From the NCBI RefSeq assembly GCF_004010195.1, contig NC_057718.1, positions 81,668,028 to 81,732,027 of the forward strand: a stretch of DNA of 64,000 nt, read 5' to 3'. The position numbers and the translations under genes were made by a program. This DNA is from Chiloscyllium plagiosum. Its lineage: Eukaryota. The stretch's first letter is position 1. The number at the start of each line of letters is the position of its first letter. The notes beneath the pieces are model-generated. The model worked only from the letters and a program-made list of their open reading frames with translations, was not told the origin of the DNA and ran no database searches. Below are positions 1 to 64,000 of the stretch, piece by piece.

Positions 1-150
1 CCACCCCCACCCTCCTCTAGCTTATCTCTCCCCGCTTCAGGCTCTCTGCCTTTATTCCTGATGAAGGGCTTTTGCCCGAAACGTCGATTTTGCCTGTCCT
101 CGGATGCTGCCTGAATTGCTGTGCTCTTCCAGCACCACTGATCCAGAATC
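1..150 (+). mobile_element. 3' terminal (pLTR) fragment of Penelope-like element, family A
   Basis: Same terminus (ctgatgaagggc..gcccgaaacgtcgatt..ggatgctgcctga..ttccagca) is attached to the PLE RT element at 45542-47123. Confidence 0.85.
56..87 (+). ncRNA. Minimal hammerhead ribozyme motif (PLE family A)
   Basis: CUGAUGA-A-GGGC-UUUU-GCCC-GAAA-CGUC; intact core, 4-bp stem II, palindromic ACGU helix III, only 2-bp stem I. Confidence 0.7.
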
Positions 151-1460
151 TAATTAGGGATAGTCAACATGGCTTTGTGTGTGGGGAAATCATGTCTCAC
201 AAACTTGATTGAGTTTTTTGAGCAAGTAACAAAGAGGATTGATGAGGGCAGAGTGGTAGATGTGATCAATATGGATTTCAGTAAGGCGTTCGACAAGGTT
301 CCCCATAGGAGATTGATTAGCAAGGTTAGATCTCACGGAATACAGGGAGAACTAGCCAGTTGGATACAGAACTGGCTGAAAGGTAGAAGACAGAGGTTGG
401 TGGTGGAGGGTAGTTTTTCTGACTGGAGGCCTGTGACTAGTGGAGTGCCACAAGGATCGGTGCTGGGTCCTCTAATTTTTGTCATTTACACAAATGATTT
501 GGATGTGAGCATAAGAGGTACAGTTAGCAAGTTTGCAGATGGCACCAAAATTGGAAGTGTAGTGGATAGTGAAGAGGGTTACCTCAGATTACAACAGGAT
601 CTTGACCAGATGGGCCAATGGACTGAGAAGTGGCAAATGGTGTTTAATTCAGATAAATGCGAGGTGCTGCATTTTGGGAAAGCAAATCTTAAAAGGACAT
701 ATACACTTAATGATAAGGTCCTAGGGAGTGTTGCTGAACAAAGAGACCTTGGAGTGCAGGTTCATAGCTCCTTGAAAGTGGAGTCGCAGGTAGATAAGAT
801 AGTGAAGAAGGCGTTTGGTATGCTTTCCTTTATTGGTCAGAGTATTGAGTATAGGAGTTGGGAGGTCATGTTGCAGCTGTACAGGACATTGGTTAGGACA
901 CTGTTGAAATATTGCATGCAATTCTGGTCCCCTTCCTATCTGAAAGATATTGTGAAACTTGAAAGGGTTCAGAAAAGATTTACAAGGATGTTGCCAGGGT
1001 TGGAGGATTTGAGCTATAGGGAGAGGCTGAACAGGCTGGGGCTGCTTTCCCTGGAGCGTTGGAGGCTGAGGGGTGACCTTATAGAGGTTTACAAAATTAT
1101 GAGGGGCATGGATAGGATAAATAGACAAAGTCTTTTCCCTGGGGTCGGGGAGTCCAGAACTAGAGGGCATAGGTTTAGGGTGAGAGGAGAAAGATATAAA
1201 AGAGACGTAAAGGGCAACTTTTTCACGGAAAGGGTGGTGTGAGTATGGAATGAGCTGCCAGATGAAGTGGTGGAGGCTGGTACAATTACAACATTTAAAA
1301 GGCATCAGGATGGGTATATGCATAGGAGGGGTTTAGAGGGATATGGGCCGTGTGCTGGCAGGTGGGACTAGATTGGGTTGGGATATCTGGTTGGCATGGA
1401 TGGGTTGGACCGAAGGGTCTGTTTCCATGCTGTACATCTCTATGACTCTATGGCTCTATA
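151..1460 (+). mobile_element. CR1-clade LINE (HER1-like), 5'-truncated; ORF2 RT C-terminal half and 3' UTR
   Basis: ORF 169-1242 has DFSKAFDKVPH, GVPQGSVLGP, KLERVQKRFTRM, RLRGDLIEVYKIM; catalytic FADD mutated to FADG; ends in (ctctatga)n tail. Confidence 0.95.
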
Positions 1461-1804
1461 AGTTTGTTGGAGGGATGGTTGTGTGAACCTGCGTGAGATT
1501 TTGTGCCGTATCTTATCAAACTCATCTCATTAATTACCTACTCTGTCTCTGTGGCATCCCCTACACCCAGGTCTGGCCCCACATTACTGGAACAACTCAC
1601 TGCTGCTGGGATGTCCTCGGGTTGACCAGCATTCCTCACAAAACCATTATCTTTAAAACCCTGTTTGGTACCCAGACAAAGACTGTCAGTCTGGTGCTGC
1701 CCCACATTGTTCCTGACATGTGCCCCGGACATTACAGACAGGGGGACATGAGCCTCCTACTGTGCTGTCAGATATCTGTAGGTCAAGCTGAATGGGGAGG
1801 GGCT

Positions 1805-2065
1805 TATAAGTTCATAAGTTCATAAGTTATAGGAGCAGAATTAAGCTATTCAGCCCATCAAGTCTGCTCTGCCATTTGATCATGGCTGATAGGCTCTTCA
1901 ACCCCATTTTCCTGCTTTCTCTCCATCCCACCACCAATTAAAACCCTCTGTCCAACTCCTCCTTGAATTTACTCACTATCCCAGAAGCCACTGCACTTTG
2001 AGGTAGTAAATTCCACAGATTCACAATCTTTTGGGAGAAGTAGTTTCTCCTCAACTCTGTTTTAC
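1805..2065 (-). mobile_element. Older CR1-type 3' end fragment
   Basis: (ataagttc)n tail then ggagcagaattaagctattcagcccatcaagtctgctctgccatt; related copy at 6385-6530. Confidence 0.65.
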
Positions 2066-2531
2066 ACTGGTTGGACTCGCTCATCCCCAGGATCAGCGTG
2101 GGTGCCAAAATACCAGACCATGCCAGCCTGATGTGATCTTACTACCCAAGTCAGTGAAGTTTCAGCAGTTTAGAGCAATGCACAGCAATGTAAGAAGATG
2201 AAAATCCTTCTCCACTCTGCCACTGCCAGTAAAGTGCCACTGCCTTTTTTCCGATATCTCACACTCTATCTCTGCCACTGTACACACCTCCCACCAAGGC
2301 TAATGCTGTATCACTATCACTGTTGTAGTGATGGTAGTGAGGTCAGCCCTCATTGGGGCTGTTAACCTGGTCCAATCTGAGAGCCCTAACTGACATATAA
2401 AAAGATGAGTATTGGAGATTCTGACACTCAGGATGCTGATTCTTATGACACAATGCCAGAATAAAGGACTCTCCATACATAAATAAAAGGTGATATGGTG
2501 ATGAGATAGGTGTCTTTGTGGCGTATTTCAG

Positions 2532-2541
2532 TGGTGACGAG
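2532..2541 (+). promoter_or_regulatory. Primer binding site, tRNA-Ser(GCU)-type
   Basis: TGGTGACGAG 1 nt after LTR CA; one CpG-type change from TGGCGACGAG. Confidence 0.65.
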
Positions 2542-3840
2542 ATTAAAGCATGTTCCTGAAGAAACTTGCTCAGAACAGTCGTCTTTGAGTTGGGATAAGC
2601 ATTTCTTGCACCATGCCATTATTTGGGAAGCTTGACTTGTTCAATCTGGCCATCAAAGACTCGGCCTAGTATGTGGAAAGAATGTTTTTTTTCTAGGCAA
2701 ACAATATTGGGGCAGATGGAAAGCAACAAGTAATTCTTCTGACAACCTGTGAACCTGCAGCTTTTTCTGTGAGAAGGAGCCTAACTTTCCTTGAGACATC
2801 AGATATTAAAACCTTTCAAGAGTTGATAGATTCAGTGAAGGGACATTATGGCCCTTAAGTGTCCTTTAATTCTGAGATGCTATCATTTTTACACTGCAAT
2901 TTGAGAACCAGCGAATCTGTGTTGGGATTTTTGACTAGGTTAAGACTACTGGCAGAGGCATGTGACTTTGATTTATCCCTTCGGTGCTTAGAGTCTGCTT
3001 GGTATGTGGGATTAGTGATGTAACCACACAAATGTGCCTACTAGCTGAAGCCCAACTGGACTTCAAACAGGCAGTACAACTGACTTTATCATTGAAGAAT
3101 GCTGTAAGTGGAGTATATGAGTTGCAGGGTACTCCAATGTAAATGGATACCTTCGCCAGACCAACTGAGCTTGGGGAACACCACTTGAATGCAGGCATAT
3201 GCTCAGGGCATATCCTGAAGGGAGACACTCCTGGCCAGCACACAGCAAAACTCCAAAACAAAGCCAAGCCTCGGCCAAGCAGTTAAAATTTTCTTCAGGA
3301 TCCAGTATGTGAACTCAAGACAGCAAAAGAGTCCTACTAGACCTAAATTGAGTAAGATAACTCATAGGCCAGTATCCAGGAGAGGGCACACCCTGTAAAG
3401 TCTACCTACATCTGTGTTGGAACTGTTGAATTACTTAGTAACATCCAAATCAGAGCCAATCAAAATAAACGCCTGGTCATCTGGTTCTAATGGAGGTTGA
3501 TATCGGTGCAGCTGTATCAGTGATAACAGAGCCAATTTTTAACAAAATTAGTTATGGACACCACCCCTTAAGCTTGTGTAAGCTCAGCTACGCTGACAAC
3601 CTATACTGAGAAATGTTTACAAATTAAAGGTACAACTTCAGTTCCTGTCTCTTATGAAAAGTGACTGGATCAGTTACCAGTGATCATAGTAAATAGCTCG
3701 GGACCAAGCTTAATGGAGCAAAATCGATTGAGAGAGATTCACCTAGATTTACTCGGCATTTTTCAATTTTGAAAATGGCTGCCTGTTTGATGTCCTAATC
3801 AAGTGAAGTCTTCCAGCGAGGTATAGGGACTATTAGAGGA

Positions 3841-4001
3841 GAAAGTGAGGTCTGCAGATGCTGGAGATCAGAGCTGAAAATGTGTTGCTGGAAAAGCGCA
3901 GCAGGTCAGGCAGCATCCAGGGAACAGGAGAATCGACGTTTCGGGCATAAGCCCTTCCTGAAGAAGGGCTTATGCCCGAAACGTCGATTCTCCTGTTCCC
4001 T
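3841..4001. mobile_element. Miniature PLE family A insertion forming a hairpin, 14-bp TSD
   Basis: TSD ggactattagagga at 3827-3840 and 4002-4015; perfect 42-bp inverted repeat 3916-3957/3963-4004; hammerhead core 3958-3985. Confidence 0.9.
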
Positions 4002-4611
4002 GGACTATTAGAGGAACCTTGCGTGTTGACCAGGAAGCAATTCCATGATAATACAAGTGTCATTTGCCCTACAGCCAAAGTAGAGGAAGAAATCTGAAGG
4101 CTAGAAAGTGAAGGAATTACCAAACTAGTCCAAATTGCAGACTGGGCAGCATCGTTCATATTGATGAACTGGGTTGCCTTTCTGGGGATTTTAAACAAAT
4201 GGCAAACTTCTTTTCACAGCTGGATAAGTATCTAATCCCTCAGATAGAGGATTTATATGCAAAATTAGCAGGGAAAGCTGGACATGAGCTTTCTTACTTG
4301 TAACTGCATTTAGACAATTTTCCCAGAAGTATGCTACAAATAGTACACAAAGAGTTTGTATCAATATACAAGACTGCCAGCTGGGGTATTGTTCAATTTT
4401 GTAGTGGAAGATGGAGAACATTTTGCAAGGTATACCTCAGGTTGCATTTGTCTAAATGGCATTCTAATAACAGGGAAATCTGTTGAGGAACACTTAGAGA
4501 ACTTGAATATATTTCTTAGATGGTTTTCCAAGGTGGCTGAATAAGCATGAGGACCAGGTGAAAGATATAAACGCACAAATGAGGCCAGAGTAAAATATGC
4601 CCTGCTCCTTG

Positions 4612-4815
4612 TCACTGAAATGGAAATAAAAGGTGCTGGATATACTCAGCCATTTTGCAGCGTCAGTGGAGAGAGAAAGTGGTTAAGGTTTAGAATCCAA
4701 AATGACACTTCTCTGTTTTGTAGAAAGAACACCCTGGAATCAAACCATTAGCTCTGTTCTTCTCTCTCCATAGATGCTGCCTCACCTGCTGAATATCTCT
4801 AGCACTTTCTGGTTG
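4612..4815. mobile_element. Old PLE terminal remnant, two inverted halves
   Basis: gctggatatactcagc..cagcgtcagtggagagagaa opposite tctctccatagatgctgcc..gctgaatatctctagc. Confidence 0.6.
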
Positions 4816-5044
4816 CCTGCTGCATCTAAATGAATTGTGGTGAGGATCCATCATACAACATTTTCCATTCACTGTTCCTGACCTGAGGCATTTGATCAAA
4901 AGCAAAAGTATTTAACTGTTTCTGCTTGTGGGTCACTCCAGAACAAGTGAGTGATCAAAATCAGACAGTCAAATAATTCAGGGGTCTTCTTTTGCGTATC
5001 GTTGTTGCAGGTGGTTTTTAAAGATAAGCTTGACGAACATATGG

Positions 5045-5230
5045 CAGCGGAGAGAATATAGATTTACAGAGCAAGGTGAGAAGGTAGAATTAGAATAGGA
5101 GGGAGTAATTAGAGTAAGAGGGGGTAGTGAGAGTGAGAGGGGATAGGAGACTAGAAGGAGAAAGTGAAAGTAGGAGGAGGAAGTGAGAGTGGAAGGAGCT
5201 AGTGAAAGCAGGAGGATGGTCTTCTGGAAG
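5045..5230 (+). repeat. Purine-rich low-complexity tract within a decayed CR1 3' end
   Basis: Strong A/G bias with scattered T over ~180 bp. Confidence 0.6.
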
Positions 5231-6384
5231 AATTGACCTATTGGACTGATTAACCGGCTCCAGTATTGAAGATCCTCTGAATTTGGAAACTATGCAAGGG
5301 CAAATGCAATCAAAATAGATTTGTGAGCAATTAATGCATTGAATGATATTGCTGTAATTACATTCCTCTTTAAGAGGGAAGAGAGAGAGAGAAATGGTCT
5401 TTTGAGAATTCATCAATAGGATCCCTTTGTAATAAAAATTATGAATCTGAGTGAGGATGAGCACATTTGCAATAGCAATAAAATTGGAACTAATTCTGTG
5501 ATCCCTCACAGTCTGGCCGGTCACCCTCCTGTGCAAACTGAATTAAAAATCTGCTGACAATTAGCTCTTGATTGGTGATGCGAGTAAATCTGACGTTGTA
5601 TCAAGAGCAAAGTAACTGCGCTTTTCCCAACTCCTGCCCAATTAATGGCTAGGCCTAATTGTACTGTCGCTTTTTAGCAATACACAAACCATGGGTCAGC
5701 AAGATTTACAATTCAAACCAAACGATAATGTGATTCTGTCGAGTGCTTCGCTGCAGTGATTAATAACACTGTACTCCAGTCAAGGGGGTAGTGCAGTGAA
5801 TCAGCTTCTCTTTGACTAATGGCTTGTCCACTGAGCTGGCTGTCCTCTCACCTACATGCCCCTAAACAATGGTCAAATGTTTCCCATTTTAATAAACACA
5901 AGTTACCTGCTGTTCTCATGTCATGTTCTGCCTGACAGAGCAAGCTAACTGTCTACCAAGGCCAAATGCCTCACAATTAGGAATATGGCAGCTGCTATCC
6001 CTGGACCTCCAGTTTACATTTAAATGCTTTTCCTGCATTAATATTTCACAGACTCAGCAGCCTGCTTGCTACTGGAATGTCTTCAATCGATAAGGATTCT
6101 GTTTCTCCGAAAAGAAAAATATTGTAAAAGTGCAGTCTTGACGGGGTTGGTTAAAGAGAAAGACCTTGTATTCATATAATGTGTTACATGACCTCAGGAT
6201 ATGCCAGTATACTTTACAAGTAATTAAGTATTTTTTGTAACTACTGCTACTGTTGTAACATAGGGAAAGGAAACATCCAATTTGAACATAACAAACTCAA
6301 AAGCAGCAACGATACAATGGGCTGGATCCTCCTGTCAGCACTGAAAATCTGGCTAACACTGATGACTGCAGACTGGCTAAGACC

Positions 6385-6530
6385 AGAAGACATAACAGTA
6401 GAAGTAGGCCACTCAGCCCATCAAGTCTGCTCTGCCATTCAATGAGATCAGGGCTGATCTAATAATCCTAAACTTCATTTTCCTGCTATTTAATCCTTAA
6501 ATCCTCTGCTGATCTGTCTATCACAGTGCA
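6385..6530 (-). mobile_element. Older CR1-type 3' tail fragment
   Basis: Similar to 1805-2065 and to the reverse complement of 37530-37590. Confidence 0.6.
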
Positions 6531-6844
6531 GTAATCTATTCAAGAACATATTCAGAATTGAAATGCAAAAAGGAATGGAGCACTTTTAATTCTTCTGAAT
6601 TAGAGAAGCTAAAATTTCGCCTCTCTGATGTAGACAAAAAAAAATTGAAGTTTAGGAGGAAAATGCTCATCAACTAACTTAGAATGAATCCAAACTTGAG
6701 AATACTACCTTTGAGATATTGAAGGCTTAGGGAGATATTTCTGCTCAATTCCTAAAGATAAATAAAGAGCTGAAAAAGAAAGAGGAAGCAGGATTAAGAA
6801 TAAGTGATGTACCAAAAATGCAGTGACAAGGTTATGAGTTTATA

Positions 6845-7110
6845 GGTGGCTCAATGGTTAGCATTGCTGCTGCATAGTGCTAGGAACCCAGGTTCGATTC
6901 CACCCTTGGATGACTGTCTGTGTGGAGTTTGCACATTTCCCTGTGTCTACGTGGGCTTCCTTCCACAGTCTAAAAATGTGTAGTTTAGATGGACTAGCTA
7001 ACATTCCTGGCTAGTACAGGAATGGGGTTGGTCTGGGTGGGATGCTCTTCAAAGGGTCAGTGTGGACCTGATGGGCTGAACGTCCTGTTTCCATACTGTA
7101 GGGATTCTGT
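6845..7110 (+). mobile_element. HE1-type tRNA-derived V-SINE (diverged)
   Basis: A box tggctcaatgg, B box ggttcgattcc, V-domain ctgtgtggagtttgcac, CR1-like tail cctgtttccatactgta. Confidence 0.9.
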
Positions 7111-7271
7111 TAACTTGCACATAAAATCAATCATGCTCAGCATAAGTAGTTACAGACCTGTAAAGGCAGTTAGAGATGCACAGTGCACACAACAGACACT
7201 GCAAATCACTCGTAACAATTTTTAAAAAGTAAATGAAAACAATGGCACTTGTGAAAAAAGCTTGTCTATAG

Positions 7272-7418
7272 GATGTTGAAAATTGCAGTGCAGGAAAAGC
7301 ACAGTAGATCAGGCAGCATCTGAGGAGCAGGAGAATTGACATTTCAGGCATAAGCCCTTCATCAGGAATGCACACTTTTTGACTCTGATCTCCAGCATCT
7401 GCAGTCCTCACTTTCACT
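7272..7418. mobile_element. Miniature PLE family A remnant (inverted pLTR part plus 3' tail)
   Basis: Minus-strand hammerhead ~7338-7365 joined to plus-strand tail gatctccagcatctgcagtcctcactttc. Confidence 0.8.
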
Positions 7419-7784
7419 TGGTCTAAATGGTGACCAAGTAACCATTGTCCATTGACACAAAAATCTCATCTGGATTACTAATGTCTGTCATGAAATGAGC
7501 TCTAACTTTATTACCCTGGTCTGATTCATAAATGCCTGCTTAAATGGCATAATAAGTCACAAAGTTGTTTTAAAGTGCTATGAAGCCTGAAAACAAATAG
7601 CGAAACTGAAGAGATGAACCAACATTGACATATGCACTAGAAATGACAATGGAAATCTTACCCCTGCTGACCTTGCAAAGTCCCTCTCAGCAACATTTGA
7701 AGTTTTGTGTTAAATGTGGGAAAACTGATCCACAGAATAGTCAAGCCTAGCATTGTAATACTCACTGAACTATACCTTACATAT

Positions 7785-8520
7785 TAGAGGGAAAACTGTT
7801 GTTTGCAGTCATATCTGACATGTAGGGAGATGGTTGTGGTTGTTGAAGGTCAGTCATCTCAGCTCCACCACATTTCGGCAGGAGTTCCTCAGGCTAGTGT
7901 CCTAGGGCCAATCATCTTCAGCTGCTTCATCAATGACTTTCCCCCCATCATAAGGTCAGAAGTGGATATTCGCCGATCGTTGCACAATGTTCAGCACCAG
8001 TTGTAACACTTCAGATACTGAAGCAGTCCATATCCAAATGCAACCAGACCTGTGCAATATCTAGGATTGGGCTGGCAAGTAGCAAGTGGCATTTACGCCA
8101 AAGTATCAGGCAATGACAAGTTAAATCTAACCATCACCTCTTGATGCCCAGTACCATTAGACTTTCCACTGTCATCATGCCACGAGTTACAATTGACCAG
8201 AAACTGAATTGTGGCTAGCAGGGCAAGTCAGAAGCTAGGAATCCTGTACCTAGTAACTCACCTCCTGTCTCCCCAAAGTCTGTCCACCATCCATTAGGCA
8301 CACGTCAGGAGTGTTATGAAATACAGTACTTTCCATTTACCTGGATGGGTGCAGCTCCAAGAACTTTCAAGAAGCTTGACACCATCCAGGACAACCACCT
8401 TCAACATTCACTCCTTTCAGCAGTGATGCACAATGCAGCAACTCGCCAAGGCCTCTTCAACAGCACCTTCCAAACCAACAACCTCTACCACATAGACAAA
8501 TAAGGACAGCAGATACCTGG
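7785..8520 (+). mobile_element. CR1/L2-group LINE, second family, decayed RT and 3' region
   Basis: AGVPQASVLGPIIFSCFIND; homologous to 11190-11745 and 57945-59170. Confidence 0.8.
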
Positions 8521-8521
8521 G

Positions 8522-8645
8522 AGCTGAAGAAGTGTCATACCAGACTGTGAACATTAACTCTGTTTCTCTGTCCATAGATGCTGCCAGACCTGCTGAGTTT
8601 CTTCAGCATTCCCTGTGTTTGTTTCAGAATTCCAGCACCCGCAGT
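8522..8645 (+). mobile_element. Old PLE terminus (family D) with decayed hammerhead
   Basis: ctgaagaagtgtc..gac..gaacattaactc..atagatgctgccagacctgctgag. Confidence 0.65.
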
Positions 8646-9599
8646 GTCTTACTTTGAAATTAAACCCTTATTATACTTCAGTTTGTTTCAGACTCTAGAC
8701 CAGAATGCATAGACATAAAAGAAAGGTGCACTGGCAGCTTACAGTGAAATAATTCTCCTCGACTCTGGTGAGAATGTGGAATGAAATGAATGTGAAAGGT
8801 GATTGGTAAATCAAATAATTGCATGAGACAGTTGGTGAATGGTCAGGTCTTGAATTCTGTAACTAGCCAAAGAGACAGCCAAGTAATTTCCAGCCCTACA
8901 GTTCCCATGCAAATAATCGAAGATGAATATCGCACTAGGGTGAAATCTATCACAGAGATACTCTTTACAGATTCATTACCAGGCTGCTTTGACTGTTTGA
9001 TTAGATTCCCTGCTGCAACACCAAAATGGAGTCAATCTTAAACTTGAGCCATCCATCACAAACTCAGGAAAACGCCAGTCAGAAACTGAAAGCAAGTTTC
9101 ACTCAACAGCATCATCATCAAACCACGCCATATAAGTATAGCACAGAAAATCACAAAACTAATGGGCTGAGAAATTAAAATATTTGGTACAGCTTTATTG
9201 CACTTGTAATACACTCCAAAAGCCCTGCAGCCAACAGTTTAATTTTGTTTGCTAGCATTTAGGAAACACCATGGTGACAATTTAATTAAATGTTCAAAAT
9301 AAGTTCTTTTTCTAAATGCATTTATTACCTTGAAGCAAAGGCCTTTTGTAATTTCCTTAGATAAAATTGAAGAAGATTACATTCAAAAAGGTTGAATTAG
9401 ACAGAGAGCTGCAGATTATTCATCGAGTGCTTTTCCCATCAGCCTTCCAGTGCACTATTGAGCTAAAGTCAAGCCAATGGTACCTTTAGTTAAAGACTGA
9501 TAAGAATTGAGAGAACCAGATTTAATATTCTATATACATTAAGAGCTGTAAGTCGCCATTGCCAAAATAAGCATTACAGAAAGTCAGAAAGAAGGATGG

Positions 9600-9705
9600 G
9601 TTCTGAAGAAGGGTCACTGGACCCGAAACATTAATTCTGCTTTCTCTCCACAGATGCTGCTGGGCCTGCTGGATTTTTTTCAGCATTTTCTGCGTTTTAA
9701 TTCAG
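9600..9705 (+). mobile_element. Old PLE terminus (family D) with hammerhead motif
   Basis: CUGAAGA-A-GGGUC-ACUG-GACCC-GAAA-CAUU at 9603-9632. Confidence 0.75.
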
Positions 9706-9719
9706 AGAGAAAGGTAGAT

Positions 9720-9990
9720 CTGTTGTCACTTATCATTGAAACAAATGATTGAATAATTTGCTTTGATGTGTTGATTGAGCAATAAATATGGGTGAGTACA
9801 CTGTGGAAAATGCTCCCTGCTCTTCTTCAAACACTGCCAATAAACTCTTTCACAGCTTTCTGCTGGCATTTCATCTGATGACAACATCCTCTGACAGTGC
9901 AGCAAATTCTCAGTACAGTATTGCACTGGGATTCCACATAGATTGTGTGCTGATGGTTCTGGAGTGGGACTTCAACTCAAAACTGATTCA
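9720..9990 (-). mobile_element. Deu-domain SINE relic (SacSINE1-like)
   Basis: Reverse complement resembles 38185-38580 (tRNA-like head gttgaagtcccactccaga, gctgcactgtcagagg, atatttatt core). Confidence 0.55.
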
Positions 9991-10279
9991 GAGGGACCAA
10001 TGACACAATTAAAAAGCAGGAATGTTTCAATCAAATTTTTCTGTTATGCCTAAATTTAGGACCTTATATTTAACTTTGTATTGCATCTCTGTTTTAGAAA
10101 ACTTAAATCTGAACTATGTCAGTGAAAAAAAACAGCCAGGAAACCTGACTGGGCAAGTCTGATCAGTGAGAGTTAAATATTGTGCATACCACATTGTGGC
10201 TCCCCTCGAGCTATAGAGGTGTAAAGGCTTACAGAGAACTCCAGAGCTTAGGACCTGAGAAGATAAAGGTAAGGACAAA

Positions 10280-10745
10280 GTCAGAAGAGATTTACCAGGA
10301 TGTTGCTGGGAATAGAGGTTTTGAGTTATGGGGAGAGGCTGGATAGGCTGGGAATTTTTCCACTGGAGCAAAGGAGGTTGAAGGGTGACCTGATAGAGGT
10401 TTATAAAATCATGGGGCGTAGAGATAAGGTGAATGGCAGGTGTCTTTTCTCTGGAATGGGGGATTTCAAGACTGGAGGCATATTTTTAAAGTAGGCAGAG
10501 AAAGATTTAAAAAAGACATGATGGGCAATTTTTTTTACAGAGAGTGGGTCATGTGTGGAATGAACTTCTAGTGAAAGTGATGGAGTTACAACATTTAAAA
10601 GATGTTTAGATAAGTACATGAATTAAAAAATGTTTGGAGGGATTTGGGCCAAGCACAGGCAGGTAGGACTAGTTTAGTTTGGGATTATGGTCAGTATGGA
10701 CTGATTGGACCAAAGGATCTGTTTCCATGTTGCATGACTCTATGA
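10280..10745 (+). mobile_element. CR1 LINE 3' fragment
   Basis: SYGERLDRLGIFPLEQRRLKGDLIEVYKIM; tail catgactctatga. Confidence 0.9.
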
Positions 10746-11189
10746 TAAAAATGAGAGAAGATCAGAGTTGGAGGAATGCAGTGATCACAGAGGGCTGTAG
10801 GAGAGTACGAAGTAGCAGAGCGAGAGGAATGAGCCTGTGGAGGAACTTGTAAACAAGGATAATAAGTTTAAAATTGAGATATTCTTAGACTAGAAACCCA
10901 TGTGCATATGGGTGATGGGACAATAGGTTTTTTTTTGAGTTAGGATATGGACAATGGAAGTTTTTAGATGAGCTCACATTATTGGGATGGATGGCTACTT
11001 AGAGGACCATAATTCAATACAAAAGCAGATGGGAATTGATGAGTGGAATCTCAATTTTCATGGAGTGGCATGGAAATCAGGGCACATTATATGCAATCAA
11101 GTGCTTTTGAAGTTTAGCCACTGCTGTAACATAGCAATTCCACAAAGGGTAAGGTCAACAATCAGGAAATCCTGCAGTGGGTAACACAC

Positions 11190-11745
11190 CTCAAGCTTGT
11201 CCACAAGCCTATCTATGAGGCGCAAGTCACGAGTGTGATAGAATGCTCCACATTTGCCTGGATGGATGCAGCTCCAACAATACTCAAGATGTTTGACACC
11301 ATCCAGGACAAAGCAAACTGTTTTATTGGCACCACATCCACAATTATTCATTCCTCCCACCACCAATGCTCAGTAGCAGCAGTGTGTGCCATCAACAACA
11401 TGTATTACAGAAATTCACTATGGTTCCTTAGACCATACCTTCCAAAATCACTACCACTACCATCTAGAAGGGCAAAAGCAACAAATACATAGGAACACCA
11501 CTAACTACATGTTCCCCTCCAAGCCACTTACCATCATGTCTTGGAAATATACCTATAATTCATCAATGTCACTGGGCCAAAATCCTGGAAACCCCTCCCT
11601 AAGAGGATTGTGGGTCCACCTACGCAAAATGGACTTGAGCGGCTCAAGAAGGCAGTTCGCCACCACCTTCTTAAGAGCAACTAAGGATGGGCAATAAGTG
11701 CTGGCCAGCCAGTGACACCTAAATCCCATGAATGAACAAAAGAAG
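11190..11745 (+). mobile_element. CR1/L2-group LINE (second family) 3' fragment
   Basis: AWMDAAPT..DTIQDKA; 3' end gcaactaaggatgggcaataa..atcccatgaatgaacaaaa. Confidence 0.8.
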
Positions 11746-11749
11746 ACAT

Positions 11750-12060
11750 TAGGTTAGATTACTTACAGTGTGGGAACAGGCCCTTCGGCCCAACAAGTCC
11801 ACACCGACCCTCCAAAGAGCAACCCACCCAGACCCATTCCCCTATATTTACTCCTTCACTTAACACTACGGGCAATTTAGCAAGGCCAATTCACCTAACC
11901 CGCACATTTTTGGACTGTGGGAGGCAACCAGAGCACCCAGAGGAAACCCACGCAGACACGGGGAGAATGTGCAAACTCCACACAGACAGTTGCCTGAGGC
12001 GGGAATTGAACCTGGGTGTCTGGCGCTGTGAGGCAGCAGTGCTAGTCACTGTGCCGCCCA
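11750..12060 (-). mobile_element. HE1-type V-SINE
   Basis: Near-identical to 41362-41673; A/B boxes on minus strand. Confidence 0.95.
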
Positions 12061-12989
12061 TTAACTTTGCAACATTTCCTGGGGCAGATACTAATTAACA
12101 CTGAAGGTGGCTTCAAAAACATTTCTAAATTTATACAATGGTCATACTATGTATATGTTATTGTTGGAAATTATAGTAAATTTATGAAATGATTTTCAGT
12201 ATTGATGCCGGCATAAAATAATGGATAAAGGAGTGCTGTGCAAATGCATTGCATATTCTTCCACTAATATTACCACCACTAATCTCCAGGCTATGATCAT
12301 TAAGACAAAACGGTCCATTATTTGAAACCATTCAGGCATAAGATATAATGGTTAACTAGACTTTGAGAGTTTGCTTTGGTCATTCAGTATGAGGCCATCT
12401 TCCTTCCAGTAGTTGATTGTAATTTCTTAAGTGGCTCTTTTTTGTAGTATCTGTTCTTACTCATTTGTAGTTGCTTTAAAAGCTTTCTGTCTATTTGTTT
12501 CCTTACTGGCTAGAGTCGTGAATTCATAGACCCTGACATTATTTTGAAATCAGCTTACAATCGGGAGACAGGTGTGGGGGTGGGGGGAGTGGAATTGTGT
12601 GAGAGAAACCTAAAATCCAGTAAACAGATCACAATCTTTGATCTTCACTAAACCATACCAATTCACCTTAACTTTCAGATTTTGTAGGTCCAAGCTTTTA
12701 ACCAAGCATAATGCATGCCCACATGATGTAGTATCAGTTGTATGTTAAAGGACGATGCATGAATAGAATCTGAAGTTCAGGAGAAATGATGGTTACATAG
12801 TAAGACTCAGCATCAGTGGGACTTCACTGGGATTACTGCTGGGTACAATCAGCAGCTGGAGGAAGGAAGCTGCAACTCTTCCCAAGAAGGCATGACTAGA
12901 GATTGCTGAGGAGAGCATTCTATACTGTGGTAATTCATGCAAAGTAGGAAGTAATTCTATGGGCTTGTCACATCAGAAAAAGTTAATAT

Positions 12990-13400
12990 GCTGGAGCAAA
13001 TTACTGCAGATACTGGACTCTGTACTGAAAACAAAAATGCTGGAGATCACAGTGGGTCAGGCAGCATCCACGGAGTGAGAGCAAGCTAACATTTTGAATC
13101 TAGATACCTCTTCAACAGAGTGAAATGTGGAGGGGGCAGCATCTATGCAATAGTTGGCCAAGGTGAAAGGGGTGTTTTGGGAGGGGGTGTTCTGGGGGTG
13201 AAAAGGTGCTAATAATGCAGAATAAGTGATCAGAATGTGCGAATGACAGTTCAATGATGTGTCTAACTGTGATACTGGAAAGAACACACAATCCACTGGA
13301 GTGTGGGGTGGGGAGAGAGGACATGGTGACAAGGGAATGCAACAAGTAAAGCTAAAAGAAAGGGAAGAAATGGGAGTGAGTTCACAATCTGAAGGTGTTA
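12990..13400 (-). mobile_element. PLE 3' region fragment (family D-like)
   Basis: Homologous to 49510-49890 and reverse complement of 51400-51785. Confidence 0.7.
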
Positions 13401-13512
13401 CGCTCAATATTAAGTTAATATGTTGGCTAATTTGCCTCCACCTTATGTTTTGAATCTCACCATTCACACTTGCAAATAGAATTGAAGCTTGCCGAAGCTA
13501 CTGTCTCATTAT

Positions 13513-15890
13513 AAAGTAGACAAGCAGGAGGCTAGAAGAACACAGTAAGCCAGGCAGCATCAAGAGATGGAGAAGTCACCATTTTGGATCTAACCCTTCC
13601 TCAAGAATGGAGGTGGGGGTAGGGGAAGCTGCAAATAAAGGGGAGGGTTTTAGGTGGGGAGAGGGGCGGAGTGACGAGTTAGGGGGTATGATCTGGTTGG
13701 CTGATGGGAGAATGAATCCTGTTGGTAGCTGGAAGGAGGGGTTGGTTAGTGGAATGAAAAGGAGGAGGCAGGGCTGGAAAGGGAGGTGGGGCATGGGAAG
13801 GAAGGTTATTTGAAATTGGAGAACTCAATGTTGAGTACTCCGGGCTATAGGCTGCCCAGGTGGACGATAAGGTGTTGTTCCTCCAATTTGTGGTCTGATT
13901 CACTGCGGCAATGTAGGAAACCGAGGTTGGATGTGTCAGAGGGGGAGTGGGAAGGGGAATTGAAATGGGCGTTGGCTGGGATATCAGGCTGGCCCTTACA
14001 GGCCAAGCTGAAACGCTTAGCAAAATGATCCCTTTGAAAGTAAGGACTGCAGATGCTGGTGATCAGAATCAAATAATGTGATCCTGGAAAAGCACAGCAG
14101 GTCAGGCAGCATCTGAGGAACAGGAGAATCAAAGTTTCGGGCATTACCCTTCATCAGGAATAAGGTTTGTGGGTCAGGGCTGCGAGATAAATGGGAGAGG
14201 GGTGGAGCTCAGGGGAAGGTAGGTGGGAATGTGATAGGTAGATGAAGGTGCGGGTGGAAGTGATAGGTGGGGGGGGGGGAGGGTGGAATGGATTGAGGGG
14301 GAGAGAAATGAAGAAACCGGTGAAGTCCACATTGATCCTGTATGGATCCTGCATCCTTGGGATCCTTCAAACTTGGGACACTACTACCACACAGGATCAT
14401 TTCCCCTCCCCCAACCTTATCCTAGTCCCAAGCCTCCAACTTGGCACCGCCCCCTTGATCAGTCCTACCTGTCCATCTTCCTACTTTCCCACCCATCCGC
14501 TCCACCCTCCCCTCCAACCTATCATTCCACCTGCAGCTTCATCTACCGATCACATTCCCATCTACCTTCCCCCCCAGCCCCAACCCCCTCCCATTTATCT
14601 CTCAGCCCTTCCTGGCCTGCAAGCCTCATTCTGATGAAAGGTTCCCTTAGTTTACATTTGATCTCACCTGAAGTAGAGAAGACCACATCGGGAGCACCGG
14701 ATACAGTAAATTAGGTTAGAGGAGAGGCAAGTGAACCTCTGTTTCACCAGGAAGGACTGTTTGGGCCCCTGGATGGAAGTGAGGGGGTTGGTGTGCCAGG
14801 AAGTTTTGTGTCTTTTCTGGTTGCAGGGGAACGTACCGGGGGTTCGGAGGGGTTGGTGGGGAGGGTAGCATGAACCAAGGATTGTCGAAGGGAACGGTTC
14901 TTGCGGAAGACAGAGAGGGGTGGGGAGGGGAAGATGTTCTTGGTGGTGGGATCCAGTTGGAGTTAGCGGAAGTGTTTGAGGGTGATATGTTGAATGCGGA
15001 GACTGGTGGGATGGCAAGTGGGGACAAGAGGGACTCTGTCTTTATTATGTTTGGAGGGTGGGAGTTTTACAGCAGTGGAGCAGGAAATGGAGGAGGTGTG
15101 GTGGAGGCCTGTCTGAATGACAGAGGGGGGAAGCATGTTGCAAAATCTGCCGTCACACTGACCCACCCGCCCCCCCCCCCCCCCCCCCATCTCATCCAGG
15201 GCCCCAAATATTCCTTCCAGGGTGAGACAAAGATTCGCTTGCCTCTCCTCCAACCTAATTTATTGAGTCTGGTGTTCCCGATGTGGTCCTCTCTACATTA
15301 CTGAGACCAACCATAAACTAGGGGCATGGTTTGTTGACTATCTCAGCAGGGCCCATAAATGTCTACCTGACCTCCCAGTCACCGCCCATTTCAATTCCCC
15401 TTCCCACTCCCTCTACGACGTGTCCACCCTTGACGTCCTACATTGTCACAGTGAATCAGACTACAAGTGGGAGGAACAACACCTTATCCTCTGCCTAAGC
15501 AGCCCATATCCCGGAAGACTCAACATTAAGTTCTCCAATTTCAAATAATCTTTCCACCCATCCCCCGATTCCCTCTCCAGCCCTTCTATTCCACTGACTG
15601 ACCTTTCCTTCCAACTACCAATCAGATTCATTCCTCCCATCAGCCAACCAGGTCGTACTCACCACCTATGTTCACCTATCCCTACCTCACCACTCTGCCC
15701 TCTCCCCTCCTAAAACTCTCCCCCACCTCCCCTTTGTTTGCAGCTCCCCCTACCCCCACCTCCATTCCTGAAGAATGGTTATACCTGAAATATTGACCTC
15801 CATCTCCTGATGCTGCCTGGCTTGCCGTGTTCTTCTAGCCTTCTGCTTGTCTACTTGGGATTCCAGCATCTCATACAGCCTCATCTGCAG
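13513..15890. mobile_element. Composite of nested, inverted Neptune-type PLE fragments with GIY-YIG remnants
   Basis: Minus PGTFPCN..FTCLSSNLIYCIRCSRCGLLY (14664-15017); KLEEQHLI.HLGSL; outer arms 13513-14030(-) and 15150-15890(+) are reverse complements; inner family A arms 14035-14640. Confidence 0.85.
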
Positions 15891-16094
15891 GTTTTTTGTC
15901 TCTAACTAATTTAGTCTATTAGAGAGAGCTGACTGGTGATGAATTTAGCCTAAGGATCTCTACACCTCAGGCAAAGACAAGGTTCTCATGGTAACTTCAG
16001 CCAATGCAGGAATTGCATCCTGTTGGCATCATGCTACATTGCAAACCAGCTATCCAGCTATTGGAGCGGAATAACCCTCACTCAGAACATGATC

Positions 16095-17060
16095 AAATCA
16101 TAGAATGGAGACAGCACAGAAAAGGCCATTTAATCCACCATGTCTGTGTTGGTTCCCATCAAGAGCAATTCAGCTAGTTCCATCCCTCACCATTTCTCCA
16201 TTGCTCTTAGAATCTTTTCTCTTCAGGTAATTGTCCAATTCCTTTTGGAAAGCCACAATTGAATCTGCCACCATCATGCTCTCAGACAGTGGATTCCAAA
16301 TCCTGTTGATTCATTGGGGATAGAAATAGCTTTCTGCCTATGTTCTTTGATTCTTTTGCCTTAAACCAGTGTCCTCTGATGTCTGCCAATACAACAGTTT
16401 CCTACTATTTACTCTGTCTAGGCCCCTCGTGACTTTTATGAAATCTCCCCTCAACATTCTCCTTCCAAGAAAGAACAGCCACAGATCCTCCAATCAATCC
16501 ATATAACTGGAACAATTCATGTCAAGTCTGTCTGCATTCTCTTGTCCTACCTAAATTGTGGTGCCCAAAATTTAATACAATTCTCCAACTGAGGCTGAAC
16601 AAGTATTTTATAAAAGTTCACTGTAACTTCCTTGTCTTTGTTTACTCAATCCCCCTATTTATAAAGTCCAAGATTCCATAGACCTTTTAAGTTACTTTCT
16701 CAACCTGCTGTGCCACCTTCAACAATTTGAGCAAATATAACCCTAATCCTTATAACCCTAGACCTTATAACTGCTTATAACACCTTCTTTAAAATTGCGT
16801 CTTTTACTTTATAGGTTTCCTTATTTTTCCCACTAAGATATATCACTTCATACAAATCTATATCTCATTTCATCTACCATGCCCACCCATTCTACATCCT
16901 CTTGCTGTCTATCACTAGCCTCCGCATAGTTTATATTTATTCCAAGATTTGTGTTCACCTGAATGCTTTGAAATTCAGCCCTGCACCCTCAAGTCTTGAG
17001 ACATTAATATCAATCAGGAAAAGCAATGGTCCAAGTACTAAGCCCTGGGGTATTCTACTA
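16095..17060 (-). mobile_element. Old CR1 LINE, RT to 3' end
   Basis: Tail atcatagaat..cagcacagaaaaggccatt; PQG-motif remnant at ~17030-17055. Confidence 0.7.
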
Positions 17061-17756
17061 TGTAATTCATCCTGTCCGAAAAAGCAGCTCCTCCTTACTA
17101 ATGCCAGTAAAAGCCAAGTGTTGTGGATGTTGGAAATCTGAAATAAAGATAAAAATTGCTAAAGTAGGTCTGGCGTTATCTGTGGAGAGTGAAACAGGTT
17201 TAACATTTTGAATCCAATATGATTCTTCTTGACTAAAGGGTGCTGGGAAGTGATAGTTGTTATTGCCGTTGGCAATGCAGGAAAAGAAATAAGTAAAACC
17301 GTTGATGAGAATGCTCAGAGTAAAAGACAAAGTGAATACTAATAATGGTAGTAAAGGAGCAGTATTGATGAAAAATAGATGTTAATGGTAGTGTAAACTG
17401 TAGATGATGTATCAGCATTGCTGACAACAAATCCATGCAAGACACGTGGGGGTGTTGGTAGTGTGAAAGTGCAATAAAAGTGGAAGGACACTGCATATAT
17501 ACAAAGTGGTCACCCAGTCTCTGTTTGTTCTCTCCAGTGTAAAGGAGACCTCATTGTGAGAAGTGAATAAAATAGTATAGATTGAATAAAGTGCAAGTAA
17601 GTCATTGCTTCATACGGAACATATGTTTAAGGCCTTGGACAGTGAAGGGGACGACGTAAATGAGCAAATGTTACACATCTAGAACTGTTTGGAAACAATG
17701 ATAAGATTCCCCTTGTTTTACCCCATCACTCTCTGCATTCAAAGGGTTATTCTGTA

Positions 17757-18645
17757 ATTGGTGGTACAGTGGTCGGTGAAGAAGCTTATCTTCGAGTACA
17801 ACAGGACCTTGAATAAATGGGCCGATTAGCCAAGGAGTGGCTGTGGATTTTAATTTAGAAAGATGTGAGGTGCTACATTTTGGTAAGGCATTTCAGAGGA
17901 GGATTTGTACAGTTAATGACAACATCGTGGGGAGTGTCACCAAACAAAAAGACCTTGGAGTGCAAGTTCATAGTTCCTTGAAAGTGGAGTCTCAGGTAGA
18001 TAGGATAGTGAAAAAGGTTAGTGAAGTATACCTGCCTTTATTGGTCAGTACATTGAGTATAGGAGTTGGGAGGTCATATTACAGCTGCACAGAACATTTG
18101 CTAGGCCACTTTTAGAATTCTGCATTCAGGTTGATCTCCTTCCCATAGGAAGGGTGTTGTGAAACTTGAAAGGGTTCAGAAAGGAATTACAAGGATGTTT
18201 GAGGTATTGGGAGAGGCTGAATAGGCTGTGACTATTTACCCTGGAACATTGGAGGCTGAGGAGTGACATTAAAGAGGTTTATAAAATCATGAGGGGCATC
18301 GATTGGGTGAAAAGCCAAGGTCTTTTTCCCAGAGTAGGGGAGTCCAAAACTAGAGTGAATAGGTTTAAGGTGAAACGGGAAAGATTTAAAAGGGACTTAA
18401 GGCGCAACATTTTCACACAGAGGGTGGTGTGTGTATGAAATGAGCTGCCAGAGGAAGTGGTGGAGGCTGATACAATTACAACATTTAAAAGGCATTTGGA
18501 TGGGTATATGAATAGGAAGGGTCTGGAGGGATATGTGCCAAATGTTGGCAAATGGGACCAGATTCATTCAGAATATCTGGTCAGAATGGATGGATTGGAC
18601 CGAAGGGTCTGTCTCCGTGCTGTACAGCTCTATGGCTCTATGGCT
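17757..18645 (+). mobile_element. CR1 LINE 3' fragment
   Basis: FNLERCEVLHFGK..KDLGVQVHSSLKVESQVD; tail ctctatggctctatgg. Confidence 0.92.
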
Positions 18646-19381
18646 GGTGATTTTAGTCACCACCAGCAGGATGTGAAACCTAAATGCATCTCTTGTCAGC
18701 ATTCTGCAGGGATTGCTCCCTCCATGACACCCTGCTACTCCTCCATCACTCCTAACATTTCCAAATGGCATCTTCCCATGCAGTCACGAAATCTGAAACA
18801 TTTGCTCTTCTACTTCCTCCCTCTTCACTATCCAAGGCCCCAAGCAAACCTTTCAGATGAAGAGGCAATTTAGTTGTACTTCCTGCAATCCAGGGGACAG
18901 CATTCACTGTTCACAATGAAGCTGACTCAAAGTATTGGCCAGACCAAGTACAGATTGGGCAATTGCTTTGTGTAACATGTCCTCTTCATCCATAAGAATA
19001 ACTTCGAATTTCCAGCTGTTTGCCATTTCGTACACACTGTCTTGCGAATATTTCTTGCCAATGAAGGAGCACTTTACAGACTCAACAGTGAGTTCAACAA
19101 TTTCAGTGCATGTGCATTGTCTTCCATTTTGATTACAGTCTCTTCCCCAGCCCCATTACCCAGTGTCCCCCATTACAGTCAACAGAGCTGACCTATTTTC
19201 TGTGATTTACACCATTTATTGCCACCTATTCTTCATCTACATTGTTCCTCTACTTAGCACGCCTTTTGTCTTTTTTTCTGTGGAAATCCTCATCATCTAT
19301 TATACTTGTTCCTCCTCTATCTTCGCCAACAGCATAAAATCCATTATTTTGTAGCCTGCTTCAATTCGAAAAAAGGGTCAT

Positions 19382-19676
19382 TTGATTAGATTAGATTAGA
19401 TTAGATTACAGTGTGGAAACAGGCCCTTCGGCCCAACAAGTCCACACCAACCCGCTGAAGCGCAACCCACCCATACCCCTACAGTTACCCCTTACCTAAC
19501 ACTACGGGCAATTTAGCATGGCCAATTCACCTGACCTGCACATTTTTGGACTGTGGGAGGAAACCGGAGCACCCGGAGGAAACCCACGCAGACACGGGGA
19601 GAACGTGCAAACTCCACACAGTCAGTCGCCTGAGGCAGGAATTGAACCTGGGTCTCAGACGCTGTGAGACCGTGGC
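19382..19676 (-). mobile_element. HE1-type V-SINE, head slightly truncated
   Basis: (attag)n tail, V-domain; flanking gtcat direct repeat 19377-19381/19677-19681. Confidence 0.93.
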
Positions 19677-19799
19677 GTCATATTGGACCTAAAACATTAA
19701 ATCTGTTTCTCGGTCCACAGATGCTGTCCAACCTGTTGAATTTCTCCAACATTTTTTGTGTATTTTTGCTTAACATTATCCCGTATTTCAAGCCATTCA

Positions 19800-21600
19800 A
19801 ACAAGTACATATCTATGTTACTCCTGCTCCTTTTTAAAATTCTTTGTCATCAGTTTTGCTAATAAGACTGTTATGTGGCAATTTATTAAACATCTAATGG
19901 AAGACCATGTTTGCTGAATCAGCCATACTAACCTCTCTACCCTTCTATTTTATTTCACAAATAAGTCAGGCAAATTATTGAGACAAGCTTTCATCTGAAA
20001 TAAATCCATGCTGGCTTACCACAATTATTCAACATTGACCCAAATGACTGTTAATTTTGTCCCAGATTATCAAATCGAAAAAGATTCCCCGCTACTCAGG
20101 TTAAATCAATTGTTCTATAGTTGGGGGGCTTATCCTTGTATCTTTCTTTGAAAAAAAACTGTAACATTTGCAATTTACAAGCCCTTGGTCCCATAACTAA
20201 GGAAGATTGAAAGCTTAAGGCCATTTCCTCCACATATCCCACTCCCCCCCCCCCCCCCCCTCCCCCCCCTTAGCTCCCCTTGGTTCCCTCATGCATCTTA
20301 TTCAATCCTAATGATGTATCAGTTATAAGTAAAGTCAGACTATTTGATATCCCTTTTCACCAATTTTTAACCAATCGAATGTTTCCACAGCTTCTATTTC
20401 CATTATAACTTTGCCAGCACCTTCTTCCTTTGTAAACACAGATGTGAAGTGTTCAAATTGTACCTCAACCACACCCTCTGCCTCCACAAATAAATCCACA
20501 TTTTGGTCCCTAATTGGCTCCATTCCTTCTTTTACCACCATTTTACTATTTGTATGCTTTAGAAGATTTTTGGATTTGTTTTTGTATTCGCTGCTAATTG
20601 TTTTTCCTACTTTCTACTGCTGTAACTATTTACTTGACTTCCTTTCTGAACTTGCCATTATCAGCCTCACCTGTACTGTCTACCTTACATCTGCTCTAAT
20701 CATTCTTTTTCATTTAGTTCCTTTCTTCAACCTGGGAGCTCTAGCTGTGTTTCCCTATATTACCCCCATGTGGGAATGTACCTTGATTGGACCTAAACTA
20801 TCTCCTCTTTAAAGGTAGCCCATTGTAGCATTGTAGTTTCGCTGATCAGTCTTAGCCTCCTCCTTAGCTGGGTCAGATCTATTCCCACAGAATTCCCCCA
20901 ATTTACTTTAATTTTACTCTGGATTTTCACTTGTCTTTCTTTTTGGCCAGTTACAATTTTATGGACATGGTCCCTTTAAATATTTGCCTCCGATACTGAA
21001 TCCACTTGATCCACTTCATTCCCAGAACCAGGCAAAGCCCCTTTCCTGATTGATCTGAAACACTATCCACAAATTCACACATGGCACCAGAGAGCTATTT
21101 TTGGTGTCCTGGTGTTAATTTCCTTCACAGCTCTAAAACCTGCCGGTGGGACCTAGGTAGGCATTTTTCTACCTATGCCATTGTTGTTAATAGGAAGGCT
21201 GCTCACCCTTCTCCCTCAGATGCTCTATAGCCACTTAGTGACTTCCTTCATCCTGGCACTGGTGAGGCCAAACACCATCCTGGATTTATGACTGCTACCA
21301 CAGAAATGCCCACTTACTCCCTTAATAATAATATCTTTGATCACTATTCCTAATCTTCTTCCTGCCTCCCTGTATGGCTGAACCAGGTGCAACCCACAGA
21401 GTGAAGTGACCATCACTCTCACCAGCATTCAGAATTAAATACCAGTTGGACAGTGAGATGAAAGTGATTTCTGTCATGACTTACCTGATCTTTTTTGGTT
21501 GCTTGGCAGTCAACCCACTATCCCCCTGCATTTAAGTTGCAGGGTGAACCTATCTAGAAATGTACCATCCACAAATCCCTCCTTCTCACTCGTGTGGCTT
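19800..21600 (-). mobile_element. Old CR1 LINE with ORF1 esterase and ORF2 remnants
   Basis: IVIKDIIIKGV..FCG..SRMV...ARMKEV (degenerate GDSIVRG motif); HFTSVFTKE. Confidence 0.7.
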
Positions 21601-22829
21601 AGTGATGTAAGCTGTTGCTCAAGGGTAAAATCCCAGCAGCCAACAGTACTTGCTGAAGGTGTGCTTTTCCAGGACAGCTCCTTCACTTCAGTTCCATCAC
21701 CTGATTTCAGTTTTCCCTCCCTTCCTGTCACATGTGTACTTTTAACTTAGAGCTCTCTGATTTAGTATGAATTGTTCAGATGCTAAAAAGGTGCTGAAAA
21801 TCCAAGTCATCCTCGAGATATCAAGCTCAGGTATTTAGCTAAATATAAAACTTTAGGTTTGTAATTTTCCTCCCTTTCCCTGCTGGTTGTGATGTGTAGA
21901 GACACCCCTTGTTTATATCTACTGTGTTCCATCTAATTTTTTTCCTTTAATTCTGCCCTTCTGAACCTCCTGCTGCCTTTTGTATCCCTGTCCTCTCCTG
22001 CTCTTTTATATCTAAGCTCCAATCTCCTGCCACTTTTTCAATTCTGTTCTTGCCTTCTCCTTTTTTCTCAGCCTTCAACCTTCTGGCTTGCTGTTGTAGG
22101 GGAGAGCTCAGTTTAGATCAACTCCCAGCCTTCACATTTTTGCACCCTTCATCATCTCCATATTTAACCCAACTCACCCCAAATCACCCTTAGCAAATGT
22201 GCTACATCCATTAGTGAATATATGACCTTCACTCACTTGGAAGTCTGCTTCCTCATTCTTGTAAAGGAAAACAGCACACAATGTAAAGGGAGCGAGACGG
22301 GACTGGAGCCAGTCCAGCTGCAACAATCCTGGTCACACATGTAGAGGGGAATGCCCTGGAGATCAATACGCACAGCTGCAGTCTTCTCAGTGGGAGATAA
22401 AGAGACAGAGAACTGATGACAGAATTATAAATATCTCTGACACTCAAACACTGACTTTACTTCATCAATCACTGTGAAGAGTATGATGATTATCAAGATT
22501 ATGACTTCGCACCGAAATCATATTGATTTCATCTTCCAGAAACTTCCCTCTGATTCTTTTTGAGGAGGTGGTGGTTGTAGTGATGGGTAAAATTGCCAAC
22601 TGTGGTCATCATTCCTGAAAATAATTCAGAAGCAGTCACAAGGGTTGACAAGTGTCGAACTAGGTTTCAGTGCCCTGACTATTTGACGAAGTAATGAAAT
22701 AGTAAAGGAAACAAACAAAAACGGCTCTTGTTCCTCGCACTTCCTCAACCTCTTAAACACTCCTCATTGTCCTCTGTGCCAACCCATGCCCCTGACCCCC
22801 ATGGCTTTATATATCCCAGAGGCCTGGCT

Positions 22830-23010
22830 CTGGGATAAGGCGGGGGGAGGGGAGATGAGGAAATTGGTGAAATCAACATCAATGCTGCAGCGTCCCAAGG
22901 TAGAAGATGAAGCATTCTTCCTCCAGTTGTTGAGTGACTAGGATTTGGCAGAGGAGGAGGCCCAGGACTTGCATGTTCTTGGCAGATTGGAAGGGGGAGT
23001 TGAAGTGGTA
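22830..23010 (-). mobile_element. Neptune-type PLE fragment (GIY-YIG C-terminus)
   Basis: Minus strand encodes HFNSPF..NMQVLGLL..LEEECFIF.LGTLQ. Confidence 0.65.
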
Positions 23011-24243
23011 TTGAAAAGGCAGTCTTGTGGCACTAGTCCTTTAATGATAACCTTGAGGCTTATGTCAACAAACACAGTGAAACAGTAATCTTATTTTTTT
23101 ACCACTGCATACAGTTTTTCTCAAATATTTAAAGGGCCAGTGATTAAAAAAAACTTCACATCATGAGAGCTCCCTTTGATAACTCTCTTGGCAGCTCCAA
23201 TGAGCCTAGTAGTTCTCCTGAATTTATCTGCTTTTCCCAACATTGGTGATGACATAAAACAATTGCAAAGAGCAATTGCCTTTTCCATATATCCCTTTAC
23301 CTCTCCCAAAGGAACGCAAGAATGTATCCAAAATGCTATTCCACCTTTCCAAAATGGAACACAATCTCTCCAAAGTAAGACTAATGAAAACCAGAGGTAA
23401 CTGAAGGCAGTTGCAGTTTAATGTTTCGTTAAAATGATGGTGACTGGATTTGGAAGCAAGACTTCTGGATTTATCCTTTAGCACCATTTTCACTTAAGTT
23501 GGAAAGATCCTCTTTTAATACAAAAATTCAGATCCATGACTATGTACAAAATCCTATAAGTTCTGAGATTTTTAAAGTGTTACAAATAAATGTACAGCAG
23601 GTTTTGAACGTGTGTCATCTCTGCATTCATCTAAGATAAATCAGAAAGCTCAGATATGCAGTGAACTGGTGAGTACATGACAGAAAACTTTGCAACTTAT
23701 CCTTTCCCTAGTCAATGGGCTCTAAGGGGAATTTCATTAGCCTACCACTACATTAATTAATATCAGATTAGTGGCAAGTTTCGAAAAACAAACTACAATG
23801 CAAAGACTTGCAGCCTGTTCCTAAATTGAAAGAATACCCGGTCAATTGAAACCTGACTGGTCATCTATGAAACAATAAGAACTGAGGAGAAACATATTAA
23901 AATAAATTACATTAATCTACAAGTTAAATTACAAAGTAAAGCAGTGGGGCCAATGGATCAATACTTGTTGTAAACATAGAAGATTACGAGTTGGGACATT
24001 GTGCTGTTGTATCTTTCAGCCAGATGTCCCACCTGCTCCAGAGATGTTTCATAATGTGCCTGAACTAGTTGTTTAAAAATATCTAGAAGATTATGAATGA
24101 TCTGAACTGACACATTTAAAATGATTAATGGATTTCATAAATAGAGAGAAACTTTTTATTTGTTACCCAAAATGCATTCTATTCATAAAATTTGTTAAAA
24201 AATTGCAATACAATCCAAATCGACATTTCAAAACTTTCAGTTA

Positions 24244-24440
24244 CAGGGGGTTCCTGATTTATCAACGTCCTACTTATGAATGCACATATCGGGATGTAAT
24301 TTTAAATATCCGAAATATAAACATTTCCTATACTTACAAACATCTCCTTTATATTGTCCTGCATTGTCGTTGTTTTGCATACAAATCGGCTTGTGAACGG
24401 ACCCAGGAACAGAACCCATTCACTACCCAGGGACTGCCTG
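24244..24440. mobile_element. Tc1/mariner (Tigger/pogo-like) MITE relic
   Basis: TA on both flanks; imperfect TIRs CAGGGGGTTCCTG / CAGGCAGTCCCTG; internal acttatgaa and gcttgtgaac motifs. Confidence 0.55.
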
Positions 24441-24494
24441 TACAGATTAATTCTCTTTCCACACATTGTATGAGGTACACTTACACTGCAGTTT

Positions 24495-26468
24495 AGACTA
24501 CATAAAGACCCAAGTCCCCACCCCACTGCTGGCCAAAGATGGAGTGACTCTTAACAAAAGTAAAGAAGTCATCAAATAATGCTGGAGAGACCTCTTTAAC
24601 AAGGGCTGAGCGTCCTTGAATTCGTCCCCCAGAATGCTATACACCATGAACTCAGTAACACCGCAGCCCTGCACGAAGTAGAGAAGGCCATCCACCTCCA
24701 TAAGAACAACAACGCTGCTGCACCTAAATGCCCTTAGCTGCCTTATCTGGAAGGAGGAGACTATCCCAGGAGAGCTCCGAGATGCTACAGTTGTGAACAT
24801 TTTCAAAAAAGGAAACTAATCCAATTTTGATAACTGCAGAGGAATCTCCGTGCTATCGACTGTTGGAAAAGTCTCCTCCAAGGTCTTCTTCAACCGTCTC
24901 CTCCGTGTGGCTGAGGAACTCCCCCCGGAGTTGCAGTCAGGCTTTCAGCCACAGAGGGGCACAACCAACATGATTTTCACCGTACGACAGCTGCAGGAGA
25001 AATGCAGAGAAAAGAACCTATCCCTATACATAGTCTTCTTTGACATTACAAAAGTCTTTTACACCATCAATTGGGGAGCATTATGGAGTGTCTTATTCTG
25101 CTTTGTTAAAAATCACACAACACCAGATTATAGTCCAACAGGTTTAATTGGAAGCACACTAGCTTTGGGAGCACTGCTCCTTCATCAGGTGATTTGGTTG
25201 CACCATGAGGTTTGTCACCATCGTTCGCCTGCTCTATGATGACATGGAAGTCATGGTAATGACAAATGGCTTCACCACCAACCCATTGGCCATTCAGACC
25301 TATGTCAAGTCGGGCAGTGTCATTGCCCCAATACTGTTCTCGATCTACCTCGCTGCAATGCTTCACCTCACCGCCGACAAGCTTCCCACTGGAGTGGAGC
25401 TAACTTACAGAACCTGTAGGAAATTATTCAACCTCCACCACCTTTAAGCCTAAACCAAACAAAACCAACCAGTGTTATGAAGCTGCAGTAAATAGACGAT
25501 GCTTGTATATGTGCAATCTCAGAGAATGTACTCCAGACCATCAATGGTCAATGAAGCATGCTCTCATATGCTTCCAACACCTTTATGGAAGCATATGAGA
25601 GCATGGGTCTCACCCTGAACATCTGCAAGACGAAGGTCCTTCATCAACCTGGCCTGGTATTGTGGAGCAAACCGCCAATCATCAAGGTCCACAAGGAGGC
25701 CTTGGAGAACAATGGCCATTTTCAATACTTCTGGAGTGTCCTGTTGACCAAAGCAGCTATTGATGAAGGGATCCAGCATCACATCCAGTGTGCTAGGACC
25801 ACCTTTCGCCGCCTGAGGAAAAGGGTAGAGAGAACAATAACATCAGATCCAACATCAAGAACATGGTTTACAGAGCTTCCTATATAGCTCTGAGACATGG
25901 ACTGTCTACATCAGACATCTCAAGGTGCTGGAGCAGTACCACCAACACTACCTGCGCAACATCCTGCAAATCTGCTAGGAAGACAGATTCACCAACACCT
26001 TGACCAGGCCAACATCTCCAGCACTGAGACTTTGACTAACCTTGATTGGCTCCGATAGGCTGGGCTCATTGTCCACATGACCGACATGAGACTCCCCAAG
26101 CAGGTTCTACTCCCAGCTCTGAAGTGGCAGGCGAGCCCTAGGTGGACAGAAGAAATGTTTCAGGGATGCCCTCAAGGCCTCAATGGTGGTGCCGCATTCC
26201 CACAGACCTCTGGGAATCCCTGGCCCAAAGTGGGGGAGGAGCATCCAGGAAGGCATCAAATACCTCGAAATTTGCCCTTGGAAAAAAGCAGAAGCCAGAC
26301 AAAAACAGTGAAAGAAGTGCACTGCCCCACCCATGGCTTCCCGTGACCACCTTCTGCCCAAGTGTAATAGAGTCTGTGGTAGCTGCATCAGTCTGTACAG
26401 CTACCTATGCACCCACGCTGAGAGTGGAAGAGAGTCATCCTCATTTGCGAGGGACTGCCAATGATGTT
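24495..26468 (+). mobile_element. RTE-clade (BovB-like) LINE, decayed, 5'-truncated
   Basis: RGIS.LSTVGKV, LP.LQSGF.PQRGTTNMIFTVRQLQEKCRE, APILFSIYL, GLTLNI.KTKVL; ends gagggactgccaatgatg. Confidence 0.9.
25106..25191 (-). mobile_element. 86-bp PLE family C terminus inserted in the RTE element
   Basis: Matches 49935-50017 and reverse complement of 44523-44600; hammerhead GAAA mutated to CAAA. Confidence 0.85.
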
Positions 26469-27094
26469 GACAGTACAGTTTATTTTAATACCCTTTTTCA
26501 TGGGATTTGGGTATTGCTGGTAATGTTAGCATTTGTTGCTCATCCTTAATTGCCCTTGAACTGAGTAGATTGCGAAAATATTTCAGTTTACAATGTTATA
26601 ATTACAATATCTGTTTATGTTTCATGCTGCACATTCTCTGGTGCACATTGCCTATGGAGCTCTATACAGCCTCCATTCTGAATGTATATAGTTGTGGGAT
26701 GGCTTTAGACAGTCACCATTTTCCCTCAGCACAAAGTCCTGGACTTTTTGTTTTATTCATTCATGGGATTTGAGCATTGCTGGCTAGGCCAGTTTTTATT
26801 GTCCATTCTGGGTTGACAATTAAGAGTCAGCCACATTGCAGTGGTTTGAAGTCACTTGTGAGTCAGAGCAGGTTAGAATATCAGACTTTCTCACCTAAAG
26901 GACAATAGTGAACCAGATGACTAGAATAGAATAGAAATTTATTGTTATCTATATTTTTACGAAAGAAAATGAGAAGTTTCATAAGTCTCCATACCAGAAT
27001 GCATAAATTAATGACTGGAGTTTTAAATAATAAGAAAAAAAAAGTTCATCAAAGTTCAATTAATAGCTCTTGGGTTCAGGATATGCTGGAAAAT

Positions 27095-28080
27095 CAGGCT
27101 GAGACCACCACACAGGGCCAGGCTGAGATGCCCACGCAGGGCCTGGTCAAGACCACCATGCAGGGCTGGGCTGGGCCGAGACCATCAGGCCAAGACCATC
27201 ATGCAGGGCTGGGCTGGGCCAAGACCATCATGCAGGGCTGGGCTGGGCCGAGACCATCAGGCAGGACCGAGCTGAAACCACCATGCAGGGCCTGGCCAAG
27301 ACCATCATGCAGGGCTGGGCTGGGACGAGACCATCAGGCAGGGCCGAGCTGAAACCACCATGCAGGGCTGGGCCAAGACCAAAAATCAGGGCTGGGCCAA
27401 GACCAACAACCAGGGCTGGGCCGAGACCATCACACAGGGCTGTGCTGAAACCACCACACAGGGCCAGGCCAAGATCATCACACAGGGCTAGGCTGAAACC
27501 ATCACATTGGTGAAACCATCACATAGGGCTGGACTGAAACCACCCCATATGGCCAGGCCATGATCATCACACATGGCTGGGCTGAGACCATCAGACAGGA
27601 CCTGGCTGAGACCATCACTGAGGTCCGGGCCGAGTCCATCAGACAGGGCTGGGCTGAAACCACCATGCAGACCCAGACCAAGACCACCATGCAGGGCTGA
27701 ACTGAAACTACCATGTAGGGCCAGGCCAGGACCACCACTCAGGGTTGGCCCAAGACTATCAGACAGGACTGGGCCAAGACCCACCATGCAGGGCTAGGTT
27801 AACACCACCATGCAGGGCCGGGCCAAGACCACCATGTAGGGTAAGGCTGAGACCACCACATAGGGCTGGGCCATGACCACCACACAGGGCCGGGCCAAGA
27901 CCACCATACAGGGCCGGGCCAAGACCACCATGCAGGGCAGGGACATGATCACCACACAAGGGTGGGCAAAGATCACCATGCAGGGCCAGGCCAAGACCAT
28001 CATGCAGGGTAAGGCTGAGACCACCAAACATGGCTGGGCTGATGTCACCATACTGAACCGAGACAAGACCTCCACACCAG
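27095..28080. repeat. GC-rich minisatellite, ~24-bp unit (gggctgggccaagaccaccatgca), roughly 40 diverged copies
   Basis: Direct reading; explains the periodic ORFs in all frames. Confidence 0.95.
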
Positions 28081-28306
28081 AACTAGACCTTCACGCTGGG
28101 CTGCTGGAATATCCAGAAGCCATCTCCAAGCCAAAACAAATCCTCTGTGTCAGGATTAGACCTTAATGCTGAGACAAGACACCCCCTCCTAGACAAGACC
28201 ATCACATTGGGAGACCGCCCTGACAAATGTTAGGACTATACAGCCATTCCAGACTGCTGGAAGCCACTTCATCGTTGAGCCTGGGCTTTTGGCCTTCCGC
28301 TGAAGT

Positions 28307-28423
28307 CATTAAAAGTAGATAAGGTACCATAATAAACAAAAACATTGAAAGTAGATAAGGTGCCATAATAAACAGAACCATTAAAAGTAGGTAAGGTACC
28401 ATAATAAACAGAAACATTAAAAG
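28307..28423. repeat. 36-bp tandem repeat x3 (cattaaaagtagataaggtaccataataaacagaaa)
   Basis: Three near-identical adjacent units. Confidence 0.9.
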
Positions 28424-28811
28424 AAAGCATAGAAAGAGGAAAAAACAAAATGCAATTGGAGTAGATGAGTTCTGGGCTCCTGTGCTGCTTCTCCACCTCC
28501 ATCTTGGAGGCAGATGGATTGTTATGACGATGGACACTGATTACTTCATTGTCAAATGGCCAGAATTTTACATTAACTTCTTAAATTTAATTCAAATTTC
28601 ACATCTACCATGATCTGAATCCATGTCTCCAGAACATTAACTGAGGATATCTAGATCACCAGTTCAGTGGCATTACCACTAGACTATTGCGTCCACCATA
28701 TTGCCTCCTTTGGAATGTGCCAGTCTGCAGCAATCCGTCTTGGATAGTTCTACGTAAAAAATGTCCAGCATGATTCATTCAGACCAAACAGCACCTTTCA
28801 TTGAACTGGCA

Positions 28812-29774
28812 AACTTCGAGATTCGAAAGCCTGCTCACCATTCCTTAATCATTCAGGGCTTGTCAAGTCAGCCCCTTAATTTGTATGTTTCTCCAAATTC
28901 GTCTCAATATGGATTTGACTATGGGCAGTTATGATAGTTACAACGTTTGATTCCTGCCAAACAAAATGAAAATCCTGTCCCTGACTTCATACCAGAGGTC
29001 ACTAATGGCCCTGGTGTGATGTCACTTTTATTAACTGAATCTAAATTCCACAGATCCTTTAGATATTGAATAAAATACAGCATAAAGCAGCAATTGATGT
29101 TCTTCTTGGTGCAGCATTGGGAATTGAGGATTGAGTCCCATGTAATGGAGCTTTCCTGGGATGGACCTCTACAAAAAACACACCTCTTTTCAGATGTTCT
29201 TCTATTTCTTCTGGTTGGTCATCATAATGTAAGTTTACAAAACCTGAAAATTAGAGCTAGGTTGCTTAGGAGAGATGTCAGGAAGACCTCTTCCAAGAGC
29301 AGTGAAAATCAAGGACTCATGCTGAATAAAAAAACTGTTACGATTAGAGGCTACATCAATTGGGAATTCCAGGTCTGAGACTGATAGTTTATTGTTGTGT
29401 TAATGTACAGACCTGAGGAAGGTAAATGAAGTTAATGCAGTTGAATTAAACTGTGGAACAAACATCATGGGCTGAGTAAATATGTCTATCTTGCAAAACT
29501 TTATGCTGTATTTTATTCAATATCTAAAGGATCTGTGGAATTTAGATTCATTTAATAAAAGTGACATCACACCAGGGCCATTAGTGACCTCTGGTATGAA
29601 GTCAGGGACAGCATTTTCATTTTGTTTGGCAGGAATCAAACGTTGTAACTATCATAACTGCCCATAGTCAAATCCATATTGAGACGAATTTGGAGAAACA
29701 TACAAATTAAGGGGCTGACTTGACAAGCCCTGAATGATTAAGGAATGGTGAGCAGGCTTTCGAATCTCGAAGTT
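28812..29774. repeat. 276-bp inverted duplication (28812-29087 / 29499-29774) with 411-bp spacer
   Basis: Arms are reverse complements with two mismatches seen by eye. Confidence 0.95.
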
Positions 29775-30879
29775 CAAATGGGCGGCATTGGACAGTCCAA
29801 GATCAGCAGCCCTACCTTTGAAAATGAGAGCTGCAATAAATATATATAAGGCTGTTATATTCACAACTGTCAACCCTAAGGGGTATTTGAAAGAATTACA
29901 GCCATCAAACATGAAAGGGAAAGTGCCCAACCCCACAGTAATGACCAGTGCCATAGTTGTGCTTGCTTTTTAGAGTGGTCCCTTGCTGTCAGAACGGAGG
30001 AACTCAGCTCCGATATCAACTCCATCTGCCATTGGGAGGCAACCACCATTGGACATAAACATCCTAACTTGACTGGTACATTGTGTGCCCACTGGAAATG
30101 CCAGCCAGCATTGGGTGAGTGCACATAACTAAGCCTTCAAGGGGATTAATTGGATACTTACCACTTACGAACAGGTCATCACCCAAATGCCTGCATTATC
30201 CCCTGGAGGCTGAGATATATCATGGAGCCAGCCCAGTGGCATTTCCCAGCTCATTTTTGTGCCCTGAAAATTCAAGCCATTAAAAATTCAGCCCAAAGTG
30301 TGCAAATGGTACCTACGGAAGAATGTTTTTGTATCCCCATCATATCATCTGCTGCACAGCAGTGGTTACAGTGTTGGAGCTTAACTTATGTTTTAAACTG
30401 CATGGTGCATTTTGAGCACATGCGCAAAATCTATCTCCCAATAATGCATTATCTTTATGTTTTTGCAGTTTCCAATGTGGTTTCAGCTTTGCCTTCACAA
30501 TGTGTCATTGGGAATCCAAAAATGCCAATGAAGGACATTCTTTTTTGTCTGAGGAGACATTTTACAAAAATATATTTATCAGAAGTAATTAAATAGAAAT
30601 AAATTTTATTGCTGCATATTTTCAGACATTTTTGTTCCACTGAGACAGAGTACAAATTAATTTAAAATGAATTGAACTCTTCAATACCTGTTTATTTCAG
30701 CCAGTGGTAGTTACATTGACTTTGTTATTTTGTTTCTGTGACATTTGAAAGAACATGTAAAGTTTGGAGTAAGATAAAGGCCATCAAGTTCACTCGCAAC
30801 ATGTCTCAGAACATCTTGGGTTCTGTGTCATATCTTGAAGGCATTTCAAAGAAGCTCTTTGCATTATTATGCAATCCCT

Positions 30880-31075
30880 CCCAAACGTCCTGACCAATAT
30901 TTAACCCAAACAACCTCACTGAAACAGATGAACCAGTCAGTGGTGTCTTGCTGTCTGTGGGAACTTGTGGTGTTCAAATTGACTGCTGCCCTTTCTGCTT
31001 TAAAATAGAGGTTGCACTTCAAAATGGTGGCAAAATGCTTTCGGAGCACTCTAAGATTGTGAAGGGCATTATAAA
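30880..31075 (+). mobile_element. Deu-domain SINE relic
   Basis: tcctgaccaatatttaacc..gctgtctgtgggaacttg..cacttcaaaa; similar to 38390-38580. Confidence 0.55.
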
Positions 31076-32394
31076 TGAGGATCAGTCGTTATTTCTTTCT
31101 TTAATTTAATCTGCACTTACAATTAAAGCACAATGAAATAATGAATGAAATTGCACTAAATATTCTGTCAAACTGAAAACTATGACTGACTTCTCAAGAG
31201 GGAAATAATATCATTTGTTGTTCGGAGAATGACAGGATGCACAGTGCATCTCAACCTATTAGCAATCCAATTCCTGCACCATGCTGATACATGTTCATTA
31301 AGTGGAAAGTACATTAGATGTTGCTACATGGCAGCTGCAGAGATGAGCCCAAGCCTGTTACTCATTTAAATAACAAAATCTGACCCTCGGAGTCATCCCT
31401 GCAGATACTTGGCTAATGAATGATAAAACTGGAATAAATAAGAAGAGGTGGTGCAGGGCTCTTCTGGTACATTCACTCTCACTCAAATAGATAACTACTC
31501 CACTGGGGATTGTGGGGGGAGGTGGAACAATGAAATTAGAAGGTGACTGACAGGCCAAAAAACAAAAACACAAATCAACTGAGAGATTAGAGTGAAGGGC
31601 ACTAATATTCATGCATGTTTTATTAATAATCCTTGCCTCAATGTGCCAGTCATTATTTGTCAGGTTTGCTTTTCTGCATCTCATTACTGAAAGGGTTGGA
31701 ATATATGTTATAACAGTGTCAACAATAACTTTTCAAATTGATTATTGTATCCCCTGTACTTATTCCCCAAAAGGCAAAGGTAAATTTTCAAGGTTGACAT
31801 CAATTGAATTACGCTGGGTCAAGGTATCAAAGAATGGAGAAAATGCAGGAAAATATTGGCTAGTTTTCGATCAACCATGATCTAAGTGAATGATCTAAGT
31901 GAATGAGTGAATGTCCTCTCCCTGTTTCTATTATCTATGAATTTGTTAAGTATTAATATGTAAGTAATTGAAAGTTACATTTTCATGGCAAGAATAAATA
32001 AAGCATAGTTTAATGACTAAAAATCCACATGCATTATAAATGGAATATTTTAAAGTCAGGAATTATGCGACATTATACTATATATATTATGTGCATTACA
32101 AATATACTTACACAGGCACACACGGTAACAAGGCAAACTTCAAAACTTTCAATAGGAAAATTTATGAATACATTTTAACATCAAGATCTTTTTCAGGAAC
32201 TTGAATATGAAAATGATTGTCAGAAGAGCAGTGGGCTGATTCAGGATCAAAATAGGAATCTATAGGTGAAAGCAGAAGACAAGATTGATGTGTGAAATGC
32301 AAAAGTTGTATCAGTGTTTATCTGATGGGAAGGGAACCTTGTCAAATCTATGGATCCTATTGTCTTACAGGAATAGAGAAAATGTAATCTACTG

Positions 32395-33320
32395 TAGCCT
32401 ACTAAGGGGAATCTTTTTTTTCGTAAATCTACAATAATGAGTAGAGTGGGCTCTTATTTGAATACAGTATATTTTTTATCGAGATCTGTCTCTTGATTAA
32501 ATTTCAACAATATGAAACATAGATACTAAGTTACTCTAGGACGGCATTTTTTAAAACAGTAAGACTATGCAATTTTTTGGGTCTGTAGATTGTTAAGATG
32601 CAAAGAGAGCCTTCAGTAGTGTGATGTGCTCTTTCCTGACGGATGTGGGAGATTAGGGAGAGTTCCCATTTTACTGATGATTATGTCTGCAGGAAGTGTG
32701 TTTGGTTGTGAATCCTATCAGATCACATGGATCGGTTGGAACGGCAGTTAGAGGCAATGAGGAATTTACAGGAGCTAGGGAATGTGATGGATGGCAGTTA
32801 TAGGAAGGGAGAAAAACTGCAGGTACAGTCAGATAGATGGGTTACCTCCAGGAAAGGTAGGAGAGGTAGGCAGGTAGTGCAGGAGTCTTCTGTGACTATT
32901 CCCATCTGAAGCAAGTATGCTGTTTTGGAAAATATAGGGTGTGATGGACTCATGTAGCTCATGAGGGGCATCAATAGCGTAAATAGACAAAGTCTTTTCC
33001 CTGGAGTCGGAGAGTCCAAAACTAGAGGGCATAGGTTTAAGGTAAGGGGGGCAAGATTTAAAAGGGACCTAAGGGGCATTTTTTTCATGCAGAGGGTGGT
33101 GCTTGTATGGACTATGCTGCCAGAGGAAGTAGTGGAGGCTGGTACAATTACAACATTTAAAAGGCATCTGGATGGATGCATGAATAGGATGGGTTTAGAG
33201 GGATATGGGCCAAGTGTTGGCAAATGGGACTAGATTAATTTAAGATTGTTGGTCGGCATGGACGAATTGGTCCAAAGGATTTGTTTTCATGCTGTACATC
33301 TCTATGACTCTATGATTCTC
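32395..33320 (+). mobile_element. CR1 element: 5' UTR and ORF1 N-terminus fused directly to ORF2 3' end
   Basis: ORF1 Zn-finger remnant (DYVCRKC, MDRLERQLEAMR) to ~32950, then MRGI..SLFPGVGESKTRGHRFKV and tail. Confidence 0.8.
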
Positions 33321-33693
33321 TACAAGATGTAAGATAACATTCCAGGGCAGTACTTGGGGGCCAGATGCACTTTTAGAAGTTCAGCCTTTCAAATGAGCCA
33401 TTAAAGCTCTGAGATAGATAGAAAAAATCCCAATAGCAATCTTTTGGTAACACCAAGAAAATTCTTTCTTCTGTCCTGACCAGTACTTATTGCTTAACTC
33501 AACACTTACATAAGTTATCTGGTTATTATCATGGAAAACAAAAATGGTGAACCAGGAAATAGCAATGGAGTTGATTAAATATTTTGCATCTGTCTTCATG
33601 GTGGAAACCACAGATAACATTCTAAAAATACCAGAATATACAAAGGGCAAGAGATAGGAAGGGATGAATACCACTATACCTGGAGAAAACATA

Positions 33694-34850
33694 CTAGAAT
33701 TAGAATTAGAATTTAGAATTTATTGTCATATGTACTTTCACATGAAAAACACAATGAAAGATGTTGTAAGTCCCCCTACCATGGCACATATATTAATGAC
33801 AGAAGTTCATAAGTAAAATAATAATTTATAAAAAAGTAACTTTAAGACAAAGTTAATCAAAATCCATTTAAAATCTCCTAGTCTTGAAGAAAGCTGATCA
33901 AGAAATGATGCACATAGCCAGAATGACACGATACACACATCTGAGACCATCATCCATGAGGAGAGTGACATACTGGGATGAAAACCGAAATGCTGGAACA
34001 CCAGAAAAACTAGGTCAAAAGTATCCAAAGAAAACCGCCGCCAAGAACTCCACTTAAAACATCAGGCCATGGGATCACTGGGTCATGGGATCACTGGACC
34101 ATGGGATCACTGGGTCATGGGATCATTGGCCATGGGATCACTAGGTCATGCGATCACTGGACCAAATGATCACTGGGCTGTTGGATCACTAGGCCATGGG
34201 ATCACTGGGCTGTCAGATCACTGGGCCATGGGATCACCCAGTCTTTTGGGTCACTGGGTCATTCAGATCACTGGGCCATTCGGATCACTGGGCTATTAGA
34301 TCACTGGGCCATGGGATCACTGGGTTGTCGGATCACTGGGCCATGTGATCACCGAGCTGTGGGCTCTGCCAACCATGGAAGCAAAGAACACTCTGGGATG
34401 TCAGAACACCGAGCTAGGAGCGATCACTGAAGATTAAGAAAGACTGCCATTGAGACCTCATACCAGGACAAACCGCCCCATCAGAGACCAGGGCCAAGAC
34501 CACCACACCGGGACAATACGCTCTGACAGAGACCACTCCACAGGACCGAGACCACCACACCAGGAAAGACTGTTCTGTCAGAGATCTCTCCACAAGGCTG
34601 AGACCACCACACCGGGAAGGAATGTTACTCCGGACCGCCAGAAGCAACCTGTCACACTGGAGAAGCTCTCTGCTGAAGCTGTTAAATGAAGGTAGGATGA
34701 ATTTGATATTAACTACAGCATCGAAACGAATTGGAAACATTAAAAATCAGAGAAAGAAAAGAAAAATAGTCAAGGTGAACTGAGTAGATGAGCAACCGGC
34801 TCCTGTGCTGAGAATCCTGCAGGCTGCGCTGCTATTCCGACCAAGAAACT
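33694..34850 (-). mobile_element. Non-coding VNTR-containing retroposon, copy 2
   Basis: Minus 3' end gacaataaaa-(ttctaa)n; shares terminal sequences and gagaccaccacac motifs with 26920-28510. Confidence 0.7.
34065..34352. repeat. Minisatellite, 16-17-bp unit (gggccatgggatcact), about 17 copies
   Basis: Direct reading. Confidence 0.95.
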
Positions 34851-36589
34851 AATTAGGGAAACTAACGGGCAAAAGGCCAATAAGTCCCCGAAACTTTAGG
34901 TTGCATCATACCACTCTAAGATGTTTAAGCAAAAAGGGAAGGAGGCAAAAGAAAGATAATTATAGGCCAGTTACACTAATATCTGTTTTATCTAGAAAAT
35001 GTTACAATTTGCTAGAAAGGATACAAAAGCAGACTATTCTTAAATAATAATAAAATCAAGCAGAGTCAGCGCAGCTTCATGATGGGAAATCATGCTTGAC
35101 ACGGTTATTAGAATTCTTTGAGAAGGTATATTATGTAAAGGAGAACCAATCAATGTAATATTGGGGATTTCTAAAAGACGTTTGATAGGTACCACATGTT
35201 AAACTATTTAATAAGAGCCCATCATGTTGGGTGTAGTATATTGGCATGGGTACTTGATTAGCTGACAAATAGAAGACAGAGAGTTGTGATAAAGGGGTAT
35301 TTTCAGGATGACAACCTGTCACTGGTGGAGTGTCACAGGGATCAGTGCTGGGACCACAATCATTTATAAGGTACATTAATGTCTTGGATGATGTATTATG
35401 GCCAAATTTGTGAATTAGACAAGGTGGGAAGATAAATGGCGACAAAGACACAAAGACTCTGCAGATAGGTATAGTTAACGTCATTGTGCAAAAACATGGA
35501 AGATGGAATATGATGAGAAAATATGAGGTTATGGCAGGAAGAATAGATGAGCTGAATATTATATAAATGGAGAAAGATTTCAGAAATCTGCAGTACTGAG
35601 GGATTGGGGATCCGTGTGCATAAATCTCAACAATTTAGCAAACAAACTCAGCCGGTAATAAAGAAGGCAAGTGCAATATTGGCCTTTATTTCTAAGGGAA
35701 TAGAGTATCAAAACTAGGAGGTCTTGTCCAAACTGTACAAGACACTGGTCAGACCACAGTGGAATACTGTGAACAGTTTTGATCCCCTTAGCTAAGGAAT
35801 GATATACTGGTATTGGAACTGTCTAGTTAAATTTCACTCAGCTTGTTGCAACTATGGTGAAATTGTCGTACAAGAAGATATTGAGTAGGTTGTGTGTGTA
35901 CTAATTGGTACTGAGAAGAACGAGAGACAGCCTAATTGAAGGATGTAAGATTCTCAGGAGGCTTGACAGGGTAGATGCAGATAGTTTGTTTCTCCTTGTG
36001 AGAGAGTCTTGGTCATAATCTCAGAGTAGAAGGTCACTCATTTAAAATAGAGATAAGGAGGAATTTCTTCTCTCAGAGGGTAATGAATCCATAGAAGTCT
36101 TTACCATAGAGGGCTATTGAGGTTGTGTCATTAAGTATATTCACAGCTGAGTGTTTTAAAAAATTCTCAAGGTCAGGTTCGTAGGAGAGTAGTCTGACAC
36201 AGAACAAACGACCAAGAGGCGAGTCTGCTAGAATATGAGCATTTTATTCGCCGCAGCGTCGCCACAACCAGGTCTCATACTTACAACGGGTCTGGCTTAT
36301 ACTCACTCTACATGTTACCGGAACTGGGAGCCGTCAGTTCTCGTAGAGCGGTTGCCAACAACCCACGCTCGGCGGTTAAACGTAACCCCGGAGCAGACTC
36401 ACCGAACTGGAGACTTTTCCAGCTGATATACTCTTTTCCAGATATAAACATTCATGTGAACAGCAGAGCAAGGCTAAAAAACACATTCCATTCTGGTTAC
36501 ATACAGATAAGAAGATTCACACGGGACTAAGCAACACCTCCATTCCGGTTAGATTCACACATGTAATGGGACATAATTTTTAACCGTTT

Positions 36590-36690
36590 CACCACATTCC
36601 ACTGCTTGGAATTTTACACCACATTCCACTGCTTGGAATTTTACACCACATTCCACTGCTTGGAATTTTACACCACATTCCACTGCTTGG
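36590..36690. repeat. 27-bp tandem repeat (caccacattccactgcttggaatttta) x~3.7 at the LTR boundary
   Basis: Perfect copies. Confidence 0.95.
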
Positions 36691-36794
36691 CCCAATACAT
36701 GTGTTACATTATGATTCACACATGTATTGGGACATAATTTTAACCCTTTCACCACATTCCACTGCTTGGCACAATACATGTGTTACATTATGCT

Positions 36795-37020
36795 TAATTC
36801 AGTCCAATTCGTTTCAGTTAATTTCAGTTCAGTCAATTCAGTATAGTTCAATTCAGCTCAGTTCAGGTCTGTTCAGTTCAATTCAATTGTGTTCAAATTC
36901 AGTTCCGTCCATTTCAATTCAATTTAGCTCAGTTCCATTTTGTTCCGTTCAATTTGATTCACTTCAGTTCAATTCAGTTCAGTTCCACTCAGTTCAGTTC
37001 AGTTCAATCCCATTCAATTC
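36795..37020. repeat. Pentanucleotide microsatellite (ttcag/ttcaa)n
   Basis: Direct reading. Confidence 0.95.
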
Positions 37021-38184
37021 TGTTAACTCCGCTTCAGCTTTTTGGACATGCCCACATCCTCCACTGTACCCCAGGCAAGGGGTTCTTCGGCAGGACTGGG
37101 AACCTCTCTCAAACAAACTGCCACGTACATGCCCACATCCATGCCATCCCGGGACGGTCGGGACCTCCACAGTTTGTTCTTCTGGTTTCTTAGTCTTCTT
37201 CCAAAACATTGTTCTGTCCGGAGCAGACTCACCGAACTGGAGACTTTTCCAGCTGATATACTCTTTTCCAGATATAAACATTCATGTGAACAGCAGAGCA
37301 AGGCTAAAAAACACATTCCATTCTGGTTACATACAGATAAGAAGATTCACACGGGGAGGTGTGTAATAAGATTCACACGGGACTAAGCAACACCTCCATT
37401 CCGGTTAGATTCACACATGTATTGGGACATAATTTTTAACCGTTTCACCACACTGAGATAGACAGATTTTTCTTCAGTAAAGGAATCACGGTCGATGGGG
37501 ATAAGGCAGGAAGGTAAAGTTGAGGAGTATTAGATCAGATTTGATAGGCTGAATGGCCTACTTGTGTTCCTATGTCTTATGGTCATATGTTTTAACTGTT
37601 GTAAGACCCAGTTGTGCACAAATCAACTGCTTCATTTCCTATGACAACTGCAATTCAGAAGTACTGCATTGACTGCAAGGCACATTGTGTGTGTGGGGGG
37701 AGGGAGCAGTATCCTCCAGTTATAAAGCACGTTATCTAAATGGAAATCAAATTTCTTTTATAAAATTGGATTTGAACAGGAGCCCAGTACCCATGAAGCA
37801 ATTGATTGTGTAATCCACTTCTCTCAGGAAAGTGAGACGTGCCTCTACGTCCTCTCATATTCCAGGCTTGACTATAAAGATGTAATTTGGGATATTCTAT
37901 CTCCTTCAGAGTAGACTGTCACTTTTCATTAAATTTGTTCTGGATTGAGGATTGTGGAAGGCATCCTGAAACACATTTTAAAATAATTTAGTGTGTGGAT
38001 CTCTGCCAAATATCTACAGATGTCATAGGTGGAATAACAATAAACTTTTAATAATGGTCCCCATCCTATTGCCATTAATGTCACCCAATGCACACAATTA
38101 GAGGAAATGGCTTCAAATACGATGCACAGCTGGAGCTCCCTGATGCTCCTGTTTGATACATTACTTTATTTTAGGATGTACTTC

Positions 38185-38580
38185 ATTTGGTAGTGTACAA
38201 GCTTCTGAGTCAGAAGGTCATGGTTTCAAGTCCCATGCTAGATATTTGAGCACATAATCAATGCTGACACTTCAGTGGTGTGCTGCAATGTCAAAGGTTA
38301 GACCATTAAGTTAGACCATTAGACCAGTAGGTTAATAACAGACTTCTAAAGGATCTCACAGGACCTTGAAGTAAAGTGAAAAGAATGAGGTGTCTTAGCC
38401 AATATTTATTTACCAAGAACCTTCACTAAAACAAAATAGATGATTATTATCACATTTTATTTGTTAGAAAATTGTTGCTGCAATTCATTGCTGCATTTCC
38501 TACATTGCAACAATGGCCACCACACTTCAAAAGTACTCCATTGGCTGCAAGGTGCTTTGGGGTATCCTGAGGTTGTGAAC
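38185..38580 (+). mobile_element. Deu-domain SINE relic (SacSINE1-like)
   Basis: tRNA-like head ctgagtcagaaggtcatggtttcaagtccc; core gccaatatttat; tail cacttcaaaagtac..attggctg. Confidence 0.65.
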
Positions 38581-38894
38581 CTTCTAAAATCCTTCATTCT
38601 CATTGTCCATCCAAACATTACCAGGAGTTTCTAAAAGGACCTGCAGTTGAGTTGCATCACTGATAAGGGAGAGTGTCAGAGCTGTACAAAGGGAAATCAT
38701 CTTGGAGGGTTCATCCACTGAGACATTATGGATAGACACACAATTAGGAGGAGTGCAATCACTTTGATGGGGTAGTACTACAAGCCTCCCAATAGCGAGG
38801 AGGAGTTAGAGGAACAATAGATGGACGGATTATGGAAAAATGTAAAAGCAACAGTGATATTGTGGTTCTGTTCACCGAGCTGGAAGTTTTTGTT

Positions 38895-38934
38895 GCAAAC
38901 GTTTCGTCCCCTGGCTAGGCGACATCATCAGTGC
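38895..38934 (-). ncRNA. Minimal hammerhead ribozyme motif (family B)
   Basis: GCA-CUGAUGA-U-GUCGCC..GGGGAC-GAAA-CGUU-UGC. Confidence 0.75.
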
Positions 38935-39449
38935 TTGGGAGCCTCCTGCGAAGCGCTTCTTTGATGTTTCCTCCGGTGTTTATAGTGGTCTGTCCCTGCC
39001 GCTTCCGGTTGTCAGTTTCAGCTGTCCGCTGTAGTGGTTGGTATATTGGGTCCAGGTCGATGTTTTTGTTGTTGGAGTTTGTGGATGAATGCCATGCCTC
39101 TAGGAATTCCCTGGCTGTTCTCTGTCTAGCTTGCCCTATGATAGTAGTGTTGTCCCAGTCAAATTCATGTTTCTTGTTGTCTGCGTGTGTGTGGCTACTA
39201 AGGATAGCTGGTCGTGTCGTTTCGTGGCTAGTTGATGTTCATGTATGCGGATTGTTAGCTGTCTTCCTGTTTGTCCTATATAGTGTTTTGTGCAGTCCTT
39301 GCATGGTATTTTGTACACTACATTAGTTTTGCTCATGTTGGGTATCGGGTCCTTGGTTCTGGTGAGTTGTTGTCTGAGCGAGGCTGTTGGTTTGTGTGGC
39401 TCGGGTGCTTGTTGTTGTGGTTCTGTTCGCCGAGTTGGAAGTTTTTGTT

Positions 39450-39489
39450 GCAAACGTTTCGTCTCCTGGCTAGGCGACATCATCAGTGC
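39450..39489 (-). ncRNA. Minimal hammerhead ribozyme motif (family B), tandem partner
   Basis: Same motif 555 nt upstream on the minus strand. Confidence 0.75.
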
Positions 39490-39963
39490 TTGGGAGCCTC
39501 CTGCGAAGCGCTTCTTTGATGTTTCCTCCGGTGTTTATAGTGGTCTGTCCCTGCCGCTTCCGGTTGTCAGTTTCAGCTGTCTGCTGTAGTGGTTGGTATA
39601 TTGGGTCCAGGTCGATGTGTTTGTTGATGGAGTTTGTGGATGAATGCCATGCCTCTAGTTGACATCAACTAGCCTCGAAACGACACGACCAGCTATCCTT
39701 AGTAGCCACACACGCAGACAACAAGCAACATGAATTCGACTGGGACAACACTACTATCATAGGGCAAGCCAGACAGAGAACAGCCAGGGAATTCCTAGAG
39801 GCATGGCATTCATCCACAAACTCCATCAACAAACACATCGACCTGGACCCAATATACCAACCACTACAGCGGACAGCTGAAACTGACAACCGGAAGCGGC
39901 AGGGACAGACGTCTATAAACACCGGAGGAAACATCAAAGAAGCGCTTCGCAGGAGGCTCCCAA

Positions 39964-40003
39964 GCACTGATGATGTCGCCTAGCCAGGGGACGAAACGTT
40001 TGC
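39964..40003 (+). ncRNA. Minimal hammerhead ribozyme motif (family B)
   Basis: gcactgatgatgtcgcctagccaggggacgaaacgtttgc. Confidence 0.75.
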
Positions 40004-41361
40004 AACAAAAACTTCCAGCTCGGCGAACAGAACCACAACAACGAGCACCCGAGCTACAAATCTTCGCACAAACTTTGAGCAACAGTGATGTTGTGATGGG
40101 TGATTTTTGCTTCCCCTATATTAACTGGGATTCACTTAATGCCAGGGGCTTTAATTTGGGGGTCGGGAAAGCGGGGTGGAATTTGTTGTGTGTCCAGGAT
40201 GGTGTTTTGAAACAATATGTAAATAATCTGACCATTAAAATGTACAACTACACCAGGAATGAGCCCTGACAGGAGATTGATCTTTCGGTGAGGGAGTATT
40301 TTGGGAAATGAGACCATAAATCTGTAAAATATTAGTTACTTATGGATAATGATAAGGGTAGTCCTCAGGTGAAAGTATTAAATTGGAGGAAGGCTAATTA
40401 CCCCAATAATAGACAGGAACAGGGGAACTGGGGGCAGTTGAGGGTAAATCCACATTTAGTTAATGGGAATCGTTTAAAGAACAGTTGATTAGAGTTCAGG
40501 ATCAGCATGTCCCTATGAGGATGCAGGATAAGGATGGAAAGATTCAGGTACCTTGCATGACAAGAGAAATTAATCAAAAAGAGAAAGGAGGTTTAGGAAA
40601 CTGGAGAAAAAAGCAGTATTATAATAGTCACATCATATGATCACTTGATAAAATTATATTATTCTGAAAAAATAAAATACTTTTCTACTTGGTTGTAAAA
40701 TCATATGCACATTAGAAAGTCATAACTGGAACAATTCTTTATAACATAATGTTGTTTCAAATCTATATCTTTGAGTGTATTTTCACACATTTTATCATTA
40801 CAAATTTCAGAAATAAGAGGTCAGCAACGTTACATTTTTACCTCAGGCGATTTCCGCTGAGAGAATATTGTGATTCAACCCAAACACCATCAGAAACACA
40901 TTTATATTGACTACCTCATTTTCATTTAAGGGAAATTATTCTGGTTAGTAATACAAATCTACCTGATTAAAACCTACTGTTGGTTTAGTATCTATTATTT
41001 AATGCTCTGTGCCAAAACAAATCACAGACATTTCTTTTACAAAATAAGTCATCTCCCATTCATCTACCTGGAACATTAGATTGCTTCATTTATTTAGTTA
41101 CTTATTGTATGTCTTTACAAAGAAATGGATAGGACTTGCAGGATAGGTCCAGGCCATTCGATCCAATGCTTCCTCCCCAGGTGCTTCCTTCCACTCTATT
41201 TGCTTAATCTCACCAGATTAACATTTTTTTTACCTCCCCCTAAAATACATCAGTGCAATGCGTTTTAAGCACTCCGTGTCATAGTGAGTTCTACATTAAG
41301 CAGGCTGGTTGTTTTGCTGATTATTAACAGTGAACAGTTTGAAATGGAAGGATCTTTTTTT

Positions 41362-41673
41362 TAGATTAGATTACATTACAGTGTGGAAACAGGCCCTTCA
41401 GCCCAACAAGTCCACACCGACCCGCCGAAGCATAACCCACCCATACCCCTACATTTACCCCTTAACTAACACTACGGGCAATTTAGCATGGCCAATTCAC
41501 CTAACCTGCACATCTTTGGACTGTGGGAGGAAACCGGAGCACCCGGAGGAAACCCACGCAGACACGGGGAGAACGTGCAAACTCCACACAGTCAGTCGCC
41601 TGAGGCGGGAATTGAACCCGGGTCTCTGGCACTGTGAGGCAGCAGTGCTAATCACTGTGCCACCGTGCCGCCC
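41362..41673 (-). mobile_element. Full-length young HE1-type V-SINE
   Basis: Minus gggcggcacggtggcacagtga..ggttcaattccc, V-domain, CR1-like tail, (aatct)n; CpGs retained. Confidence 0.95.
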
Positions 41674-42442
41674 ACAACAGTTCCTTATGAAACCGGCAGT
41701 CATTTAATTATCAAGGGTTCACCCTTTAATTATCAAGGGTTCATTATCAAGGGATCAAACCAAATTGGCCACCTAAATCCAAGTTTTCTTTAAAACTGGA
41801 TCCTAATCATTAAAGTTGATGCCCAGGCCACAACCAGAAATGAATTTTGTTGGGAGGGAAGTTGAAAAAATGCTTCAAACAAAAATCATTAATCTAAGAG
41901 GAAAGTTGGCTGGCCAGACAAGACAGAACACATTTTGGTTAATGGGAAGGATGTTTTTCTTTTAAAATATTTGCATGCCGAAGATACAATATGTCCAAAT
42001 GCAACTACATATTCTCTGGTAATTTGAAATAAAAATAGACAAATTATGCAGAGAAAAACAATATTTCAAGGCTATGGTAATGTATTCAGTTCCTGTGTTA
42101 AAGGAATTGTCCAGTGTAAACATTTGTACTTTGTCCCCAATTTTAAGTGCCACGTTTGACAGTTCTGCTCATTGTACCGAACTTCATGAGGGATGGGACT
42201 AATGGGAACTTCAGCACTGAGGTTATAAATGTAGTGGTTGGCTGCATAGTTTTCTCTCCACAAGTTTTAAGTTGACCTCATTGCTTCCTCTCTTGCCTCA
42301 CTCATTAACTGCAAGCAATCTTCTTGAAGTTCACTATCCACATAAGTCAAGATATGGTGCTTTGGAAAATTTGTGAGAATGAGACAAGGGACTGGCTTAT
42401 TCAAAAGACATGAACTGTGCTACCATTCTTCTGTCCTAAGTC

Positions 42443-44600
42443 GTGATGTGGAGGAGCCGGCATTGGACAAAGTTAAAAATCACACATCACCAGCTCTAAA
42501 CCAGCATCCCCCACGTTGATGCATCGCTGCAACAGCCTCAGTACTCAACACCAACAACTGCCAATCTCTGAGCACCATCCTACGACTCATCCACTTCATC
42601 CTCGATCACAACGCTTTCACCTTTGACAATCAGGTCTTCATCCAGACATATGAACAGTTGTGGGGACCAAATTTGTACCCGAGTATGCCAACATATTCAT
42701 GCACATGTTCAAATGAGGCTTCTTTTCTGCACAGGACCTCCAACCAACGATACGTATCAGATATATTGATGACATTTTCTTCCTCTGGCGAGGAGTCACT
42801 GAAACACCTTCACAGTGTTATCAACGAGTTTCATCCCAATATCAGGCTTACCATGGACTACTCTTTAGTACCTGTCTCATTCTTGGACACATGCATCTTC
42901 ATTAAGGATAGGCACCTCAGCACCTCACTCAACCACAAACCCACAGATAACCTCACAATGCTACACTACTCTAGCTTCCACCCTGAGCATATTAAACAGC
43001 CATCCCCTACAGACAAGCCTTACACATACATTTCTTCTCAGATGAGAAGAAATGCGATGGACACCTGAAGGTGCTCAAGGGTGCCCTTGTAACAACAGGG
43101 TACGATGCTCAACTCCTGGATCACCCATTCCGCTGTGCCACAGCGAGGAACTGTAATGACCTCCGGGGAGACAGATTCAGAATGCGACCAATAGGGTACC
43201 CTTTGTTGTTCAGTGTTTCCTGGGAGCAGAGAAACTATGCCATGTTCTTTACGATCTGCAGCACATTATCAATGAGGGTAAGCACTTCGCCAAGACTTTC
43301 CCTACGCCTCACTTCTTGCCTTTAAACAACCACCAAACCTTAAACAGAACATTGGTTACAGCAGACTGCCCAGCCTTCGGGATGACATCAACCAAAACAT
43401 CGTACAACCTTGTCATGGCAGCCACTGCCAGACGTGTCAGAGTGTCGACATGGATACCACCATTACACGTGGGGACACCACCCATTGTGTATGTGGCAGG
43501 TGCTCATGTGATTCAGCCAATGTTGTCTATCTTTTACACTGCAGGCAAGGATGCCCTGAGGTATGATACATTGGTGAGACCAAGCAGATGTTACAACAAT
43601 GGATGAATGGACACTGCACAACAATCAGCAGACAAGGGTGTTTCCTCCAAGTCGGGGAACACTTCAGTGGTCAGGGACCTTCGGCCTCAAATCGTTGCCG
43701 ACTGTCCTCCAAGACAGACTTCGGGACAGACAACAACACAAAGTAGCTGAGAAGAGACTGATAGCCAAGTTCGGTGCCCATGAGGATGGCTCAACCGGAA
43801 TCTTGGGTTCATGTCACACTACAGGTGACCCCACTACACCACACAATCTCTCACTCACACGCAAGCACACACACACACACACTCACGCAGACCATCTCTC
43901 ATTCACACGCTCTCTGTCATATACACACACATGCACCCCACACTCACACCCATGCAATACTCTCTCACATGCTTATACTCCATCACACTCACACACACAC
44001 TTTACCAAGTTTGTACGCACACAAACACACCCTCTCTCACTTGCATTCACAATCACACGCACACACTCACTCTCTCTCACATGCATGTGCACATTTATAA
44101 GTCTATGGGGTGAATTTGTATTTACAGATTCATATTTTCAGATAGATTCTATTTTGCTCAAAAAATGCACAATCTGCACGCAGTCAATGCAGGCAGTCAA
44201 TACATGTAGTATTTGGTAAATTCCACTTTGGAAATAGAATCAATCTGACTCAAGATTGGGATACAGACAGACTCTAATCTCACATATTTAATGCATTGTC
44301 TGAGCTGAGATATCACTTTTTAAAATAAAACCTTAAGTTATCCCAATAATGTGACTTAAAAGAAGTTCTGGAATTTACATATGAATGAACCAAAACCTGC
44401 AACCCATTCTAAAAGATGAAAGATTTAACAATAATCTAGGTTTGTTCAATATATAATTTCAGTTGCATGACACTGTAAACCTTTGCTTTAAACTCTGTAT
44501 CTTATGGTCCTGCTCCACAGCAACCTGGTGAAGGAGCAGTGCTCTGAAAGCTAGTGCTTCCAAATAAACCTGTTGGACTATAATCTGGTGATTTCTAACT
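42443..44600 (+). mobile_element. Neptune-type PLE (family C), decayed RT, Cys linker, GIY-YIG, CA-rich 3' region and terminus
   Basis: RYIDD-like cagatatattgatgac, FHPNIRLTM..SFLD..KPTD, PCHGSHCQTC, NVVY..C..YIGET; hammerhead variant 44525-44553; inverted tail 42443-42493. Confidence 0.88.
43845..44092. repeat. Imperfect (CA)n/(CT)n low-complexity tract
   Basis: Direct reading. Confidence 0.9.
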
Positions 44601-45094
44601 CTTGAAACACTTACCAAAATGCTGTTACAAAAGCAAACAAGAATCTTTCCAGCACAATGGCCTGTGTAGAATGCTTTTGCAGCTGTTATTGCTGGATTCA
44701 TCTCTTCCCTTCTCTGACCTCTCTCCTTGCACCCCCTGTAAACTTGACTTAGTCTGACACCCTGATGATGTATCACGTCTCATGTAGTACCATTCACTCA
44801 TTAGCCAGTCCAAAGAAATCTCAATTTTAAACTTCTCATCCTTATTTCCACATCGATTCCTGACCCCACTCCTCCTCACCAATCCAGCTCAACATCTTCC
44901 CTGCATTCCTTGAATTCTAGCCGTTTGCACATCCTCAATCTTCATCACTTCACCATTAGCCGCCTTACGTTCAGCAGCTTGGGCCTACGCTGTGGCATTT
45001 TCTATGTCAATGCCAGCACCTATATCACTCCGTCTTCAAAATGCTCCTGAAAACCTGCCTGTTTGATCATACTTTTGATCATCATTTTCTCCTT

Positions 45095-45541
45095 AGAAAC
45101 AATGGTGACTGGAGAATTCCAAATATTAAACCTTTGTTTCAAACAAAAGAGTGTTAAGATAAGCCAGGAAACTACAGGCCAGTCAATATAACCTTATTGA
45201 TGGAACACATTCAGAAATCATAATCTGGGACATAATCCATTGGACAAATATGGAATAATTAAGGAAAGACAGGAGCGAATTGCATTTAACTAACTGACTA
45301 AGGATTTTTGATGAGCTAGTAATGAGGATTGATGAGTGCAAAGTGGTTGCTTTCAGACCGGAGAATGGTGCATTGTGGGCTTCCTAGAGAGCAATGTTAT
45401 GATGTTTGTGCTGCTTGATATATATTATTGACCTTACCTTGTGCTGACACAGGATAATTACAAAATTTGTTGATGACACAAAACCTGGAAGTGTGCATTG
45501 AATTTTGAGGAGGATAATGATAGACTTCAAGAGGACATTGC
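45095..45541 (+). mobile_element. Old CR1 RT fragment
   Basis: DKPGNYRPV, KFVDDTK. Confidence 0.7.
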
Positions 45542-47123
45542 TGAAAATGTGTTGCTGGAAAAGCACAGCAGGTCAGGCAGCATCCAAGGAACAGGAGAAT
45601 CGACGTTTCGGGCATGAGCCCTTCTTCAGGAATGAGGAAAGTGTGTCCAGCAGGCTAAGATAAAAGGTAGGGAGGAGGGACTTGGGGGAGGGGCGTTGGA
45701 AATGTGATACGTGGAAGGAGGTCAAGGTGAGGGTGATAGGCNNNNNNNNNNNNNNNNNNNNNNNNNNNNNNNNNNNNNNNNNNNNNNNNNNNNNNNNNNN
45801 NNNNNNNNNNNNNNNNNNNNNNNNNNNNNNNNNNNNNNNNNNNNNNNNNNNNNNNNNNNNNNNNNNNNNNNNNNNNNNNNNNNNNNNNNNNNNNNNNNNN
45901 NNNNNNNNNNNNNNNNNNNNNNNNNNNNNNNNNNNNNNNNNNNNNNNNNNNNNNNNNNNNNNNNNNNNNNNNNNNNNNNNNNNNNNNNNNNNNNNNNNNN
46001 NNNNNNNNNNNNNNNNNNNNNNNNNNNNNNNNNNNNNNNNNNNNNNNNNNNNNNNNNNNNNNNNNNNNNNNNNNNNNNNNNNNNNNNNNNNNNNNNNNNN
46101 NNNNNNNNNNNNNNNNNNNNNNNNNNNNNNNNNNNNNNNNNNNNNNNNNNNNNNNNNNNNNNNNNNNNNNNNNNNNNNNNNNNNNNNNNNNNNNNNNNNN
46201 NNNNNNNNNNNNNNNNNNNNNNNNNNNNNNNNNNNNNNNNNNNTGAGTTGGTTGGTCCGGGTGTCCCAGAAGTGTTCTCTGAAACATTCCGCAAGTAGGT
46301 GGCCTGTCTCCCCAATATAGAGGAGACATTGGAGACATTGCGGTCCTTGAAGAAGGAGGCCATCTGTGTTGTGCGTTTTTGGAACTGGTCCTCCTGGGAG
46401 CAGGTGCGGCGGAGTCGAAGTAATTGGGAGAATGGGATGGCGTTTTTACATGGGGCAGGATGGGAGGAGGTGTAGTCCAGGTAGCTGTGGGAGTCGGTCG
46501 GTTTGTAGTAGATGTCTGTGTTGATTCGGTCGCCTGAGATAGAAATAGAAAGGTTGAGGAAGGGGAGGGAGGAATCTGAGACTGTCCAGGTGAATTTGAG
46601 GTCTGGGTGGAAGGTGTTGGTGAAGTGGATGAACTGTTCAACTTCCTCGTGGGAGCACGAGGCGGCGCCGATACAGTCATCGATGTAGCGGAGGAAAAGG
46701 TGGGGGGTGGGGCCAGTGTAGTTGCGAAAGATGGACTGATCCACATATCTTACGAAGAGGCAGGCATAGCTGGGGTCCATGGCTACTCCTTTGGTTTGGA
46801 GGATGTGGGAGGATTGGAAAGAGAAGTTGTTCAGGGTGAGGACCAGTTCAGTCAGTCGAAGGAGGGTGTCAGTGGAAGGGTACTGGTTGGTACGGCGGGA
46901 AAGGAAGAAGCGGAGGGCTTTGAGTCCTTCGTGATGGGGGATGGAGGTGTACAGGGACTGGATGTCCATGGTGAAGATAAGGCTTTGGGGACCGGGGAAG
47001 TGAAAATCATGGAGGAGGTGGAGGGCATGGGTGGTGTCCCGAACGTAGGTGGGAAGTTCTTGGACTAAGGGGGACAGGACCGTGTTGAGGTATGCAGAGA
47101 TGAGTTCAGTGGGGCACTTTCTC
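45542..47123 (-). mobile_element. Young Neptune-type PLE (family A) with RT region; spans a 502-N gap
   Basis: MDIQSLYTSIPH, KGVAM..PSYACLF, LRYIDD, YYKPTDSHSYLDY; 17-bp TSD cttcaagaggacattgc 45525-45541/47124-47140; intact hammerhead ~45602-45629 minus; internal deletions. Confidence 0.93.
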
Positions 47124-47224
47124 CTTCAAGAGGACATTGCAATGAATTCTGTGCAGAAAGCCAGCATTCTGTGAAAATGGCAACATTTTAACATTTGGGC
47201 GTACACAGTTCTAATGATTTAGAC

Positions 47225-47735
47225 TCAGAGTCATAAAATCATACAGCATGGAAACAGACTCTTATGCCCAACTAGTCCATGCTGACCATAATCTCAAACT
47301 AAACTAGCCCCACCTGCCCATGGTTGGTCTATATCTCTACAAACATTTCTTACTCATGTAAATGTGTTTTAAATGTTGTAACTGTACCTGCATCCACCAC
47401 TTCTTCTGGAAGTTCATTCCATACACAAACCACTCTGTGTGTAAAAGAATTGCCCCTCATGTCTTTTTAAAATCTCTTTCCTCCCACCTTAAAATTGTGT
47501 CCCCTAGTTTTGAAATTCCTCCATCCTATGGAAAATGTAAGTGTTATTCACCATATCTATGGCCCTCATGATTTTATAAATCTCTATAAGGTCACCTTTC
47601 AACCTCCTATGCTCCAGTGAAACAAAGTCCCAGCCGATCCAGCCTCTCCTTATAACTCAAACCCTCCACTCCTGGCAATATCCTAGCAAATCTCTTCTGA
47701 ACCCTCTCCAGTTTAATAATATCCTTCCTATAACA
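47225..47735 (-). mobile_element. CR1 LINE 3' fragment
   Basis: Reverse complement of the CR1 3' end as in 10280-10745. Confidence 0.9.
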
Positions 47736-47744
47736 AATTTGATT

Positions 47745-48695
47745 GTTCCAAAATTAATTACATGCAATTCTGCCTCGAAATAAGGGTGGAACTAATTGCA
47801 GAGTTTCCACTAAGTCATGAAGGACAGTTTAGGCGTTGCTGAAGAGCAGTTCTGGGTTGAATAGAGAAGGACAGACAGACAGCTGCTGGTAACTGTGCAG
47901 CTAAAAGCAGCTGAACCTGCATGGATTTTGTATAGTGAGAACTAAAGGAAGTCCAATGGTAGTTGAGTAGCTCTGGGACTCATTGAAGTCATAAGAGCTG
48001 TGAAGGGCTTTAAAGAAGTCTGTATTGCGAGTCAGGATGAAAGGCTTATAAGACATATTTTCTTAATGCAACTGAGTTATATTGCAGATCAAGGACAAAA
48101 TCCAGTAGTGCTGGTTAGGTGAAACTATACAATCAAGTAAACATTGGCATTGTGCCTATGTGGCGGTATAGTTTCATAGCCAAAGGAAGTGTGGACACAG
48201 GGCAGGTGAGTGAGTGACTAGAGCAGGACCAGTTGTTGAGGCAGTGCACAATGGAATGGCTCAATTTCAAAGCCTGATCAACAAAACTTAAAAATGATAA
48301 TACCCTGTGAAGTTTAGTGAGATTTGATGCATTCTTAAATGTCAAGAGGGAATTGCTGACAAATCCATGAGATGTGTCTTGATCACGTTTGCTATTGGAT
48401 GTGTGCAGGGCATAAAATCACAGTCTATTCCCCATGTTTGCCACATGTAAATTTTGAGTATTGGGATACGAATTGCATGTGTATTGTAGATTGTACTAGA
48501 ATTCCATCTTGTATAGTATTGTTGTTTATTCAAAACCCTGGAATCTTGCAGTTTTATTCCCATAGAAAGTTCTTTGGATCTCACTCTTATCTACTTTAGA
48601 AATAAAGATTTCTGGTCTTTAATCAGGTCATAACATAATTTGATTATCTCATCTGGGGTCATAACCTAATTTTGGTCTGACCTGGGATCGTGACA
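47745..48695 (+). mobile_element. Possible old solo LTR
   Basis: aataaa at ~48601 followed by three reiterated ..ggtcataaca/gatcgtgaca ends; start and TSD not resolved. Confidence 0.35.
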
Positions 48696-48984
48696 ATGTT
48701 TCAGTTTAATGGAATGAGTGGGAAATGGCAGGTGAAAGTTAATGTAGAGAGATGAGGATTGATTAAATTTAGTTGGAAGGAAGAGGAGAGGTACTATAAA
48801 ATAGAGAATCAAATCTTAAAGGGTGTATAGGTGCAGTGGGACCTAGGATATAGGTGCAAAAATGGAAGGGGAAGTTAAGAAAGCAGTTAATAAAGCATAA
48901 GAGATCTTGGACAAAAGCAAGGAAATTATAATAAACCTGCGTGAGAAAAGTTCTGTCTCGACTCAAGTGCTGTTTCTGAGTTGA

Positions 48985-49217
48985 CACTAATGCTCCAAAA
49001 AGCATCCCACCCAGAACCACACCCTATCACTGTAACCCTGCATTTACCTTGGCTAATCCATGTAACCTGTACATCTTTGGACTGTGGGAGGAAACCAGAG
49101 CACATGGAGGAAACCCATGCAAACACAGGGAGAATGTGCAAACTCTACACAGACAGTCACCCAAGGGTGAAATCAAACTCGAGCGCTGAGGCAGTAGTGC
49201 TAACCACCGTACTGCCC
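48985..49217 (-). mobile_element. HE1-type V-SINE (diverged)
   Basis: ctttggactgtgggaggaaacc..gtgcaaactctacacagacag. Confidence 0.9.
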
Positions 49218-49934
49218 TTGGGTTGCTATCTGAAGCGGACAAGGTTGCAAGAAGGTGGGAGCTGCATTAGGATAGAGTCAACACAGACTCTATCCCCTGT
49301 CCCCCTGTGCAGGAGAATTTGATGATGCCGTAATTGTATCCATCCTCATCACATCTTTCCCAAATTGGTATAAAAACTTGTTTGGTAACACTGCTGCTTG
49401 GGATGTTTAATACCATATAATGGCACTATATAAATGCAAGTTTGTTGATTAATGTAATTTTATCTGTCAATACATTGAATAGGGAGCGAGATAGAAGTGT
49501 GAGGGTACTGAAAATAACAAATGGTGGAGATCACAGCGCATCAGACAGCATCCATAGGGAGTAAGCAGGCTAATGTTTTGAGTCTAGATGAGTCTTCATC
49601 AGAACAGAAGTAAAATGTGGAAGTGCAGCATTTGTGCTATAGTTGGGGTGGGGGTGGGAGTGGTATGTGTAGAGTGCTAGTGGAGGAAAGGTATTGACAG
49701 TTCAGATTAAATGATTGGAATGTAAGAATGGCAGAACAATGGTGTGTGTAACTGCCAGGTGTGAAAGTGAAGACAGTCCCATTGGGGTGGGAGAGGAGGG
49801 GAGAGAGGATATAGTAACAGAGAATGGACCAAGTAAAGCTAAAAGAAAAGAAAGAAATGGGAGTTGGTTCACAATTTAAATGTGTTGAACTCCATAGTGA
49901 GTCCAGAAAGCTGTACAGTGCCCATTCTGAAGAT

Positions 49935-50197
49935 AAAACTCACACAACACCAGGTTATAGTTCAACGGGTTTAATTGGAACCACTAGCTTTCAGAGCACT
50001 GCTCCTTCATCAGGTGGTTGTGGAGGACACAATCGTGAGACACAGAACTTATCACAAAAGTTTACAATGTTATGTAACTGAAATTATACATTGAAAATTA
50101 CCATAATTGTTTGTTCAGTCTCTCATCTTTCAGAATGACCATGTTAGTTTCACTTCTTTCATATGTAAATCATAAAACTTTTTTAAAAAGTTACATT
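49935..50197 (-). mobile_element. PLE family C terminal fragment
   Basis: Reverse complement of 44350-44600. Confidence 0.85.
49981..50017 (-). ncRNA. Minimal hammerhead ribozyme motif (family C)
   Basis: CCAC-CUGAUGA-A-GGAGC-AGU-GCUCU-GAAA-GCUA-GUGG; 4-bp stem I, palindromic AGCU. Confidence 0.78.
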
Positions 50198-50289
50198 CCT
50201 GAGGAGGTCATTACAGTTCCTTGCTGTGGCTTTTCAAAAATAAAACCAAGGGGTCCATTTTGGTGGTGAGGCAGAAATTGAGACCTTGT

Positions 50290-51105
50290 CAGTTTATCCT
50301 ATCCATGCCCATCATAATTTTATAAACCTTTATAAGGTCACCCCTCAGCCTCCGATGCTCCAGGGAAAACAGCCCCAGCCTGTTCATCCTCTCCCTATAG
50401 TTCAAATCCTCCAACCCTGGCAACATCCTTGTAAATCTTTTCTGAACCCTTTCAAGTTTTACAACATCCTTCTGATAGGAAGGAGACCAGAAGTGCAGGC
50501 AATATTCCAAAAGTGACCTAATCAAAGTCCTGTACAGCCACAACATGACCTCCCAACTCCTATACTCAAGGCTCTGACCAATAAAGGAAAGTGTATCAAA
50601 CACCATCTTCACTATCCTATCTACCTGAGACTCTACTTTCAAGGAACTATGAACCTGCACTCCAAGGTCTCTTTGTTCAGCAAGCTTCCTAGGACCTTAC
50701 CATTAAGTGTATGAGTCCTGCTTTGATTTGCTTTTCCAAAGTGCAGCACATCACATTTATCTAAATTAAACTCCATCTGCCACTCTTCAGCCCATTGGCC
50801 CATCTGGTCAATATCCCATTATACTGTCAGGTAACCTCCTTCGCTGTCCACTACACCTCCAATTTTGGTGTCATCTGCAAACTTACTAACTTTACTTCTT
50901 GTGCTCGCATCCAAATCATTTATGTAAATGACAAAAAGTAGAGGGCCCAGCACCGTTCCTTGTGACACTCCACTGGTCACAGGCTTCCAGTCTGAAAAGG
51001 AACCCTCCACCACCACCCTCTGTCTTCTACCTTTGAGCCAGTCCTGTATCCAAATGGCTAGTTCTCTCTGTATTCCATGAGCTCTAACCTTGTTAACCAG
51101 TCTCC
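50290..51105 (-). mobile_element. CR1 RT fragment
   Basis: [40 protein letters not shown]. Confidence 0.93.
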
Positions 51106-52133
51106 CTGTATTTGTTGCACCCAATGTTGCCTACTCTACATTGGAGAAACCAAACACAGACTGGGTGACTGCTTTGCGGAACACCTCTGGTCTGTGTGGA
51201 AGCAGAATCTCGACCTTCCCATAGCCAGTCATTTTAGCAGAGTATCCTGCTCGTATGCCCCACACGTCTGTCCTTGGCATGCTGCAGTGTTCCAGTGAAT
51301 CACAGCACAAACTGGAGAAACAAATGCCTATCTGCAGACTAGGCATTTTACAGCTTTCTGGACTCAATATGGAGTTCAACACCTTCAAATTGTGAACCAA
51401 CTCCCATTTCTTAGTTTTCTTCTATCCTTACTTGTTTCATTCTCTGTCATCATGTCCCCTCTCCCCTCTTCCCCCACTCCAGTAGAAATGTCTTATCTTG
51501 CAACCTGGGCAGTTAGATATACCATTGTTCTGCCATTCTCACATTCCAATCACTTAATCTGAACTATCTACATCTTTTCTTCATCAGCATTCCTAACGCC
51601 ACCACCCCCACCCCCACCACTATAGCATAAATGCTGTCCCCTCCATGTTCACTTCAGTTCTGATGAAGAGTCATCTGAAGTCGAAACATTAGCTTGCTCT
51701 CTCTTCATGTATGCTTTCTGAGCTGCTGTAATCTCCAGCATTTGTTGTTTTCAGTACAGATTCCAGCATCTACAGTAATTAGCTCCTTGAAGTGTGATGG
51801 TTGAGATAGAATGTACCATCCTTCACAGCTGATATGATGCAGGAAGTATTCAAATTATGCAGATTGATAGATTGGAGCAGAATTCAGTTATTGAACAGCA
51901 AATAGATTGAGGGAGGACTGCAGCTTCAAGCCATCTAATTTTTAAAAAGGGTCACGTTTGAATTGTTTTGTATCTTTTCACTGAAAACAATTAATGCTAA
52001 CGATATGAAGACAACATACACTGGGGTGAAGGAGAGTCTCTGCTTGTCAGTAATATTGTACATAAATGTATTACAAAACAGTGCTTAATATAAACTGTAA
52101 TCATTTGTGGAAGGAAGTATCCTTCTGCATATG

Positions 52134-52298
52134 AGGAGCAGGAAAATCGACGTTTCGGGCAAAAGCCCTTCATCAGGGTTTTTGCCTGAAAATATCGATT
52201 TTCCTGCTCCTCGGATGCTGCCTGACCTGCTGTACTTTTCCAGCACCACTCTAATCTAGTCTCTGATCTCTAGCATCTGCATTCCTCACTTTCACCTC
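52134..52298. mobile_element. Miniature PLE family A hairpin insertion
   Basis: TSD cctt(c/t)tgcatatg 52121-52133/52299-52311; inverted arms; intact minus hammerhead ~52150-52176. Confidence 0.85.
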
Positions 52299-52349
52299 CC
52301 TTTTGCATATGTTTTATGTTGAAGGATTGAACAGTTATTCGTTAGTTGG

Positions 52350-52660
52350 TATAATGATTGTAATGAAGTCAGCCAGCTGAATGTCATAGAATATGAGATC
52401 CTTGATTGGGATCATCAATCTGGTCCAATCAGGGAGCTCTGGCTGACGGATAAAAAGGGTGAGTGTTAGGGGTACTACTACTCTGGCATTTCACTCTGAA
52501 TAGGCAGTACTAAAGTCAAGGAATGTTCTTGTGCAAACATAGAATCATTTGGTGAAGGACATCAGTCTCTATGGAGTTATTTCAGTATGACAGGAGTAAA
52601 GCACAATCCTGAACAAACTTGCTTGCAACAGTCTTCTTTGAGTTGAGATAAGCATTTCTT
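52350..52660 (+). mobile_element. LTR and leader of the same Gypsy family as 2324-4556
   Basis: Shares ctggtccaatc, tatttcagt, aaacttgct..aacagtc.tctttgagttg.gataagcatttctt. Confidence 0.8.
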
Positions 52661-52931
52661 ATATACTGCCTTTGTTCTTCACCATGAAGTACATATTCAG
52701 TTCCTCAATCAATTTTTTATTTTGCCATTGCTACTAGGCCAGCCTTATTTTCCAGCAATTCAAGATCCACTCTTGCCTCTCTTTTACTTTTTATATATCT
52801 ACAAAAATCTTCTTTTGTATTAATAGCAGGCTTACTTCATCTTTCAGCTTCTCCACCCTTATTGCCTTTTTGGTTATCCTCTGCTGGCTGTTAAAGGCAT
52901 ACAACTTATTTGGCTTCACAATAATCTTCAC

Positions 52932-53960
52932 CACTTTAGGGTGTAGGTTTGCTCGCTGAGCTGTAGGTTTGATATCAGACGTTTCATTACCTGGATAGGT
53001 AACATCATCAGTGGTGACCTCCAAGTGAAGCGAAGCTGTTGTTCCTGCTTTCTATTTATATGTTTGTCCTGGATGGGGTTCCTGGGGTTTGTGGTGATGT
53101 CATTTCCTGTTCGTTTTCTGAGGGGTTGATAGATGGTATCTCGATCTATGTGTTTGTTTATGGCATTGTGGTTGGAGTGCCAGGCCTCTAGGTATTCTCT
53201 AGCATGTCTTTGCTTAGCCTGTCTTCTCTTCAGTCAGAGAGCTGTACAGCAAGGAAACAGACCCTTCGGTCCAATTTGGCCATGCTGACCACATATCCTA
53301 GTCCCATTTGCCAGCACTTGGCTCATATCCCTCTGAAGGAGAAAGTGAGGACTTCAGATGCTGGAGATCAGAGCTTAAAAATGTGTTGCTGGAAAAGCNN
53401 NNNNNNNNNNNNNNNNNNNNNNNNNNNNNNNNNNNNNNNNNNNNNNNNNNNNNNNNNNNNNNNNNNNNNNNNNNNNNNNNNNNNNNNNNNNNNNNNNNNN
53501 NNNNNNNNNNNNNNNNNNNNNNNNNNTGGGGTTTGTGGTGATGTCATTTCCTGTTCGTTTTCTGAGGGGTTGATAGATGGTATCTAGATCTATGTTTATG
53601 GCATTGTGGTTGTGGGGACAACACATCTATCCTGGGACAGGCTAAGCAAAGACATGCCAGAGAATTCCTAGAGGCCTGGCACTCCAACCACAATGTCATA
53701 AACAAACACATAGACCTAGATACCATCTATCAACCCCTCAGAAAACGAACAGGAAATGACATCACCACAAACCCCAGGAACCCCATCCAGGACAAAGATA
53801 TAAATAGAAAGCAGGAGACAACAGCTTCGCTTCACTTGGAGGTCACCACTGATGATGTTACCTATCCAGGTAATGAAACGTCTGATATCAAACCTACAGC
53901 TCAGCGAGCAAACCTACACCCTAAACCTCAACCTGAGCTACAAACCTTCACAAACCTTGC
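52932..53960. mobile_element. Poseidon-type PLE (family B variant) with inverted arms; nested CR1 tail (~53230-53334), family A tail and 128-N gap
   Basis: TSD aatcttcac 52923-52931/53961-53969; AREFLEAWHS remnant; hammerheads at 52976-53013(-) and 53847-53884(+). Confidence 0.85.
53847..53884 (+). ncRNA. Minimal hammerhead ribozyme motif (family B variant)
   Basis: CA-CUGAUGA-U-GUUACC-UAUCCA-GGUAAU-GAAA-CGUC-UG. Confidence 0.78.
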
Positions 53961-56900
53961 AATCTTCACAACGTTGTAGTGTGCTTTCGCTTTTGTTTTT
54001 ATGCTGTCCTTGACTTATCTCATCATCCATGGTTGCCTCGTCCTTTCCTTAGTATGCTTCTTCTTCTTCTTCCTTGGGATGAATTTCTGCTGTCCCTCCC
54101 AATTATCCTTAGAAACTTGTGCCTTTGCTGCTCCACCATCTTCCCTGCTCGTCTTCCAATCAATTCTGGCCAGCTCCTCCTCTTGTCTTTGTAGTTACCT
54201 TAACTCAATTGTAATACCGTTACATCTGATTCCAGCTTCTCTCTCTCAAATTGCAAGGTGAATTCTATCATTTTATGGTCACTGCTCCCTTGGGGTTCCT
54301 TCTTCACCTTAAGATCTCTAATCAAGTCTTCCTCATTACACATCACTAAGTCTATAATTGCCTGTTCCCTAGTGGGCCCTACCACAACCTGCTCCAATTA
54401 ACCATCTTGTATTTTCTTGGATTCGCAACCAACCTGATTTTCCCAGTCCACTTGCACATTGAAGTCCCCTAGTGCTTTTCTTATTTGTATTTTCTATTTC
54501 CTGACTTATTTTCTGCCCCACATCCTGACTGCTGCTGGGAGGCCTGTACACAACTTCCAGCAGGGTCCTTTCTCCTTTGCAGTTCCTCAACTCTACCCAC
54601 ACAGGTTCTACACCTTCTGACTCAGCCCATCTGCCTGCCCTTTCAATAGGATGTGTATCCTTGGATATTTATTTCCCAACCCTAATCCTGTTCCAGCCAT
54701 GTTTCTATGATATCCACAACATCGTACATGCCAGTTCCAATCCATGCTACAAGCTCATTTACCTTGTTTCGTATGCTCTGTGAATTCAAGTACAATATCC
54801 TCAGTCCTACATTGACTGACCCCTTCTCATAATTGTTCCTTCATCTGCTTGCCTGAAATTAGATTCCTGACCTCTTTCCATACTCTCTGTCCTATTACTT
54901 GCTCTGGAAACTTTAATAACCTCTGCTGAGCCCCCATCTCCTTTAATCTTTTCCATATAACTCAATTCACCCCCCCACTATTTAGTTTAAAGCCTTGTCC
55001 ACAGCCTTAGTTATGCAATTCACCAGGACTCTGGTCCCAGCATGATTAGGTGGAACCCATACTGGTACAGTACTGGTGCTGATGTAACATGACATGTTTA
55101 CATCTTTAATATTGTTGACCCTGTGCCAATTAGTTCATTGCTGCGTAGAAATCCAGAGATTATTGCCTTTTTGGTTCTGCTTTTTAATTTAGCTCCATAT
55201 TCCCCCAGCAGAACTTTATCCTCTTTCTACCTAAATCATTGATATCTACATGGACCACGACAACTAGATCTTTCCCCTCCCACTGCAGCCAAGATAAGGT
55301 ATTCTGAACCTGGGCACCAGGCAGGCAGCACAGACTCCGGGGCTCTCGATCCTGGCCACAGAGAACAGTGTCTATTCCCCTGACTATACTATGTTCAGTT
55401 AGAACTTCATTTCTCTTTTCTCCCACGTCTTGAGTGGCTCCCTGTACCACAATATTATGGTCAGTTTGCTCATCCTCCCTGCAGCCCACAGAGGAAGCGA
55501 GAATCTCAAACCTGTTGGACGACTTGTTGGCTAAGTTACCTCAGCACTATCTCCTGAATCCCTCCATGAACTCTTGTTCAAGTCAATGCCAGGTCCGGTT
55601 GATTTTCTGTAACCAGTCCTCCCATGATAGTTTCTGCTTACAGTGGTCTTTTCCTGCTATGGCAAACTCCATCGTTGTACAAGTCCCACCTGAGAGCAAA
55701 TACTATCAAATGGCCGATTGTGTTGGAATTACAATTGGCTGTATGTTTAATAACTTGAGATATGTGTGGAGCATCAATGCGGGCATGTCTCAGATAGGCC
55801 AAATAGCCTGTTTGCGTGCTGTAACTGTGATGTAATTCTATGTACCTGACTGCCATCTCATCAGGAGACAATATGCAGCTTGATTAGACACAGCATATGT
55901 GTATGCCCTGGGCAACAATATAAGAGACAATTTATTGTGACTTATCTCTTACAGCTCTTTAAACTAGACCAACTAATGTATTTTAACAGAAGCTCTACAT
56001 TTACCACTTGAGAGAGCCGCATGCAAGTAGTTGATTCATTTGCTGTTTGTAACAGTCAGGGTTTTCAACAGAAACAAGAACTCGGTTTGTTGTGAATCAA
56101 TAGCAGATTTTTCACTGTGCCAGTTTTTATTCCACTTCGAAATGTTACTGACTTCTAAAATTTCAAACCAAGTAAAAATGACAGGAAAGCTTGAATACAA
56201 ATTTCCAAAATATCACTTGAATTCTGTGAACTTCACTAGAAAGAAAAATCGGCTTGAATTCATGAGTAACCTGTTTCATGCTGATGGCATGGTCAAATAT
56301 TAGTCCTGTAAAATATTGGAAAGCAAAGTCACTTTATGACGGTTACTGATTACTTGGTCTCTGACAGCTCCTTATCACTCTCTAATGCATAACCACATTT
56401 AATCAGATAACAGTGTCAATCAACAGCTTTTGGTCTTACTTTCATTCATTTCATTTTAAGTGTGCAAGGAAAATGTCACAATTTGACAGAAATTGATGCA
56501 GATAGAAAAATTGTCAAAAAAAACCAAATTCAATACAACCTGCTACTTTTACAGCCTAACAATGTTTTGAAGAGAAACCTGGAATTATTTCATCGTTGTA
56601 CATTTTTAGGAAGACTGGTGGTAATCTATTTATATTTAAGGGCCATGTGAAATGGGAAAATTGAATTATTTGGGTAATCTAGCTTTAGAAGTGTTTACCA
56701 AGGCTTTGTTGGGACATATGGTTTCTTGGAATTGTTCAAGAGAAATGTAAGCTGATCAAGATTGAAAATTTAAATAATTTCAGAAAGGATACGAGCAAAG
56801 CTTTTAAGAGAGAGAAGTGATTAGGTTTATTTGTTTAATTACTGGACAAAGCAACTTTGGAAAAATTGGGGCTATATGAACATTCACGAGCAATACTCTT

Positions 56901-57944
56901 CTACAGTTGATTTTCATTTTTCCAGGACAGCTGGGTTAGCCAGTAGAAAGTAAAGGCCTCCAAAGTTTGCAGTAACCAAAACTCTCTTTTTCTCCTGGAA
57001 AGGTAATAAGAAATTTTAAAGCAGGATAAGCTGAAAAGATTGTTCTTTCAGTGAAGAATTTCAGGGAACTTGAGAAAATTTCAAATACCAGCATCTCTGG
57101 CTACTTCATAACCCAGAAAGCTTAACAATTATGTTTATTCAGATTGATTTTCCATATGAACTGAAGTCTGGTGTACTACAGTCAGCATTTTGATCTTGTC
57201 AACAGGAAACTCAGGAGCCTTTGGAAATTCATCCCACTTTAACCGATCAATTCAGACACGTCCCACAGAGGTGTTTTTATTTTGCCTTTTTTCTATTAAA
57301 AAAAACATATAATCGCTTTAGAGCTGTATTATTTTATTTGTCTTGTGAATGTGTTTGAGATTACAGCTAAATAATTTAATTCAGGAATATACTTTAGTTG
57401 GTAATCAGTTTTGCCACTTGTTTAAAAGATGGGTTTTGTTTCTCTGTCTTTTAAAAGAATCACAGTGAATGTCTCTTTTGTTCGGTATAACAGTAATAAA
57501 AGGAAACAATTTGTCCATTTTGGTGATTGAATCAAAACATTTACACTAATGGTATGGCTTGTGGAGTAATGGGACTTGATTACCAGCACATTGTTCTCAT
57601 CAGTGTCGTAACAAGATGGACTAGCTTTCCTCATGACAGTCTCAGTGTTTTCTTAGTCTAAGTGTTCAGCCTCATGCCTTTTGATGTAAAGCAGCTGAAA
57701 ATAAATTGTTCTGATTCCAGCCTTGTTGGCTGGATGTGTAGGTCCACAATATAGTATCAAAATGGCTTTTACAAAAATTATTAAAAATGACTGTGACAAA
57801 GATAAATTATTGCCTTCAGCATTTTTGACCTTACACTGGCCTCTAAATAATAATATAGAAAATTGGCCAGGTAATGTTCTGTATACAAAAAGCAGGACAA
57901 ATCCAATCCAAAAAAATATTGCCCTTTCAGTCTCCACTTGATTG

Positions 57945-59170
57945 TTAGTAAAGTGATGGAAGGCTTCATCAACAGTGCTATCAGCAATAACCCCTGACAC
58001 CCAGTTTGGGTTCCACCAGGACCACTCAACTCCAGACCTCATTACAGCCTCGATTCAAGCATGGATAAAAGAGCTGAATTCCAGTGGTGAGGTGAGAGTG
58101 ACATCCCTTTACATCATGATCGCATTCAATTAAGTGTGGCATCAAGGAGCCCGCTCAAAACTGGAACCAATATCAAGTGGCAAACTCTCCTGTGGTTCGA
58201 GTCATACCTGGCACACAGGAAAATTGTTGTTGGAGGTCAGTCATCTCAGCTCCAAGAGATCGCTGCAAGAGTTTCTCAGAGTAGTGTCCTAGGGCCAGCT
58301 TCAATGACCTTCCCTCCATCATAAGGTCAGAAAAAGGAATGTTCCTGATGATTGCACAATGTTCAGCACCATTCTCAACAGCTCAGACACTGAAGCAATC
58401 CATGCTCAAATGGATATGGACAATATCTGAACTTGGGTTGACAAGTGGCAAGTAACATTCATGCCACACAAATGCCAGGCAATGACCATCTCCAATAACA
58501 GACAATCTAAATACTGGCCCTTGATATTCAATGCTAATATCATCACTGAATTCCCCCACTATCAACATTTTGGGGGTTAACATTGACCAGAAATTAACTG
58601 GGCTCACCATATAAATACAGTGGCTACAAGAACAGGTCAAAGACTAGGAAAACTGCAGTGAGTAATTCACCTCCAGACTCCCTAAAGCCTGTCCATCATT
58701 AACAAGGTACAAGTCAGGAGTGTGATGAAATACTCCTCACTTGCCTGGATGAGTACAGCTCCAACAACACTCAAGAAGCTTGACACCATTCAAGACAAAG
58801 CAACCCACTTGTTTGGCACCACATCCACTCCCTTCACCACCAACACTCAGTGGCTGCAGTGCATCCTGTCGACAAGATACATAGCTGAAATTCACCAAAG
58901 ATCCTTAGACAGTACCTATCAAACATATGACCAGGGCAAGGACAGTAGATACACGGGAACCCCTCTGAGCCACTTGCTATCCTGACTTGAAATATATCAC
59001 CATTCCTTCACTGGCGCTGGGTCAAAACTGTAAGTGAATTGTGGGTTAACCCACAGCAGGTGGACTGCAGCATTCAAGAAGGCACCACCACCTTTCTCAA
59101 GAGCAACTAGGCACAGGCAATAAATGTTGACCAACACGCAATGCTCGTGTCTCATTAGCGTATTTAAAAA
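57945..59170 (+). mobile_element. CR1/L2-group LINE (second family), decayed RT to 3' end
   Basis: QFGF, VSQSSVLGP, LAWMSTAPTTLKKLDTIQDKA; tail caagagcaactagg..caataaatg. Confidence 0.85.
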
Positions 59171-60477
59171 ATCTTCAGCCTTTGGTGTAGTTGACTTTAT
59201 GTTCCTCTTAAAGTCTTTTCATCATTGTCCAGCTGTGTGGAATTTCATTCACCTAGTTCCATTCTTAATTATCTGATTATAACCAGACTATCACCGGAAA
59301 TGGCTACTCCTCACTCTCTTACCAATAACTCTGATGTTCTACAAAGATCCGTTCTTGCCCCCTTCCTGTATCTTATCTATATGCTGCACCTTTATGATGC
59401 CATCCAGTACTTCACCAGGCTTAACCTTGCCAAAAGTTGGCTGTGTCAATTTCAGATAATTTCATGGAGGGTTTCTCTCTGTGAGCTTTAGTGAGTTATC
59501 TCACACAGTTCACTGCTGCTTACCTCATTATGGGTGTACCATGCCTTCATGCCATTGTGTGCTCATTAGTGGCCCCAAGGACACACCATTGACAAGTCTT
59601 CCCAGGATTTCTGCTGCCAGCACCATACTTAAAACTGTGCGCCACACCAATCACTGCCAACTACGAGTAGCTGTCCGCAGTACCTTTAGTGAAAGGAAAA
59701 CTAAAAGGAATAACTTCCAAGGGCACTGAGGTGGCATGGGTGACACGACGTTTAAAATACAAGTTCACACTTGGAAATAAATTGTTACTTTCTATCATGA
59801 CCTATTTGATTGACTTGAACTGCAGGTTCATGGCAGGGTGTGGCATGGACATGACAATGCAGAGACATGTTGATTACCTTGACTGGTGACTGCTGACAAC
59901 CATGAGAAACTGCTTGGTTTTGTGTCTGCTTAAAAAGGCAAGGAAATACCGTGAGCCTCTAAGTTTTGAATGAGGCAGCAGAGCACACAAAGGTGAGAGG
60001 GATGTTGTGAGCATCCAGGTAAACACAAAGGAAAGAGTGCAGAGAAAGCAAGGGAGGAGCCCAGAGATGCACACTGCTCCAATGCAATGGGTCCTCATCC
60101 CTGCTCACAAAGTGGTCTGGCAGCAACATTACAATGTAACGTATGGGTCTACTCCAAAGTGCGGCACTGAAATGGAGAACTGATATTCTCAGTGAGTCGG
60201 AGATGTGCCATGATGATGTGGGGAAGCTGATTCATTTCTAGTGTCAACTTTTGTGAATGACAGGATGCAGATAGCCACTACCATTGGTGTGTGTCCTGAG
60301 TTATTGAGGATTTCTCACCAAGATGGATTCCCAGAGGAGTACATGAGAAGCTGGAGTCACCAGGAGTGCATGTTGATTTTCACGTCGGCAATTGTTGCCG
60401 TCTGTTTTCTTTCAGCAATGTGGGACAATAGCGGCCTAAATGTAAATGAGGTGAGAATCAGTAATAATAAGATGTTA

Positions 60478-62675
60478 ATAGAATCATAGAGATGTACAGC
60501 ATGGAAACAGACCCTTCGGTCCAATTTGTCCATGCCAACCAGATATTCCAGCCTAATCAAGTCCCACTTGCCATCACCTGGCTAATATCCCTCCAGATGC
60601 CCATATATACCCATCCAGATGCCTTTTAAATATTGTAATTGTACCAGCCTCTACCACGTCATCTCGATACTCATTCCACACATATATCACTCTCTGAATG
60701 AAAAAGTTGCCGCTTAGGTCTCTTTTATACCTTTCCCCTCCCCTAAACCTATGCCCTCTAGTTCTGGACTCCGCCACCCCAGGGAAAAGATCTTGTCTAT
60801 TTATCATATCCATGTACTTCATGATTTTGTAAACCTCTATAAGGTCACACCTCAGCCTCCGACGCTCCAGGGAAAACAGCCCCAGCCTATTCAACCTCTC
60901 CCTATAGTTTAAATCCTCCAACATCCTTGTAAATCTTTTCTGAACCCTTTCAAGTTTCACAACATCCTTCCGATAGGAAGAAGATCAGAATTCCTTCAAT
61001 ATTCCAAAAGTAGCCTAACCAATGTGCTCCACAGATGCAACATGAGCTCCCAACTCCTGTACTCAATACTCTGACCAATAAAGGAAAGCATACCAAACGC
61101 CTTCTTCACTATCTTACCTACCTGTTGGCTATCCCTAATCAGTCCTTGCCTTTCCAAATATGTGTAAATCTTGTCCATCAGGTATCCCTCCAACAACTTG
61201 CCCACCAACGATGTCAGGCTCACTGGTCTATAACTCCTTGGCTTGTCCTTACCATTCTTAAATAGTGGTACCTCATTAGCCAACCTTCAAGTCTTCTGGC
61301 ACCTCATCTGTTACTATCAATGATACAACTATCTCAGCAAGAGACCCAGAAATCACTTCCCTAGCTTTCCACAGAGTTCTCGGGTTTATCTGATCAGGTC
61401 CTGGTGATTTATTCACCTTTATGCATTTCAAGACATTCAGCACTTCCTCCTCTGTAATATAGACATTTTTCAAGATGTCACCATTTATAAAAACACTTTG
61501 GATTCTCTTCAACCCTCTTTGCCAAAACTGTCTCATGTCCCCTTTTTGCGCTCTTGATTTCCTCCTTAAGTGTACTCCTACTGCCTTTATATGCTACTAA
61601 GGATTCACTCGATCTATCCTATCTATACTTCATTCTTTTTCTTAACAAAACCATCAATTCCTCTAGTCATCCAGCATTCCTAACATCTACCAGCCTTTCC
61701 TTTCACTCTAAGAGGAATATACTGTCTCTGGACTCTAGTTATCTCAATTCTGAAAATTTCCCATTTTCCAGCTGTCGCTTTACCCACGACTATCTACCAC
61801 AGTCAGCTTTTGAAAGCTCTTGCCTAATACCGTCAAAATTAGTCTTCCTCTAATTTAGAACTTTGACTTTTAGATCTGGTATATCCTCTTCCATAACTAT
61901 TTTAAAATTAGTAGAATTATGGTCACTGGCCCCAAAGTGCTCCCCCACTGACACCTCAGTCTTGCCCTGTCTCATTTCCCAAAAGTAGGCCTTCTTGAGT
62001 AGGTATACCCACATAATGAATCAGAAAATGTTCTTGTACACACTTAATAAATTCCTGTCCATCTAAATCTTTAACACTATGACAGTCCCGTTTATGTTTG
62101 GAAAGTTAAAATCCCTTGCCATAACCATCCTATTATTCTTACAGATAACTGAGATCTTCTTACAAATTTGTTTCTCAATTTCCCTCTTAGGGGGTCTACC
62201 CTACAATCCCAATAAGGTGATCATCCATTTCTTATTTCTCAGTCCCTCCCAAATAAATTCACTGGATGTATTTCCAGGAATATCCTCCTAAGTAAGCTGT
62301 AATGCTATCCTTTATCAAAAACACCACTCCCCCTCTTCTCTTGCTGCCCTTTCTATCCTTCCTGTCACATTTGTATCCTGGAACATTAAGCTGCCAACCC
62401 TGTCCATCCCGAGCCATGTTTTTGTAATTACTATGATATCCCAGTCCCATGTTCTTAACCATGCCCTGAGTTCATCTGCCTTCCCTGTTAGACCCCTTGC
62501 ATTGAAATAAATTAAGTTTCATTTATCAGTCCTACCTTGTTCGCTGCTTTGTCGCTGCCTGTCCTCACTGTTTGACTCACTTCTTTTCCCAACTGTACCA
62601 GTCTCAGATTGATCTCTTTCCTCACTATCTCCCCGGGTCCCAAGCCCTCATCTTACTAGTTTAAATCCTCCTGAC
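60478..62675 (-). mobile_element. CR1 LINE, ORF2 endonuclease to 3' tail, RT core deleted at ~61122
   Basis: WQLNVPGY..DRKG.KRRGGV, KSPGPDQI.PR.L, YRPVSLTS.VGKLLE, KLERVQKRFTRM; tail (ctctatga)n. Confidence 0.93.
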
Positions 62676-63942
62676 GGTCAGAATCTCTTCTCACAATTCA
62701 AACCTCAGGTACAAAATTGGACTTCTTTTTCTTGATATCAAGAGCTTCATTGTTCTGATCTCACCACATTTTCATTGAGGGGCACGGAGAATTTCACTTC
62801 ATATTCCTTTTCATTCGTGCACTGATGACACTCAGCTCTGCCTCACCATTACTTTTCTGTTGTCCTTTGATACTCCTTAAAGTTTCTCTCTTAAAACAAG
62901 TGTTTTATCTTCTACCCAAATATCTCCTCATATCTCTTGTCCAATCATGCTCCTGTGAAACATTGTGATTTTTTTTAAATATTAAAGGTGCCACATGAAT
63001 GCATATCTCAGTTGTTGCTGATGTCTGGCAATTATACATAATGCCTAGGATTGACAATCCTCCCGGTATGACCTAGAGTTTCTCTGAATTAAATATTAAT
63101 CTCCAGACCACTGATCCCCCATGTTCCTACACGGAGTAAGGATGAGACATCTATGTCACCAGCCTGGGTAGTTTGGAACTGTCAAGTAAGTCCCTGCCTG
63201 GGAAAGAACAGGGCAAGCATGGAAGACTTGCACATCAGGATGATCAGGGTGTGTTTTGTTCAGAAAGTTCCGAAGTTGGAGATTTTATTGTTGTGAGCTA
63301 AGGCTGAATATTTTGTAAACTTTCAAATAAAGCCATATCTATCTATATTATATAGCTATTCATATATAGTTATGGTTCATACACATACAGAAATATTGAA
63401 ATGTTTTAATTAAAATATTAGGCTGATGGAAGCTTCTTGATGCTCATTTTATTTCCTTAGAGCTTTGCTGGAATGATTTGCATGTGTCCCCGGGCCATAT
63501 GTGAAGTATTTGGATGCACTTGACTTCAGGTATACTACAGACATCAAATTCTTCACGTACAGTCAAACAACACCTGAAATTGTGCCTTATTTTCATCCCT
63601 ATTCACTAATATACAATGGTATCAGATACAACGGACTTTACTTTGATGAAGGGCAGGAGCTTGTTTACCAATATACCAATACAAACCAACTCCCAGGAGT
63701 AGTTAGCACGGGTTATTAAATGCAGCACAGTATGTTTCTGGACATTATTGCTTTACTTGCTAAGTATGCACTTCCTTTTTATATTGCACATCACATGCAT
63801 TTGGAAGCTTCTTGCAAAGGGAATGTGCATAGTTTCACTGTTATCAGGTACTTTTATTTAGCGCCCTGGTGAAATTACTTGTGTGGCTAACAAATTCCAA
63901 TTACCTTCATTGTGAGATGTGATTCATTCAGAAACACCAAGA

Positions 63943-64000
63943 GGGGTGGCACGGTGGCTCAGTGGTTAGCACTGCTGCCTCACATCACCAGGTCCCATGT
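63943..64000 (+). mobile_element. HE1-type SINE 5' head (runs off window)
   Basis: ggggtggcacggtggctcagtggttagcactgctgcctcac. Confidence 0.88.

Follow-up and report, generated by a model that had tools for sequence, protein, structure and literature searches.

The 64-kb stretch of the Chiloscyllium plagiosum genome analysed here (the window) is strewn with short hammerhead-ribozyme (HHR) motifs, raising the question of whether these are retained as ribozymes, for the benefit of which genetic element, and whether they could act on transcripts of the shark itself. Minimal hammerheads in the pseudo-LTRs (pLTRs) of metazoan Penelope-like elements (PLEs) were described by Cervera and de la Peña (2014; PMC4209133), who report weak, dimer-dependent cleavage in vitro. 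The reading preferred here, which is very probably correct, is that the window holds minimal hammerheads at the 3' pLTR ends of three PLE lineages, likely selected in the active parent elements, with inserted copies that are likely decaying neutrally. In those parents, pairing of two motifs is predicted to cleave the tandem RNA of the element itself; the inserted copies likely do nothing for the host.

Homologous positions of the minimal type I hammerhead number 27 and lie in about 18 insertions (Table 1). The core is intact at 15 of the 27; a Watson-Crick palindrome in helix III is kept as well at 11, of which 10 have a paired G10.1 besides. The 17 positions named by an earlier note on this DNA are all real, with coordinates right to within a few bases, and 14 of them have an intact core while 10 are fully intact (4/6 in family A, 5/5 in B, 1/3 in C and 0/3 in D). 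Each of these four families holds at least one intact core, consisting of CUGANGA and GAAA round stem II with U16.1 and H17. The density first given, roughly one motif per 3 kb, is corrected to one per 2.4 kb with ruins included and one per 6.4 kb for fully intact motifs. Strict matches (perfect core and paired stem II) number 13, against 0–4 (mean 1.2) in the 20 third-order Markov simulations used as chance baseline. The one-mismatch class is at chance level (12 real, 6–17 simulated), and decayed copies were therefore sought through their flanks, being called by flank homology with five nhmmer models which, over the reversed window, gave a single weak match (E 0.35). By eye, none of the decayed copies at 8524, 4718, 19672 and 52169 has an intact core. 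A covariance model of nine A, B and D copies, run with filters off, returned 16 matches at E<1e-4, all among the 27 catalogued positions; it scored family C at best at E=1.1 and brought up no fifth hammerhead family in the window. Rfam gave 0 matches for the window at gathering thresholds, and none of its hammerhead families matched at E<=5 within 38800-54000.

The motifs share several structural features. A single extra nucleotide separates A9 from G10.1 in all 15 intact cores (A in families A, C and D, U in B), as had been claimed, and the G10.1-C11.1 closing pair is G-C in 10 of these, G-U in 4 and broken in 1. Helix III has no loop and, as proposed before, is predicted from sequence to form only between two copies. 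Its palindrome is ACGU in A and B and AGCU in C, again as first described, but no family D copy keeps one, reading instead ACAU or AUGU, the pair of sequences that ACGU yields on CpG decay. Helix I comprises 1–6 contiguous pairs in fully intact copies, and 1–3 in A and B. That stem II alters in sequence and still pairs was borne out, covariation being seen between lineages: across nine chosen intact A, B and D copies, with family C left out and relatedness ignored, 90.3% of cells are paired and 5 of 8 pairs show two-sided changes, which also occur at both helix I pairs tested. None of 500 shuffles scored as high, and slid alignments were 17–40% paired. Nearest-neighbour models do not favour the active dimer: they place it 11–18 kcal/mol above the cofold minimum and predict a helix III pair probability of at most 0.002 for intact copies. 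Conservation of the architecture across independent PLE lineages is supported by these sequence comparisons.

All motifs are located at 3' pLTR ends of PLEs, which fall into three deep lineages: A together with D, sharing a Neptune-type tail, C, a second Neptune-type lineage, and B, of Poseidon type. The label Neptune-type denotes a linker plus vertebrate distribution and covers Neptune or Nematis, both of which possess a Zn-finger-like linker (PMC8557442). The "at least four families" of the earlier note thus reduce to three lineages with subfamilies, four independent families being ruled out by the tail, and endonuclease DNA, that tie D to A. The tails of A/D, B and C are mutually unrelated, yet all share the core. 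PLE protein remnants were found 5' of the motifs by tblastn, with RT or GIY-YIG remnants upstream of or overlapping the motif in each lineage and RVT_1 and GIY-YIG matches falling below Pfam cut-offs. The linker CX2-5CxxC is present in 90 of 95 A-relatives carrying the endonuclease motif and in 0 of 7 such B-relatives; within the window it is intact in C and decayed in A. Family B gives a weak GIY-YIG match here, a C-terminal GIY-YIG without linker being a Penelope/Poseidon feature.

Most insertions are 5'-truncated, many carry a second, inverted 3' end, and the elements end 38–96 nt past N17. The five B motifs represent only two insertions, each flanked by a target-site duplication. An exact 7-mer search found no such duplication for 7365, family C, 4716 or the SINE, and an 8-mer candidate at 52126 is doubtful. 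A full-length tandem parent element does not occur within the window. A non-LTR retrozyme array was rejected, 0 of 24 Tandem Repeats Finder rows (periods up to 500) overlapping a motif, as was a retrozyme reading of the B1 pair, between whose motifs an endonuclease remnant sits.

Table 1. Hammerhead motifs and associated PLE features of the window (TSD, target-site duplication).
Feature	Position	Strand
A minimal HHR, fully intact (C3 to N17), outside inverted repeats of window	58..85	+
A fold-back insertion, 42-bp perfect hairpin	3841..4001	.
Its intact HHR	3958-3985	+
Its core-truncated inverted arm	3935-3962	-
Its 14-bp TSD	3827-3840 and 4002-4015	
Old D fold-back insertion, two ruined HHRs (~4715- and 4718+)	4603..4811	.
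A minimal HHR, core intact, closing pair and helix III CpG-decayed	7338..7365	-
Inverted tail beside A motif 7338..7365	7373-7415	
D HHR, decayed	8524..8556	+
D HHR, intact core, palindrome gone through CpG decay	9603..9632	+
D HHR, decayed, G12 lost	13088..13118	-
Older A-related HHR, decayed, 3' of endonuclease remnant 13809-14030(-)	13578..13604	-
A HHR, intact core, broken palindrome, 3' of linker and endonuclease remnant 14673-15133(-)	14131..14157	-
Older A-related HHR, intact core, closing pair broken, 3' of endonuclease remnant 15222-15545(+)	15768..15794	+
D HHR, ruined, 3' of endonuclease remnant 17503-17643(-)	17202..17233	-
D HHR, loop II split by SINE-like repeat (~19380-19670)	19360..19705	+
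C HHR, G12 mutated	25160..25188	-
Single young Poseidon-type insertion (B1), GIY-YIG remnant	38860..40077	.
B1, three intact HHRs	38898-38931(-), 39453-39486(-), 39967-40000(+)	
B1, TSD (arms 97-98% complementary)	38847 and 40078	
C element	42471..44607	+
C element, inverted tail (weak match)	~42471-42495	
C element, broken RT, CX4CxxC linker, GIY-YIG	42568-43671	+
C element, HHR, A6 mutated	44525-44553	+
A element, assembly gap 45742-46243	45549..47125	-
A element, RT remnant, 83% identity to Chiloscyllium punctatum protein	46337-47116	-
A element, HHR fully intact	45602-45629	-
D HHR, G12 lost, inverted partner of 51660	49572..49602	-
C HHR, fully intact, AGCU palindrome, 6-bp helix I	49985..50013	-
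D HHR, intact core, palindrome lost, 3' of endonuclease remnant 51017-51392(+)	51660..51690	+
A fold-back insertion, one arm with intact HHR 52149-52176(-), the inverted one cut short in stem II	52127..52298	.
Single Poseidon-type insertion (B2), gap 53399-53526	52935..53951	.
B2, two intact HHRs	52978-53011(-) and 53849-53882(+)	
B2, 9-bp TSD (arms 97-100% complementary)	52923 and 53961	

The proposal that structural selection maintains the motifs holds for the architecture, which is kept across lineages, but not for the genomic copies, in which core CpGs decay as fast as those of the tail and one motif is split by a SINE. G12 belongs to a CpG; 6 of 17 copies (35%) have lost it, while in the tail the loss affects 21 of 77 CpG sites (27%). 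Selection on inserted copies was rejected on this ground, and it likely acted on the parent elements instead. Core changes outside CpGs amount to 7/170 against 66/651 in the tail (p=0.015), a contrast inflated by copies having been found partly through the core itself. Among the 40 best-supported variants of a longer list for family B, drawn from other genomic and expressed copies, those within the motif are confined to loop II, N7, N17 (U to C) and one mismatch of stem II, a pattern that alone is not significant (P=0.21) and is confounded by protein constraint, the motif in B overlapping coding frames.

Within a tandem parent transcript, the loop-less palindromes (ACGU or AGCU) of two copies would pair to form helix III, with helix I strands exchanged between both copies. 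The RNA would be cut after N17, probably slowly and, by analogy with the Anolis element, aided by the element's protein. Reverse transcription would start 38–96 nt 3' of the cut site, the shortest insertion still carrying one motif, and a start so close to the cut may be the reason that the motifs are so numerous.

It is unlikely that the motif was kept in the parents for a non-catalytic role instead, as a protein-binding structure, a template-switch or initiation signal or through start or stop codon overlap, with cleavage being incidental. Such a role would accommodate the in vitro insertion still achieved by hammerhead mutants of the Anolis element (PMC11167929) and the success of Naiads, which thrive without hammerheads (PMC8557442). 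The same applies to the AUG formed in family B by A9, the extra U and G10.1, to the B1 ORF stop codon in loop II, and to three junctions located inside the motif, two of A fold-backs and one of D. However, three unrelated lineages preserve every catalytic-core position together with the NUH triplet and the palindrome, an AUG at A9 is absent from A, C and D, and the Anolis motif cleaves with protein present (PMC11167929).

The earlier note went further in suggesting that host transcripts reading through two same-strand copies could be cut; alternatively, abundant PLE RNA might serve inserted copies as pairing partner in trans, host RNA output being shaped in either case. The 10 fully intact motifs, the same-strand, same-family pair 39486/38931 at 555 nt, the presence of mostly sense family B RNA and the annotated carpet-shark isoforms of MAP3K7, NT5DC1, CUEDC2 and WBP2-like that contain family B sequence are what speak for this, but it is very unlikely. 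Seven of the 10 intact motifs lie in near-perfect inverted repeats and are predicted to be masked in long read-through RNA, judging by RNA folds or, for B2, by its 100% complementary arms. Of the unmasked motifs, no family has more than one on a given strand, and helix I mostly fails to pair between lineages, leaving no compatible unmasked same-strand pair in the window; A-B heterodimers were likewise discarded, their palindromes matching while helix I does not. No host exon was recognised among 133 non-repeat ORFs of at least 62 aa, which yielded one RT match and one sub-threshold DUF, a search weak for short exons and compatible with an intron location. Sense reads span the family B cut site with smooth depth and no end pile-up listed, in one poly(A) run from single cells, a data type that captures 5' ends poorly, and cut-site reads were not found in Anolis either (PMC11167929). 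At this locus the motifs would probably not cut host RNA. A further conjecture, in which palindrome and swapped helix I provide a lineage-specific dimer interface as self-recognition code, and abundant sense PLE RNA, accompanied by its protein, joins in trans to lone intact motifs in host transcripts, causing lineage-specific cleavage or termination of shark mRNAs ending in family B sequence, is just as improbable. Finally, that the 27 positions resemble a short motif by chance, in DNA rich in repeats, is almost certainly wrong, for although 9 of the 24 matches to a loosened core show no relation to any family and one-mismatch matches do not exceed chance, the excess of strict matches, the fixed place at PLE ends and the covarying stems oppose it, and flank homology refutes it for all 27 catalogued positions.

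The preferred reading, of ribozymes belonging to the PLEs themselves, can be set beside known systems. PMC4209133 describes the same type I core, loop-less helix III, palindromic 15.2-16.2, G10.1-C11.1 and extra nucleotide 9/10.1, as well as genomes with several consensus families each, whose stems covary, truncated copies that are for the most part solo, opposite-strand pairs 100–700 bp apart, and hosts including fish Poseidon and Neptune elements. Every structural feature of the window motifs has thus already been reported and the motif class is ordinary; the particular stem sequences found here only add instances to it, and no shark was found among the hosts in its text passages or searchable supplement. 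Poseidon PAc of Anolis carolinensis (Frangieh et al., 2024; PMC11167929) resembles family B in having no linker, in an AUG that overlaps the hammerhead where stem II starts (cut 28 nt after the AUG in B, 26 in PAc) and in ends at short fixed distances 3'. PAc acts on both target strands, cutting and extending each, in keeping with those window insertions that carry 3' ends at both sides. In comparison with PAc, B has no full-length ORF in the window, its AUG being a candidate start only, and a one-base indel 3' of the motif sets B1 apart from B2. The PLE insertions of Craig et al. (2021; PMC8557442) show the same 5' truncation, pLTR-forming partial tandems, inverted 5'-truncated copy and optional tail, and no difference from them was found. 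Non-LTR retrozymes, reported in one chondrichthyan (bioRxiv 10.64898/2026.07.22.740005), also have type I hammerheads related to PLE pLTRs; unlike these, the window holds no tandem hammerhead array, the 555-nt B1 pair being a partial tandem inside one insertion.

For in vivo cutting by PLE hammerheads, and its purpose, the window gives no extra handle. Cutting of host transcripts would matter if true, the motif being very abundant in these genomes, but the local evidence is against it. What the window adds is a set of shark examples to a motif class known since 2014, in which three lineages and two palindromes provide natural variants ready for tests of dimer specificity.

The hammerhead ribozyme (HHR) motifs are located at the 3′ ends of Penelope-like elements (PLEs), with reverse transcriptase (RT) or endonuclease remnants upstream of them in families A, D, B and C (tblastn, 133 listed relatives). 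The RT remnant upstream of the HHR at 45629 shares 83% identity with a protein of Chiloscyllium punctatum; the family B endonuclease tail matches Chiloscyllium and Hemiscyllium proteins at 84–90% identity, so that a carpet shark is the likely host. A and D have 3′ tail and endonuclease DNA in common, as do subfamilies B1 and B2, and the tails of A/D, B and C are mutually unrelated; the motifs therefore fall into three deep lineages with subfamilies rather than the at least four families proposed in the earlier note. The CX2-5CxxC linker, given as a mark of Neptune and Nematis in the accessible text of PMC8557442, is found in 90 of 95 A relatives with an endonuclease motif and in the window's own family C element; none of the 7 B relatives has it. 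A covariance model detected no additional HHR family in the window, although C itself did not reach significance with this model. A single LINE family, which we take to be CR1-like, has also left many RT fragments, several nested within PLE insertions.

A permissive search with the two core boxes gave 24 matches, and 15 of these are members of repeat families. Strict matches, with perfect core and paired stem II, numbered 13 against 0–4 (mean 1.2) in 20 Markov simulations, while the 12 one-mismatch core matches lay at chance level (6–17 simulated), so that decayed copies were gathered by flank homology. This yielded 27 homologous positions, including all 17 of the earlier note, which derive by our own grouping from about 18 insertions. 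The core is kept in 15, each with the extra nucleotide after A9 that had been claimed; a Watson-Crick helix III palindrome is also kept in 11 of the 27, but in no catalogued D copy. Ten positions (four A, five B, one C), from 7 insertions on the same grouping, additionally retain paired G10.1.

In many insertions the PLE 3′ end occurs on both sides, and elements end 38–96 nt beyond the cut site. These two-sided insertions match the inverted and partial-tandem structures described in available portions of PMC8557442, and are in line with an Anolis element that was shown to cut both strands and to initiate internally (PMC11167929, in part). Reverse transcription would start just downstream of the HHR, each short insertion then carrying one, which would account for the high motif density. 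In three fold-backs the HHR structure may promote template switching or microhomology joining at the junction. Assembly gaps fall in two PLE insertions, and the repeat beside the gap in the B2 insertion points to a possible partial misassembly there.

Features of the window and their coordinates
Feature	Position	Details
Fold-back insertion	3841-4001	42-bp perfect hairpin; 14-bp target-site duplication; inversion junction within HHR core or stem II
Fold-back insertions	4603-4811; 52127-52298	inversion junction within HHR core or stem II
One B1 insertion	38860-40077	three HHRs
One B2 insertion	52935-53951	two HHRs
Family B AUG	39973-39975; 53855-53857	A9, extra U and G10.1
Assembly gaps	45742-46243; 53399-53526	
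Repeat in B2 insertion	53527-53615	repeats 53083-53171
LINE RT fragments (examples)	154-1455; 17756-18645; 50281-51105; 60478-61124	RVT_1 match
SINE-like insertion	19380-19670	in D HHR loop II; of a family with a short tandem-repeat tail
SINE-like relatives	6837-7108; 11748-12059; 41361-41664; 48993-49217	
Inverted repeats	28812-29087 / 29499-29774	276 bp, 99% identical, enclosing about 960 bp; resembles a young non-autonomous DNA transposon
GC-rich minisatellites	27095-28077; 34065-34626	periods 24 and 16 nt

Structural selection, as put forward earlier, probably holds between lineages, where the core is identical and the stems covary, but individual copies decay. Across nine A/B/D copies, picked for an intact core and with C omitted for misregistration, 90.3% of cells are paired, 5 of 8 pairs show two-sided change and none of 500 shuffles attains this score, which ignores kinship. 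CpG sites are hypermutable; of 17 Neptune-type copies, 6 have lost G12, which lies within a CpG, and 21 of 77 CpG sites in the tails have likewise been lost. Both CA and TG occur at 15.2–16.2 among D copies, the two forms into which an ancestral CG decays, and one D loop II is split by a SINE-like insertion. Non-CpG sites differ less in the core than in the tail (7/170 against 66/651, p = 0.015, inflated by ascertainment), which is what retention of the core in subfamily parents would produce. In other B copies from reads and contigs, in-motif changes among the 40 best-supported variants (87 further ones lie beyond these; the region is coding) affect only N7, a stem II mismatch, loop II and N17, a pattern that fits selection on parent elements and is not significant alone (P = 0.21).

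All four features noticed earlier (families with covariation, a nucleotide between 9 and 10.1, G10.1-C11.1 and the palindrome) are named in the accessible text of PMC4209133, as are opposite-strand pairs and copy numbers in the thousands for coelacanth and Xenopus; the motifs were correctly recognised, and the feature is already known. One chondrichthyan is covered by a 2026 preprint (bioRxiv 10.64898/2026.07.22.740005), and a literature search largely without subscription papers, with repeat databases outside its scope, found no shark-specific description. Following available sections of PMC4209133, two copies in a tandem transcript would pair palindromes into helix III, exchange helix I strands and cut after N17 (Hertel numbering; G12 the general base, also PMC6155905 in part), cutting being weak in vitro; PMC6765202, likewise in part, summarises dimer cleavage. 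Computed palindrome self-pairing is about −3 to −4.5 kcal/mol, and absent for decayed or mixed palindromes. The active dimer lies 11–18 kcal/mol above the best two-strand fold in nearest-neighbour models, which ignore core contacts; this counts against the dimer and fits the protein help reported as needed in Anolis (PMC11167929, in part).

Cutting of host transcripts that run through two same-strand copies had been suggested, and the ten intact HHRs form 21 same-strand pairs. In long read-through RNA, however, folding predictions trap those at 3958, 52176, 39967 and 38931 in hairpins formed with their own inverted arms, both B2 HHRs lie inside 100% complementary arms, and the single B1 arm can mask just one of two minus-strand B1 HHRs. 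The HHRs left free are a single A copy on the plus strand plus, on the minus strand, single copies of A, C and B1; as helix I pairs well within and poorly across lineages (D with A excepted), no compatible free same-strand pair is predicted in the window. Cutting may still arise from a transcript started inside B1, or by pairing between separate RNAs. One single-cell poly(A) run gave 567 reads that map to the B1 end (about 9:1 sense at the HHR); depth is 191 in the bin ahead of the cut site, 194 in the bin spanning it and 218 in the next, and no accumulation of read starts or ends was listed there. Since most reads derive from other copies (31 reach ≥99% identity) and such libraries capture 5′ ends poorly, they show that uncut RNA exists but do not speak against cutting. 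Nothing in the window could be recognised as a host exon. Family B endonuclease-tail sequence is also present in carpet-shark isoforms annotated as NT5DC1, MAP3K7, CUEDC2 and WBP2-like, and it forms the end of the two examined; possibly these are PLE-derived last exons, or annotation artefacts.

The HHR of family B also contains an AUG, the B1 open reading frame has its stop codon within loop II, and the frame after the HHR differs between B1 and B2. This layout, seen here in sequence, resembles that of the Anolis element in the accessible part of PMC11167929, and HHR cleavage in family B would part the AUG from the downstream frame.
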